From positions 1-46,753 of the forward strand of contig DYLE01000001.1 in NCBI GenBank assembly GCA_020722245.1: a DNA stretch of 46,753 nt. Direction: 5' to 3'. Origin of the DNA: Desulfonema limicola (lineage in GTDB: Bacteria; Desulfobacterota; Desulfobacteria; Desulfobacterales; Desulfosalsimonadaceae). Under the pieces are notes generated by a model. It had not been told where the DNA came from and did no database searches. It worked only from the letters and a program-made list of their open reading frames with translations. Made by a program: the position numbers and the translations under genes. Positions 1 to 46,753 of this stretch are shown here, one piece after another (positions within the stretch are counted from its first letter, which is position 1; each line of letters starts with the position of its first letter).

Positions 1-148
1 CTGTGGTTAAATCCTTCATTTTCGAATTTGAAAAACCTAAGTTCCTTGGAAGTCAAAACTGTTCGCTTCGTGAGTCTTTCGGGGCGCTTATTCCCCCGAA
101 ATCCTCAATCTTGCTCACAGCTGACTTTTTACTGATGCATCACGTTGG
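1..148 (+). repeat. Copy A (5'-truncated by the window edge) of a modular structured intergenic repeat: flank ctgtggttaa...ccttggaa, imperfect palindrome P (52-124), tail tttttactg
   Basis: Bases 1-51 align with mismatches to 6062-6112 and to the reverse complement of 23477-23528. Bases 52-86 are identical to 23318-23352. Bases 87-124 match 23438-23476 with a few mismatches. Tail 125-133 is the reverse complement of 23309-23317. Confidence 0.8.
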
Positions 149-178
149 TAATGCAGGGCTTAGAAAAAGGAGGAGCTG

Positions 179-2134
<1,956 letters not shown>

Positions 2135-2145
2135 AGGAGTCATCA

Positions 2146-2910
2146 GTGACCGGCCCGACAAACCCCATCGATAACCTGTCCCCAAAAGACCTTGCCCAAT
2201 ACGTGATCAACCTGTTTCACCGGATCATCGTCCATTACGCCTTCTGGTTTACCGAGGTCCGGCACCAGATGGGAATGGAGGCGGCCCTGGACATTATGGA
2301 GAGCGCCACCAACCGAAGCCTTCAGATTCAGATGGAGCGTTTATCCAAAACCCTTGGTTTTGGAATTCAGGACGGGCTTCCTTCAGCTCTGGCGGACATG
2401 CCTAAAACCTCCTTGTTGAAGCTTTTAAACAGCGTATCCGCCAACTGGCTCGCCAACGACGGGGTCTGGTTTCAGGCCGTGGAGTTCAGCCACGGCTTAA
2501 ACGATGCCAAGCGGTGCAACGACTCGGCCTGGGCCCAGTTCTCGCCGTTTGAAGCCTGGTCTATTCGCAAATTTTTCAATATGCCCGAACACCCCGGGCT
2601 GGAGGGGCTGAAAAAAGCGCTGGGCTTCCGCCTCTATGCCCACATCAACGTGCAATCCATCGTGGAGGAAGGCCCCACGAGCTTTGTTTTTCAAATGAAC
2701 GACTGCCGGGTTCAGTCGGCCAGAAAGCGCAAAGGTCTGGAGGATTACCCCTGCAAGACCGCCGGGCTGGTGGAGTATACCTATTTTGCCCGGGCGATCG
2801 ACGACCGGATTCAGACCGAATGCCTGGGATGCCCGCCGGACCCGCATCCGGAGCAGTGGTACTGCGCCTGGCGGTTCTCCATTCCCGCAGACAAAGAGGG
2901 GTTGCCATGA
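2146..2910 (+). CDS. Conserved hypothetical Cys-rich cytosolic protein of unknown function
   Basis: The ORF track opens at TTG 2131. I prefer GTG 2146 because GAAGGAG (2133-2139) sits 6 nt upstream. The C-terminal region carries 5 Cys including a CLGC pair. It overlaps the next gene by ATGA. The family is not recognised with confidence. Confidence 0.7.
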   Translation: MTGPTNPIDNLSPKDLAQYVINLFHRIIVHYAFWFTEVRHQMGMEAALDIMESATNRSLQIQMERLSKTLGFGIQDGLPSALADMPKTSLLKLLNSVSANWLANDGVWFQAVEFSHGLNDAKRCNDSAWAQFSPFEAWSIRKFFNMPEHPGLEGLKKALGFRLYAHINVQSIVEEGPTSFVFQMNDCRVQSARKRKGLEDYPCKTAGLVEYTYFARAIDDRIQTECLGCPPDPHPEQWYCAWRFSIPADKEGLP

Positions 2911-3710
2911 GGTATCAGGAAATCCTGTTTGAGAAAAAGAACGGTATCGCCCTGCTGACCTTAAACCGTCCGGACATCCGCAACGCCATCACCGGGGCGC
3001 GGATGATCGATGAGATCGAGGATGCCTGCCGGTCCGTGAATGCGGATGGCGCCGTGAAGGTGCTGATCATCACGGCGGCTGATCCGGCGTTTTCAGCCGG
3101 CGGGAACATCAAGGAGATGGCGGCGAAAACCGGAATGTTTGCCGGAACCCCGGCCCAGCTCATGGAAAGCTACCGCAGGCAGGTGCAACGGATTCCTCTG
3201 GCGGTTTATGGAATTGAAGCCCCCACCATTGCGGCGGTGAACGGCCCGGCCATCGGCGCCGGATGCGACCTGGCCCTCATGTGCGACATGCGGGTCGCTT
3301 CGGAAAGGGCGGTCTTCGGCGAAACCTTTATTTGTGTCGGCCTGATTCCGGGGGACGGCGGTTCCTACTTCCTGCCCCGGATCGTGGGCATGGCCCGGGC
3401 CTGTGAAATGACGTTTACCGGAGAGCGGGTGGACGCGAAAAAGGCCCTGGCCATCGGCCTGGTCAATGCCGTGGTGCCCCATGACCGGTTGATTCAGGAG
3501 GCTGTGGCGCTTGCCGAAAGGATCGCCGAAAAGCCTGCTCAAGCCCTGCGCATGGCCAAGCGGCTTCTCTACATGGGCCAAGACGTCAGCCTGCGAAGCC
3601 TGCTGGAGCAGTCCGCGGCCTACCAGGCCCTCTGCCATCACACCGAGGACCACATGGAGGCCCTGGCGGCCGTGTTTGAAAAGCGAAAGCCTGAGTTCAA
3701 GGGCCGGTAA
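2907..3710 (+). CDS. Enoyl-CoA hydratase/isomerase (crotonase superfamily)
   Basis: MRYQEILFEKKNGIALLTLNRPDIRNA and GPAIGAGCDLALMCDMR...FGETFICVGLIPGDGG are crotonase-fold signatures. ATG 2907 overlaps the upstream stop (ATGA). The track ORF start at 2820 is an upstream extension. Confidence 0.9.
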   Translation: MRYQEILFEKKNGIALLTLNRPDIRNAITGARMIDEIEDACRSVNADGAVKVLIITAADPAFSAGGNIKEMAAKTGMFAGTPAQLMESYRRQVQRIPLAVYGIEAPTIAAVNGPAIGAGCDLALMCDMRVASERAVFGETFICVGLIPGDGGSYFLPRIVGMARACEMTFTGERVDAKKALAIGLVNAVVPHDRLIQEAVALAERIAEKPAQALRMAKRLLYMGQDVSLRSLLEQSAAYQALCHHTEDHMEALAAVFEKRKPEFKGR

Positions 3711-3797
3711 ATAGCGCCTCGGCAGCTGTGCGGAAGGTTCTTTTGAGCAAGCCTATGGAATTACTTGAGCGGATTGCCGTCAACTGGCGGATAAGCG

Positions 3798-4196
3798 ATG
3801 AGCGTTAAGCTGTTTGGCAGAAAAAATTCGGGAATCGGTCTGGCCCTCATCAGCCTGGGGCTGATCCTCACCTATAACCTGTTTCATGAGAAATCCGATA
3901 GAATCCCGCTGCTCTTCTCTGACGAGCTGATATTTTACGGCCCGGCCCTTCTGATCGCCGGAATCGTGCTGGTGCTTCGGCGTGGGGCTTGGAACCAGAG
4001 GATTTTTTCCAGGGCTCTTTTTCTTCAAGTGGGCCTGATCATGCTGATACTGGGCGGGTTTCCCTGGATTTACACACCGCTGATTATCCGTGACGGCGGA
4101 ATGGAAGGCTCCGGCATGCTGGGGTTAATCATTTTTATTTTTCTCGGCCTTCCCGGACTGATCGTTACGGTTCTCGGCCTTTTGATGAGGGATTAA
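3798..4196 (+). CDS. Small integral membrane protein, hypothetical
   Basis: 132-aa ORF with about four hydrophobic segments. No recognisable family. Confidence 0.55.
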   Translation: MSVKLFGRKNSGIGLALISLGLILTYNLFHEKSDRIPLLFSDELIFYGPALLIAGIVLVLRRGAWNQRIFSRALFLQVGLIMLILGGFPWIYTPLIIRDGGMEGSGMLGLIIFIFLGLPGLIVTVLGLLMRD

Positions 4197-4202
4197 AAGC
4201 GT

Positions 4203-5105
4203 GTGAATCTGCATGACCGCCAGCGCGATATCCGTAAAGTAACCGGGGCCGGGCTTGTCCTGAATCTGATACTTTTCGGTTTCAAGTTTGCTGCCGGCAT
4301 CGCCGGATCAAGCCAGGCCGTGGTGGCGGACGCCATACACAGCCTGACCGACGGCCTGACCGATATCCTTGTCATCGCCGGATCCTACTTCTGGGAAATG
4401 CCTCCGGATGCCCATCATCCTTACGGCCACCGCCGGATTGAAACCCTTGTGACCCTTGTGATCGGCGCGGTTCTTCTGCTGACAGGGATCGGGATCGCCT
4501 GGCAGGCGGTCGGACGGTTTTATGCGGGAGCGTCCCCTTCGCCGGGCTGGATCGCCGCCCTGGCCGCCGCCGTTTCCATCGTCGTCAAGGAGATGCTCTA
4601 CCGCTGGACCATCCGGGCCGGAAAAAGGCTTAAGAGTCCGGCCCTGATGGCCAATGCCTGGGATCACCGCTCAGACGCTCTCGGCTCGATCCTTACGCTT
4701 GTCGCCGTCAGCGGTGCGATCCTTTTTCCCGCCTGGTCTTTTCTGGACCAGGCGGGCGCTGCAGTGATTTCTGTTTTTATACTGCATGCAGCGGCCTCCA
4801 TCCTGTGGCCTTCACTCCGGGAGTTGCTGGATGTAGCCGCGCCTGAGGAGGTATGCGGGCAAATAAAGGCCGTCTGCCTTGAACACAGCGCGGTCAGACA
4901 GGTGCATAAACTCAGAACCCGGTATGCCGGGATGCGGATTTACGCGGACCTGCATCTCCTTGTGGACGGAAAAATGACCGTGTCTGAAGGCCACCGTGTC
5001 GCCGGGGAGGTTAAAAACAGAATATTGTCCGAGGTTTCCGATATTATGGATGTGCTGATCCATATCGAGCCGGCGGATGAGGTGCCTGCAGAGGAAAGCT
5101 GTTGA
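4203..5105 (+). CDS. Cation diffusion facilitator (CDF) family divalent-metal efflux transporter
   Basis: GTG start. Contains the TM2 motif DAIHSLTDGLTD and the TM5 motif WDHRSDALGS, followed by a C-terminal cytoplasmic domain. Confidence 0.88.
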   Translation: MNLHDRQRDIRKVTGAGLVLNLILFGFKFAAGIAGSSQAVVADAIHSLTDGLTDILVIAGSYFWEMPPDAHHPYGHRRIETLVTLVIGAVLLLTGIGIAWQAVGRFYAGASPSPGWIAALAAAVSIVVKEMLYRWTIRAGKRLKSPALMANAWDHRSDALGSILTLVAVSGAILFPAWSFLDQAGAAVISVFILHAAASILWPSLRELLDVAAPEEVCGQIKAVCLEHSAVRQVHKLRTRYAGMRIYADLHLLVDGKMTVSEGHRVAGEVKNRILSEVSDIMDVLIHIEPADEVPAEESC

Positions 5106-5157
5106 ACGGTTTTTTTTTCGTATTCCATCTTTTTTTTGTAGGACGTTTTGAATCCGT

Positions 5158-5748
5158 TCAGAGGCAGACCAGAGGATTCATATCGTAGAGGGGTGCGCCG
5201 GCCCTGGCCACAGGTGCCATGGCGCCGAGCCTCGGGCTGATGACCCCGCCGCCCTTGAGGATCGCGATCATGGCGCCGGTTTTATTGGCGATGCCGGTTT
5301 TTAAGCAGGCCGCATGAATCCGGGGGGCGCTGATGATCCGGTGGACGGCATAGCCTTTCATGGTCTCCACAAGCTCGGGTATCTTTTCCCATTGGGGTTC
5401 GCCCATGTCTCGATACAGGGATCGCAACGCCCTTTCGAGCTCAAATTCGCCGGTTTCCAGGGCAACCCTGATGAGGTATCGGACGATATTGGGCATTTCA
5501 TAGGCTTCACCGGGCGCCGGCATCAGAATCCGGTCATCCCATTCCCCGCACCGGGCCGCGCGCCGGGGAATCAGAAGCTTAAAGTCCCAGGCCAGCAGCA
5601 GGATTTCCGCGAAATCAACGTTTGCGATGTTTTTGATTTCATCGGAGGTGACGGCGGATTTCCGGTACGCCGTCGCCAGAACTTCGGCAAGCCGGGGCAG
5701 GAGCGCATCCTCTCCGATCACCTTTAGGGCCTGTTCGAGTTTTTTCAT
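5158..5748 (-). CDS. Hypothetical protein (196 aa), no recognised family
   Basis: Clean ATG ORF, convergent with the CDF gene and divergent from the 6244 operon. Composition is coding-like. Confidence 0.6.
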   Translation of the reverse strand: MKKLEQALKVIGEDALLPRLAEVLATAYRKSAVTSDEIKNIANVDFAEILLLAWDFKLLIPRRAARCGEWDDRILMPAPGEAYEMPNIVRYLIRVALETGEFELERALRSLYRDMGEPQWEKIPELVETMKGYAVHRIISAPRIHAACLKTGIANKTGAMIAILKGGGVISPRLGAMAPVARAGAPLYDMNPLVCL

Positions 5749-5862
5749 GGTCTATATCGAGTACCCTTCTTTTTTATTTTATTATACTCCATCAGCCGAT
5801 TTTTTTAAAGGAATCAACGGATGAAAATCTCAATGCCCCCTCTGCGTTTTTGCCCGCTTTTC

Positions 5863-5891
5863 TTGACACATAGGGATCACTTTGAGATACT
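5863..5891 (+). promoter_or_regulatory. Sigma70-like promoter candidate TTGACA-N17-GATACT reading into repeat copy B and the 6244 operon
   Basis: TTGACA at 5863-5868, a 17-nt spacer, and GATACT at 5886-5891. Sequence match only. Confidence 0.3.
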
Positions 5892-5900
5892 TTTTTTGAT

Positions 5901-6177
5901 GGTTTCATAAAAAGATGTTTATCCCGCTATGCGGTATTTTTATAGTAAGTAACTTACCAATTTTTTTTGAATATTTTTATTACAGAAAGAGAAGGCTGAA
6001 GGTAGAAGACTGAAGTCTGAAGGTGAAAAACTGGCGTTTTTCTCTGTGTGCTTTGTGCTCTCTGTGGTTAATTTGTTTATTCTTCAAACCGGAAAATCTA
6101 AGTCCCTTGGAATCTCAATATCTGCGTTGCGCTGCATCCCTCGGGATTTGCGACGCCTTGATCTTGAATTTTTTACT
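5901..6177 (+). repeat. Copy B of the modular structured intergenic repeat
   Basis: Modules in order: ggtttcat...tatcccgctat (5901-5930); five tandem heptads gaaggct gaaggta gaagact gaagtct gaaggtg (5991-6025); 42-nt block gtttttctctgtgtgctttgtgctctctgtggttaatttgtt (6036-6077), identical to the reverse complement of 23513-23554; flank to 6112; divergent imperfect palindrome centred on ccctcggg (6113-6168); tail ttttttact (6169-6177). Confidence 0.85.
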
Positions 6178-6243
6178 TTGCCATCCAACTTGATTTTTTA
6201 TGAGTTTATTCTTTTTTAATCTTAAACAAGAGAGAGAAAAATT

Positions 6244-7212
6244 ATGCTCAAGACCAGGGTAACGGAGATGCTGGGGATCGACTATCCGCTCATCGGCGGC
6301 GCCATGATGTGGATATCCAACGCCGAGTACGTATCGGCCATGTCCAACGCCGGAGGCATGGGGATTATCGCCTCCGCCAACTATCCATCCAAAGATGCCT
6401 TTGCTGCGGCCATCGGTAAAATGAAGCACCTCACTGATAAACCCTTCGGGGTCAATATCAACCTTTTTCCCGCCATGCGGCAGATCGACAACAATGAGTA
6501 TATCGATGTCATGGCCGATTATGGGTTAAAGATCGTCGAAACCTCCGGACATCATGCGCCGGAAGAACTGGTCGGCCGTTTCAAGGACCTGGGCATGACC
6601 TGGATTCACAAGTGCGTGGGGGTGCGTTACGCCAAAAAGGTGGAGGAGATGGGCGCGGACATCGTCACGGTGGTGGGGTATGAAAACGGCGGCGCCACCG
6701 GAATGCTGGACATCGGGACCCTGGTGCTGGTCCCGGTGGTGGTGGATGCGGTCCGTCTGCCGGTTATCGGAGGAGGCGGGGTGGCTGACGGAAGAGGGCT
6801 TGCGGCAATCCTGGCCCTGGGCGGCTCAGCAGCCATCATGGGGACCCGCCTGTTAGCCACCCAGGAAGCGCCGATTCACGAAGAGATAAAAAAGGCCCTG
6901 GTCAACGCCTCGGAAACCGACACGATGCTGATCATGCGCTCCCTGAAAGCCACCCACCGGGTGCTGGCCAATCAGGCCGCCAGAGACTGCCTGGCCCTGG
7001 AGGAAAGCAAGGCGGATTTTATGAAGATCTATGAGGTGATCAAGGGGGAAAACGCCAAACGGATGTTTGACAAGGGGGAGATCGACAGCGGTATCCTGGC
7101 CTGCGGCCAGGGGGTGGGGCTGGTGCATGACATTCCCAGCATCAAGGATCTTTTTGACAGGATCGTAAAACAGGCCGCTGAGGTGATCGCGGGTTTGATG
7201 AAAAAGATTTAA
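6244..7212 (+). CDS. NAD(P)H-dependent FMN oxidoreductase of the nitronate monooxygenase / FabK-like enoyl reductase family
   Basis: MLGIDYPLIGGAMMWISNAEYVSAMSNAGGMGII and the later IGGGGVADGRG are TIM-barrel FMN signatures of this family. Confidence 0.85.
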   Translation: MLKTRVTEMLGIDYPLIGGAMMWISNAEYVSAMSNAGGMGIIASANYPSKDAFAAAIGKMKHLTDKPFGVNINLFPAMRQIDNNEYIDVMADYGLKIVETSGHHAPEELVGRFKDLGMTWIHKCVGVRYAKKVEEMGADIVTVVGYENGGATGMLDIGTLVLVPVVVDAVRLPVIGGGGVADGRGLAAILALGGSAAIMGTRLLATQEAPIHEEIKKALVNASETDTMLIMRSLKATHRVLANQAARDCLALEESKADFMKIYEVIKGENAKRMFDKGEIDSGILACGQGVGLVHDIPSIKDLFDRIVKQAAEVIAGLMKKI

Positions 7213-7235
7213 ATCAGGTTACAGCGCATAGGGAA

Positions 7236-9128
7236 ATGGATTTAAAGGCGTACTGCCCCCAGAAAATCATGACCGCCCGGGAGGCCATTGCCCGGGTTAA
7301 AACCGGAAGCCGGATTTTTATCGGATCCGGATGCGGCGAGCCCCAGCATCTGATTCATGCACTGGTCCGCAGAGACGATTTGCAGGACATCATGATCTAC
7401 CAGATGCTTTCGTTTACCCTGGCGAAATACATCGACGACCCTGGTTTTATGAGGCGGTTTTTCCTGAAACTTTTTTTCATCAGCCGGGACATGAGAAAAG
7501 CCGCGTTTGAGGGTAAAATTGATTACATCCCCGCCTATCTGTCTCAGATCCCCCGCCTGTTTTACGGCAAGTGGATCGGACTGGATGTGGCCCTTGTTCA
7601 GGTCAGTCCGCCTGACAAGCACGGTTATTGCAGTCTGGGGGTTTCCGTGGACATCACCCGTGCCGGAATGGCCAATGCCTCCCTGGTGATCGCCCAGGTG
7701 AACCGCCACATGCCCGCCACCCGGGGGGACAGCCATGTTCATGTGGATGAAATCGATTACCTGGTGTTGCAGGATGAGCCCATCGTGGAGTATTTCCCTG
7801 CCGTCCAGAAGGATGAGGAGGTGGCCCGGCGGATCGGGCATTATGTGTCCCAGCTGGTGGATGACGGCGCCACCCTCCAGATCGGGTTCGGCACCCTGCC
7901 GAACGTGATCCTGGGGTTTTTAGGGGATAAAAAGGACCTGGGGGTTCATACCCAGGTGATCACCGACGGGTTTATTCCGCTCATCGAGAACAACGTCATC
8001 ACCTGCAAGAAAAAGAACCACCTGCCCGGAAGAATCGTCGCCTCCCTGTGCATGGGTTCCAGACAGCTGTATGCCTATGTGGACAACAACCCCTTATTTT
8101 ACTTCCGTTCAGCGGATTATGTGAATGACCCCAACATCATCGCCTTAAACGACAACCTGATTTCCATCAGCTCCGCCCTGGAGGTGGATTTGACCGGGCA
8201 GATCTGCTCCGACTCGGTGGGATACATGTTTTACAGCGGCATCGGGGACCAGGTGGACTTCCTTCGGGGCAGCGCCATGTCAAAAGGGGGGTTTTCGATC
8301 ATTGCGCTTCCTTCCACGGCCCAGAACGGCCAGGTTTCCCGCATCCTTCCCCATTTGAGCGAGGGGGCCGGCGTGGCCACCACCCGCGGGGACGCCCATT
8401 TCGTGGTGACGGAGTATGGAATCGCCGAGCTCCAGGGAAAGAGCATTTACCAGCGGGTGATGGAAATGACCCAGATTGCGCATCCGAAATTCAGGGCCAC
8501 GCTGATCGAGATCGCGAAAAAGCGCCATTATATTTTCTCGGATCAGCTCCCTCCGATCCAGGATGATCTGATTTTCATCGAAGGGTATAAAACCAGCATG
8601 CGGCTTAAAAACAACCGGGTGGTGGAGTTTCGGCCCATCCTTCCTTCCGATGAATTCAGTTACCGCAATTTTTTTTATTCCCTGCAGGAGCAGACGGTGT
8701 ATTTTCGATTTTTTTACCGGATGAAGACCTTTTCCCATGAGGTCGTTCAGAAGCACTGGGCGAGCGTGGACTATCGGAAGAACATGTCCATCATCGGGCT
8801 GGTCATGCGCGGCGGTCACAAGGAAATCATCGCCATCGGCACCTATGCCGAGACCGAGCACCAGGATATGGCCGAGGTCGCCTTTGTGGTTCGCGAAGAC
8901 TATCAGAACATGGGGATCGCGTCTTTTCTCATGCGCCAGCTGGAAGATATCGCCAAAAAAAATAATTATAAGGGGTTTATCGCCACGGTGTTAAGAGAAA
9001 ACCATGCGATGCTGCGCTCTTTTAAAAAGAACTATCCAAACCTGCTCGTAAAACAGGATGCGCATCCCGAGCTCACCCTGATCATGAAGTTTGAACAGGA
9101 TCAGAAGAAGGAAGACCCCGCTTTCTAG
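7236..9128 (+). CDS. Fusion protein: acetyl-CoA hydrolase/transferase-family domain (about aa 1-440) plus a C-terminal Pat-type GNAT acyltransferase domain (about aa 460-630)
   Basis: The N-terminal part resembles 4-hydroxybutyrate/acetyl-CoA transferases (EAIARVKTGSRIFIGSG..., SSALEVDLTGQ, GIGDQVDFLRG). The C-terminal part, FRPILPSDEFSYRNFFYSLQEQTVYFRFFY...VREDYQNMGIASFLM, resembles the GNAT domain of protein lysine acetyltransferase Pat. Confidence 0.85.
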   Translation: MDLKAYCPQKIMTAREAIARVKTGSRIFIGSGCGEPQHLIHALVRRDDLQDIMIYQMLSFTLAKYIDDPGFMRRFFLKLFFISRDMRKAAFEGKIDYIPAYLSQIPRLFYGKWIGLDVALVQVSPPDKHGYCSLGVSVDITRAGMANASLVIAQVNRHMPATRGDSHVHVDEIDYLVLQDEPIVEYFPAVQKDEEVARRIGHYVSQLVDDGATLQIGFGTLPNVILGFLGDKKDLGVHTQVITDGFIPLIENNVITCKKKNHLPGRIVASLCMGSRQLYAYVDNNPLFYFRSADYVNDPNIIALNDNLISISSALEVDLTGQICSDSVGYMFYSGIGDQVDFLRGSAMSKGGFSIIALPSTAQNGQVSRILPHLSEGAGVATTRGDAHFVVTEYGIAELQGKSIYQRVMEMTQIAHPKFRATLIEIAKKRHYIFSDQLPPIQDDLIFIEGYKTSMRLKNNRVVEFRPILPSDEFSYRNFFYSLQEQTVYFRFFYRMKTFSHEVVQKHWASVDYRKNMSIIGLVMRGGHKEIIAIGTYAETEHQDMAEVAFVVREDYQNMGIASFLMRQLEDIAKKNNYKGFIATVLRENHAMLRSFKKNYPNLLVKQDAHPELTLIMKFEQDQKKEDPAF

Positions 9129-11165
9129 TCAAATTTTCTGCAAAACCATGGCGGTTCGTGTGGGAAGGTAGAGGCTGAGCATCTGCCGGGACGCGGGGGG
9201 TGTGGATTCGGCAATCGTCCAATGGGTCTGGCCTGCCTCCAGCCGGTTGTGCCCGCCGTAAATCGAGGCGTCGGTGTCCAGGATCATGCGGTAGGCTCCG
9301 GGCGGCGCCTCGAACCGGTAATCGGTAAATGATCGGGTGGGGTGAAAGTTAAACGCAAACATCAGGCCTGCCCGCATAAAGATGATCACCTTGTCGGCAT
9401 CATGTTCGTAGATCAAATGGGGGCTTTTGGCCTTAAACAGGCTAAATTCCTGAGCCAGACGGATCATGTCCCGGTCAAAACAGGCAAGCTGCCGGTATTT
9501 CAGATCGGGCGCATCCACCAGATGCCATTGCCGGCGGGCGTATTTAAAGCTCCAGTTGTTCTGCTGCCTCGGAAAGTCGATCCATTCCGGATGCCCGAAT
9601 TCGTTGCCCATAAAATTTAAGTACCCGTCCCCGGCCGTGGCCAGGGTGATCAGCCGGATCAGCTTGTGCAGCGCCACGCCGCGGTCAACCCGAAGGTCCG
9701 GATCATCGATGCGCATGTGATCAAACATGTTCTGCCCGATCAGCCGGAATATCAGGGTCTGGTCTCCGACCAGGGCCTGGTCGTGGGATTCCGCGTAGCT
9801 GATGGTTTTTTCATCGGCCCGGCGGTTGTTGAGCTCAAACCACAGCTGACCCATCGGCCAGTTTTCGTCCGGCGTATCTTTGACCAGTTTGATCCAGTAA
9901 TCCGGAACCCCCATGGCGAACCGGTAGTCAAAGCCGAACCCGCCGTCGTCAATGGGGGCGGCCAGTCCCGGCATGCCGCTGATATCCTCGGCGATCGAAA
10001 TGGCGTCGGGTTTCACCTGATGAATGACGGTGTTGGCAAGCGCCAGGTAGACCAGCGCATCCTCGTCCACGTTGGCATTAAAATAATCCTCGTAAGAAGT
10101 AAACACCTTTTCAAGCCCGTGATCCAGGTAGAGCATGCTGGTGACCCCGTCAAACCGGAAGCCGTCCACATGGTATTCATCCAGCCAGAACCGGCAGTTG
10201 GAAAGCAGAAAATGAAGCACCTGGATTTTGCCGTAGTCAAAGCACCGGCTGTCCCATGCCGTATGCCGGCCCCGTGGCCCGTCATGAAAATACTGGTAGG
10301 GGGTTCCGTCGAACCGGCTGAGCCCCTCCACCTCGTTGCTTACGGAATGCGAGTGAACGATGTCCATGATAACAAGCAGACCGGCTTCATGCGCTGCATC
10401 GATGAGCGCTTTGAAGTCATCCGGCGTGCCGAACCGGGAGGAAGCGGCAAAAAAGCTGGAAACATGGTAGCCGAAGGACCCATAATAGGGGTGCTCCGGA
10501 ATGGCCATGAGCTGAACTATGTTATACCCGGCCTCGATGATCCGCGGCAGGATGTTTTTTTGAAATTCGATGTAGCTCCCGATCCCCTCATACTCCTGGG
10601 CCATGCCTATATGCGCCTCGTAGATGAACAGCCCGTTGGAAGGGGGCGGGGGGGATGTGCAACGCCAAATATAAGGGATAGCGGGGGCCCAGACCTGGGC
10701 GTTGAAGATCAGGGTGGTCGGGTCCTGCACCACCCGCCGGGCATAAGCCGGGATCCGGTCGCCCTGGCCGCCGGGCCAGTGGACCCGCAGCCGGTATAGA
10801 TCCTGGTGCTTGAGGGCCGAACGGGGAAGGGCAATCTCCCACACACCTTCAGTATCGGATCGCGTCAACCGGTACTCCGGCAGTTCACGCCAATCGGTGG
10901 CTTGACCGATCAAATAGACGGCATCGGCGTTGGGCGCCCATTCCCGAAATACCCATTCACGACCGGTATCATGCAGTCCGAAAAATTCATGCCCGGCGCT
11001 AAAATCAGCCAGCGTGGTTTTCCCGCCGGTCAGCCGGTGCTCGGTTTCGGCGATCGCATAAAGACGGCGTTTGAGGTGGGCTTCGTAGGGCTTGAGCAGC
11101 GGATCCCGAAGCAGCAGCCGGGCGATTCGACGCGAAACAGGATGATTGTCGAAGGGATTTTCCAT
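9129..11165 (-). CDS. glgB: 1,4-alpha-glucan branching enzyme, eukaryote-type (GH13 subfamily 8-like)
   Basis: All four GH13 regions are in the eukaryotic-BE form: DIVHSHSVSN, GFRFDGVTSMLY, IAEDISGMPG, YAESHDQALVGD. Confidence 0.92.
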   Translation of the reverse strand: MENPFDNHPVSRRIARLLLRDPLLKPYEAHLKRRLYAIAETEHRLTGGKTTLADFSAGHEFFGLHDTGREWVFREWAPNADAVYLIGQATDWRELPEYRLTRSDTEGVWEIALPRSALKHQDLYRLRVHWPGGQGDRIPAYARRVVQDPTTLIFNAQVWAPAIPYIWRCTSPPPPSNGLFIYEAHIGMAQEYEGIGSYIEFQKNILPRIIEAGYNIVQLMAIPEHPYYGSFGYHVSSFFAASSRFGTPDDFKALIDAAHEAGLLVIMDIVHSHSVSNEVEGLSRFDGTPYQYFHDGPRGRHTAWDSRCFDYGKIQVLHFLLSNCRFWLDEYHVDGFRFDGVTSMLYLDHGLEKVFTSYEDYFNANVDEDALVYLALANTVIHQVKPDAISIAEDISGMPGLAAPIDDGGFGFDYRFAMGVPDYWIKLVKDTPDENWPMGQLWFELNNRRADEKTISYAESHDQALVGDQTLIFRLIGQNMFDHMRIDDPDLRVDRGVALHKLIRLITLATAGDGYLNFMGNEFGHPEWIDFPRQQNNWSFKYARRQWHLVDAPDLKYRQLACFDRDMIRLAQEFSLFKAKSPHLIYEHDADKVIIFMRAGLMFAFNFHPTRSFTDYRFEAPPGAYRMILDTDASIYGGHNRLEAGQTHWTIAESTPPASRQMLSLYLPTRTAMVLQKI

Positions 11166-11195
11166 TCTTTTAAAAACAGTGTATGGAGGCGGGTC

Positions 11196-12707
11196 TCAGG
11201 TGATGAGCGGCCGTTTCAGCATCCGTTCATAAAGTTCGATGTACTGACGGGCGGTCACGTCATGTTTGAATGTATTGGCCGCATGGCGCATGATTCGCCG
11301 GATGTGTTTTTCCCGCAGCTTCAAGGGAAGATTGAAAAACCGCATCGCCTCTCCTATCGCCCAGAAAAGGCCGCCGGAATCAAAGGTTTCGAACAAAAAA
11401 CCGTTTCCAACACCTTTGCCGATATCTAAGGGGATGGTGGTGTCATGGATGCCGCCGGTATCCCGGGCCACCGGAAGGGATCCGTAAATGGGGGCGATCA
11501 TCTGGGGGAGGCCGCAGGGTTCAAACAAAGACGGCATCAGGATAAAGTCGGAGGCCGCATACGCCAGACGGGAGAGGTTTTCGTCGAAATCGCAGACCGC
11601 CACCCGGCGGTGCAGCCCATGAAACGCGACGATGTCGTGAAAATGTTGTTTAAAGACCCCGTTTGCGACGAAAACAATTTGCAGGTTTTTCTCCCAGTAG
11701 GTATGAACCACATGGTAAAGGATTTCGGCCATGAGCTGGCAACCCTTCTGAACATCGTCCACACGGGAGGGCCAGAAGAAGATCGGCGCGTGATCATCTT
11801 CAATCAGGCCCAGGGTTTTTTGAAGGTGGCGTTTATTTTCCAGTTTTCCGGCAATGACATCTTTATGACTGTAGCGGCGGACCAGTGCGGTGTCAATGGC
11901 CGGGTTAAAGCTGGGATCCGGCGCGTTCAGGATACCGACCGCGCAGTCCGCATAATATTTATTGGTCAGCTCCCGGCGAAGATGGGGGGGGATAATATCA
12001 AAGTAGCCGTTGACGATTTCCTTCAAAAAGGTCGGGCTTACGGTATTCACGAAGTGGGCCGCAAACACGCCGCTGCATAAAAAATCCACCGGATTGGTTT
12101 CCCGGGTGGATTCATATTCCACCGCCATGTTTTCATAGTAGAGATGGTCCCAGAAATAGGCTGCGTCGATTCCCCGGTCCTCGATCTGGGCCAGGGTGGT
12201 TTTGACCGTATGAATGTTATGAAGGGTGAACAGACAGGGGATCTCCATGCGCCGGGCCATGGCCGGTAGCAGCGCGGTCATCCAGTCATTACAGTGGATC
12301 AGGTCCGGTTTGACCTGGGGAACAATATGGTTCATGACCTCCCGCTGAAACGCAAGGGAGATGTGCAGGTTTTCCATGCCGTAATTGGAGTAGACATTGC
12401 GCAGATAGAAAAAGGCCCGGTCTTCGGCCAGGTGGATCCGCTCATCCGGCATATGCTCCCGGATCATCTGTTGCTGCTCCCGGAGCAGCGGGTCCATTCG
12501 GGTGTCAAACATAAATCGGTAATCCGGAATGGCCACATGGACATCCGCGCCCTGGCTGAAGAGCTCGTTGATCAGGGCCGCGGAGACATCCGCAAGCCCG
12601 CCGGCCTTGGCGGTCACCTGGTCGGCCTGGCTCCCCATCCCCACCGGCAGATAGGTGGTTTCCGGGGTGACAATCAGAATGCGCGGGTTTTTTTTGACAA
12701 CATCCAT
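11196..12707 (-). CDS. glgA: Glycogen/starch synthase (GT5)
   Basis: Contains the KAGGLADV motif near the N-terminus and the C-terminal MPSLFEPCGLPQM...TGGIHDT motif. Confidence 0.9.
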   Translation of the reverse strand: MDVVKKNPRILIVTPETTYLPVGMGSQADQVTAKAGGLADVSAALINELFSQGADVHVAIPDYRFMFDTRMDPLLREQQQMIREHMPDERIHLAEDRAFFYLRNVYSNYGMENLHISLAFQREVMNHIVPQVKPDLIHCNDWMTALLPAMARRMEIPCLFTLHNIHTVKTTLAQIEDRGIDAAYFWDHLYYENMAVEYESTRETNPVDFLCSGVFAAHFVNTVSPTFLKEIVNGYFDIIPPHLRRELTNKYYADCAVGILNAPDPSFNPAIDTALVRRYSHKDVIAGKLENKRHLQKTLGLIEDDHAPIFFWPSRVDDVQKGCQLMAEILYHVVHTYWEKNLQIVFVANGVFKQHFHDIVAFHGLHRRVAVCDFDENLSRLAYAASDFILMPSLFEPCGLPQMIAPIYGSLPVARDTGGIHDTTIPLDIGKGVGNGFLFETFDSGGLFWAIGEAMRFFNLPLKLREKHIRRIMRHAANTFKHDVTARQYIELYERMLKRPLIT

Positions 12708-12748
12708 GAAGATTTCCGGTTAAGGCTTATCGATGGTTCTGAGAGGCC

Positions 12749-15301
12749 TTAGGACCAGGTGATCAGGCCGGGCGTAAATTTCAGAAAGTCGTCGCCGACC
12801 GGGACTACCCGGGCGGTCATGCCGTAGCGGCCCGAGACCTGGCAGGTGAACATGCACTCATAGAGATACTCCCCGTTTCCCTGGTCTTTAGCGACATTCA
12901 TTTTTTCAACCTCAATGGTTTCAAGGTGCTCCACGGATTTCATTTTTCCATAGCAGAGATCCACCTCCACCTCTTCCGGCTTTATATTCCCCAGGAAGAC
13001 CGAGACAGTGACCTGAAACCGGTCCCCGACCCGGAAGGGGCCGTCCATGCTTCGGCTCGGATGAGCGATTTTGATGGTTTTCCATTCGTTGGTCAGTCGT
13101 TTACGCAGGTTCATCAGCCGCTGGGCTTCCTGGGCGCGGTTGTTGAGCAGTTCATCGTACCTGCGGGAGGCCGGCACATACGCGGAACGAGAGTAACGCA
13201 TGACCATCTGATGGGTGCAGAACTGGCGCAACGCCATTTTCATGGAGGACTTCATCATCTTGACCCATTTTTCGGGCATATCCCCATCCCTCTGGTCGTA
13301 AAAACAGGGGATCACCTCGTTCTCAAGGACATTATACAAGGCCTGGCTCTCAATCGCGTCCTGGTATTCAAAGTCGGTATATTCCTCACCGTTTCCGATC
13401 CGCCATCCGGTTTCCGGGGAATATCCCTCGCACCACCATCCGTCCAGGATGCCGACATTGAGCACGCCGTTGGCCGCAGCCTTCATGCCGGAGGTGCCGC
13501 AGGCCTCAAGCGGGCGCCGGGGGGTGTTCAGCCAGACATCGCACCCCTGAACCAGGTGCCTGGCGAGATACGGATCATAGTCCTCAATAAATATAAATCG
13601 ATGGCGGATTTTTTCGCGGCGGGCGAATTCGATCAACCGGCGGATCATCTCCTTGCCGTCATTGTCCTTTGGATGGGCTTTTCCGGCAACGATGATCTGG
13701 ACCGGGAAATCCTTGGAGGTCAGAATCGCCTCCAGGCGTTCCGGATCCCGAAACATCAGATGCGCCCGTTTATAGGTGGCAAAGCGACGGGCGAAACCGA
13801 TGGTGAGGGCCTCGTGATCCAGCACCGTTCCGGCGGTTTCAATGATCGACTTGGGGGCGTTCCGGCGTTTGTATTGTTGAATCATCATGTTGCGGCAGGC
13901 GCGGATGAGCCGCGCCCGGCACATCTCATGCGCCCGCCAGAGTTCTTCGTCGTAGATATCATCAATCCGGTCGATCATGTCGTCCGTGAGTTGGGCGTTC
14001 AATCGCCATTCCGGGCCGAGGTACCGATCGAACAGGGTGGAATTTTCAATGGAAATCCACGAGGGGATATGAACCCCGTTGGTGATATGCTTGATGGGAA
14101 CCTCGTTTTCAGGATGCCCGGGCCAGATCCCCGCCCACATCCGCCGGGCCACCTGGCCGTGCAGTTCGCTGACGCCATTGCAGTACTGGGCCATGCGCAG
14201 GCCCAGCACGAACATGGAAAAGGGACTGCCGTTTCCGTTTTTTTTAAGCTGCCCCCATGAAACGATTTCATTGACCGAGGTCTGAAAATCCTTTTCAAAG
14301 GGCTTAAGATAGGGGATCACCTGGTCGACGGGGAACTCATCATGCCCGGCCGCAACCGGGGTGTGGGTCGTAAACACCGTGGTTCGGGGGATGACCTCCC
14401 TTGCGGTTGGTAGATCAATCTGATGCCTGCGCATGATCTGGGCGAGCCGCTCAATCCCGACAAAGGAACAGTGGCCTTCATTTAAATGGCAGACCGTGGG
14501 ATAAATTCCCATGGCTTCAAGCGCCCGCATACCGCCGATGCCCAAAAGGACCTCCTGGGCCAGCCTGACCCTGTAATCCGCGGTGTATAACCTTGAGGTG
14601 ATTTTGCGTTTTTCAGGGGAGTTTTCCCTCAGATCGGTGTCGAGCAGATACAGGGGGATCCTGCCGACCATCACCTTAAGCACCTGGGCATGGATGTCGC
14701 CGTCAAACCCGCCGACCCTGATGTAGAGGTCTTTTCCGTTGACGTCCAGCGCCCGTTGAAGGGGTAACTGATACAGGTCGGTTTCGGGGTATTCTTCCTG
14801 CTGCCATCCGTTCTGGTCCAGGTATTGATGAAAATACCCGTTTCGATACAGCAGCCCCACGGCGACAAGGGGTTCCCCCAGGTCGGACGCGGCCTTGAGG
14901 TGATCGCCGGCCAACATGCCCAGGCCCCCCGCAAACAGGGGCAGGCTTTCATGGATGCCGTATTCCATGGAAAAATAGGCGACGGTTCCATTCACCTGGT
15001 CCGCGGGGTCGAGCGGCTTCGGCGGGGTTAGAACCTGACTTTCAAAAGCCGCTTTTACCCTCTGAAAATGCAGGGCAAAACTTTCGTCTTTGGAGATCGC
15101 CTCCAGCTGCTCCTGGGGGATCATGGAAAAAAATTGAATCGGGTTTCTCCCGGATTTGCTCCAGAGCTTGGGGTCGATCCGGCGCAACAGCTCAATGGCG
15201 TCCAGGTTCCATGTCCACCAGAGGTTTCTCACCATTTTTTCCGCAAAAGCAAGGTGCTCGGGAATTTTCGGATATACCTGAAACAGCTGAATATGGCTCA
15301 T
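12749..15301 (-). CDS. glgP: Alpha-glucan (glycogen/maltodextrin) phosphorylase, GT35
   Basis: 850 aa with the PLP-lysine motif EACGTSGMKAAANG. The N-terminal part is typical of the bacterial alpha-glucan phosphorylase subfamily. Confidence 0.92.
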   Translation of the reverse strand: MSHIQLFQVYPKIPEHLAFAEKMVRNLWWTWNLDAIELLRRIDPKLWSKSGRNPIQFFSMIPQEQLEAISKDESFALHFQRVKAAFESQVLTPPKPLDPADQVNGTVAYFSMEYGIHESLPLFAGGLGMLAGDHLKAASDLGEPLVAVGLLYRNGYFHQYLDQNGWQQEEYPETDLYQLPLQRALDVNGKDLYIRVGGFDGDIHAQVLKVMVGRIPLYLLDTDLRENSPEKRKITSRLYTADYRVRLAQEVLLGIGGMRALEAMGIYPTVCHLNEGHCSFVGIERLAQIMRRHQIDLPTAREVIPRTTVFTTHTPVAAGHDEFPVDQVIPYLKPFEKDFQTSVNEIVSWGQLKKNGNGSPFSMFVLGLRMAQYCNGVSELHGQVARRMWAGIWPGHPENEVPIKHITNGVHIPSWISIENSTLFDRYLGPEWRLNAQLTDDMIDRIDDIYDEELWRAHEMCRARLIRACRNMMIQQYKRRNAPKSIIETAGTVLDHEALTIGFARRFATYKRAHLMFRDPERLEAILTSKDFPVQIIVAGKAHPKDNDGKEMIRRLIEFARREKIRHRFIFIEDYDPYLARHLVQGCDVWLNTPRRPLEACGTSGMKAAANGVLNVGILDGWWCEGYSPETGWRIGNGEEYTDFEYQDAIESQALYNVLENEVIPCFYDQRDGDMPEKWVKMMKSSMKMALRQFCTHQMVMRYSRSAYVPASRRYDELLNNRAQEAQRLMNLRKRLTNEWKTIKIAHPSRSMDGPFRVGDRFQVTVSVFLGNIKPEEVEVDLCYGKMKSVEHLETIEVEKMNVAKDQGNGEYLYECMFTCQVSGRYGMTARVVPVGDDFLKFTPGLITWS

Positions 15302-15313
15302 AGTTTACCCCTT

Positions 15314-15622
15314 CTATACGATGATGACCGAGTTGTCCGTGCCGGGAAATCCGCTGTGTACATACTTATCCGCCATCGGGTCATTGATCCAGGTCTGCTC
15401 GTCGATGAAATACCGAAAGGCGTATTCATGGCCAACGGCAAAGTCAAGGGTTAGAGCAAAGGATCCGTTTTTCTGTTTTTTCATGGGGGTCTCTTTTTGA
15501 TGCCAGTTGTTGAACTCTCCCACCAGGTGAACGGTTTGCGCATCCGGCGCCTCCTCTTTGGAGAGTTTGAAGGTCACCCTGCAAATCCCTTTGGTTTTAA
15601 GGTATTTCTTTTGAATACTCAT
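15314..15622 (-). CDS. Stand-alone CBM48 / AMPK-beta-like glycogen-binding module (102 aa)
   Basis: VTFKLSKEEAPDAQTVHLVGEFNNWHQKETPMKK..GSFALTLDFAVGHEYAFRYFIDEQTWINDP matches the early-set/CBM48 pattern (G.FN.W....M......W........G.Y.YKF.VDG). Confidence 0.8.
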   Translation of the reverse strand: MSIQKKYLKTKGICRVTFKLSKEEAPDAQTVHLVGEFNNWHQKETPMKKQKNGSFALTLDFAVGHEYAFRYFIDEQTWINDPMADKYVHSGFPGTDNSVIIV

Positions 15623-15670
15623 AACTCCTCCTTTTGATGATGAAAAAATGATTCACCCCGAACCGAATCA

Positions 15671-18600
15671 TTATTTCGTTAAATGTTTCCATACCCTTAT
15701 CCATTCACTGACCCCCCAGGCCTGGGCATCGCATCCGCGCTGGGCATGCGGATAATCGCCGTCCGTGATTTCGGGGATCTGACCGGTGCAGCCGGCGTTC
15801 ATGAGAACGCTGCTGCTCCCCATCCAGGACTGAGCGGTTTTTTTCCCGGGTTCGCCGTATACCCTTGCCCAGGCCTCGCAGAATGAAGGAAAAATCCATG
15901 TCCATGCCGTTCCGTTGTGATAGGCGGGTTTGCGCCGGGAGTCCTCATCCCCCGCATAAACGCCCTGGTAGGGGTGATAGGGATCGTTGCAGAGCGATCC
16001 ATGATGCGTGATCTTCAACGGACGTTTGACGGCCTGATCGGCCAGGCTTCGCAGGGCGCCGGGGACCACCAGGGATTCGCAGCTTCTGACCGCGGCCCGC
16101 ATCATTACCCGGTCGGTCACGGCGCCGAGGGTTATGGCAAACAACTGATTCGGTCGCAGGGCATCATCGATTTCAGCCTTATCGGCGGAGACGCCCGCAG
16201 GCGCGTGCAGGCAATCCGAAAAATAGCCGGCCTCCCGCAGGTAAAACCGTTCCTTGATGCCCCGCTGAAGCTGATCCGCCCGATCCGCCCATTTACATTT
16301 TTTATTCAGACTATCAACCTGCGCCAAAAATTTCAAGGCATAATACCAGAGCGCCTGAATTTCGATGGGATACCCTTCCCGGGGCGTGGCCGCCGGATGA
16401 TTGGTGTCCATCCAGGTGAAATGGGCCGGGCTGAAGACCATGCTGGTGCTTGAATCCACATGAATCCCGTTGGGGGTCCCTTGAAGATAGGACGCGCCGA
16501 TGGAGACCAGAACCTGTTGAATCGTCCGTTTCCCGCAGGTTTGGGTGAGGAAATTTTTCTTGCCGGTATGGCGGATCAGCTCTTTACATGCGACAAAAAA
16601 CCAGAGGGGGGCGTCCGAGGTGTCCCGGTTTGTCGCATCCATGCCGCGGATCATGTTCGGCAGGGTTCCGTTATCTTCGAACTGCGCAAATTTTTTCAGG
16701 ATGGCCTCGGCCTCGGAAACAAACCCGGCCGCGATCAATCCCCGGGCCACGATCAGGGTGTCCCGTCCCCAGTCCAGAAACCAGGGATAGCCGGCGATGA
16801 TGGTTTTCATCTCATTCCGGCGAACGATGTACTGCTTGAGCGCTGAAACCATGGCTTCAAGGGGATCCTGTTGAACGGGGGTAGCGGATCGCGAAACAGC
16901 AGTGAAATGGGTTTTTGGCTCCTCGGTCTGTTGAAAGGTGCCTGTCTCCATGCCGCTTGCGGTTAACCGGACCGTCTCGTTACCCTTCAGAAACGCCGAG
17001 AAGTACCCCGGGCTGAAAAGATCCGTGTACGGATCCAGGCCCCGCTGGGCTTCCGCTTCTAAATAAACCATATACCGCCATTCGGGTTCCCAGACAAACC
17101 CGCCGGAGGAGATGCCCACATCCAGGAGGTGGTCCGAATACGGCTTGAAAATAAAGCCGTTGGGCCGGACGGCGCAGGCGGAGCGCCAGTGGTGCTCGGG
17201 GCCAAGGTAGGCCTTGGTGTTTTCATGGAAATTCCGGTCGTCGATATCCGGCCGGATAATCAGTTGGACGGGTTTCTTGTTTGAAAGCTGGTTTGTCCGG
17301 CCGCTGCTTTTGGCCTTGCGGCTGAAACTCAGGTTGATCCGGTTGCAGCCGGCGATCAGCTGTGCGGTGACCGACATCACGACATGCTGCCCCTGGCCGC
17401 AGGGTATGGAAAACCGCCAGGCGCACCGGGACCCATCTTCAACCCTGAAATCCTCCAGGGAATCGATGGAAATCTCCTGGGAGTACCCCTGAAACACAAT
17501 CCAGGCCCGGCATCGAATCAGCAACATTCGGCGGTCCACCGGAAAATCCGAATGCAGATTGGCGGCAAGAAGCGCATCATACTTGCTTTTCAGCCTCCCC
17601 CAGGCCGCGTGCGCCCGCATCATGGCGCCCCGGCCGTTGGTTCCCAGAAAAAGCAGGGGGTTGTCAAACAGGCTCTCCCTGCGGAATACCCGTTTGACCG
17701 ACACCTGTTCCGGTCGGGATAAATACAGCAGGGGAGCATCCACATGGATAACCTTTTTTTTTCGGTAGATGGTCAATTTCAGCGTGGCGGCCGTGTGATG
17801 ATCGCAAACCGGCTGGGGCATCACCAACGCGCTATGGACCTTGTCGTTGCCCACCAGGCTGAAGGCGACCGCCAGGGTTCGTTCGGAATCGGTTTCCTGG
17901 CGGACTATCCGGGCATGAAACGGCGCATCGATTCTTATCAGCAAAAAATGGTCCGGAGGCAGCAGGGTTTGCCTGCGGGCATCCTGGGGCCAGTTCCAGG
18001 TGATGACCCGCGATTCCTCGGAGCAGGGGTTCATCCTTCTGCAGAATTCCACCGGATCCGCGGCAAGTTCGTCTGCGGCTGCATTCGGATCGAACCCTTC
18101 AAGATCGATCAGGCCGTGGTAAAACCGATGGACATCCAGGGCCAGGGCGCGCAGCGCCTGATGATGAATCTGTTGGGGAAGAGCCGCCTCGCTGATTACA
18201 GGCCCGTGATAGGTCTTCAGGTCTTGCGCGTCCGGCGAAAGGCAGCGCACCTGGCAGGGATTCAGGTCATGGGTTAAGCGTCCGTGGTTTGTGTTGACCG
18301 TGATCGATTCTTCCTGGAGAAGATCTATGTATTGATTTGAAAAAATACCGGTGTCGTTTGAATCCCATTCGGCCGTGGCCGTATGCGTCAAATCCAGATT
18401 GATCAGCACGATCAGCTTTTTGCCGCTGGGAATATGGTGCCGCAGAAGGGTGAGGCAGTTACCGCCTCCTTTTTGAATCAGACGGATCTCCACCTGATCG
18501 AAAAAGGCCGGGTGGGACTTGAGCAGGTGGTTGATCCGTTGAATCCACGGCACCTGATTGATATCGGCGTTCCAGTTTAAGGAACAGGCGTTGTGTACAT

Positions 18601-19981
18601 CAATCTTTTCGGTGGCGAACCATTCCACGCCGTTTGCAAAACCGAAACCCCCCTGGGTGGAACAGAGGGCGCAGAGCGCGGTCCGCATGGCGGCGTAGGC
18701 CGTGGAGGTCGCCGCGAGCCTGTTGTTGTCATGGGTTTCCGCAAAATGGATCAGGATGCCATTTTCGCTTGAAACCCGCACCGCCTCGGGAAGGTAGCGC
18801 TCAATCTGGCTTCGGTCATAGTTCTGGAAAAGTTCGGAATAGGCCCAGTTGAAGTTGGCGGAGTTTAAAATCTCCCGGGTGACGGAGAGTTCGCCCCCCA
18901 GCCCCTCCAGAAAGAAGATCGTATTTGGAAATTCCTCCCTGACCGTGGCCACGATATAGGTCCAGGCCTCTATGGGGATCATGTACCCCGCATCGCACCG
19001 AAACCCGTCCACTCCCCTTCGGCACCAGGTCAAATAGACCTCGGCCATGTATTGCCACAGGGCTTTTTTATGGTAGTCCAGCCGTGTCAAATCCGCCCAG
19101 GTCACCCCCCAGGCGCCGGGAACCTCGATTTTTCCCTCCTTATCCCGGATCAGCCACTCGGGATGGAGTCCGTGAAGCTCCGCGGCCCATCCGGTATGGT
19201 TGGGGGCGATGTCGATGAGGATCTTGCCGTATCGGGCGTGAACCGCATCCACAAGCTCGATAAACTGTTCCAGGGGGGTCGCCTTGGGATCAAAGACCGC
19301 CAGGGCCGGGTCAACGGCGGTGAAATTCAAAGCCGCATAGGGACTTCCGAACCGCCCCATTCGACCATAGGTGGTGGGGATAGGGTTAACCGGCAGCAGG
19401 TGCAGGATGCGGCATCCCAGATGCTCCATGATGAAATCCAGCTGAACAATCAGGTCCCGGAAGGTGCCGGAAGGCGGAATAACGGTGTACCCGGCCTCAT
19501 CCAGTTTTCGGATCGTATCTAGATTCTCCTGTTCGGCCGTAAAGGAGCCATCCTTATTCGGACCGAACTGCCGAACAAAGGCGTTGTAGATGATGTTGCC
19601 GCAGCAGGTGTCGGCCGGTTCGACATTGATGAATACATTGTCGCCGGCCGGCCACACCGGAACCCTTTCGCGGAAGGGAAGAAAGTAGCACTTGGCCTCA
19701 AAGTGACCGGTTTCACAGAGCCCCAGGGTCAGCTCAAACCGGTGTTGACTGATCCGCCTCATGGGTATATCATACCATGCCCGTCCGAGAAGCGGCTCCA
19801 TGTGGGTGACCGCCCGAATGATCTCCTGTCGCTGGGTATGCGCATGCCCGAGGTTGGTTCTCAGCCAGGCTTGACCGGCGATGGCTTCGGGTAGGTCTAG
19901 AGTGAAGGTCAGGGTGTCCCCGCAAAGTTTGATGCGGTGGGCACCGGCCGGGGGTGTTTGAATCAGCTTTAAATTATTCAT
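15671..19981 (-). CDS. 1436-aa fusion: N-terminal GH13 alpha-amylase-family catalytic domain plus bacterial GDE_N and amylo-alpha-1,6-glucosidase (GH133) domains; glycogen-debranching-type enzyme
   Basis: GH13 regions: DIAPNHTG, GVDGFRCDAGYMIP, IFFLEGLGG, HFAETHDNNRLA. The C-terminal half has LFLGTNGRGAMM...YDALL (GDE_N-like), GYPWFLDWGRDTLI and GYPIEIQALWYYAL (GDE_C/GH133 signatures). Confidence 0.88.
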   Translation of the reverse strand: MNNLKLIQTPPAGAHRIKLCGDTLTFTLDLPEAIAGQAWLRTNLGHAHTQRQEIIRAVTHMEPLLGRAWYDIPMRRISQHRFELTLGLCETGHFEAKCYFLPFRERVPVWPAGDNVFINVEPADTCCGNIIYNAFVRQFGPNKDGSFTAEQENLDTIRKLDEAGYTVIPPSGTFRDLIVQLDFIMEHLGCRILHLLPVNPIPTTYGRMGRFGSPYAALNFTAVDPALAVFDPKATPLEQFIELVDAVHARYGKILIDIAPNHTGWAAELHGLHPEWLIRDKEGKIEVPGAWGVTWADLTRLDYHKKALWQYMAEVYLTWCRRGVDGFRCDAGYMIPIEAWTYIVATVREEFPNTIFFLEGLGGELSVTREILNSANFNWAYSELFQNYDRSQIERYLPEAVRVSSENGILIHFAETHDNNRLAATSTAYAAMRTALCALCSTQGGFGFANGVEWFATEKIDVHNACSLNWNADINQVPWIQRINHLLKSHPAFFDQVEIRLIQKGGGNCLTLLRHHIPSGKKLIVLINLDLTHTATAEWDSNDTGIFSNQYIDLLQEESITVNTNHGRLTHDLNPCQVRCLSPDAQDLKTYHGPVISEAALPQQIHHQALRALALDVHRFYHGLIDLEGFDPNAAADELAADPVEFCRRMNPCSEESRVITWNWPQDARRQTLLPPDHFLLIRIDAPFHARIVRQETDSERTLAVAFSLVGNDKVHSALVMPQPVCDHHTAATLKLTIYRKKKVIHVDAPLLYLSRPEQVSVKRVFRRESLFDNPLLFLGTNGRGAMMRAHAAWGRLKSKYDALLAANLHSDFPVDRRMLLIRCRAWIVFQGYSQEISIDSLEDFRVEDGSRCAWRFSIPCGQGQHVVMSVTAQLIAGCNRINLSFSRKAKSSGRTNQLSNKKPVQLIIRPDIDDRNFHENTKAYLGPEHHWRSACAVRPNGFIFKPYSDHLLDVGISSGGFVWEPEWRYMVYLEAEAQRGLDPYTDLFSPGYFSAFLKGNETVRLTASGMETGTFQQTEEPKTHFTAVSRSATPVQQDPLEAMVSALKQYIVRRNEMKTIIAGYPWFLDWGRDTLIVARGLIAAGFVSEAEAILKKFAQFEDNGTLPNMIRGMDATNRDTSDAPLWFFVACKELIRHTGKKNFLTQTCGKRTIQQVLVSIGASYLQGTPNGIHVDSSTSMVFSPAHFTWMDTNHPAATPREGYPIEIQALWYYALKFLAQVDSLNKKCKWADRADQLQRGIKERFYLREAGYFSDCLHAPAGVSADKAEIDDALRPNQLFAITLGAVTDRVMMRAAVRSCESLVVPGALRSLADQAVKRPLKITHHGSLCNDPYHPYQGVYAGDEDSRRKPAYHNGTAWTWIFPSFCEAWARVYGEPGKKTAQSWMGSSSVLMNAGCTGQIPEITDGDYPHAQRGCDAQAWGVSEWIRVWKHLTK

Positions 19982-20298
19982 GGACAGGGTATCAGATCAC
20001 TTTTGGTCCAGGTTTCATGCGCCGGCAGGGCATGATTTGGACATCTTGCAAAACAGGCTTGGGGTTTTAAGTTTTTTGCCGTCAAACCTTCACCCCTGAT
20101 TTGGCCTGATGAATGGCGGTTATCAGATTACAGATTCAGTAAGCATCTAAGATAAATTTTTTATATCAGCGGATTAAATGAGTCAAGGGGGATTGATTGC
20201 CGCGATCAAAAAGTTTTTGTGAATGTGAATATAAAATGGTTTAAACCACCCGCGGCCGAAACCCCACCGGTCCGCGATGGGAAAGGAAAAACAAAAGG

Positions 20299-21639
20299 AT
20301 GAATTTTTTGATTATCGGCGGGGACGCCGCCGGCATGAGCGCTGCCAGCCGGGCCAAGCGGAACGCCCCGGACATGAATGTGACGGTTCTGGAAAAGAGC
20401 ATGGACGTATCCTACAGCGCATGCGGCATGCCTTTTAACATTGCGGACCCCGGCCGGGAAATCGAGGACCTGGTGGTCAGAAGGGCGGAGGTGTTTCGTA
20501 AAAAACAGGGGATTGATCTCCTGACCGGGCATTGCGCGGATACGATCGATACAGCCGCTCGCTTGGTCAAAGGGATTACCCGGGATTCAAAACCGTTTGC
20601 GTTTTCCTATGACAAGCTGCTGATCGCCACCGGAGCATCCCCCATCATGCCGAACATCGAGGGGAATGACCTTCCCGGGGTCATGGCCCTGAAATTTTTA
20701 GACGATGGAAGAAGGCTAAAGAACTACCTCGCCTCCCGGGAGGTCAAGGAGGTGGTGATTCTGGGCATGGGGTATATCGCCCTGGAAATGTGTGAAGCGC
20801 TTCGGGCCAGGCGGATCGAAGTCTCCATGGTGAAACCCAGGCCGGGGTTTCTGCCCTGGATGGATGAGAAGCTGTCGGCCGTCATTCGGCAGACCCTGGA
20901 GAAAAACGGGATCCGGATGTATTCGGGACGCGCCGTGGAACGGATCCGGCAGGCGGGCTCCCGGCTGTCTGTCTGCTGTCCGGATCTGATCCTGGAAGCG
21001 GATCTGGTTTTGGTGAGCATCGGGGTTCGGCCCAACAGCGAGCTGGCCGCCGATGCCGGGATCGCGCTTGGCGTCAAAAAGGCGATCCGCGTGGACCGTG
21101 GCATGAGAACCAGCGATCCGCATGTGTATGCGGCCGGCGATTGCGCCGATTCGTTTCATGCGGTCACCGGGGAGAAGGTCTGGATTCCGCTGGCGCTGCG
21201 CGCCAACCGGGGCGGCTGGGCCGTTGCCGATAACGTGTGCGGAAAGCCGGTGGAGCTGGAAGGGATCGTCGGTACGGCGGTGTTCAAGGTTTTTGATCTT
21301 CAGGTGGCCAGGACCGGGTTGACCGTTGCCGAGGCCGGCCAGGCCGGTTTTTCACCGGCCGAGGTCATTATTCAGGCCAGATCCAGGGCGCATGCCCATC
21401 CGGGGTCATCCGACATCTGGGTTCATATGGTGGGGGATAAAAAAACAGGAAAACTGCTCGGGGTCCAGATGGTGGGGCAGGAGGGGGTGGCCCACCGGAT
21501 CAACGCGGCGGCAGTGGCGCTTCATCAGAAAATGACCGTTGACCGGTTTGCCCAGACCGATCTGGCGTATTCGCCGCCGTTCAGCCCGGTCTGGGATCCC
21601 ATGCTGACCGCGGCGAACCAGCTTTTAAAAAACCTCTGA
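20299..21639 (+). CDS. FAD-dependent pyridine nucleotide-disulfide oxidoreductase, CoA-disulfide reductase / NADH oxidase-peroxidase class
   Basis: Contains FAD fold IIGGDAAGMSAAS, the single redox Cys motif SYSACGMPF, and a second dinucleotide fold VILGMGYIALE. About 446 aa, with no rhodanese extension. Confidence 0.85.
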   Translation: MNFLIIGGDAAGMSAASRAKRNAPDMNVTVLEKSMDVSYSACGMPFNIADPGREIEDLVVRRAEVFRKKQGIDLLTGHCADTIDTAARLVKGITRDSKPFAFSYDKLLIATGASPIMPNIEGNDLPGVMALKFLDDGRRLKNYLASREVKEVVILGMGYIALEMCEALRARRIEVSMVKPRPGFLPWMDEKLSAVIRQTLEKNGIRMYSGRAVERIRQAGSRLSVCCPDLILEADLVLVSIGVRPNSELAADAGIALGVKKAIRVDRGMRTSDPHVYAAGDCADSFHAVTGEKVWIPLALRANRGGWAVADNVCGKPVELEGIVGTAVFKVFDLQVARTGLTVAEAGQAGFSPAEVIIQARSRAHAHPGSSDIWVHMVGDKKTGKLLGVQMVGQEGVAHRINAAAVALHQKMTVDRFAQTDLAYSPPFSPVWDPMLTAANQLLKNL

Positions 21640-21688
21640 CCCGGCAGATCGGTTTGGGATGTTCCGGAAAAACCGGGGTATTGCGCGG

Positions 21689-22465
21689 TTAAATCGGCTC
21701 CCAGACGGTCCGGAGACGGGTAATCTCTTTTTGAGAAGGCTCCCGAATCAGGGAGTGCAAAAACACCTTCCCGGGGTTGGCCTCGATACGCTGAATATTA
21801 CCGGATATCCGGTCCCCCAGCAGGGATTCCCCGGTGTAGATGACGGAGATTTCTTTTAAAAGGTGGGAAGAGAGGATATTTACGGGAAGGCTTTCAATCG
21901 CCCACACCACGTACACCGCGTTGTTCACATGCCGGTTGAAATCCAGGTCATGCATTCCGGCGGAAAAAAAACGGGTGGTCTCCTTCCGGGTGAGGGGCGG
22001 CAGATCGGCCAGGTCGTTGTCGATGGGCTTCTGCCTTCCGGCGATCAGCTCCGGCGGCAGGTTTTTATTCAGCCGGACCGGTTTTTTTGAGCTTAAGCTT
22101 GTCAGCACCCACGAACTTTTGGCGGAAACCATCAGATCGCCTGTTTTATCGCGTATCTCATAGGTTCTCAGCTCATACAGATTTTTGAACGGACAGCGCC
22201 AGGTGCGAAGCAGCAGGTGATCCTTCCATGCCGGGTAGCGGAAGATGGTTACATGGTAGCGGATGATGACCCATGCGAGATTTTTTGCGAGCATGTCCAG
22301 GGCCGAGATGCCCATCACCGTCGCATGATCGCTGGCCACATCCTGCAGGTAGTTAAAGATCATCACCGGTTTGAGCCGGCCCTCCACCCCGGTTTCGGCG
22401 TATTGAACCTCTATTTTTTTTTCATAAACCATGTCTTGCCGCAATCCCGCGTTCGGCTGAAGCAC
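21689..22465 (-). CDS. Acyl-[acyl-carrier-protein] thioesterase
   Basis: Double hot-dog, FatA/B-like. N-terminal YEKKIEVQYAETGVEGRLKPVMIFNYLQDVASDH and second-half FNRHVNNAVY. GTG start 2 nt after the thyX stop; an alternative ATG is at 22432. Confidence 0.85.
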   Translation of the reverse strand: MLQPNAGLRQDMVYEKKIEVQYAETGVEGRLKPVMIFNYLQDVASDHATVMGISALDMLAKNLAWVIIRYHVTIFRYPAWKDHLLLRTWRCPFKNLYELRTYEIRDKTGDLMVSAKSSWVLTSLSSKKPVRLNKNLPPELIAGRQKPIDNDLADLPPLTRKETTRFFSAGMHDLDFNRHVNNAVYVVWAIESLPVNILSSHLLKEISVIYTGESLLGDRISGNIQRIEANPGKVFLHSLIREPSQKEITRLRTVWEPI

Positions 22466-22467
22466 AG

Positions 22468-23271
22468 CTATACCTTCGGGTAGGTAAATTGCCAGACCCC
22501 CGAGGACTCATCACAGGTCATGTCCTGAAAGATATTCGGGTACTCTTTTTTGCAGATTTGCGCGATCTGGCCCGTCACGATGCGGATCTCCTCTTCCGCC
22601 GCCTCCGAGGTGCGCATGGCGATGATGTGACGCCAGGCGCGAAGGTTTCCGGTCACCATGATGGAGGTTCCCAGGCCGATGGGCGCAAGCCTCCTGAAAA
22701 TGGAGGTCAGGTGCTTCTTGGTCGTAAAATCGTTGATCTCCTTTAGCCCGAATATCTCGGCAAGCTCCTTTTGGGTTTTTTCGAGAAAATCCACCACGTC
22801 CCTGAACCGTTCATGCGCCCTGGGGTTTTTTTTGACGGCCTCGGGAAACCAGAAGGAGAGGTCGTCTAAGCGGACATACCGGAGGCTTTCCTGGCTGTAG
22901 GCCATGCCGGCCCGGTGCCTGACCAGTTCATGGGTGAAAACCCGGGATACGTTTCTGCAGATAAAGGTCATGCAGACATGCTCCAGGATCGACCCGTGTC
23001 CGCTTTTTAAGACGTTTCCGGTGTACTGCCGGTTTCCGCGTCGAATATCGGTGACGTTGGGGTTGGTGGCTTCCGGCTTGTCCGGGTCATACGGCTGCCA
23101 GCTCCGGTAACACATTCTGCCCGCCGCCTCGATCAGGTTCTCCCCGTCGGAAACCGCGGAATCCGGCCGCCAGTCCGGGCTGCCGATATCCTTCAGATAG
23201 GCCGCCAGGCCTTCTGCCAGCAGCTGGGTTTTGGCCACAAGGTAGACCTTCGGCTGGTCGATGATGCGCAT
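22468..23271 (-). CDS. thyX: FAD-dependent thymidylate synthase
   Basis: ThyX signature HELVRHRAGMAYSQESLRY (RHR...S.RY). Confidence 0.92.
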   Translation of the reverse strand: MRIIDQPKVYLVAKTQLLAEGLAAYLKDIGSPDWRPDSAVSDGENLIEAAGRMCYRSWQPYDPDKPEATNPNVTDIRRGNRQYTGNVLKSGHGSILEHVCMTFICRNVSRVFTHELVRHRAGMAYSQESLRYVRLDDLSFWFPEAVKKNPRAHERFRDVVDFLEKTQKELAEIFGLKEINDFTTKKHLTSIFRRLAPIGLGTSIMVTGNLRAWRHIIAMRTSEAAEEEIRIVTGQIAQICKKEYPNIFQDMTCDESSGVWQFTYPKV

Positions 23272-23308
23272 GGATTCCCCTTTAAATAAAAATTAAATCA
23301 TGATGGAA

Positions 23309-23655
23309 CAGTAAAAAGTCAAAACTGTTCGCTTCGTGAGTCTTTCGGGGCGCGGTTCGCATTGAATGCGAAATTGCAAGAACTCGGCGCAAGCGCCTCA
23401 AACAGCTTGCAATTTTTAACGCATTCAACGCAAACCGCTTATTTCACCGAAAGCCTCAATCTCGCTCGCAGCTGACTTCCAAAGAACTTATATTTCCCCG
23501 GTTTGAAGAGCGAACAAATTAACCACAGAGAGCACAAAGCACACAGAGAAAAACAGTCAGCCTTTCACCTTCAGCCTTCAGCCTTCTACCTTCAGCCTTC
23601 TTTTTCTGTATAGCGGGATAGATAGCTTTTTACCAATACATCAAATCATGAAACC
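23309..23655 (-). repeat. Copy C of the modular structured intergenic repeat, inverted relative to copies A and B; fills the thyX-lpxR intergenic region
   Basis: Tail cagtaaaaa 23309-23317; P arm1 23318-23352; nested palindrome 23353-23437; P arm2 23438-23476; flank 23477-23528; 42-nt identical block 23513-23554; five heptads 23566-23600; atagcgggata...atgaaacc up to 23655. Confidence 0.85.
23353..23437. repeat. 85-bp nested three-tier palindrome inserted at the apex of palindrome P in copy C
   Basis: cggttcgcattgaatgcg pairs with cgcattcaacgcaaaccg (16/18). aaattgcaag pairs with cttgcaattt (10/10). Apical ggcgc-aa-gcgcc. Absent from copy A, where ggggcg is directly followed by cttatt. Confidence 0.8.
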
Positions 23656-23656
23656 G

Positions 23657-24856
23657 TTAAAATGCAAAGGATATACCGAGACTTCCGAATTCCTGCGATC
23701 CATCCTGCTCATCAAACTCCTTTGTACGAATCACATAGGCGAAGCTTATTTTTAACCGCTCCCAGGTGACACACAGCCCGTTTACAATATCCGCGATAAT
23801 CGGTTTTTTATCGACACTGCTGTTGTTGTCACCGGTAAAGGTGTTGCCGTCTAAAAAGATGTCATGCAGCACGGCCCTCCCTTCAACCGATGAAAACAGG
23901 TGAACGCCGATCCTTTTGGATCCTGTCCCCTTGGGGTTCGGGGCGCCGAAAGCCCCGTTGATGCTGCTGACCGGCCGAATGGGAAAGCTTCCGAAATCAT
24001 CCGGCAGGTTCCAGCCCACCCGAAGCGAAAAACCGAGGTTGTAATAGGTCATGACGTTTCCAAGCCCGCCGCCCGTGTTCAACGCCCCGTCATACCCGAA
24101 CCCGCTTCCGATCCCGGACATGAAGATTTTTTTCTTATGTTCGTAGATGATGCAGATCACCGGTTCATTCTGAAGCTGGTGATCCCACCCCTCGGGCTCA
24201 ACAAAACCGAATAGATCGTGTATCGCCTTTTGGGTTTCTTCCGCGTAGGACTGCGGGCCGACCAGTCCCAGAAGAAGCTCCAGGGAGTCCATATCGCGTC
24301 GGGTTCTGCTGTGAAACCCCATTTCCGTATAGAGCATTCCGGCATAGGGCCGGTCATCCGGGATCCGCTCTTTGATTTCAATATCCTCGGGCGTATACAT
24401 GCTCTGCCCCAGGGAAAACGTGATATTCCTTCGGCGGTCCTTCTGTTTTTCAAACGGAAGGTATTTGATCAGGGGGTAAAGCCATCGATGGGTCCAGGCC
24501 CAGTGGGGATAGTCTTTACGGATGGGGGAGCTCCAGGTCAGTTTTAACCCGTTGGTGTACTGGCTGTCATCGCTTCTACTGACAAAGTTATCGTTTTCGA
24601 GGTACAGGCTGAGGGTGTTGCGGTCTTCTTCAGGAGGGGGTTTAAGCCCTTCTTCGGGAGCAGGACTGGCCTCCTCGACGGGCAAGGTCTCAAGCTCATC
24701 GATGGGGAGGGGTTTTCGTTCCTCAATCGGCAAGGGGCTGGGCGTCTCGTCCAAGTCGGATTCGGCCCGGCAATCAAACGGCGACAGGGCCATGACCATG
24801 ATCAGCGCAAAGGCCAATGGTATGGATTTAAGAGGATGGCTTTTAAACAGCAACAT
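23657..24856 (-). CDS. lpxR: Lipid A 3'-O-deacylase LpxR family outer-membrane protein with an N-terminal acidic Pro/Glu-rich extension
   Basis: Signal peptide, then ETPSPLPIEERKPLPIDELETLPVEEASPAPEEGLKPPPEE, then the LpxR/DUF2219 signature LSLYLENDNFVSRSDDSQYTNGLKLTW. The C-terminal residue is aromatic (F). Confidence 0.8.
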   Translation of the reverse strand: MLLFKSHPLKSIPLAFALIMVMALSPFDCRAESDLDETPSPLPIEERKPLPIDELETLPVEEASPAPEEGLKPPPEEDRNTLSLYLENDNFVSRSDDSQYTNGLKLTWSSPIRKDYPHWAWTHRWLYPLIKYLPFEKQKDRRRNITFSLGQSMYTPEDIEIKERIPDDRPYAGMLYTEMGFHSRTRRDMDSLELLLGLVGPQSYAEETQKAIHDLFGFVEPEGWDHQLQNEPVICIIYEHKKKIFMSGIGSGFGYDGALNTGGGLGNVMTYYNLGFSLRVGWNLPDDFGSFPIRPVSSINGAFGAPNPKGTGSKRIGVHLFSSVEGRAVLHDIFLDGNTFTGDNNSSVDKKPIIADIVNGLCVTWERLKISFAYVIRTKEFDEQDGSQEFGSLGISFAF

Positions 24857-24875
24857 GATGGATCTCCTTTTCCCC

Positions 24876-26012
24876 TTAACATTCTGTTTTTGTCGCTTTA
24901 ACGACCGGTTCCATAATTAAGGTTTCTTTCTTGGAAAACCAGGCTTTTATCACCGCATGGACCAGGGTGGCCAGAGGTATGGCGAAAAACAGCCCCCAGA
25001 CACCCCAGAGACCACCAAACACCAGCACCGCAATGATGATGGTAACCGGATGCAGGTGGACGACTTCGGAGAAGAGAAGGGGCACGAGAATGTTTCCGTC
25101 AAGCACATGGATAACCGCATAGGCGATGAGGACATACGCAAAATCCCGCCCGAATCCCCACTGGAACAAGGCCATCATCCCCACCGGCATCACCATGATG
25201 GTCGCACCGATATAAGGAATCAAAACAGCCAGGCCGATGAAAAATGAGAGCAGCATGGAGAAATGGAGACCTAAAATGCTGAAGGTCGCGTAGCTGACGA
25301 CCCAGACGATGATGATTTCCCATATTTTCCCGCGAACATAGTTGGCGACCTGCCGGTTCACCTCGTGCCAGACCTCTGTTGCCAGCTCCCGGTTTTTTGG
25401 AAGAAACCCCTTGATCCAGTCGATGATTAAGGTTTTATCCTTCAGAAAAAAGAAGACAAGAAACGGGACAAGCACCAGGTAGACCAGAAGGGTGATGATG
25501 TTTCGCACCGAGGCCACTGAAAATACGAGAACGGATTGCCCCAGCCGGGTCAGCTCGGATTTTAAAAACCCGATAAGGCTGCTGATCTGGTATTCTGAGA
25601 TAACCTCAGGATAGCGTTTGGGCAGCTCCATCAGCTTGTTCTGGGTGCCGGCGATCATTTCAGGCAGGTCCCGGATCAGCTCACCGATCTGACGGGAAAG
25701 CAAGGGCAGAAAACCGATCACCAGTACCAGAAGGCAGGCGATGAACAGAAGGAAGGTGATCCATACGGATGCCCTTCGCGGCAGCCTCAGTTTTTCAAGC
25801 CCGCCGACAATCCCTTCCAGGGGGTAGGCGATGACCAGGCTGGCGAAAACCGGGACCAGCATCTCCCCCAGCAGGAAGATGATGAGAAACCCGCTGATCA
25901 GGAAAAACCAGAGGATGACGGTCTGGGGGTCTGCAAAGCGGTTACGGAACCAGTCGCGAAGGATGTTTGCCATTCCCATCCGCCGCGGTTCAACCCTCAG
26001 TCCTTGATACAA
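24876..26012 (-). CDS. AI-2E family (PerM/UPF0118) transporter
   Basis: Polytopic membrane protein of about 8 TM, with family-typical length and C-terminal GLWGVWGLFFAIPLA segment. The start is uncertain: TTG 26012, or ATG about 33-39 nt downstream. Confidence 0.8.
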   Translation of the reverse strand: MYQGLRVEPRRMGMANILRDWFRNRFADPQTVILWFFLISGFLIIFLLGEMLVPVFASLVIAYPLEGIVGGLEKLRLPRRASVWITFLLFIACLLVLVIGFLPLLSRQIGELIRDLPEMIAGTQNKLMELPKRYPEVISEYQISSLIGFLKSELTRLGQSVLVFSVASVRNIITLLVYLVLVPFLVFFFLKDKTLIIDWIKGFLPKNRELATEVWHEVNRQVANYVRGKIWEIIIVWVVSYATFSILGLHFSMLLSFFIGLAVLIPYIGATIMVMPVGMMALFQWGFGRDFAYVLIAYAVIHVLDGNILVPLLFSEVVHLHPVTIIIAVLVFGGLWGVWGLFFAIPLATLVHAVIKAWFSKKETLIMEPVVKATKTEC

Positions 26013-26023
26013 CTCGCTGAGGC

Positions 26024-26869
26024 CTAAAGATGATCATTCAGCCAGCCCTCCAGATCGGCCAAAACCCGCTGCCGGTGTTCCTCGACCTCGTTGTAGATTT
26101 CATGGTAAAGGCCGTCGTAGACGTGAAGTGTTTTATCCTCAGCTCTGATGCTTTGAAAAAAGGTTTCGGATGTCTTGGCATCCACCAGGCGGTCGTCGCC
26201 CGCAACCTGCATCAGCACGGGGATAGTGATTTTTGAGCCGTGCTGAAGGGTATGGTCCATGGCGGTCATAAATTCGGTGAACCACCGGGCGCTGACCCTG
26301 CGGTGAACCAGGGGATCGGTGTCATACGCCTTCACCACGGATGCGTCATGGCTCAGATGCGAGGAATCCAGCTCATTGTCAAAGGTCAGGCCGGGCCAGA
26401 TGTTCGACATGAGCTTTCCCATGAAGCCCTTGATGACCGGGACCTTCATGGCAGGGGCCAATCCCGGCGAGGAGGCGACGACCCCGTGGATCAGACCCGC
26501 GGATTCCTCGGCAAAGGCCAGGGCCATGAGCCCGCCCATGCTGTGCCCGAGCAAAAGGCATTTCATTTTTTCGGGCGCCCCTTTTTTGGCGATGCGTATC
26601 ATTTGACCGAGGTCGAGAAGGTACTCCTGGAAAGCGTTGATATGGCCGCGCTTTCCGCCGCTTCTGCCGTGCCCCCGGTGATCCAATGCCCAGACCGATA
26701 TGCCCATGCGGATCATCCTTTCCATCACATGGGCGTATCTTCCGGAATGCTCTCCGAGCCCGTGGGCGATCACGATGCGGCCGCGCTCCGGCTCGGCCGG
26801 ACGCTGCCGGTAAAAAATAGTGATCCCGCCATCGCCGGTAAAACTGCCGGTGCGTTCAGATTGATCCAT
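26024..26869 (-). CDS. Alpha/beta hydrolase, lysophospholipase / monoacylglycerol-lipase-like
   Basis: HGLGEHSGRY oxyanion region, nucleophile elbow GHSMGG, later GDDRLVD and YHEI (Asp/His of the triad). Confidence 0.85.
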   Translation of the reverse strand: MDQSERTGSFTGDGGITIFYRQRPAEPERGRIVIAHGLGEHSGRYAHVMERMIRMGISVWALDHRGHGRSGGKRGHINAFQEYLLDLGQMIRIAKKGAPEKMKCLLLGHSMGGLMALAFAEESAGLIHGVVASSPGLAPAMKVPVIKGFMGKLMSNIWPGLTFDNELDSSHLSHDASVVKAYDTDPLVHRRVSARWFTEFMTAMDHTLQHGSKITIPVLMQVAGDDRLVDAKTSETFFQSIRAEDKTLHVYDGLYHEIYNEVEEHRQRVLADLEGWLNDHL

Positions 26870-26900
26870 CCTATGGCCTCCTTGATGATGTTTGTTGATG

Positions 26901-27233
26901 TTAGATGCCGATTTTTGATAAAAACGCGCAGATTTCGTTTACGGTTTGGGTCAGCCGGGGATATGACGCCTCAACCCCCTTCACCGACGATAATAAACCC
27001 TCTATGGATATCTTGATCAGGTTGGGGTTGATCTCGGTTCGGGTGGCTTCATGGGCGGAAATTTTTGTAAAGCCTTTGATGCTTTCCGCTTTTTCTTTCT
27101 GGTTTTTTTGCAGTTCGTTGATTTCATCGTTTAGGGTTTTGAGCAGGGCGATATACTCGGCCTTGTTCAGGTCGGGAATATTCGGAGATGTTTTAATTTT
27201 TTTTTCTATTTTTTCAAGCGTATGGCTTAACAT
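26901..27233 (-). CDS. DUF4404-like small coiled-coil protein
   Basis: 110 aa, helical. The C-terminal YPRLTQTVNEICAFLSKIGI resembles the DUF4404 C-terminal signature (HP.L......L...GI). First gene of the minus-strand operon. Confidence 0.6.
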   Translation of the reverse strand: MLSHTLEKIEKKIKTSPNIPDLNKAEYIALLKTLNDEINELQKNQKEKAESIKGFTKISAHEATRTEINPNLIKISIEGLLSSVKGVEASYPRLTQTVNEICAFLSKIGI

Positions 27234-27346
27234 GTCGATTTCCTTACGCCCAATGATAAAGCCTTATTTATCTACCAGATCGTCGCGTAAAGATCAAATA
27301 TTTATCAATTCAAGGGTAAATTTGGTTTTCAGGCGGTTTGAATGCA

Positions 27347-27375
27347 TTGACGCAGGCCCTTATTCCCGTTATCTT
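27347..27375 (+). promoter_or_regulatory. Sigma70-like promoter candidate TTGACG-N17-TATCTT placed 6 nt before ATG 27382 (predicts a leaderless mRNA)
   Basis: TTGACG at 27347-27352, a 17-nt spacer, TATCTT at 27370-27375. No SD between the -10 and the ATG. Confidence 0.3.
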
Positions 27376-27381
27376 ACACCT

Positions 27382-27681
27382 ATGAATCCCTGTGACGATT
27401 GTCCGATGGATGACAAGGTCTACGAGTGCTGCGGAAGGCATCCTGAAACCGGGGAGAGCGTCCGCCTGGAGATCGACGCAAACACCTTTGTATATGCCTG
27501 TCCGCATCTGGCCCCTTCAGGCAGGTGCGCGGTCTATAATGACCGTCCCCTGGGCTGTCGGGCGCATTATTGCAGTCGGTATGCGGACACTGGAATCGGC
27601 AGGGGATATCTTAATTTTACCGCCCGTTGGGAGGGGTGGCTGGAAAGCGATCCTTCGGACGTATTTTTGAAAAGCGCCTGA
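27382..27681 (+). CDS. YkgJ-family Cys-cluster protein (CxxCxxCC zinc/iron-chelating domain)
   Basis: MNPCDDCPMDDKVYECCG...CPHLAPSGRCAVYNDRPLGCRAHYC matches the family pattern (C.L...G.C.IY..RP..CR.Y). The 26905 start in the ORF track is an antisense extension over the DUF4404 gene. Confidence 0.75.
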   Translation: MNPCDDCPMDDKVYECCGRHPETGESVRLEIDANTFVYACPHLAPSGRCAVYNDRPLGCRAHYCSRYADTGIGRGYLNFTARWEGWLESDPSDVFLKSA

Positions 27682-27711
27682 GGGTTTGCCTCCTCGACTC
27701 CCATCTGTTTT

Positions 27712-29589
27712 TCAGGCATAAAGAAGCCCGGCCAGATCGTTAAGCCCGAGCTGCTCCAGGGTCTCTTTTTTCGGAACCCCGTCCGCATTGAAGCCGCGCA
27801 GCTCGTAGAATTCCTTCAACATCTTGTCCATATCCGGAACGCTCCCCGCCGTGGGTCCGTCTTCAATCGCGGTCATCAGGCGTTTGGGAAGCCGGTCGTC
27901 CTGTGCGCGGGCCCCGAAAAGGTTGGTCAGCCCTCGTTTCATGTACCATACCTTCCGGCCGATCGCCACCACCTCATCGATCGAATAGTCAAACCCGGTG
28001 ACATGGTTTACCATGGCCACCGCCTGGGTGGCGTTTAAGGGAACCGCCCCGAGGTTGCAGAAAAGCGCGCAGCTTGAGAAAAACATGCCGTAATCCTGGC
28101 AGGCGACGTTCAGTTCCGCTCTTTTTTCGCTGCTGAGTTCTTCATACTGGGCAGCGAGCGCTTCGATTTCCGGAATGATCTGGGCTCCGCCTTCCACATT
28201 GAAGTTTAAGCTGGCTTCATGGCAGGCCCCCCGGGGGGATACCCCGTAGGCCAGCCCGTAGCCGTGGGCCCCTCGCGGATCGTGCATCGGCGCCTCAAGC
28301 CCCTTGACGGTGGTCAGAAAATCAGAGGCGTTTTTTCCGATTTTTTTCGCCGCCGCCGCGCTTCCCTCGGCCAGGACCTGTCCGAATCCTTCTTTTTTGC
28401 CGATTTTTTCGCACACGGCCACGATCGCTTCGGAGTTTCCCCAGGTGAGTTTCAGCCCGTCGGTGTCTTTTTCGGTGATCAGACCGTTTTCAAAGCATTC
28501 GATGGCAAAGGCGATGGTGGCGCCGCAGGTGATGGTGTCCATTCCATATCGGTTGCAGAGATCATTGGCCTTGGCGATGGATTCGATGTCGGAATTTAAG
28601 CACATGGTGCCGAAGGTGGCGATGGTCTCATACTCCGGCGACGGCCCTTTTTCGATTTTAAACGGACCCTCCTTGACCTGAGCCTCTTTTTTGCAGGCCA
28701 CGCCGCACCCGTAGCAGGTTTTATGCCCGGCAAAAATTTTTTCCTCGATGGCGCCCGGTCCGATGGCGTCGATGAGCTCCCATTGGTTCATCTGCCAGTT
28801 TTTTATCGGGATGTCTCCGCCCAGAATCCCCACATCGATATGGGCGGGGGTTCCGCTGGAACGGAGGGCGTCGATAAAGATGCTTTCTTCGTATACGGTT
28901 TTAAGCTCTTCTTTCAGTTCTTTCAGCTTGTCGGGATGGGCGATCTCCACCTGTCCGGAGCCCGCGGCATAGATGGCCTTGAGGTTTTTGGACCCCCACA
29001 CCGCCCCCATGCCGGTGCGGCCGGCGGCATGCCCCTTGTTGTTGATGATCGAGGCAAACCGGATCCCTTTTTCTCCGGCCGGTCCGATGCAGATGACCTG
29101 GCCGGGGCCCTTGGCCTCCGGTTTATGATCCTCGAGCATCTGATCGTTGGTGTCATAGGTGTCTTTGCCCCAGTATTTACCGGCGTTCCGGATTTCAACC
29201 TGATCGTCATTGATGAAGATATAAACCGGGGATTTGGCCGCGCCGGTGAGGATGATGCCGTCGTATCCGGCGAATTTCAGGTATGCCCCGAAAAATCCGC
29301 CGGTGTTCGCCTCGCCCCAGAAACCGGTCAGGGGGGATTTCGCACCCATGGTCCACCGGGCAACCGCGTCCATCTTTATTCCCGTCAGTGGGCCGGTCAT
29401 CAGCACAAAGGGATTGGCCGGGGATAATGGATCAAAACCCGGGTTCCCCTTGATCAAATCAAGGTAGATCTGAGTGCCGAACCCCATGCCCCCGATATAG
29501 GTCCTGGCAAAGGACAGATCCAGGGGCTTTTTTTCGATGCTGCCTGAGGTCAGGTCGATATAGAGCATTTTTCCCGCATAGCCGCCCAT
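27712..29589 (-). CDS. Aldehyde:ferredoxin oxidoreductase (tungsten/molybdopterin AOR family)
   Basis: MGGYAGKMLYIDLTSGSIEKKPL...YIGGMGFG N-terminal domain; 4Fe-4S ligands in CYGCGVAC plus RGACHE; 625 aa. Confidence 0.92.
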   Translation of the reverse strand: MGGYAGKMLYIDLTSGSIEKKPLDLSFARTYIGGMGFGTQIYLDLIKGNPGFDPLSPANPFVLMTGPLTGIKMDAVARWTMGAKSPLTGFWGEANTGGFFGAYLKFAGYDGIILTGAAKSPVYIFINDDQVEIRNAGKYWGKDTYDTNDQMLEDHKPEAKGPGQVICIGPAGEKGIRFASIINNKGHAAGRTGMGAVWGSKNLKAIYAAGSGQVEIAHPDKLKELKEELKTVYEESIFIDALRSSGTPAHIDVGILGGDIPIKNWQMNQWELIDAIGPGAIEEKIFAGHKTCYGCGVACKKEAQVKEGPFKIEKGPSPEYETIATFGTMCLNSDIESIAKANDLCNRYGMDTITCGATIAFAIECFENGLITEKDTDGLKLTWGNSEAIVAVCEKIGKKEGFGQVLAEGSAAAAKKIGKNASDFLTTVKGLEAPMHDPRGAHGYGLAYGVSPRGACHEASLNFNVEGGAQIIPEIEALAAQYEELSSEKRAELNVACQDYGMFFSSCALFCNLGAVPLNATQAVAMVNHVTGFDYSIDEVVAIGRKVWYMKRGLTNLFGARAQDDRLPKRLMTAIEDGPTAGSVPDMDKMLKEFYELRGFNADGVPKKETLEQLGLNDLAGLLYA

Positions 29590-29601
29590 GGTGCAAGCCT
29601 C

Positions 29602-30015
29602 CTAGTAAACATTGTATTGGCTGTAGCCGTGTTCCTCCAGGTACTTGGGATACATCTCATAGGTGGGTTTGATGGCCGGAAGCAGCTTTAATATTTTCGG
29701 AATGGGGCCTTTTGCGATCATCTGTTTTCGGGTCAGGGCCATGGTCAGGTTGACCTTGCCGAACCAGAATTTATGGGCGATATCCGCATTCATGGACATC
29801 TCGACGATCGCCTTTGTTTCGGTATCGCGGGGCCTGATATCGATCTTGTCCCCGGAGCAATCCACCACGAGGACCAGGTCCGGATCGGTATAGGAAAACC
29901 GGATGATCAGTTTGGATTCAAGCAGCTTGTTCGCCACCTCCGGGGTGTCGGCCACCAGTTTAAAAAACCCGACCAATACCTCTTCGAATTTTTCCGAACT
30001 CTCAAATAATCCCAT
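29602..30015 (-). CDS. Stand-alone SCP2 sterol/lipid-carrier domain protein
   Basis: 137 aa. Contains ...MSMNADIAHKFWFGKVNLTMALTRKQMIAKGPIPKILKLLP, typical of the SCP2 fold. Confidence 0.8.
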   Translation of the reverse strand: MGLFESSEKFEEVLVGFFKLVADTPEVANKLLESKLIIRFSYTDPDLVLVVDCSGDKIDIRPRDTETKAIVEMSMNADIAHKFWFGKVNLTMALTRKQMIAKGPIPKILKLLPAIKPTYEMYPKYLEEHGYSQYNVY

Positions 30016-30051
30016 GATTTCCTCCTTATGATTGAACGTTAGGTTGATTGG

Positions 30052-31233
30052 CTAATACGCTTTCTGGATATAGGGGAGGAGTGCCTCGGGATCCACCTCC
30101 CGTGGGTTGTAGAAGGATGTCCCGTCGTTTAAGGCGCCTTCCGCGATGGCGGCAAGTCCGTCCTCAGGCACGCCCACATCCCTCAACCGCAAGGGGAGGG
30201 CGCCCAGCCGGTTTAGTTTTTCCCTGAGCTTATATACCGCGTCAATGGCCTTTCGGGCGGCGTCTTCTTCAGATAGTCCGGCGGTGTGTTCGCCCATCAC
30301 CGGGGCCAGGCGGGCGAGTCTGGTCTTGATTTGTTCAAAGTTGTACTCCATGCCGTAGGGAAGATAAATGGCGTTGGCGATGCCATGAGGCACACGGAAC
30401 AGCCCGCCGGTGGCGTGGGCCATGCCGTGGACACAGCCCACCATGGAATGGGTGAAGGCAACGCCGGCCATGGTTGAGGCGATGAGCATGGCGCCTCTGG
30501 CTTCGATGTCCTCTCCGTTTTCCGTGGCTCTGGGCAGGTGGTTTACAATCAGCTCGATGGCGCCCAAGGCAAACGCATCGGATATGGGGCTGGCCTGAAT
30601 GCCGACATAGGCCTCCAGGGCATGGGTTAAGGCATCCATGCCGGTGCCCGCGGTCATGTTCGGCGGAAGGGAGACCGTCATTTCCGGATCGAGCACAGCC
30701 AGGTTCGGGAGCAGAAATTTATCCGGAAAGGCCAGCTTCTCTTTGTTCTCTTCGTCATAGATGACGGCCACCATGGTCACCTCGCTGCCGGTGCCGGCGG
30801 TGGTCGGAATCACGATATGGGGTTTGAGCGGCCGGGTCAGGGTGTGGGCGCCCGAGTAGTCCTCAACCAGGTCTCCGCCTTCCGAGAAAAGGATGTTCGA
30901 GGCCTTTGCGGTGTCGATCACGCTGCCGCCGCCGATGGAGATGATCCCTTGGGCGCCGGAGTCCTTGATCTGGCCGGCGCAGGTCTTGACGTCGTTGAGC
31001 CGGCCGTCCTGGGCCACATCCAGAAACTCCCCGGTGACCTCGCATCCGGCTTCCGCAAGCCCGTCCGCGACCTTTTTGACCAGACCCAGGTCGCTGATGA
31101 TGCGGTCGGAAACGATGAAGTATTTTTTGATGCCGATGATATCCAGCTCAGGTTTCAGGCTTGTTGCAATACCGATCTGATAAACGACCTTGGTGGGATT
31201 GTAGAACTCAAAAAATTCAGGCAAGGGGAACAT
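30052..31233 (-). CDS. Iron-containing (group III) alcohol dehydrogenase
   Basis: GGGSVIDTAK motif and His-rich metal site (HALEAY, HSMVGCVHGMAH). ATG 31233 is preferred because AAGGAG lies 6 nt upstream. The ORF-track start 31356 adds 41 implausible residues. Confidence 0.9.
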   Translation of the reverse strand: MFPLPEFFEFYNPTKVVYQIGIATSLKPELDIIGIKKYFIVSDRIISDLGLVKKVADGLAEAGCEVTGEFLDVAQDGRLNDVKTCAGQIKDSGAQGIISIGGGSVIDTAKASNILFSEGGDLVEDYSGAHTLTRPLKPHIVIPTTAGTGSEVTMVAVIYDEENKEKLAFPDKFLLPNLAVLDPEMTVSLPPNMTAGTGMDALTHALEAYVGIQASPISDAFALGAIELIVNHLPRATENGEDIEARGAMLIASTMAGVAFTHSMVGCVHGMAHATGGLFRVPHGIANAIYLPYGMEYNFEQIKTRLARLAPVMGEHTAGLSEEDAARKAIDAVYKLREKLNRLGALPLRLRDVGVPEDGLAAIAEGALNDGTSFYNPREVDPEALLPYIQKAY

Positions 31234-31434
31234 GGCAGACTCCTTAACTTTGGGGGTTAGAAGATTCAGTCCGTCAACCAGCAATATTTTTAGCACAGGG
31301 ATGATCTTTTCGTCAACAGAATAAATGCAACGCCTGCGATTTACATAAAATTGCACGGGTTTTGAAATAATGACAAAAAAGAGACAAAAATTTGACGGCG
31401 ATGTGAAGGATGGGCTGAAACAGTGATCAATGAA

Positions 31435-31474
31435 AAGACGACCCTGTGGGTTACAGCCCCGCCAGGGTCGTCTT
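31435..31474 (-). terminator. Intrinsic-terminator-like hairpin 11 nt downstream of the thiolase stop
   Basis: 12-bp perfect stem aagacgaccctg / cagggtcgtctt with a 16-nt loop. On the minus strand it is followed by ttcatt (U-rich run uuuucauu including the stem end). Confidence 0.5.
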
Positions 31475-31485
31475 GTGTTTGTGGA

Positions 31486-32697
31486 TTACCCCTTGTATTT
31501 GCCGATGATGGCGACGCTGCAGATGTTCTGGAACGGAAACCCGCCCAGGTTGTGGGTCAGACCCAGCCTTGGGTTTTCGATCTGGCGTTTACCCGCCCGT
31601 CCATGAAGCTGCAGGTACATCTCGTAGAGCATCCGCAGCCCGGACGCGCCGATGGGGTGCCCGAAGCATTTGAGGCCGCCGTCGAGCTGGCAGGGGACCC
31701 CGCCGCCATGCAGATCATAAAAGCCGTTCATGATGTCCTCTCTGGCTTTTCCCCTTTCCGAGATATGCAGGTCCTCGTAGGTGACGAATTCCGTGATGGA
31801 AAAACAGTCATGGACCTCCATCATGCTGATTTCTTTTCTGGGGTTTTCAATGCCGGCCTCCTTATACGCCATGGTGCTGCATTTGGAGGTGGTCAGAAAA
31901 TGGTCGCAGTCCCAGTCGTTGTAAGCCATTTCTTCACCGCTGCTCAAAACAATCTGGAGGGCCTTGACCGATACAAAATCTTTTTTACCCATTTTTTTTG
32001 CGATTTCCGGGGTCGTGACAATCGCGCAGGCGGAGCCGTCGCTGACCCCGCAGCAGTCAAACAGACCAAGGGGATGGGCGATGATGGGGGCCGCAAGGAT
32101 TTGATCCTCGGTCACCGCTTTCTGAAGGTGCGCCTTGGGGTTCAAGGTGCCGTTGGCATGGCTTTTGGCCGAAACATGCGCCATGGCCCGTTTCAGGTCT
32201 TCAGGCTTGATTTTATACTTTGCGGCATATGCGCTGGCGAGCTGGGCAAAGGATCCCGGAGCGGTCAGGTTCGGCCACCACTGCCAGATAAGGGTGCCGG
32301 CGTTTGAACCTGCCCCAGGCAGTCCGCCGTAGCCGGTATCTTTCAGTTTTTCCACCCCCAGCGCCAGGCAGACATCATAGGCGCCTGAGGCCACCGCATA
32401 ACAGGCGCCTCGGAACGCCTCGGTTCCGCTGGCGCAATAGTTTTCCACACGGGTGACCGGAATCATGGGAAGATGCAGGGTGACGGACAGGGGCATGGCG
32501 GTTTTCCCCACATTGACCTCATCCATGCAGGTACCGAACCATGCGGCTTGAATATCCTTTTGCTCGATTCCGGCATCCGCCAGGCATTCCTCATACGCCT
32601 CGAGCATCAGTTCTTCAGCCCCCACGTCCCAGCGTTCTCCGAACTTGGTGCATCCCATCCCGATGATGGCGACCTTATCTTTTATTCCTGTAGCCAT
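31486..32697 (-). CDS. Thiolase, SCPx/archaeal-type (non-fused), catalytic residues intact
   Basis: VENYCASGTEAF (nucleophile Cys), EVHDCF (His), GGLKCFGHPIGASG (second Cys, GHP). Confidence 0.9.
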   Translation of the reverse strand: MATGIKDKVAIIGMGCTKFGERWDVGAEELMLEAYEECLADAGIEQKDIQAAWFGTCMDEVNVGKTAMPLSVTLHLPMIPVTRVENYCASGTEAFRGACYAVASGAYDVCLALGVEKLKDTGYGGLPGAGSNAGTLIWQWWPNLTAPGSFAQLASAYAAKYKIKPEDLKRAMAHVSAKSHANGTLNPKAHLQKAVTEDQILAAPIIAHPLGLFDCCGVSDGSACAIVTTPEIAKKMGKKDFVSVKALQIVLSSGEEMAYNDWDCDHFLTTSKCSTMAYKEAGIENPRKEISMMEVHDCFSITEFVTYEDLHISERGKAREDIMNGFYDLHGGGVPCQLDGGLKCFGHPIGASGLRMLYEMYLQLHGRAGKRQIENPRLGLTHNLGGFPFQNICSVAIIGKYKG

Positions 32698-32736
32698 GTT
32701 TTTTTCCTCCTCTTTATGGATGGCAGTCTATGCGGG

Positions 32737-35469
32737 TTAAATTTTAAACAGTTTTCCGATAAGCTGGGATTTCATGACATCCCCCTCGATTTTGAGCTTT
32801 CCGGATGTAAAGGCCTTCATGGGATCCAGCTTTCCGGAAACCATATCCAGAAAATCGGCTTCGGCCATGTTCAAGGTGCAGGTGGGCTTGTCCGCCTTGC
32901 CGGCCTCCACCGTGCACTTGGCGTCCGCAACCTTCACCACCCAGCTGCCGCCGCCGCTTCCGGATATATGATACTGGAAGGTGACGTCCACTCCCGCCGC
33001 GGCAGATGCGTTAAAGGCGGTCGGCATTTTATCAAAGACCTCCTTGACGGTGACTCCGGCAGAGGGCTTTGAGCCGGCCTCTTCTTTTTTCGCGCCACTT
33101 TCTTTGGGCGTCAGCAGGTCAAAGAGCGCTGAATTGAGATCCGTAAACTCCTTGGCGCCCTCCATGGCGCTGATTTTATCGATGTTCTCGTCGATCTGTT
33201 CGGGGGTCGGCGGGTTCTGCGCGTCTCCGAGCTGAACCCCGGCGCTGGTGAGCACCGCGGCCCTGTTGAAGTAGCCCATGCCGGCGTTGAAGATTTTTCC
33301 GGTTTCCGTGCAGTTATCGCTGCACAGATACAACACCATGGGGGCGACGAACTCCGGTTTCATTTTTACGAATATCTCCGGCGGCATGATGTCCTCGGTG
33401 AGCCGGGATCCGGCCAGGGGCGCGATGGTGTTGACCTTGATGTCATACTTCGCCCCTTCCAGCTTTAAGGTGTTCATGAACCCGACCAGGGCCATTTTCG
33501 CCGAGGAGTAGTTGGTTTGTCCGAAATTGCCGTAGAGCCCGGCCGCGGAGGTGGTCATGATGATGCGGCCGAACCCGTTATCCCGCATGACCTTGAAGGC
33601 GGGCTTTGTCACGTTATAGGCGCCGTTTAAATGCACCGCCAGAACCGCCGCCCAGTTTTCCGGTTCCATCTTGACAAAGCTTTTGTCTCTTAGAATGCCG
33701 GCGTTGTTGATCAGGATGTCCACCCGGCCGAAGGCATCCAGGGCGGTTTTTACGATGGCCTCACCGCCTTCGGGGGTGGCGACGTTGTCGTAGCTGGCCA
33801 CGGCCTTGCCGCCCAGATCCTGGATTTCTTTTACGACCTTGTCCGCCGGGGAGCTGGAGCCTGCGCCGGTGCCGTCCCTGGCGCCGCCCAGATCATTGAC
33901 CACCACCGATGCCCCCCGTTTGGCAAGTTCCAGGGCGTAGACCCGTCCGAGACCGCCTCCGGCCCCGGTCACAATGGCCACACGGCCGTCAAACCGGATT
34001 TTTTTCATTTCCTCCGCAGCCCCGGGAATCGGCGCGGCTTTCCAGAAATAGTTGACAAAGCCGCGTTCCTCGTCTTCGTTGCGTTTTCGAAATACCATCT
34101 GTACCGGAAGCCCGACCTTTAACTCCTCCAAGGTGCAGTCCGTAAAGTCGGCCATAAACCGGCCGCCGCCTTCAAACTGAATCATTCCGTATTTATGGGG
34201 CGGCTCAACGGAAACCGCCAGCATGTCTCCGGTAAAGGTTTTAACCTTTGCCGGAATATCCGCGAACTCGTAGTCATCCTGACTGTGCCGGGCGGTGCAC
34301 GCGGGATTGACGCAGACGTCGGTTTTGGGAAACTGCGGCGTTCCACAGACCCGGCATTTGCCGCCCACAAGCCCCAGCAGCATCTTACGCCGTCTCCACA
34401 GGGTCGTCAACGCGGTCTGGGTTTCCGCCTCGGCCCGGATCCCCATTTCCGGATGAAGGAGGTCCCTGAATTTAAGGAATTTGAGGTAATTGTCCGTGGT
34501 TTCCTTATGCTCCAGGGTGCGTTTGAATTTGTTGCGTTCAGGCATCTTGGCGATGTTTGGGGTGACCTCGAAAAGAAACGCGCTGCATCCCTGGCCGAAG
34601 CTGGCCATGACGATCTTATCGCCGGGTTTGGCCTCGTCTAATGCCGCGGTCATCATCAACAGGGGATGGGCGGTACCGGTCTCACCGCAGACCTCATGCA
34701 GGTTGTCGATCACCTTGTCCGGCGAGGCGCCGAGCTTTTTGGCGATGTTTTTGTGCTCCGCCTTGAAGAAACACGGATACACCAGTTTATTGACATCCTG
34801 GATGGTGATATTGAGCTTTTTGAAAAGGCCGTTCACCGCCTCAGGAATGATCTTGGCGTATCCTTCATCCCGGACCCAGCGTTCCTCCCAGGTGTAGTCG
34901 TATTTTTTGAAGGCGCCCCGGTAGTGGTCCACAAAATCATAGGAAACCGAGTAGGACCCCTTGTATTCGGCGATGACATTGGTATCGCCGATCATAAACG
35001 AGGCGGCCCCATCGCCGAACCACATCTCATAAAAATAGGCCGGCTTGGTTTCCCTCTTGTCCGAGGCGGTTACCAGAACGCTTTTTCGTTCCCCTCCTTT
35101 AACCGATTCGAGAGCGCTCAAAAGCGCGTTGGTCCCCGCTTTCTGGGAAGATGTAAAGTCAGAGGTGACGATATCGCTTCTGAGATTCAAGGCGGTGGAG
35201 ACGATCCCGGCGTTCTGACGGTCCGCAAACGGCAGGGTGGTGGAGGCGAGAAACAGGCCGTCGATTTTCTTTTTGTCCATGCCCTTCAAACAATCCCGGG
35301 AGGCCGCCACCGCCATGGTGACGGCGTCTTCGTCCCAGTAGCACATGGAGCGTTCACCCTGGGCCACCATGATCACCGCAGGGGCGAACCATCCGATGCT
35401 CTGGAATATCGACATACGGTTGAGTCTCAAGCGGGGGATATAGGCGCCGTAAGATGTGATTCCAATCAT
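32737..35469 (-). CDS. 910-aa four-domain fusion: HMG-CoA-synthase-like (thiolase-fold) domain, DUF35 Zn-ribbon/OB-fold, MFE-2-type SDR dehydrogenase, SCP2
   Basis: aa 1-345 are HMGCS-like (GITSYGAYIPRLRL, WDEDAVTMA). aa 372-391 are the ribbon CRVCGTPQFPKTDVCVNPAC, followed by the OB part. aa 491-745 carry TGAGGGLGR and YSSAK. The C-terminus is SGKLKIEGDVMKSQLIGKLFKI (SCP2). Confidence 0.88.
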   Translation of the reverse strand: MIGITSYGAYIPRLRLNRMSIFQSIGWFAPAVIMVAQGERSMCYWDEDAVTMAVAASRDCLKGMDKKKIDGLFLASTTLPFADRQNAGIVSTALNLRSDIVTSDFTSSQKAGTNALLSALESVKGGERKSVLVTASDKRETKPAYFYEMWFGDGAASFMIGDTNVIAEYKGSYSVSYDFVDHYRGAFKKYDYTWEERWVRDEGYAKIIPEAVNGLFKKLNITIQDVNKLVYPCFFKAEHKNIAKKLGASPDKVIDNLHEVCGETGTAHPLLMMTAALDEAKPGDKIVMASFGQGCSAFLFEVTPNIAKMPERNKFKRTLEHKETTDNYLKFLKFRDLLHPEMGIRAEAETQTALTTLWRRRKMLLGLVGGKCRVCGTPQFPKTDVCVNPACTARHSQDDYEFADIPAKVKTFTGDMLAVSVEPPHKYGMIQFEGGGRFMADFTDCTLEELKVGLPVQMVFRKRNEDEERGFVNYFWKAAPIPGAAEEMKKIRFDGRVAIVTGAGGGLGRVYALELAKRGASVVVNDLGGARDGTGAGSSSPADKVVKEIQDLGGKAVASYDNVATPEGGEAIVKTALDAFGRVDILINNAGILRDKSFVKMEPENWAAVLAVHLNGAYNVTKPAFKVMRDNGFGRIIMTTSAAGLYGNFGQTNYSSAKMALVGFMNTLKLEGAKYDIKVNTIAPLAGSRLTEDIMPPEIFVKMKPEFVAPMVLYLCSDNCTETGKIFNAGMGYFNRAAVLTSAGVQLGDAQNPPTPEQIDENIDKISAMEGAKEFTDLNSALFDLLTPKESGAKKEEAGSKPSAGVTVKEVFDKMPTAFNASAAAGVDVTFQYHISGSGGGSWVVKVADAKCTVEAGKADKPTCTLNMAEADFLDMVSGKLDPMKAFTSGKLKIEGDVMKSQLIGKLFKI

Positions 35470-35521
35470 TTTTTCTTCTCCTCTTTTTTAGGGTCGTATA
35501 TCGGTTGAACAGGCTATTTAT

Positions 35522-37633
35522 TCATAGCTTAAACAGTTTTCCAATAAGCTGGGATTTCATGACATCCCCTTCGATTTTCAGCTTTCCGGAGGTATAGGCC
35601 TGCATGGCGGGGAGCACCCCGTTGATCATATCCAGAAAATCCTTGTCCGCCATTTTCAGGGTGCAGGTCGGCTTGCTATGCACCCCGGGCTCGATCGTGC
35701 AGGATCCGTCCTTGACGCTGCAGTGCCAGTCCCCGCCGTTGGCCCCCGAGATATGATATTGGAAGACCACGTCTACACCCTTGGCGGCCTCCGGGTTAAA
35801 CGCCGCCGGCATGGCCTTGAACACATCGGCGGTGGAGGTCAGTTTGGCGCCGGCCTCAGCCTGGGGCTTTGCCGGTGCGCTAAAGGCGTTCATGACGTCC
35901 CCCACCTGTTCGTTTAATTCAAAATACAACTTTCCACCCTTCAACGAAGCAACCTTGTCGAACCGGCCGACCACATCTTCCACGGAGGGCGGGTTGACGC
36001 CGTCCCCGATAACCACCCCGGGTCCGGTGATGACCGCGGCCCGGTTGAAGAATCCCATACCGGCGTTATAAATATTCCCGTTGACCTTGCATTTTTCAGA
36101 ACAGAGGTATAGCACCATGGGGGAGACGAATTCCGGCTTCATCTTTTCAAAAAGCTCGGGCGGCATCACGTCCTCGGTCAGGCGGGAGGCCGCGATGGGG
36201 GCGATGGTGTTGACCTTGATGTCGTACTTGGCCCCCTCCAGTTTGAGGGTGTTCATGAAACCCACCAGGCCCATCTTGGCGGAGGAGTAGTTGGTCTGGC
36301 CGAAATTGCCGTAGAGCCCGGCCGCAGAGGTCGTCATGAGGATCCGGCCGTAGCCGTTTTCCCGCATCACCTTGAAAGCGGGGCGGGTCACGTTATACGC
36401 GCCGTTCAGATGAACGTTCAAGACCGCCTGCCAGTTTTCAGGCTCCATTTTCAGAAAACTCTTATCGCGAAGGATCCCCGCGTTGTTGATCAGAATATCG
36501 ACCTTTCCGAATGCGTCTATGGCGGTTTTTACGATGGCCTCACCGCCTTCCGGGGTGGCGACGTTGTCGTAGCTGGCGACCGCCTCCCCGCCCAGCGCCT
36601 TGATCTCTTCCACCACCTTGTCCGCCGGACCCTTGTCCTTGCCGGATCCGTCCCGGGTTCCGCCCAGGTCATTGACCACCACCTTTGCGCCCCGCCTGGC
36701 CAGGTCGAGGGCATAGATCCTTCCGAGGCCGCCTCCGGCGCCGGTGACAATGGCCACCCGTCCGTCAAAACGGATTTCATCCTTGGGCATGTCGCCGTAT
36801 TCAAACAGTCCGTTGGTGATGACCTCCTCACCGGTTTTGGCATTGATGGTTTTCCAGAGGACCTTTCCCTCCTCGATCTTCCAGATCTGCGTCTTGATGG
36901 GGTCGCCGGGATACAGCGGTTTGGAGAACCGGCATTTCAACCGTCTGACCTTTTCCGGCGCTCCGGGAGTCAGGTTTTGCATCAGCGCCCGGCAGGCATA
37001 CCCGTAGGTGCACAGACCGTGCATGATCGGTTTTTCAAAACCCGCCATTTTGGCAAAATCCTGGTCCACGTGAAGGGCGAAGAGATCGCCGGACAACCGG
37101 TAAAGCAGGGGCTGGTTCTGATTGGGATGGGCCTCCACCTCGAAATCCGGCTTTTTTTTCGGAAATTCTAATGTGTCCTTTGGGGCCGCTTCACCGCCGA
37201 ATCCGCCGTCCAGCCGGGCAAAAATGGTCAGCACACTGGTGAAGAGTTTTTTACCGTTCGCATCAAAGGTGTCGCTTTCACCGATGACCAGGGCTCCTTT
37301 CCCCTTTCCCTTGTCGTACATGTGGGTGATTTTTCCTGCGGTGACCAGCTTCCCCTCGGTGGGAATCGGCCGGTGAAAGATCAGATCCTGTTCCCCGTGC
37401 AGGATACCGGCCAGGTTGACGTTGGCGTTGATTCCGATATGGGTCAGAAATTCAAAGATCGAGGCGATGGAAAACGTCGGAATCACCTTCAGGTTTTTCT
37501 CGTAGGTAAACTCGGGTTCTGAATAGCCGGCGCCGATCCCCAGGGCATACAGGATAACATCCTTCCAGGTGTAGTCCTTGGAGATGGGTCCGATGGGTTT
37601 TCCTACCGCGTCAAGGTTAAGCGCCATGTTCAT
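35522..37633 (-). CDS. 703-aa fusion: MaoC-type (R)-specific enoyl-CoA hydratase 2 (double hot-dog), MFE-2-type SDR dehydrogenase, SCP2
   Basis: aa 1-286 carry YRLSGDLFALHVDQDFAKMAGFEKPIMHGLCTYG (hydratase-2 motif variant). aa 287-540 carry TGAGGGLGR and YSSAK. The C-terminal SCP2 ends KLKIEGDVMKSQLIGKLFKL. Confidence 0.9.
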   Translation of the reverse strand: MNMALNLDAVGKPIGPISKDYTWKDVILYALGIGAGYSEPEFTYEKNLKVIPTFSIASIFEFLTHIGINANVNLAGILHGEQDLIFHRPIPTEGKLVTAGKITHMYDKGKGKGALVIGESDTFDANGKKLFTSVLTIFARLDGGFGGEAAPKDTLEFPKKKPDFEVEAHPNQNQPLLYRLSGDLFALHVDQDFAKMAGFEKPIMHGLCTYGYACRALMQNLTPGAPEKVRRLKCRFSKPLYPGDPIKTQIWKIEEGKVLWKTINAKTGEEVITNGLFEYGDMPKDEIRFDGRVAIVTGAGGGLGRIYALDLARRGAKVVVNDLGGTRDGSGKDKGPADKVVEEIKALGGEAVASYDNVATPEGGEAIVKTAIDAFGKVDILINNAGILRDKSFLKMEPENWQAVLNVHLNGAYNVTRPAFKVMRENGYGRILMTTSAAGLYGNFGQTNYSSAKMGLVGFMNTLKLEGAKYDIKVNTIAPIAASRLTEDVMPPELFEKMKPEFVSPMVLYLCSEKCKVNGNIYNAGMGFFNRAAVITGPGVVIGDGVNPPSVEDVVGRFDKVASLKGGKLYFELNEQVGDVMNAFSAPAKPQAEAGAKLTSTADVFKAMPAAFNPEAAKGVDVVFQYHISGANGGDWHCSVKDGSCTIEPGVHSKPTCTLKMADKDFLDMINGVLPAMQAYTSGKLKIEGDVMKSQLIGKLFKL

Positions 37634-37849
37634 TCCTCCTTACTGATATGGGTGAAAGGTTTTGTGGAAAAACAGGTTCGGCATCGTGCGGTGATAAGGT
37701 CCAAAGGCTGTTTATTCATAAGATTAATGTCGGTTGCGGAATATTCTAGTCAATTTATTCCAACAAATGATGGGGAAACTATAAGGCCTTTTTTTCCTCA
37801 TGTCAAAAGTTTTTTTTATTTTTTGCGCCGGCCTTGTCAAAAATCCTTG

Positions 37850-37878
37850 TTGACTTGAAAAGGGTAAATCATTAAAGT
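37850..37878 (+). promoter_or_regulatory. Sigma70-like promoter candidate TTGACT-N17-TAAAGT upstream of the acyl-CoA ligase gene
   Basis: TTGACT at 37850-37855, a 17-nt spacer, TAAAGT at 37873-37878. The perfect 10-bp palindrome caatcgattg at 37901-37910 lies in the predicted leader. Confidence 0.3.
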
Positions 37879-37976
37879 GAGATCAATCAAATGATGGAAA
37901 CAATCGATTGAGGAAATCCGCGCCGTCGTTTTAACCCGATCACCCATGCAGAAGAAAAATCCGGCGGAGTTTACAC

Positions 37977-39677
37977 ATGACAAGCTATGCCCAACGACCC
38001 TGGCTGAAGCACTACGATCCCTGGGTCAGCGGCGAGATTGATGTTCCGAACAAGACCTATACGGATCTTCTGGAAGAGGGGCTTTCCTTTGCGCCCCAGC
38101 GGCCGGCCGTCTATTTTTTCGGAAAAACCATCACCTTTTCAGAGCTGGATGGGCTTTCCGCCCGGTTTGCCGAGTTTTTGACATCCCGCGGCTATGGCCC
38201 CGGCGATGTGGTCGGCATTCACCTGGTCAATATTCCCCAGTACCTCATCGTCCTGGCAGGGAGCCTGCGCGCCGGGTGTGCGGTGTCCGGTGTATCCTTT
38301 CTGCTGACCGCAAACGAAATGGCCCATCAGCTCAACGACTCGGGCGCAAGCCTGCTCGTGACCACGGATGCAAGCTTTGAGGAGAAGCTTTTTGCCATCA
38401 GCGACCGGCTTTCCGGCCTTAAGGATATCGTGGTCACCAACCTCGGTGATTTTTTGCCTCCTGTAAAAAGGCTTCTGGGGAGAATGTTAAAAAAGATACC
38501 TTCCGGAAAGGTTCTTCCGATGCCCGGCAAACAGGTTTTTCATCTTAATCGATTACTCCCTCTTTATTCGGGACGGTTTGAAAAGCCGAAGCTCACGCCC
38601 GAGGATGTCTGTTTGATTCAATATACCGGCGGAACCACCGGGCTTCCCAAGGGAACCCTTCTGACCCATCGGAACATCGTCGCCAATGTGACCCAGGCCC
38701 GGCAATGGACGGACCTAAAGCCTGAAGCTCATGATATCGGCCTGTCTGCGTTTCCTTTTTTTCATCTGGCCGGGCTGATGCTGGGGATGATGGCCTTGAG
38801 TTCTTCCGCGACCCAGTGCCTGATTCCGGATCCCAGGGACACAGGGCATATCTGCAAGCAGCTTCAAAAATACCATCCGACCCTGCTGGCCAATGTACCG
38901 ACCCTTTATCAGATGCTGCTTGCCGAGCCGGGGTTTCATCGCCTGGATTTTTCCGCATGCCGGCTTTGCATCTCCGGGGCCGCCCCCTTTGCCGAGGAGG
39001 CCATCACGGCGCTCGAGTCGGTGGTGGGGAAGGGGAAGGTGATGGAGGTCTATGGAATGACGGAAACCAGCCCCCTCCTCACCATGAACCCGTTCTCCGG
39101 TAAAAAAAAGATCGGCACGGTGGGGATCCCCATTCAAAGCACGCAGGTGAAGCTGGTGGACCTTGAGACCGGCACCCGGGAGGTGCCTGTGGGGGAGGCC
39201 GGAGAGCTGATCGCCCGCGGGCCCCAGGTTATGGCCGGGTATAAGGACAAGCCCGCGGAGACCGACCACGCCCTTCGGGAGTTTGAGGGGGAAAAATGGC
39301 TCTACACCGGGGACGTGGCGGTGATGGACGAGGACGGGTACTTCACCATTGTGGACCGGACCAAGGATATGGTCAACGTAGGGGGGTACAAGGTGTTTTC
39401 GCGGGAGGTGGAGGAGGTGCTCTACCAGCACAAGCAGATCGCCTTCTGCGCCGTTATCGGCAGGCCGAACCCCGGGCGTCCCGGAAGCGAACGGGTCGTC
39501 GCCGTTATTCAACCGGCCGGGGATTTTCAAAAGCTGGATAAACCCCGATTAGAAAAAGAAATTCTGGATTTCTGCCGCAAAACCCTGGCCCCTTACAAGG
39601 TTCCCCGGGTGGTGGAGTTTGTCGAATCCATACCGCTTACCAGCGTCGGCAAGGTGGATAAAAAGGCGCTTCGCTGA
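37977..39677 (+). CDS. AMP-dependent (long/medium-chain or branched) fatty-acid-CoA ligase
   Basis: YTGGTTGLPKG, GYKDKP..T, and the C-terminal PLTSVGKVDKK (A10 Lys within a P-x4-G-K context). Confidence 0.9.
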   Translation: MTSYAQRPWLKHYDPWVSGEIDVPNKTYTDLLEEGLSFAPQRPAVYFFGKTITFSELDGLSARFAEFLTSRGYGPGDVVGIHLVNIPQYLIVLAGSLRAGCAVSGVSFLLTANEMAHQLNDSGASLLVTTDASFEEKLFAISDRLSGLKDIVVTNLGDFLPPVKRLLGRMLKKIPSGKVLPMPGKQVFHLNRLLPLYSGRFEKPKLTPEDVCLIQYTGGTTGLPKGTLLTHRNIVANVTQARQWTDLKPEAHDIGLSAFPFFHLAGLMLGMMALSSSATQCLIPDPRDTGHICKQLQKYHPTLLANVPTLYQMLLAEPGFHRLDFSACRLCISGAAPFAEEAITALESVVGKGKVMEVYGMTETSPLLTMNPFSGKKKIGTVGIPIQSTQVKLVDLETGTREVPVGEAGELIARGPQVMAGYKDKPAETDHALREFEGEKWLYTGDVAVMDEDGYFTIVDRTKDMVNVGGYKVFSREVEEVLYQHKQIAFCAVIGRPNPGRPGSERVVAVIQPAGDFQKLDKPRLEKEILDFCRKTLAPYKVPRVVEFVESIPLTSVGKVDKKALR

Positions 39678-39707
39678 ACCTCATTGATATCGCCAGTGGG
39701 AGGAAAC

Positions 39708-40853
39708 ATGTTGAAAGCAGGAGCTTTAAGCGGAATCACCGTTGTAGACATCTCCCGGCTGCTGCCGGGTCCGTTTTGCACCATGATCCTGGCGGACCAC
39801 GGCGCGCGGGTGATCGCCATTGAGGACCGGCGCTATGCCGCGGAAGCCGGCGCGACCTTTACGGTGCTGCGCAACAAGTCGCACATGACCCTGAACCTGA
39901 AAACAGAGGCCGGCCGCGCCATTTTTTTTGATCTGATCAAAAGAGCCGATGTGATTGTGGAGGGGTTTCGGCCCGGGGTCGCCGGTCGGTTGGGGGTGGA
40001 TTACGAATCCGTGTCCGCAGTGAATTCAAGGATCATCTACTGCTCCATCACCGGCTACGGGCAGAACGGACCCTGCCGGGAGGTGGCCGGCCATGACGTG
40101 AACTATTTAAGCGTCGCCGGTGTTCTGGATCTGATCGGCGAAAAGAACCGCCCTCCGTCCATTCCGGGGATTCAGATCGCGGATCTGACCGGCGGCATGA
40201 ACGCGGTGATCGGGATTCTTCTGGCCCTTTATGCGCGGGAAAAAACCGGAAAAGGGCAGTACATCGATATCTCCATGACCGACGGCAGCCTGAGCCTGAT
40301 GCCGCTGGCCCTGAGCTTTCGGCAGATCACCGGTTCGCCGGTTACGCGTTCGGATTCCATCCTGTCCCATAGGTATGCCTGCTACAACACCTATGAGACC
40401 GCCGATAAACGCTACCTCTCCATCGGCGCCGTGGAAAACCGGTTCTGGAAAAACCTGTGTGAATACTTTGGTGTTCCGGAGTATACCCCTTTGCAGTATG
40501 ATGATTCCCGAAGGGAGGAGATCATCGACTTTTACAGGCGAAAAATCAGGGAAAAAACCCTGGCCCAGTGGGAGAAGGAGTTCTCCCCCCTGGATATCTG
40601 CTGGGGGTCGGTGCGGACCCTGGAAGAGGCCTTGGAATCCTCGCTGTTTCAGGAAAGGGGGATGGTCGTGGAACTGAAAGAAAAAGACGGCCGCAGGTCC
40701 AGGGTGCTGGGAATCCCGGTCAAGCTGAGCCGTACCCCGGGGTCGGTGCGCACGCCTCCGCCGGGTTTCGGTGAGGATACCCATGACATCCTGCGCGAGC
40801 TGGGGTATACGGATGAAAAAATTCGCGACCTCTTCGATCAAGGGGTGGTCTGA
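39708..40853 (+). CDS. Family III CoA-transferase fold, alpha-methylacyl-CoA racemase-like
   Basis: VVDISRLLPGPFCT, AGHDVNYLSVAGVL (compare racemase GHDINYLALSGVL), IQIADLTGG (Asp). ATG 39708 is preferred because GGAGG is 5 nt upstream. Confidence 0.85.
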   Translation: MLKAGALSGITVVDISRLLPGPFCTMILADHGARVIAIEDRRYAAEAGATFTVLRNKSHMTLNLKTEAGRAIFFDLIKRADVIVEGFRPGVAGRLGVDYESVSAVNSRIIYCSITGYGQNGPCREVAGHDVNYLSVAGVLDLIGEKNRPPSIPGIQIADLTGGMNAVIGILLALYAREKTGKGQYIDISMTDGSLSLMPLALSFRQITGSPVTRSDSILSHRYACYNTYETADKRYLSIGAVENRFWKNLCEYFGVPEYTPLQYDDSRREEIIDFYRRKIREKTLAQWEKEFSPLDICWGSVRTLEEALESSLFQERGMVVELKEKDGRRSRVLGIPVKLSRTPGSVRTPPPGFGEDTHDILRELGYTDEKIRDLFDQGVV

Positions 40854-40880
40854 AAATATTATCATAAAGGGAAGAAATCA

Positions 40881-41498
40881 ATGACGTCATCACTTGAAAA
40901 GGCAAAACAGAATCCGGATTCCATGAAGGCAAGGATACTGACCGCGGCGCGCCGGATTTTCGGAGAATACGGTTTTCACGGCACCACCACGCGCATGATC
41001 GCCAAGGCGGTGGACATCGACATCTCCACCCTCTATTACCACTGGGGGGAAAAGGGGGACCTCTATGAGGCGGTGATCTGTGATATCAACGAAGGGCTTC
41101 GACAGAAGCTGATCGAGGTGGAGAAAATGATCAAGGGGCGTCCCCTGGCCGAGCGGATTGAGATCGCGGTGGAAGAGATGGCGGATTATTTGTTTGCAAA
41201 CCCGGAGATATCCAACCTTACCCTTTTTCGATATTTCACCAAGACCCGGCATAAAAGCCTGCTGGATTTCAGGGTGCCGGAATTCATCTCCGACATCGCC
41301 TATTCCATGGGGCTGTCCACGGACCGCAAGAACGTTCCGGTGGACGCGAAGATGAAGGTGTTATCCATCATGAACGCCATTCATAACTTTGTTTCCGGTG
41401 AGAATTTTTTCCGGCCCATGCTGAAACTGGACCGGGAAAGCTATATCAAGGAGGCCAAGGAAACCTTAAAGTTTTTCAACCTCTCCGCCTTTACCTAA
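40881..41498 (+). CDS. TetR/AcrR family transcriptional regulator
   Basis: N-terminal HTH ARILTAARRIFGEYGFHGTTTRMIAKAVDIDISTLYYHWG. Confidence 0.9.
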   Translation: MTSSLEKAKQNPDSMKARILTAARRIFGEYGFHGTTTRMIAKAVDIDISTLYYHWGEKGDLYEAVICDINEGLRQKLIEVEKMIKGRPLAERIEIAVEEMADYLFANPEISNLTLFRYFTKTRHKSLLDFRVPEFISDIAYSMGLSTDRKNVPVDAKMKVLSIMNAIHNFVSGENFFRPMLKLDRESYIKEAKETLKFFNLSAFT

Positions 41499-41510
41499 AA
41501 ATTTGCACTC

Positions 41511-42233
41511 TCAGTCCTGAACCATCAGAAACAGCGATTCGATAAACTCAGGATCCTCGGTATCGATCACGGCAAGGATCTGCTTGTGCAGCCTTTTTTT
41601 ATGCTCCCCGAAGATCCCCCTTTTTTTCCGAAAGGTTCTGGCAAAGGCCAGGGATTCGGCCATCAGCCGGTCTGCGTCCGGGCAGGACTTTTCGATCACG
41701 TGGCTGGCCTCAAGCTCGGCGGCGGCAACCCTTCTTCCCGTGAGTTTCATTTCATTGAACTTGTAGTAGGGGATGGCCTTTTTAACAAAGGCGATCATGC
41801 CGGGAAGGAAGGGGATGCCCAGGTCCACCTCCGGAAAACAAAAGTAGCCCCGGTCGGCGCGCATCAGCCTGAAATCGCAGGCGCAGGCCAGGATGGCGCC
41901 GTTGCCGAAGGCGTGCCCGTTGATGGAGGCGATGGCCGGGACGGGGAGGAGCAGCAGCTTCTTAAAAACCGAGTTCATGCCGTAAAGAAACCCCTTGACG
42001 TTCTGAAGGTTCTGATCCTGCAGCTGCCTGCCCAGCCAGTCGACATCCACCCCCAGGGACCAGTACTTTTCGCTGGTTGAGGTGATCACGGCGGCGGTGA
42101 TGGTTTTGTCCGCCACCACCGCATCCAGGACCGCGTTCATTGAATCGGCGAACTCCAGGTTCTGCCGGTTCTCCCGGTTGTTCATTCGGATTACGGCGAC
42201 GGTTTCATCCTTTTCCCATTCAATAATCGACAT
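41511..42233 (-). CDS. Enoyl-CoA hydratase/isomerase family protein
   Basis: MSIIEWEKDETVAVIRMNNRENRQN..., GHAFGNGAILACACDFRLM, CFPEVDLGIPF. ATG 42233 is preferred (GGGGGAG upstream). The ORF-track start is 42320. Confidence 0.88.
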   Translation of the reverse strand: MSIIEWEKDETVAVIRMNNRENRQNLEFADSMNAVLDAVVADKTITAAVITSTSEKYWSLGVDVDWLGRQLQDQNLQNVKGFLYGMNSVFKKLLLLPVPAIASINGHAFGNGAILACACDFRLMRADRGYFCFPEVDLGIPFLPGMIAFVKKAIPYYKFNEMKLTGRRVAAAELEASHVIEKSCPDADRLMAESLAFARTFRKKRGIFGEHKKRLHKQILAVIDTEDPEFIESLFLMVQD

Positions 42234-42255
42234 GCGCTCCCCCTTGAGCCGGCGG

Positions 42256-42666
42256 TCAGCTCTTGTTTTGAATCTCCGCCAGCCGGTTTTCGATTTTTTG
42301 CCGAATAGACAGCAGGTCATCCTTTAAGGTCTGCAGCGATTCCATCCGTTCATCGATCTCGGCCAGTTTTTTTTCTCCGTATTCCAGGCTTTTTTTAAGC
42401 TGGTCCTCTTCCTTCATGTCCACGTTGGCCAGGCCGATCATTTCTGAAATTTCATTTAAGGAATAACCCAGCCGTTTTCCGCGAAGGATCAGCTTCAACC
42501 GCGCCCGGTTTCTTTTGGTGTAGACCCGGTGATTGCCCTTGCTGCGTTCGGGCATGATCAGCCCTTTTTCCTCATAAAATCGTATGGACCGGGTGCTGAT
42601 GTCCAGCTCATTGGCCAGCTCGGAGATGGTAAATCTCGTTTTTTCCTTTGGTTTTTTTCCCGACAT
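42256..42666 (-). CDS. MerR family transcriptional regulator (LiuR-like)
   Basis: FTISELANELDISTRSIRFYEEKGLI HTH plus a C-terminal coiled coil. It lies 22 nt upstream of the crotonase gene on the same strand. Confidence 0.88.
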   Translation of the reverse strand: MSGKKPKEKTRFTISELANELDISTRSIRFYEEKGLIMPERSKGNHRVYTKRNRARLKLILRGKRLGYSLNEISEMIGLANVDMKEEDQLKKSLEYGEKKLAEIDERMESLQTLKDDLLSIRQKIENRLAEIQNKS

Positions 42667-42736
42667 GCGGCGCCTCGTTTTATTGTGGAATGCTCTTACG
42701 GGTTCTGTTTTTTTACCTCATATAACCTTTGGGATT

Positions 42737-44083
42737 TCAGGTCAACTTTTTGACGACCTTTCCGAACATGGCGTTTGGGTGGAGCATTTTTTCAATCCGG
42801 CAGAACACGATTTGATTTTTAAAGCCGTCGTCACCCTCCGTCAGGACCTTTATATAGTTTCCGCTGACCCCTTTTAGCAGCTTGGTTTTCGGGTCCCTTT
42901 TAGTTTCAATGATCACCTCCAGGGTTTTGCCGATCATTTTTTGATAAAAGTTCATTTTTTTGGCCTGTCCCAGTTGAAACAGCCGATGGCGTCTGGCTTT
43001 CATCACGTCGGGCGGGACCTGATCGGCATACCGGCTTGCCGGAGCGGGAGGGCGCGGCGAAAAGGGAAAGATATGAAGATAGGTGATCGGAAGTTTTTCA
43101 ATCAGAGCGCAGGTGCGGTTGAAGGACTGATCGGTTTCGCCGGGAAAACCGACCAGGGTGTCGATACCGATGGCGGCATCAGGGAGGGTCTGATGGATTT
43201 TTTCAACCAGGGCTTGGAACATCTTCGGATCATAGGGTCTGTGCATCCGTTGAAGGATATCGCTGTCGCCGCTTTGAAGCGGGATGTGAAAGTGAGGGCA
43301 GACCCGGCCGGAATCGGCCGTAAAATTGATGATCTCGCCGGTCAGTTCCGGAGGTTCGATGGAGCTGATGCGAACCCGGTGGATCAGGTCCTCCTGATGA
43401 ATGCGGATCAGAAGATTCATCAGATTGCTGGAAGGAAAGAGGTCCGTACCGTAGCGGCCCAGGTGAATGCCGGTTAAAACCACCTCGCGGGCAAAATGTG
43501 CGGCGTGATGTTGAATCCGGCGAACTGTTTCATCGGGTTCCAGGCTGCGGCTGTGCCCGCGGGTGTAGGGGATGATGCAGTAGCTGCAAAACTGATCGCA
43601 GCCGTCCTGGATCTTGATAAACGGTCGGGTCCTCTGGCCGGCTTGCGGCAGGGGAAGCGGGTCGAACCGGGTCCGGTCACAAAGGCTGTGGGTGATGACA
43701 AGCGGGCCGCCGCTCTTGCATTTTTTTCCGTATTCAACCATTTCAGGGATCCGGTGCTTGTCTGAATTCCCGATGATATAATCGAGCCCCCTGATGCCGG
43801 CAATCGCCTCGGGTTCGGACTGGGCATAGCAGCCGGTGGCCACGATGACGGCTTCGGGATTTTCCCGGATCGCTTTTCGAACGGCCTGCCTGGACTGCAT
43901 GGCCGCCCTCTGGGTTACGGTACAGGTATTGATGATACACAGGTCAGCGGGTTCGCCATGTTCGGCCGAACCCCAGCCGAGGTTTGCCAGCCCGGCCTGC
44001 AGGGCCTCGGATTCAGACTGGTTGACCTTGCAGCCCAGGGTGATCAAAGATGCTTTCGGGAAGGGGGCGTTTTTTTTATTCAT
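42737..44083 (-). CDS. mtaB: tRNA t6A37 methylthiotransferase (radical SAM MiaB/MtaB family)
   Basis: N-terminal UPF0004 Cys triad (LGCKVNQSE, NTCTVT, TGCYAQ), radical-SAM CDQFCSYC, C-terminal TRAM-like region. Confidence 0.85.
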   Translation of the reverse strand: MNKKNAPFPKASLITLGCKVNQSESEALQAGLANLGWGSAEHGEPADLCIINTCTVTQRAAMQSRQAVRKAIRENPEAVIVATGCYAQSEPEAIAGIRGLDYIIGNSDKHRIPEMVEYGKKCKSGGPLVITHSLCDRTRFDPLPLPQAGQRTRPFIKIQDGCDQFCSYCIIPYTRGHSRSLEPDETVRRIQHHAAHFAREVVLTGIHLGRYGTDLFPSSNLMNLLIRIHQEDLIHRVRISSIEPPELTGEIINFTADSGRVCPHFHIPLQSGDSDILQRMHRPYDPKMFQALVEKIHQTLPDAAIGIDTLVGFPGETDQSFNRTCALIEKLPITYLHIFPFSPRPPAPASRYADQVPPDVMKARRHRLFQLGQAKKMNFYQKMIGKTLEVIIETKRDPKTKLLKGVSGNYIKVLTEGDDGFKNQIVFCRIEKMLHPNAMFGKVVKKLT

Positions 44084-45110
44084 CGATCCAGCCGCCGGCG
44101 ATCACCTCATCCCCTTGATAGCACACGGCGACCTGCCCGGGGGTAACAGCCGCCTGGGGACGATTGAACCGAATACTTGCGGTGTTATTGCGAAGCGGGG
44201 TCAGAAGGGCCGGCGCCTCCTTTTGTCGATAGCGGATCCGCGTCAAGACCTCAACCGGTTGCGTCGGTTTCGGGCCGATCCAGTTGATCCCGGAAATCCT
44301 TAAATCGGTTTTGTAGAGTTCCTCTTTATGCCCCACCACCAGCCGATTGTGGCGGATGTCTATTTTTAAAACATAATAAGGCTGAAGGGCCGGGCAGTGA
44401 ATCCCCCGCCTTTGTCCGATGGTATACTGGTGCAGCCCGTTGTGAAAACCCAGGACTTCACCCGTGGTGGTAACAATGGCGCCGGGTTTTACGGGAACCT
44501 TCTTTTGGGAGGCGATAAATGCGGCGTAATCGTTGTCCCTGATAAAGCAGATGTCCTGGCTTTCGTTTTTTTTGGCAGGGATCAGGTTGTTTTTTTGCGC
44601 CAGCCCAAGCACCTGTTTTTTGGTTAGGTGGCCCAGGGGAAAACAGGCTGCGGAAAGCTGTTTCTGGGACAGCAGGGAGAGGAAATAGGACTGATCCTTT
44701 GCAGGGTCCACCCCTTTTTTCAACCGCCAGATGCGGCTTGAATCCTTTTCAACCCTGGCGTAATGCCCGGTAGCCAGGCGGACGGCGCCCAGCCTGGCCG
44801 CGGCCCGGTGCAGGACCCCGAACTTGATCACTGAATTGCAGACCGCACAGGGGTTGGGGGTTTTGCCGGACAGGTAGCTGGAGATAAAATAGTCCACGAT
44901 ATTTTTGCGAAAGGCCTGTCGGCAGTCGATCATGCGAAGGGGAATGTCCAGCTGGTTTGCGAGGTTTAAAACCTCCTGCGGGAGTCCGGCTTTTTCATAG
45001 CCGGTAAAGAAATGCAGACCGATCAACTCCTGATTTTTTTGTTTTAAAAGAAAGGCGGCGACAAGGGAGTCGATCCCCCCGCTTAATGCCACGGCGATCT
45101 TGGGTGTCAT
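44076..45110 (-). CDS. mnmA: tRNA 2-thiouridine(34) synthase MnmA, CxxC (C-type) variant
   Basis: PP-loop ALSGGIDS, NPCAVCNSVIKF, and the second catalytic Cys in SQDICFI. Overlaps mtaB by 8 nt. Confidence 0.9.
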   Translation of the reverse strand: MTPKIAVALSGGIDSLVAAFLLKQKNQELIGLHFFTGYEKAGLPQEVLNLANQLDIPLRMIDCRQAFRKNIVDYFISSYLSGKTPNPCAVCNSVIKFGVLHRAAARLGAVRLATGHYARVEKDSSRIWRLKKGVDPAKDQSYFLSLLSQKQLSAACFPLGHLTKKQVLGLAQKNNLIPAKKNESQDICFIRDNDYAAFIASQKKVPVKPGAIVTTTGEVLGFHNGLHQYTIGQRRGIHCPALQPYYVLKIDIRHNRLVVGHKEELYKTDLRISGINWIGPKPTQPVEVLTRIRYRQKEAPALLTPLRNNTASIRFNRPQAAVTPGQVAVCYQGDEVIAGGWIDE

Positions 45111-45535
45111 TCAAAAAAAGCTTCGGCTACCGGCTGGACTTTCATGGCGCGGGTGAGGCAGGCGCGAATGCACAGCTCGCAGACGCTGCATTTTTTTTTG
45201 TCAAACTGCACCCACATTTCAGGTCGTTTAATCGAAAGGGCTCCGGTGGGGCATACCGCCGTGCAGGCGCCGCAATGGATGCACCGGTCCTCATCGCGGG
45301 TGACCTCCTGGGATGCATTTTTGACAAGCACCCCCTGGTCCCTGAGGTATTGGATTCCGGCCTTGAAGTTTTTTTTGGGGCCGGAAAGCTCCAGCACCAT
45401 GATCCCCTCCTTGCGGGGGAGTATGGTGGCCTTAAGGATATTGAAGGTCAGGTCATAGAGCTTGGTCAGGTTGCAGACGACCGGTTTCTCAACCTCCCGG
45501 GTGGGAAAATGAAGAATCAGGAGCCTTGAATACAA
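45107..45535 (-). CDS. NIL domain plus 2x[4Fe-4S] ferredoxin domain protein
   Basis: N-terminal NIL-like LILHFPTREVEKPVVCNLTKLYDLTFNILKA. Two clusters, CIHCGACTAVCP and CSVCELCIRAC. TTG start. 4-nt overlap with mnmA. Confidence 0.8.
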   Translation of the reverse strand: MYSRLLILHFPTREVEKPVVCNLTKLYDLTFNILKATILPRKEGIMVLELSGPKKNFKAGIQYLRDQGVLVKNASQEVTRDEDRCIHCGACTAVCPTGALSIKRPEMWVQFDKKKCSVCELCIRACLTRAMKVQPVAEAFFE

Positions 45536-45543
45536 GTTTGACC

Positions 45544-46548
45544 TCAGAACAGATAGCTTAAGCTCAGCTCGCCGATGACGATGAACTCCTGGTCGTCATC
45601 CTCATGATCTCTATCGGGGTGTTTTTCCCGGTTTTTTTTGTCCATGTCCCACTCCCAGTCCGCATAGCCGACGCCGCCGCCGATGTTGAGATTTAATCGG
45701 TCAATAAGATGTAACCGGTATCCGATAAGGACGCCGCCGCCGACCCCATCCTCCTCTCCGCCCTTGCGGTCCACCTCATACCAGCCGCCGACAAGTGCCA
45801 GGTAGGGGGTGCTTCCCTCGGGGTGCAGGTAATAGCCCAGACCGCCCGCGATACCGTCATCACTTGCCAGTGCCCTAAAAAACAAATGAGAATAGGAAAC
45901 CTCGAAGCCGCCGCCAAGCTCCAGATCCTCATCGCTGCCGCCGACACCGATAACAGGGCCGATATGGAACTTTCTTCCTTCCGCAGCCGGTTTTTCCTGT
46001 TCTGTCGGCTTTGCTTCCTCCGTTGCGGCCGGGGCAGCGGTTTCAACCCCTTGCGGCAGCTCGGACATGGCGAGAAGGGATTTGAGGTTTTCAGGAGGGA
46101 CCTTTTGGGCAAACTCATCCTGCTCGCCCTCGAAATCGGTCACTGCGGTTTGAATCACGTTGCCGGTTTTTACATCCACCAGGGAGGTTTCAAGGGAATA
46201 CAGGTTGCCGATATGACCGAAAATCCCGTAAATCACGTAATCCATGCCCAATAGCCTCCCCTGTTCCACCGCGCATTCCACATCGGTACATTTTTTAATG
46301 CTTTTGTCCCCTTCAGAGATTTTTTTGATCATCTCTCCCTGATCCAGCAGGTTATAGACGCCGACCTGATTCAGGATTTCGGCAAACCGGTTGGTTATGT
46401 AACGTGAACTGATTTTTTCGGAAAGAGCTTCATCCGAGCTGAACATCAATACGGCGCAGCTTGGCTTCTCAGCGGAGTTTCCCGGTTTTGCAAAAGCCAA
46501 AACAAAGCAGATCGAGAGAAACAGGCATGCTAATTTTTTGCGGCTCAT
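45544..46548 (-). CDS. Secreted protein: LpoB/CsgG-like N-terminal domain, Ala/Glu/Pro-rich linker, small C-terminal beta-barrel-like domain
   Basis: Signal peptide MSRKKLACLFLSICFVLAFA. CAVLMFSS...GMDYVIYGIFGHIGNLYSLETSLVDVKTGNV resembles LpoB/CsgG-type periplasmic modules. Gly-rich alternating C-terminus ending in LSLSYLF. Confidence 0.65.
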   Translation of the reverse strand: MSRKKLACLFLSICFVLAFAKPGNSAEKPSCAVLMFSSDEALSEKISSRYITNRFAEILNQVGVYNLLDQGEMIKKISEGDKSIKKCTDVECAVEQGRLLGMDYVIYGIFGHIGNLYSLETSLVDVKTGNVIQTAVTDFEGEQDEFAQKVPPENLKSLLAMSELPQGVETAAPAATEEAKPTEQEKPAAEGRKFHIGPVIGVGGSDEDLELGGGFEVSYSHLFFRALASDDGIAGGLGYYLHPEGSTPYLALVGGWYEVDRKGGEEDGVGGGVLIGYRLHLIDRLNLNIGGGVGYADWEWDMDKKNREKHPDRDHEDDDQEFIVIGELSLSYLF

Positions 46549-46753
46549 TTCTTTAAGCTCCCTTGTTTATAGGGTGGTCTGCTAATAAATCAAGGTTTAA
46601 CCGATCACATCCCATGTGGCGGATAGCTCTGCTTCTGTTTTAAAAATACTAATAGAAATTTTAGATTTATTTAAGCTAAATTTCAACAAAATTAATTTAA
46701 CCCAAAATCCGCGATTGATTTTACGCGGGGTGGTTTTTCCGGATCGTGAGGGC

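Follow-up and report, generated by a model that had tools for sequence, protein, structure and literature searches.

The 15-kb region at positions 27,712 to 42,666 of the window (the whole stretch of 46,753 nucleotides analyzed here) is a mosaic of several units around one conserved core, not a single 15-kb system. In our preferred reading, to which we give a probability of about 60% as a whole, predicted complex and neighboring module included, the core is a TetR-repressed (3R)/MFE-2-type beta-oxidation operon that is near-universal in Desulfobacterales, which are sulfate reducers. The operon would most likely degrade long or 2-methyl-branched acyl-CoAs by NAD-dependent beta-oxidation in a tethered multienzyme complex; a specialization on branched lipids, isoprenoids or steroids is possible.

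Table 1. Genes and predicted control elements in the region (positions in the window)
Feature	Position	Strand	Description
Tungsten-type aldehyde:ferredoxin oxidoreductase (AOR)	27712-29589	-	Pfam AFOR_N, AFOR_C
Free SCP2 protein, 137 aa	29602-30015	-	Pfam SCP2, 28 bits (cut-off 21.3)
Iron-containing alcohol dehydrogenase (Fe-ADH)	30052-31233 (ORF to 31356)	-	First gene of the trio; Pfam Fe-ADH, ADH_Fe_C
Terminator-like hairpin	31435-31474	-	Directly 3' of thiolase stop codon
SCP2-thiolase/archaeal-type 3-ketoacyl-CoA thiolase	31486-32697	-	Last core gene in the window; NCBIfam
910-aa fusion	32737-35469	-	HMGCS-like, DUF35, SDR, SCP2; Pfam
MFE-2-like protein, 703 aa	35522-37633	-	First core-operon gene; Pfam
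Operator copy 1, TCCAACAAATGATGGG	37759-37774		2 mismatches to TCCATCAnnTGATGGA; abuts -10 of minus-strand promoter
Sigma-70-like promoter for MFE-2-like, fusion, thiolase	37778-37806	-	TTGACA, 17 nt, TATAGT; 11/12 matches
Weaker promoter-like site for ligase, racemase-like, TetR	37850-37878	+	TTGACT, 17 nt, TAAAGT; 9/12; called from position only
Operator copy 2, TCAATCAAATGATGGA	37883-37898		1 mismatch to TCCATCAnnTGATGGA; just 3' of -10 of plus-strand promoter
AMP-forming long-chain acyl-CoA ligase	37977-39677	+	First gene of divergent unit; Pfam AMP-binding, AMP-binding_C
Alpha-methylacyl-CoA racemase (AMACR)-like family III protein	39684-40853	+	Pfam CoA_transf_3; carries GHDVNYLSVAGVL
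TetR-family regulator	40881-41498	+	Pfam TetR_N
Crotonase-fold protein	41511-42233 (ORF to 42320)	-	Pfam ECH_1; lineage-specific neighbor
MerR-family regulator	42256-42666	-	Pfam MerR_1, MerR-DNA-bind; directly 5' of crotonase gene

All the genes listed in the initial annotation were found again at the positions of Table 1, and Pfam and NCBIfam searches support every domain it named, including the three SCP2 domains (Pfam). Its proposal of a single co-regulated 15-kb system is not supported: conservation outside the family to which the window belongs is limited to TetR, the MFE-2-like gene, the fusion and the thiolase, together with an acyl-CoA dehydrogenase (ACAD) and often the racemase-like gene. 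Synteny in relatives is kept for the core order across Desulfobacterales, but for the full 15-kb order only in close relatives. There MiaB, MnmA, LpxR and ThyX are collinear too, and since such housekeeping genes are equally collinear, conservation of the whole order reflects collinearity rather than functional linkage.

One may still hypothesize that the whole 15 kb forms one co-regulated pathway, independent of oxygen and dedicated to bulky or methyl-branched lipids (isoprenoid acids or alcohols, for example phytol or pristanate, steroid side chains, or alkylsuccinate-derived acids), in which alcohol and aldehyde oxidation, activation, racemization and SCP2-assisted beta-oxidation act as a single unit. 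The three SCP2 domains, the strong MFE-2 similarity, the SCPx branch of the thiolase and the esterase/lysophospholipase-like gene 3' of AOR would fit such a pathway; with the core alone conserved outside the window's family, and with the window lacking genes to remove 3-methyl branches, to deal with steroid rings or to rearrange alkylsuccinates, we consider it unlikely.

The core operon (TetR, MFE-2-like gene, 910-aa fusion and SCPx/archaeal-type thiolase) is conserved in about 60 Desulfobacterales loci. Among 80 loci compared, the MFE-2-like gene adjoins the fusion gene, and the synteny of both with the thiolase is held, wherever contigs allow, with TetR adjacent. In a collection with one genome per species, the operon occurs in at least 181 genomic stretches, symbionts included. 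Near-universal occurrence in Desulfobacterales counts against a narrow substrate speciality and agrees better with a general role, a further argument against a 15-kb pathway devoted to unusual lipids.

In its ancestral form the operon consists of TetR, MFE-2-like gene, 910-aa fusion, thiolase and between one and three ACADs; a ligase gene and an AMACR-like gene are often included. In 45 of 57 relatives, the next gene 3' of the thiolase encodes an ACAD. As the initial annotation had remarked, the window holds no ACAD (tblastn with eight ACADs as queries), nor does it hold an ETF gene, and both absences count against the beta-oxidation reading. The ACAD was lost from the locus in this Desulfonema-like lineage. 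The first oxidation step, earlier called unexplained, is accounted for by the ACADs, which are operon members in those 45 relatives. Downstream of the operon in Desulfosarcina widdelii, we also observed a gene for a FadH-like dienoyl-CoA reductase. In Alphaproteobacteria, genes for hydratase 2, dead-HMGCS/DUF35 and thiolase follow one another in the same order without being fused, which supports the reading proposed here.

The MFE-2-like protein comprises a hydratase 2 (MFE-2_hydrat-2_N and MaoC), a (3R)-hydroxyacyl-CoA dehydrogenase-type SDR and an SCP2 domain (Pfam). The previously suggested likeness to the peroxisomal toolkit is real in sequence terms: over 250 residues, the SDR domain shares 57% identity with rat HSD17B4, and PDB matches include 2et6 (E = 2e-133), 3oml (7e-133), 1zbq (3e-93) and, for hydratase 2, 1s9c (9e-48). 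The hydratase-2 motif, YRLSGDLFALH, retains the catalytic Asp and His with a non-canonical F-A in place of N-P, a deviation that weighs against the beta-oxidation reading. The SDR carries YSSAK and the signature VVVNDLGG, whose NAD-type acidic residue, an Asp, is common to the window's SDR domains and catabolic MFE-2.

The 910-aa fusion starts with an HMGCS/PhlA-like domain (residues 1-345), followed by a DUF35 zinc ribbon and OB fold (about 350-470), a second MFE-2-type SDR (about 493-760) and an SCP2 domain (about 816-910). The SDR-SCP2 parts of this protein and of the MFE-2-like protein, which share 71% identity, are ancient paralogs. PDB matches are PhlA (9skh, E = 4e-35), archaeal HMGCS (6esq_I, 2e-26) and DUF35 (6esq_E, 3e-12); a single-sequence AF2 model of the fusion reached a pLDDT of only 36. 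More than 1300 homologs were found, of which the best 120 are all about 910 aa long and 69-92% identical. The HMGCS-like domain is present as first named, but all three catalytic residues are replaced, Cys by Gln109, Glu by Thr78 and His by Pro232; these replacements recur in 118, 113 and 120, respectively, of the 120 fusion orthologs. The domain is thus predicted to be catalytically dead.

Could the domain instead have acquired a new catalytic activity through non-classical residues, for example acyl transfer or a retro-Claisen-type step on branched intermediates? Gln109 is nearly invariant, conservation of the domain equals that of the catalytic SDR (75% versus 79% mean identity over the 120 orthologs), and PhlA/MucA-clade members belong to active acyltransferase complexes (PMC12960953). 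We judge this improbable, given the loss of all three HMGCS residues: unlike a catalytic residue, the Cys position varies in the wider 480-aa family (Q, M, L, K, R, E or T in 15 members sampled), and the essential catalytic residues of PhlACB sit in its thiolase-like subunit, PhlC (PMC12960953). DUF35 links the thiolase to its partners both in PhlACB and in the HMGCS complex of archaea (PMC12960953). By analogy with PhlACB and archaeal thiolase/DUF35 complexes, the dead domain and DUF35 would most likely offer the thiolase a docking scaffold.

The thiolase itself (NCBIfam PRK06157, 701 bits, cut-off 403; 77-96% identical across loci) falls in the SCP2-thiolase/archaeal branch, in agreement with its first description as SCPx-type. 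Its catalytic set is intact, with the nucleophilic Cys in NYCASG, HDCF and GHPIGASG, and it matches 7yvy (E = 2e-50), the archaeal ACAT 6esq_A (1e-49), the SCP2-thiolase 6hsj (9e-43) and BbsB (7pxp, 3e-41).

This homology to an archaeal thiolase/HMGCS/DUF35 condensing complex also raises the hypothesis that the core is synthetic or reversible, that is, an archaeal-FAS-like system for ACP-independent, CoA-based chain elongation or for forming (R)-3-hydroxyacyl-CoA, the fused reductase pulling the unfavorable thiolase condensation. DUF35 of the archaeal fatty acid synthase connects a ketothiolase with its SDR reductase and MaoC dehydratase (bioRxiv 10.1101/2024.07.05.601840), an arrangement that also supports the docking scaffold proposed above. 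The operon has the same component set as this Sulfolobus complex, and (3R) stereochemistry is typical of biosynthesis; the occurrence of (3R)-hydratase and reductase with thiolase/DUF35 in a biosynthetic complex makes the catabolic direction of the core pathway probable rather than certain. We hold a synthetic role to be quite improbable: the archaeal reductase is strictly NADPH-dependent, against the NAD-type acidic residue of the SDR domains here, and the genes found with the operon encode ACADs, acyl-CoA ligases, a racemase-like protein and a FadH-like reductase, with no MDR enoyl-CoA reductase.

Control of the operon points in the catabolic direction as well, TetR control being typical of fatty-acid catabolic operons. 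A TetR ortholog (53-95% identical) adjoins the operon in nearly all loci and is tracked by a 16-bp palindrome, TCCATCAnnTGATGGA, the predicted operator, which at almost every locus stands 5' of either the TetR gene or the MFE-2-like gene. When 1.34 Mb were scanned with at most one mismatch, 44 of 45 sites lay within 450 bp upstream of one of these two genes. From this co-occurrence, TetR is the predicted repressor of both divergent units. The 37634-37976 region, already proposed as a common control region, indeed carries two copies overlapping divergent promoter-like sites, and the ligase, AMACR-like and TetR genes accordingly appear to be under common control with the core. As the promoter scan gave a site count at chance level overall, the minus-strand promoter call rests on position and conservation, its -35 context CTTTTGACA recurring in 14 upstream regions of relatives. 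No operator was found near ADH/SCP2/AOR or MerR/crotonase, at odds with co-regulation of the 15 kb.

Between thiolase and Fe-ADH, the hairpin has a 12-bp stem (dG -27.5 kcal/mol, z-score -5.7, none of 200 shuffles as stable) followed by UUCAUU; relatives L005 and L009 also have an opposite-strand ORF there, and both features separate the genes that a 15-kb pathway would unite. Behind it, Fe-ADH, SCP2 and AOR, with gaps of 36 and 12 bp, form a predicted autonomous, separately transcribed module. In the window's clade and in L082 the module adjoins the operon, which would favor a joint pathway; the trio stands without the operon in four unrelated contexts (L084, L086, L087, L088). Comparison with 391-aa orthologs indicates that Fe-ADH probably starts at ATG 31233. 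The free SCP2 protein has more than 1300 homologs (76-96% identity), and its AF2 model (pLDDT 87.5) best matches, by Foldseek, the SCP2 proteins of human and yeast and the SCP-2L domain of MFE-2 (TM 0.6-0.76). AOR matches 9mqx (E = 7e-121), 1aor (2e-110) and 8c0z (2e-99), and an esterase/lysophospholipase-like gene is next after it.

The window and L001 are the only loci with the ligase gene in this place, whereas L019, L060 and L080 have copies (58-59% identical) within the operon; the best NCBIfam matches of the ligase are long-chain-fatty-acid-CoA ligases, all under cut-off. Identification of its neighbor as AMACR-like is borne out by top PDB matches to MCR, the alpha-methylacyl-CoA racemase of M. 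tuberculosis (1x74, 8rmw; E = 5e-57 to 8e-57), and by conserved catalytic His126 (AGHDVNY) and Asp156 (IADLTGG). Orthologs (58-85% identical) lie a few kb or less from the operon in about 35 loci, which would also suit a branched-lipid pathway spanning the 15 kb.

For the preferred beta-oxidation operon, we infer the chemistry from homology, and the complex from the gene fusion and homologous complexes only. The ligase would turn an acid into its CoA ester, the racemase-like enzyme would convert (2R)- into (2S)-2-methylacyl-CoA where needed, and an ACAD encoded elsewhere would form the 2-enoyl-CoA. Hydratase 2 would then yield (3R)-hydroxyacyl-CoA, to be oxidized by one of the two NAD-type SDR domains, and the thiolase would cleave the 3-ketoacyl-CoA. 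With the thiolase docked on the dead HMGCS-like domain and DUF35, the dehydrogenase would be covalently tethered to it, so that thiolysis could pull the unfavorable NAD-dependent oxidation through channeling, while SCP2 domains may hold the hydrophobic acyl tails. The Fe-ADH/SCP2/AOR module would oxidize hydrophobic alcohols and aldehydes, and the operon may receive the resulting acids. In the Desulfonema-like lineage, the ACAD would have gone from the locus, with ligase, AMACR-like and TetR genes now a divergent unit with two operator copies.

The crotonase and MerR genes are confined to close relatives, the former being absent from L015, L017 and L018. The crotonase, whose start is likely 42233, lacks the first catalytic Glu (GNGAILA replaces hydratase GGGxE) and retains FPEVDLG; it is possibly an isomerase-type auxiliary enzyme. 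The MerR protein has no C-terminal cysteines, and its NCBIfam matches, all sub-threshold, are of CueR/ZntR type and give no support to its earlier labeling as LiuR-like.

All genes named in the initial annotation were recovered when the gene content was established from an open reading frame (ORF) listing and from Pfam and NCBIfam scans of the window. They had been interpreted as a single 15-kb supercluster for peroxisome-like catabolism of branched lipids, and this interpretation is borne out in part: the unit that matters is not a supercluster of 15 kb but a core operon, predicted to be TetR-controlled, with genes for an MFE-2-like protein, a thiolase and a 910-aa fusion of HMG-CoA synthase (HMGCS)-like, DUF35, SDR and SCP2 domains. 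Placing the crotonase start at its probable position removes the apparent overlap with MerR. Elsewhere the window holds genes for glycogen metabolism, tRNA modification and the envelope, and Rfam and tRNA scans of it returned no RNA elements.

Coordinates of the genes in and around the core operon, with the basis of each call
Feature	Coordinates	Strand	Basis and remarks
AOR	27712-29589	-	ORF and Pfam/NCBIfam scans
Free SCP2	29602-30015	-	Pfam, 28 bits; weakest call of the set
Fe-ADH	30052-31356	-	Start probably at 31233
Thiolase	31486-32697	-	ORF and Pfam/NCBIfam scans
910-aa protein	32737-35469	-	HMGCS-like, DUF35, SDR, SCP2
703-aa MFE-2-like protein	35522-37633	-	MFE-2_hydrat-2_N, MaoC, SDR, SCP2
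Acyl-CoA ligase	37977-39677	+	ORF and Pfam/NCBIfam scans
CoA_transf_3 protein (racemase-like)	39684-40853	+	ORF and Pfam/NCBIfam scans
TetR	40881-41498	+	Pfam TetR_N helix-turn-helix protein
Crotonase	41511-42320	-	Start probably at 42233
MerR	42256-42666	-	ORF and Pfam/NCBIfam scans

A genome scan yielded at least 181 related stretches. The best 80 of these are almost all from Desulfobacterales, the closest among them being an uncultured Desulfonema MAG (92% identity), and we mapped 19 window proteins onto these 80 loci. The MFE-2-like, fusion and thiolase genes stand together at every locus where the contig permits, with TetR adjoining in nearly all, and the racemase-like gene lies within a few kb of this core in about 35 loci. 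A ligase at the window's position is found in the window and one related locus (L001) only, and ligase copies 58-59% identical occur inside the operon at three others (L019, L060 and L080). MerR, crotonase and the Fe-ADH, SCP2 and AOR genes accompany the core nowhere but in the window's family and at L082. Since MiaB, MnmA, LpxR, AI-2E and ThyX are likewise collinear there, this linkage to the core weighs little functionally. Three short contigs carrying the fusion gene (L029, L064 and L078; 67-72% identity) are binned in Gammaproteobacteria, Pseudomonadota or Halomonas MAGs, more likely through mis-binning than through true occurrence beyond Desulfobacterales.

The first oxidation step had been left unexplained, as the window was said to lack acyl-CoA dehydrogenase (ACAD) and ETF genes. 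Neither gene is indeed present, and tblastn of the window with eight ACADs gave no match. In Desulfosarcina widdelii PP31 and at L019 and L081, one to three ACADs follow the thiolase. An ACAD starts 15-660 bp 3' of the thiolase at 45 of the 57 loci with sufficient flank, and the remaining 12 are close relatives of the window; the ACAD is therefore a member of the ancestral operon that has left the locus in this lineage. At two related loci, an ORF of 261-262 aa ending in ...GVALKF takes the place held by the ACAD in other lineages (L005, 14100-14885, minus strand; L009, 15377-16165, minus strand) and looks like an outer-membrane beta-barrel. The window has neither an ACAD nor a beta-barrel-like ORF after its thiolase.

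A 16-bp palindrome, TCCATCAnnTGATGGA, was reached by way of the most frequent 9-mer in 62 upstream regions. At loci where TetR heads the operon, the palindrome is found 50-110 bp ahead of this gene; at loci where TetR is divergent, it precedes the MFE-2-like gene. Allowing no more than one mismatch, 1.34 Mb contain 45 sites, of which 44 fall within 450 bp upstream of one of these two genes. The window carries two copies (37759-37774 and 37883-37898), each overlapping the -10/+1 zone of one of two divergent promoter-like sites, which supports the proposal of a shared control region at 37634-37976. The minus-strand site reads TTGACA, 17 nt, TATAGT. Total counts in the promoter and terminator scan of the window were at chance level; a single 11/12 intergenic promoter site was kept because the site and its -35 context are conserved. 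TetR is predicted to repress both the core and the unit formed by the ligase, racemase-like and TetR genes, and the predicted operator can be used for regulon mapping. No palindrome was found near the Fe-ADH, SCP2 and AOR genes or near MerR and crotonase. For the MerR regulator, which had been called LiuR-like, NCBIfam gave only sub-threshold CueR, ZntR and MerR matches, and no liu (leucine/isovalerate) genes occur in the window.

The proposed resemblance to the peroxisomal toolkit proved strong, both in PDB matches and in catalytic residues. The MFE-2-like protein matches Candida (3R)-hydroxyacyl-CoA dehydrogenase (2et6, E 2e-133), Drosophila MFE-2 (3oml, E 7e-133), human 17beta-HSD4 (E 3e-93) and human hydratase 2 (1s9c, E 9e-48). 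Over 250 residues, its SDR domain shares 57% identity with rat HSD17B4; the domain has the YxxxK motif (YSSAK) and an NAD-type Asp (VVVNDLGG), and scores far higher against animal MFE-2 (318 bits) than against the mycobacterial homologue 3qlj (173 bits). MFE-2_hydrat-2_N and MaoC both exceed their Pfam cut-offs. The hydratase-2 motif, YRLSGDLFALH, has the catalytic Asp and His correctly spaced, with N-P of the reference motif ([YF]-x(1,2)-[LVIG]-[STGC]-G-D-x-N-P-[LIV]-H) replaced by F-A. For the racemase-like family III protein, the seven best PDB matches are all mycobacterial alpha-methylacyl-CoA racemases (E 5e-57 to 1e-54); its AGHDVNY and IADLTGG segments align with the catalytic residues numbered His126 and Asp156 in M. 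tuberculosis MCR, and all NCBIfam CoA-transferase equivalogs stayed below their cut-offs. The thiolase falls in the archaeal ACAT/SCP2-thiolase branch, with the complete SCP2-thiolase catalytic set (nucleophilic Cys in NYCASG, HDCF, GHPIGASG). Since Cys, HDCF and GHP are all retained, it is classed as a thiolase rather than as a (retro-)aldolase of the Ltp2 or Sal type.

As in the peroxisome, a single polypeptide would hold hydratase 2, (3R)-hydroxyacyl-CoA dehydrogenase and SCP2, next to a racemase-like protein with catalytic His and Asp and a thiolase of the SCP2-thiolase branch with its HDCF motif. The arrangement differs from that of the eukaryotic set. In the window, hydratase 2 (21-273) precedes the SDR (292-491) and SCP2 (614-702), whereas peroxisomal MFE-2 begins with the dehydrogenase, followed by hydratase 2 and SCP2. 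In SCPx, SCP2 is fused to the thiolase C-terminus; the window thiolase (403 aa) has no SCP2 domain by Pfam, and SCP2 is carried by its two partner proteins, the MFE-2-like protein and the fusion. The latter provides a second dehydrogenase-SCP2 module, attached to an HMGCS-like/DUF35 scaffold. Furthermore, the Desulfobacterales operon is under predicted TetR control in an anaerobic host, and ACADs in the relatives stand where peroxisomes use an acyl-CoA oxidase. Bacterial steroid side-chain beta-oxidation offers another comparison (M. tuberculosis ChsH3, ChsB1/Hsd4A, MCR and Ltp thiolases; ChsH1-ChsH2(DUF35)-Ltp2; proteobacterial Shy-Sal). These systems are reported to share MaoC-type hydratases, MFE-2-type dehydrogenases, a racemase, SCPx-like thiolase-fold enzymes and DUF35-mediated docking; unlike them, the window thiolase keeps its nucleophilic Cys, and the window has no steroid-ring genes. 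Genes of an alkylsuccinate context are likewise absent from the window.

In the 910-aa fusion, the HMGCS-like part matches Pfam ACP_syn_III_C and, with 206 bits, stays under the cut-off of 244 for NCBIfam PRK04262. The DUF35 part matches zf-ChsH2 and OB_ChsH2_C, has a four-Cys zinc ribbon (CRVC...CVNPAC) and matches the DUF35 chain 6esq_E (E 3e-12). Best PDB relatives of the N-terminal half are PhlA (9skh, 5m3k), archaeal HMG-CoA synthase (6esq_I) and 6esq_E. Alignment with 6esq_I places Gln109 at the catalytic Cys (ssQKAGT versus faCKAGT), Thr78 at Glu and Pro232 at His, and these substitutions are kept in 118, 113 and 120 of 120 orthologues, respectively. Because all three catalytic residues are replaced, an identity as HMG-CoA synthase is ruled out. 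The HMGCS-like domain is nonetheless about as well conserved as the SDR domain, with mean identities across the orthologues of 75% and 79%, respectively. On sequence grounds, we regard it as a PhlA-like pseudo-enzyme that has been conserved, with a DUF35 module attached. A single-sequence AF2 model of the fusion (pLDDT 36) was set aside.

To our knowledge, DUF35 has acted in every case studied as a bridge between a thiolase-fold enzyme and its partners. Such bridges occur in the archaeal HMGCS complex and in PhlACB/MucABC (PMC12960953) and, reportedly, in Shy-Sal. In the Sulfolobus fatty acid synthase complex, an SDR reductase and a MaoC dehydratase are bound by ketothiolase/DUF35 (bioRxiv 10.1101/2024.07.05.601840). 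The fusion gene ends 39 bp before the thiolase gene, so that DUF35 and thiolase are encoded side by side. We read a scaffold, a dehydrogenase and SCP2 in one chain beside a thiolase gene as strong indirect evidence, by analogy, for a DUF35-type assembly here too. Read from the genes, the operon shares with 6esq and PhlACB/MucABC the three-part set of thiolase, HMGCS-fold protein and DUF35, and with PhlA an HMGCS fold devoid of catalytic Cys. It differs in that the HMGCS-like and DUF35 parts form a single chain lengthened by SDR and SCP2, that the thiolase has a complete catalytic set, and that the context is neither mevalonate nor phloroglucinol.

An exhaustive profile search with the N-terminal half of the fusion retrieved 3080 representatives, most of them proteins of about 480 aa consisting of the dead HMGCS-like and DUF35 parts alone. 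Public records name this family (our homologues P0243-P0390 and P0391-P0509; 8001-9473 in L085) 'hydroxymethylglutaryl-CoA synthase family protein', for example in Phenylobacterium and Sphingomonas. As an active-site Cys was found in none of 15 sampled members, this label is probably misleading, and the name "HMG-CoA synthase" calls for correction in this family, whose proteins lack the catalytic residues. In Alphaproteobacteria, a protein of this type is flanked by a stand-alone hydratase 2 on one side and, on the other, by a thiolase that shares 62% identity with that of the window; a ligase and a crotonase are encoded close by. Given this unfused module, the Desulfobacterales form appears to be an ancient bacterial module with an SDR-SCP2 unit added to each of the first two genes. 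The two units are 71% identical in the window. Gene conversion between them is rejected, as in 90 of 90 comparisons the nearest neighbour in other genomes is of the unit's own type; by this measure they are ancient paralogues. One homologue from a high-GC organism (P0249, 800 aa) combines dead HMGCS-like, DUF35 and SDR parts, with no SCP2 visible in the alignment, and may represent either a step toward the 910-aa fusion or an independent route to its architecture.

The Sulfolobus acidocaldarius complex (bioRxiv 10.1101/2024.07.05.601840) also bears on the direction of the pathway. Its four component types (ketothiolase, DUF35, SDR and MaoC), with DUF35 as assembly hub, are all found by Pfam within three adjacent genes of the window, and both systems appear to use (R)-specific chemistry and have a TetR-like regulator in the cluster. 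Here the components are covalently fused, with the dead HMGCS-like domain and SCP2 domains in addition. The Sulfolobus ketoacyl-CoA reductase is strictly NADPH-dependent, whereas the window SDR has an NAD-type Asp after beta-2, a signature common to MFE-2. Moreover, the Sulfolobus pathway ends with an MDR enoyl-CoA reductase; no enoyl-CoA reductase is present in the window, and relatives have ACADs instead. A catabolic direction is favored by this NAD-type signature, by the predicted TetR control and by the operon's partners, namely ACADs, ligases, the racemase-like enzyme and, in Desulfosarcina widdelii, a FadH-like dienoyl-CoA reductase.

We may hypothesize, with a probability of roughly one in three, that the core operon encodes the main beta-oxidation machine of Desulfobacterales in the form of a covalently tethered metabolon. 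An active SCPx-type thiolase would dock on the dead HMGCS/DUF35 scaffold, which brings its own (3R)-hydroxyacyl-CoA dehydrogenase and lipid-binding SCP2, with the MFE-2-like partner alongside. With the dehydrogenase tethered to the thiolase, the unfavorable NAD-dependent oxidation could be pulled by exergonic thiolysis, and channelling would drive this step within the narrow energy margin of sulfate reduction. Substrates with 2-methyl-branched or long acyl chains would suit the racemase-like enzyme, the SCPx-type thiolase and the SCP2 domains; a general role agrees with how widespread and highly conserved the operon is. If the tethered metabolon exists, the operon would be a degradative bacterial counterpart of archaeal thiolase/DUF35 assemblies and among the closest prokaryotic relatives of the peroxisomal MFE-2, SCPx and AMACR set; it may also be a marine-sediment route for mineralizing 2-methyl-branched, isoprenoid-derived acids without oxygen.

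Fatty-acid degradation enzymes of Desulfobacterales have mostly been annotated by analogy with FadAB. Much of the organic carbon oxidized in marine sediments is oxidized by this order (PMC11887813). The operon is a variation on two known kinds of system, MFE-2-type beta-oxidation and thiolase/DUF35 assemblies. We found no description of it, of the 910-aa fusion or of the Fe-ADH, SCP2 and AOR genes in Desulfobacterales in the searchable literature, and the Desulfobacteraceae proteogenomics literature searched mentions neither SCP2 nor MaoC proteins. A conserved, peroxisome-type operon under predicted TetR control points to a distinct organization of beta-oxidation in energy-limited anaerobes. 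The fusion itself acts as a 'Rosetta stone' for three thiolase/DUF35 assemblies so far studied apart, namely those of archaeal mevalonate synthesis, of archaeal fatty acid synthesis and of acylation by PhlACB.

Fe-ADH, free SCP2 and AOR form an autonomous module that merits study in its own right. A hairpin follows the thiolase stop codon (12-bp stem, dG -27.5 kcal/mol, z -5.7 when folded separately), missed by the terminator scanner owing to its long loop, and in relatives an opposite-strand OMP-like ORF separates thiolase from Fe-ADH. Gaps inside the trio (27712-31233) measure 12-36 bp, and the compact trio occurs without the beta-oxidation operon in four unrelated genomic settings (L084, L086, L087 and L088). 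A crotonase near AOR in L087 is not orthologous to the window's. The free SCP2 (137 aa) has more than 1300 homologues at 76-96% identity, and its alignment-based AF2 model (pLDDT 87.5) has structural matches in SCP2 from human and yeast and in the human MFE-2 SCP-2L domain. ADH and AOR form the alcohol to aldehyde to acid route of sulfate reducers. The module resembles this established route in having an iron ADH beside a tungsten-type AOR, and differs by the highly conserved SCP2 protein between the two genes, an arrangement for which our literature search found no description. This insert suggests hydrophobic or long-chain alcohols or aldehydes, in oxidation or reduction.

Downstream of AOR, a block encoding DUF4404, a lysophospholipase-like alpha/beta hydrolase, an AI-2E transporter, LpxR, ThyX and an acyl-ACP thioesterase (21689-27233 in the window; also L082 and L084) keeps its order even where the beta-oxidation operon is missing, and may reflect plain collinearity or an envelope-lipid turnover neighborhood. 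Pfam gave no significant match for the ORFs at 26905-27681 (plus), 5158-5748 (minus) and 3798-4196 (plus); the one at 26905-27681 overlaps DUF4404, which is encoded on the other strand, and is unlikely to be a true gene. The FabK/NMO-like gene at 6244-7212 was rejected as a dispersed operon member: it is 31% identical to the NMO-family gene that follows the racemase-like gene at L019, and no operator lies nearby. Within 6244-9128, this flavoprotein gene is followed by that of a butyryl-CoA:acetate CoA-transferase-like protein with a fused C-terminal GNAT acetyltransferase domain. Genes at 179-3710 for an acetoacetate-CoA ligase (NCBIfam, 953 bits versus a cut-off of 639), a DUF6125 protein and a crotonase-family protein (PRK09245, above cut-off) may form a separate short-chain acyl-CoA unit. 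Finally, among the products of a glycogen metabolism cluster (GlgB, GlgA-like, phosphorylase-like) at 9129-19981 is a 1436-aa protein in which an alpha-amylase-type domain is joined to the debranching domains GDE_N and GDE_C.

Follow-up and report, generated by a model that had tools for sequence, protein, structure and literature searches.

A pseudo-HMG-CoA synthase/DUF35 platform fused to a predicted dehydrogenase and an SCP2 domain in a probable β-oxidation operon of Desulfonema limicola

The window analysed here (46,753 nt; Desulfonema limicola contig DYLE01000001.1, positions 1–46,753) encodes a four-domain fusion protein, preceded by the gene for an MFE-2-like protein and followed by that for a thiolase (Table 1). 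The four domains and the coordinates of the locus had been given in an initial annotation of this DNA, and ORFs, Pfam, NCBIfam, PDB and Foldseek agree with those calls. The fusion stop codon and the thiolase ATG, downstream of it, are 39 nt apart, and AGAGGAG(G) Shine–Dalgarno sites precede both genes.

Table 1 Features of the locus and its surroundings
Feature	Position	Strand	Basis or remark
Fusion ORF	32737-35469	−	910 aa; HMGS-like + DUF35 + MFE-2-type SDR + SCP2
HMG-CoA-synthase/KAS-III-like domain, predicted catalytically dead (residues 1–338)	34456..35469	−	Pfam, NCBIfam, PDB, AF2/Foldseek
DUF35 module, C4 zinc ribbon + OB fold (residues ~357–481)	34027..34401	−	Pfam; 6esq_E 5e-13, PhlB 3e-4
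Predicted MFE-2-type (3R)-hydroxyacyl-CoA dehydrogenase, SDR (residues ~491–775)	33145..33999	−	Pfam, motifs, rat MFE-2 identity
SCP2 sterol/lipid-carrier domain, after low-complexity linker (residues ~805–910)	32740..33057	−	PF02036 6e-20; pLDDT 84–90
SCP2-type (archaeal/SCPx-like) thiolase	31486..32697	−	403 aa; NF004810, 6esq_A match, motifs intact
MFE-2-like protein: hydratase-2 (MFE-2_hydrat-2_N + MaoC), SDR, SCP2	35522..37633	−	703 aa; first gene of the operon
Sigma-70-like promoter, TTGACA-17-TATAGT	37778..37806	−	11/12; upstream of 703-aa gene; consensus match only
Long-chain-fatty-acid-CoA-ligase-like AMP-binding enzyme	37977..39677	+	Divergently transcribed; Pfam, NCBIfam
Family-III CoA-transferase fold protein, nearest alpha-methylacyl-CoA racemase	39684..40853	+	Pfam, similarity, residues
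TetR-family regulator	40881..41498	+	TetR gene ≤4.5 kb from fusion in 43/58 related loci
Fe-alcohol dehydrogenase	30052-31356	−	Downstream, same strand as fusion
Stand-alone SCP2	29602-30015	−	Downstream, same strand as fusion
Aldehyde:ferredoxin oxidoreductase	27712-29589	−	Downstream, same strand as fusion

On the 910-aa protein, Pfam places ACP_syn_III_C at residues 218–296, zf-ChsH2 at 367–391 (19.4 bits, under the 23.2-bit cutoff) and OB_ChsH2_C at 419–461, and the NCBIfam model NF003274 (archaeal-type HMG-CoA synthase) aligns end to end with residues 1–338 at 206 bits (cutoff 244). A PDB sequence search returned PhlA (4e-35) and, from the archaeal complex, the HMGS 6esq_I (2e-26) and the DUF35 protein 6esq_E (5e-13). 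The single-chain AF2 model of residues 1–487 has a pLDDT of 90.3 and a pTM of 0.92, and its top Foldseek matches are PhlA, 6esq_I/6et9_I (TM 0.90–0.92 on target) and MucA. Aligned to 6esq_I, the E/C/H/N tetrad of HMGS is replaced by T77/Q109/P232/E263, and none of 125 family representatives has a Cys in the Q109 column. Because all four catalytic residues are lost, the HMGS-like domain is predicted to be a scaffold, a pseudo-enzyme rather than an enzyme, as first proposed. The zinc-ribbon cysteines C372, C375, C386 and C391 are present and ~90% conserved.

In the C-terminal half, Pfam finds adh_short (residues 496–684, 1e-42) and SCP2 (PF02036, residues 823–909, 6e-20). The SDR motifs TGxGGGxG and NNAG and residues S641, Y654 and K658 are intact and invariant in 40 homologues. 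Along 281 residues, the MFE-2 C-terminal extension included, the domain shares 54% identity with rat MFE-2. The earlier assignment to the 3-hydroxyacyl-CoA dehydrogenase type can be narrowed to a predicted MFE-2-type (3R)-hydroxyacyl-CoA dehydrogenase. A linker of ~10 residues separates the HMGS-like/DUF35 platform from the SDR. The full-length AF2 model is poor (pLDDT 63.8, pTM 0.41), with no confident inter-domain packing; SCP2 itself reaches 84–90. A second SDR sits on the adjoining 703-aa protein, hence this domain is not unique to the scaffold.

The thiolase, already noted as intact, passes NF004810 (701 bits; cutoff 403) and retains the motifs C88-A-S, H296-D-C-F (HDCF, 296–299) and G-H347-P (GHP, 346–348). 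It matches the archaeal complex thiolase 6esq_A at 1e-49 and 173 bits, versus 71–80 bits for PhlC. A BbsAB benzoylsuccinyl-CoA thiolase, which would call for a BbsB equivalog score and a bbs operon context, was considered and rejected: the model NF053628 gives 143 bits, far short of its cutoff of 750.

Across the divergent region, the CoA_transf_3 protein encoded at 39684–40853 is closest to MCR/AMACR (8e-57), with SUGCT-type transferases only ~27 bits below, and no NCBIfam model reaches its cutoff on it. In this family-III CoA-transferase fold protein, the positions matching His126 and Asp156, the catalytic pair of M. tuberculosis MCR, are conserved; on similarity and these two residues we call it racemase-like. 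The downstream set (27712..31356: alcohol dehydrogenase, SCP2, oxidoreductase) accompanies the core in the closest relatives alone (10/38 loci). The window's own gene cluster contains no acyl-CoA dehydrogenase and no enoyl-CoA reductase, and among the window ORFs scanned there are no mevalonate genes and, nearby, no PKS or NRPS genes.

The full-length four-domain architecture is not rare: grouped at 90% identity, its sequences make up over 120 clusters. The SDR–SCP2 extension is common in Desulfobacterales, where an SCP2-only form also occurs; the SDR-only form is found in Desulfobacterales, Syntrophales and Chloroflexota. The HMGS-like/DUF35 scaffold is thus met joined to an SDR alone, to one or two SCP2 domains, or to both SDR and SCP2, a Rosetta-stone pattern that ties it to SDR and SCP2 functions. 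Gene order is also conserved: TetR, hydratase2–SDR–SCP2, fusion and thiolase is the usual arrangement (nearly always for the extended protein), with the thiolase immediately after the fusion in 66 of the 68 loci with room and an MFE-2-like gene immediately before it in 62 of 63. In relatives, an acyl-CoA dehydrogenase (ACAD) and an alpha-methylacyl-CoA-racemase-like gene often lie near the extended fusion. The operons of three-domain relatives (Desulfobacterales, Syntrophales, Chloroflexota) run TetR/PadR, (ACAD), MFE2-like, fusion, thiolase, ACAD and CoA_transf_3, a predicted full β-oxidation set.

Parts of this assembly have precedents. Liao et al. (Nat Commun 2026; PMC12960953) mined about 1,000 (1,030) bacterial loci in which a thiolase accompanies HMGS and DUF35. 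They showed the dead-HMGS::DUF35 fusion of P. fluorescens, together with its ACAT, to be a degradative thiolase that carries out thiolysis and makes no HMG-CoA; in their terms this Pf complex is an 'evolutionary intermediate', no pathway was defined for it, and the ~1,000 loci were left pathway-less. DUF35 fusions to SDR, SCP2, thiolase-superfamily and hot-dog domains had been listed in 2010 (PMC2954200). Neither the bacterial fused HMGS-like::DUF35 with a thiolase nor DUF35 fusions to SDR and SCP2 can be counted as new, and the core idea of the initial annotation is no longer novel. Its remark that it knew of no characterised four-domain example agrees with our literature search, which found no such characterisation. 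With its uncharacterised SDR–SCP2 extension, the fusion and its thiolase represent an enlarged variant of a thiolase complex whose first bacterial example was described biochemically in 2026. Like PfACAT/HMGS–DUF35, the window protein holds HMGS-like and DUF35 domains in one polypeptide with the E-C-H-N tetrad lost, and adjoins an SCP2-type thiolase with Cys, HDxF and GHx outside any PKS/NRPS context; unlike it, the window protein adds the C-terminal MFE-2-type SDR and SCP2, in a predicted β-oxidation operon.

The suggested kinship with the archaeal thiolase/HMGCS/DUF35 complex is real at the level of sequence and fold: all three folds are homologous (1e-49, 2e-26 and 5e-13), and the window DUF35 likewise has a Cys4 zinc ribbon and an OB fold. 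However, the archaeal HMGS is active and the three separate proteins serve mevalonate synthesis, whereas here the HMGS is dead, fused and in a catabolic context. Membership in the archaeal mevalonate complex was rejected, there being no competent HMGS (206 bits against 244, tetrad replaced) and no mevalonate genes. PhlACB (5M3K, 5MG5) and MucABC (9VBO, 9VBT) also have an HMGS-like subunit without the catalytic Cys, and this is the best match to the N-terminal domain; their thiolase-like subunit lacks HDxF and acylates small molecules, and their subunits are separate and encoded in biosynthetic gene clusters, whereas HDCF is present here. In S. acidocaldarius, an SDR and a MaoC dehydratase are bound by a pair made up of ketothiolase and DUF35 (bioRxiv 10.1101/2024.07.05.601840). 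The DUF35–thiolase, SDR and MaoC folds of this 'archaeal FAS complex' all occur in the window operon, but its proteins are separate and non-covalent, without an HMGS-like subunit or SCP2, and a biosynthetic direction is proposed. According to the abstract of PMC11321319, the thiolase-fold aldolase Sal co-purifies with the DUF35 domain of Shy, a MaoC–DUF35 protein. In ChsH1–ChsH2(DUF35)/Ltp2 as in Shy/Sal, the enzyme of the preceding step is fused to DUF35, as here, and is docked by it onto a thiolase-fold protein; these steroid side-chain systems have a Cys-less aldolase partner and a fused hydratase, whereas the window has a true thiolase and a fused dehydrogenase. Finally, the SDR, hydratase-2 and SCP2 domains, SCP2-type thiolase and racemase-like gene recall peroxisomal MFE-2 (D-bifunctional protein), SCPx thiolase and AMACR. 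Eukaryotes combine SDR–hydratase–SCP2 with thiolase–SCP2 and lack the HMGS-like/DUF35 scaffold, whereas the window combines hydratase–SDR–SCP2, scaffold–SDR–SCP2 and a free thiolase. Two SDR units are also present in yeast MFE-2 (2ET6 was matched in two stretches).

On balance, we favour an (R)-specific, peroxisome-like β-oxidation module in which the dead HMGS/DUF35 platform docks the thiolase and tethers the dehydrogenase and SCP2 to it. The MFE-2-like protein, the fusion and the thiolase would carry out the last three steps of the cycle. By analogy with the P. fluorescens ACAT/HMGS–DUF35, archaeal, Phl and Muc complexes, the HMGS-like/DUF35 half would be a non-catalytic platform that binds and stabilizes the adjacent thiolase; physical association and channelling, like the direction of flux, are inferred. 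The fusion SDR, predicted to be active, would make 3-oxoacyl-CoA beside the thiolase that cleaves it, and the fusion SCP2 would keep the hydrophobic tail near that enzyme as its carrier. The 703-aa protein would supply hydratase-2 and a second, paralogous SDR–SCP2; the SDRs of this protein and of the fusion may pair, which would bring the hydratase into one particle with the rest. The substrates are probably long-chain acyl-CoAs, 2-methyl-branched acyl-CoAs or both. The genes adjoining the core are the racemase-like gene, the long-chain CoA ligase and TetR and, in this lineage, the alcohol dehydrogenase, the aldehyde oxidoreductase and the extra SCP2. A role in fatty-acid β-oxidation is most likely for the extended complex; in at least this branch of the family, the scaffold–dehydrogenase–SCP2 fusion within a hydratase/thiolase operon, often with ACAD and a racemase-like gene, provides genomic evidence for it. 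Our literature search found no proteomic, transcriptomic or genetic data on the module.

Other readings of the locus are less probable to differing degrees. Synthesis of HMG-CoA by the HMGS-like domain can practically be dismissed: the similarity to NF003274 runs end to end, but the score is under the family cutoff, all four catalytic residues are replaced, mutation of the tetrad abolishes HMG-CoA formation in archaeal HMGS (PMC12960953) and the window has no mevalonate genes. A PhlACB/MucABC-type Friedel–Crafts C-acyltransferase with a small molecule as its acceptor would account for PhlA being the best sequence and fold match of the N-terminal domain and for the catalytic Cys missing in both; it is very improbable, as the thiolase retains HDxF, which is lost in PhlC and MucB and needed for thiolysis (PMC12960953), scores higher against the archaeal thiolase than against PhlC, and has no PKS or NRPS genes nearby.

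A biosynthetic, reverse β-oxidation complex deserves more attention, and we consider it improbable. Each of the reactions of thiolase, SDR and hydratase can run in either direction, and the S. acidocaldarius complex has the same enzyme folds and (R)-stereochemistry. The thiolase/DUF35, SDR and MaoC enzyme types form a biosynthetic complex in Sulfolobus, so domain content does not settle the direction of flux. Against biosynthesis, the cluster lacks an enoyl-CoA reductase, relatives' operons carry acyl-CoA dehydrogenases, the ligase-like gene, TetR and racemase-like gene fit catabolism, and the bacterial homologue that has been characterised catalyses thiolysis, not condensation (PMC12960953). 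Co-location without channelling is the rival we take most seriously, while still thinking it unlikely: the dead-HMGS/DUF35 half would only chaperone and stabilize the thiolase, SDR–SCP2 would act independently, and the fusion would set stoichiometry and co-expression. Two-domain relatives indeed work with a thiolase without a fused SDR, the neighbouring 703-aa protein has an SDR too, and the full-length model packs no domains confidently. Nevertheless, SDR and/or SCP2 are retained on the scaffold by a short linker across Desulfobacterales, Syntrophales and Chloroflexota, and other systems that have been characterised use DUF35 modules to hold the enzyme of the preceding step on a thiolase-fold partner (bioRxiv 10.1101/2024.07.05.601840 and the abstract of PMC11321319).

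A more ambitious form of the β-oxidation reading, which we put forward tentatively and hold to be rather doubtful, makes the four-domain protein the hub of a pseudo-enzyme-scaffolded metabolon, with the thiolase docked, the SDRs heterodimerized and the SCP2 domains passing on the acyl tail, such that long or 2-methyl-branched (isoprenoid-type) acyl-CoAs would be hydrated, oxidized and thiolysed within one particle. Such a metabolon would offer an anaerobe a different structural solution from the FadBA trifunctional enzyme, and the ~1,000 bacterial HMGS/ACAT/DUF35 loci that are 'orphan' would acquire a physiological role. Should the complex exist, it would represent a new way of assembling a multifunctional β-oxidation enzyme, with a bearing on how sulfate reducers in anoxic sediments turn over carbon from lipids and from branched chains, for example those of isoprenoid origin.

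The fusion (the 910-aa protein) is encoded between the genes for the 703-aa protein, an MFE-2-like hydratase2–SDR–SCP2 polypeptide, and the thiolase. The ORF listing places all three exactly where the initial annotation had put them. The stop codon of the fusion gene is 39 nt from the thiolase ATG, and both genes have strong Shine–Dalgarno sequences. Pfam matches uphold the proposed make-up of the fusion: an HMG-CoA synthase (HMGS)-like N-terminal part and a DUF35 middle part, with an SDR and an SCP2 domain on the same polypeptide. The archaeal-type HMG-CoA synthase NCBIfam model aligns end-to-end over residues 1–338, at 206 bits, without reaching its cutoff of 244. Among PDB sequences, the N-terminal 487 residues (the scaffold) match PhlA (4e-35), MucA (4e-20) and two subunits of the archaeal complex 6ESQ, HMGS (2e-26) and DUF35 (5e-13). 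An AF2 model of these residues, made with 60 homologues, is confident (pLDDT 90.3, pTM 0.92); in structure it most resembles the HMGS-like subunits from the three solved thiolase/HMGS/DUF35 complexes (TM 0.85–0.92 on the target). The full-length AF2 model (40 close homologues) reached pLDDT 63.8 and pTM 0.41, and no conclusion was drawn from it.

Features of the fusion locus and domains of the fusion protein
Feature	Position	Strand	Source or remark
Fusion, 910-aa ORF	32737-35469	-	ORF listing
Thiolase, 403-aa ORF	31486-32697	-	ORF listing
703-aa ORF	35522-37633	-	ORF listing
ACP_syn_III_C	910-aa residues 218-296		Pfam
DUF35 zinc ribbon	910-aa residues 367-391		Pfam; 19.4 bits, below the cutoff of 23.2
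DUF35 OB fold	910-aa residues 419-461		Pfam
adh_short	910-aa residues 496-684		Pfam
SCP2	910-aa residues 823-909		Pfam
Fe-alcohol dehydrogenase (Fe-ADH), 137-aa stand-alone SCP2, aldehyde:ferredoxin oxidoreductase (AOR)	within 26024-31356	-	3' of thiolase, same strand
Alpha/beta hydrolase (Hydrolase_4)	within 26024-31356	-	further 3', past an opposite-strand ORF
CoA_transf_3 (racemase-like) gene	39684-40853	+	Pfam CoA-transferase family III
Sigma-70-like promoter, TTGACA-17-TATAGT	37806-37778	-	near-consensus; in divergent intergenic region 37634-37976
Imperfect palindromes	37868-37895, 37883-37911		same intergenic region

The HMGS-like domain is a pseudo-enzyme. Aligned with 6ESQ_I, it has T77, Q109, P232 and E263 where the archaeal subunit has its catalytic Glu, Cys, His and Asn, and the Q109 column contains no Cys in any of 125 representatives of the fused family. 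Conservation of the four zinc-ribbon cysteines is about 90%, and the HMGS-like domain has many invariant positions in sets of 40 and 60 homologues. Such strong constraint on a domain that has lost its catalytic residues fits a structural role. The thiolase was annotated as an intact SCPx/archaeal-type enzyme, and this holds: it passes NCBIfam NF004810 (701 bits, cutoff 403), matches the thiolase of the archaeal complex (6ESQ_A, 1e-49) and has C88, HDCF (296–299) and GHP (346–348). Because it keeps the catalytic Cys, an Ltp2-type aldolase was ruled out; BbsAB was also considered and rejected as an identity.

The SDR of the fusion looks active and of the peroxisomal type: its Gly-rich NAD site, NNAG motif, S641, Y654 and K658 are all invariant in the homologue alignment, and it is 54% identical to the rat MFE-2 dehydrogenase over 281 residues, the MFE-2 C-terminal extension included. 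Yeast MFE-2, a protein with a pair of SDR units, matches over two separate stretches. The identity to the rat enzyme (window 32737-34008(-)) is unusually high for a bacterium–eukaryote pair, and this likeness may bear on the origin of the peroxisomal beta-oxidation enzymes. The SDRs of the fusion (33145-33999) and of the 703-aa protein (36000-36770) are 83% identical as proteins and 80% as DNA over 766 nt. Among the related loci L001–L085, identity between the two SDRs of one locus is as high as 95% (L084, Chloroflexota; L085, Syntrophales). In 384 of the 2,278 pairs of loci, the two SDRs within each genome are more alike than those of either orthologue pair, and in a neighbour-joining tree the fusion-borne SDRs are not monophyletic. 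Together, these observations point to repeated gene conversion between neighbouring SDR domains across lineages. Such conversion is compatible with pairing of the two SDRs; a neutral explanation is equally possible.

The four-domain architecture, for which the initial annotation proposed a survey, is common. Clustering at 90% identity sorts the full-length relatives (908–919 aa, at least 69% identical) into more than 120 groups, nearly all from Desulfobacterales or Thermodesulfobacteriota metagenome-assembled genomes, and are annotated in the databases simply as 'SDR family oxidoreductase'. All those found fall into one cluster at 50% identity (representative P0121). A genome scan returned 80 loci, the nearest from an uncultured Desulfonema genome (92% identity); Desulfosarcina widdelii PP31 is the only cultured strain among them. 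An exhaustive comparison of residues 1–487 with 50%-identity representatives gave 3,129 relatives, and nearly all of the best 150 are two-domain proteins of 465–495 aa. Among close relatives, the scaffold occurs in a modular series: alone (about 481–490 aa, 50–73% identical to the N-terminal half in the window), with an SDR (about 787–812 aa; Desulfobacterales, Syntrophales and Chloroflexota), with one SCP2 domain (about 601–614 aa), with two (722 aa), and with both SDR and SCP2 as in the window (about 910 aa). The SDR-only, SCP2-only and double-SCP2 forms (P0122, P0129, P0298, P0378, P0392 and P0399) come mostly from Desulfobacterales, Syntrophales and Chloroflexota; in the representative library, P0129 is a three-domain form of high G+C.

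The relationship to the archaeal complex proposed in the initial annotation stands, as do its domain calls, but a bacterial, fused HMGS–DUF35 protein beside a thiolase is already known. Proteins in which DUF35 is fused to a thiolase-superfamily, SDR-like, SCP2 or hot-dog domain were listed in 2010 (Krishna et al., PMC2954200), and 1,030 bacterial loci where HMGS, ACAT and DUF35 are co-localised have been mined, 1,001 of them without secondary-metabolism genes (Liao et al., Nat Commun 2026, PMC12960953). The Pseudomonas fluorescens complex of that study has a fused HMGS–DUF35 without the E-C-H-N tetrad and a thiolase with intact Cys/HDxF/GHx motifs; it cleaves acetoacetyl-CoA and does not make HMG-CoA, and its authors saw in it an evolutionary intermediate that has no defined pathway (PMC12960953). 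The window locus belongs to this ACAT/HMGS–DUF35 family, to which it adds the uncharacterised SDR–SCP2 extension. There is precedent, too, for the general idea that a thiolase-fold protein gathers neighbouring enzymes of its pathway through DUF35: a Sulfolobus ketothiolase/DUF35 pair was shown to bind both an SDR and a MaoC dehydratase (Schmerling et al., bioRxiv 10.1101/2024.07.05.601840). No functional data on the module in sulfate reducers or other anaerobes came up in the literature searched, and it goes unmentioned in a proteogenomics paper on Desulfococcus multivorans.

Gene order around the fusion is strongly conserved. The thiolase gene lies directly 3' in 66 of 68 loci with room for it and the hydratase2–SDR–SCP2 gene directly 5' in 62 of 63; a TetR gene is found within 4.5 kb in 43 of 58, and of the 38 loci whose flanks are long, 27 have a CoA_transf_3 gene. 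Loci of three-domain forms, from three phyla, carry TetR/PadR, (acyl-CoA dehydrogenases, ACADs), MFE2-like, fusion, thiolase, ACAD and CoA_transf_3 genes, which reads as a complete beta-oxidation set. Two-domain loci have the scaffold–thiolase pair, in some cases with NMO and CoA_transf_3. Fe-ADH and AOR genes occur in only 10 of the 38 long-flank loci, all close relatives of the window, with a stand-alone SCP2 gene between them in those listed; this suggests that, in the lineage of the window, lipid alcohols or esters are channelled towards the module as substrates. The Fe-ADH, SCP2, AOR and Hydrolase_4 genes are found together in the closest relatives only. Between the thiolase and Fe-ADH genes of the related locus L002, the ORF listing gives only ORFs of 262 and 115 aa, which are too short for an ACAD. 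In the D. widdelii PP31 locus (L051), about 1.1 kb between the thiolase and racemase-like genes (13998-15150) is without a Pfam-recognisable ORF, and the two ORFs scanned there for an ACAD had no Pfam match; L082 and L085 have an ACAD at this place. The region 3' of the L051 gap encodes an Oxidored_FMN/Pyr_redox_2 protein that is FadH-like and may be a 2,4-dienoyl-CoA reductase. In the window, the palindromes of the divergent intergenic region could be TetR operators.

The CoA_transf_3 protein is closest to alpha-methylacyl-CoA racemase (MCR, 1X74, 8e-57) and has retained the residues that align with His126 and Asp156 of MCR, the catalytic pair of that enzyme. Many loci have its gene alongside the thiolase module. 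As a set, the MFE-2-like hydratase/dehydrogenase, the SCP2-type thiolase, the SCP2 domains and the racemase-like gene of the window mirror the route that 2-methyl-branched acyl-CoAs take in peroxisomes, as established for MFE-2, SCPx and AMACR.

We hypothesize that the inactive HMGS/DUF35 half docks and stabilises the thiolase, and that the tethered SDR would make 3-oxoacyl-CoA beside it while SCP2 holds the hydrophobic tail; hydratase-2 and a second SDR–SCP2 would come from the 703-aa protein. In this scheme we infer that the proteins associate physically and channel the intermediate, and we likewise infer the substrate and the direction of flux. A scaffold that associates the enzymes without channelling is quite conceivable, if unlikely. 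That the complex runs in reverse, as a biosynthetic assembly like that of Sulfolobus, is improbable, since the operons hold ACADs, a ligase, TetR and the racemase-like gene. A Phl-type acyltransferase, which the PhlA match brings to mind, was rejected as very improbable given the retained HDxF motif, and the chance of a genuine, active HMG-CoA synthase is negligible, the loss of the catalytic tetrad excluding it. Taken with its operon, the fusion points to a physiological role in beta-oxidation for this branch, at least, of a family that is large and otherwise orphan.

Elsewhere in the window, 179-3710(+) encodes an acetyl-CoA-synthetase-like AMP-binding protein, a DUF6125 protein and an enoyl-CoA hydratase, in that order, which makes up another acyl-CoA cluster. 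An unrelated glycogen metabolism block (9129-19981(-)) comprises a branching enzyme, a starch-synthase-like glycosyltransferase, a DUF3417/phosphorylase protein and a 1,436-aa debranching-enzyme-like protein.
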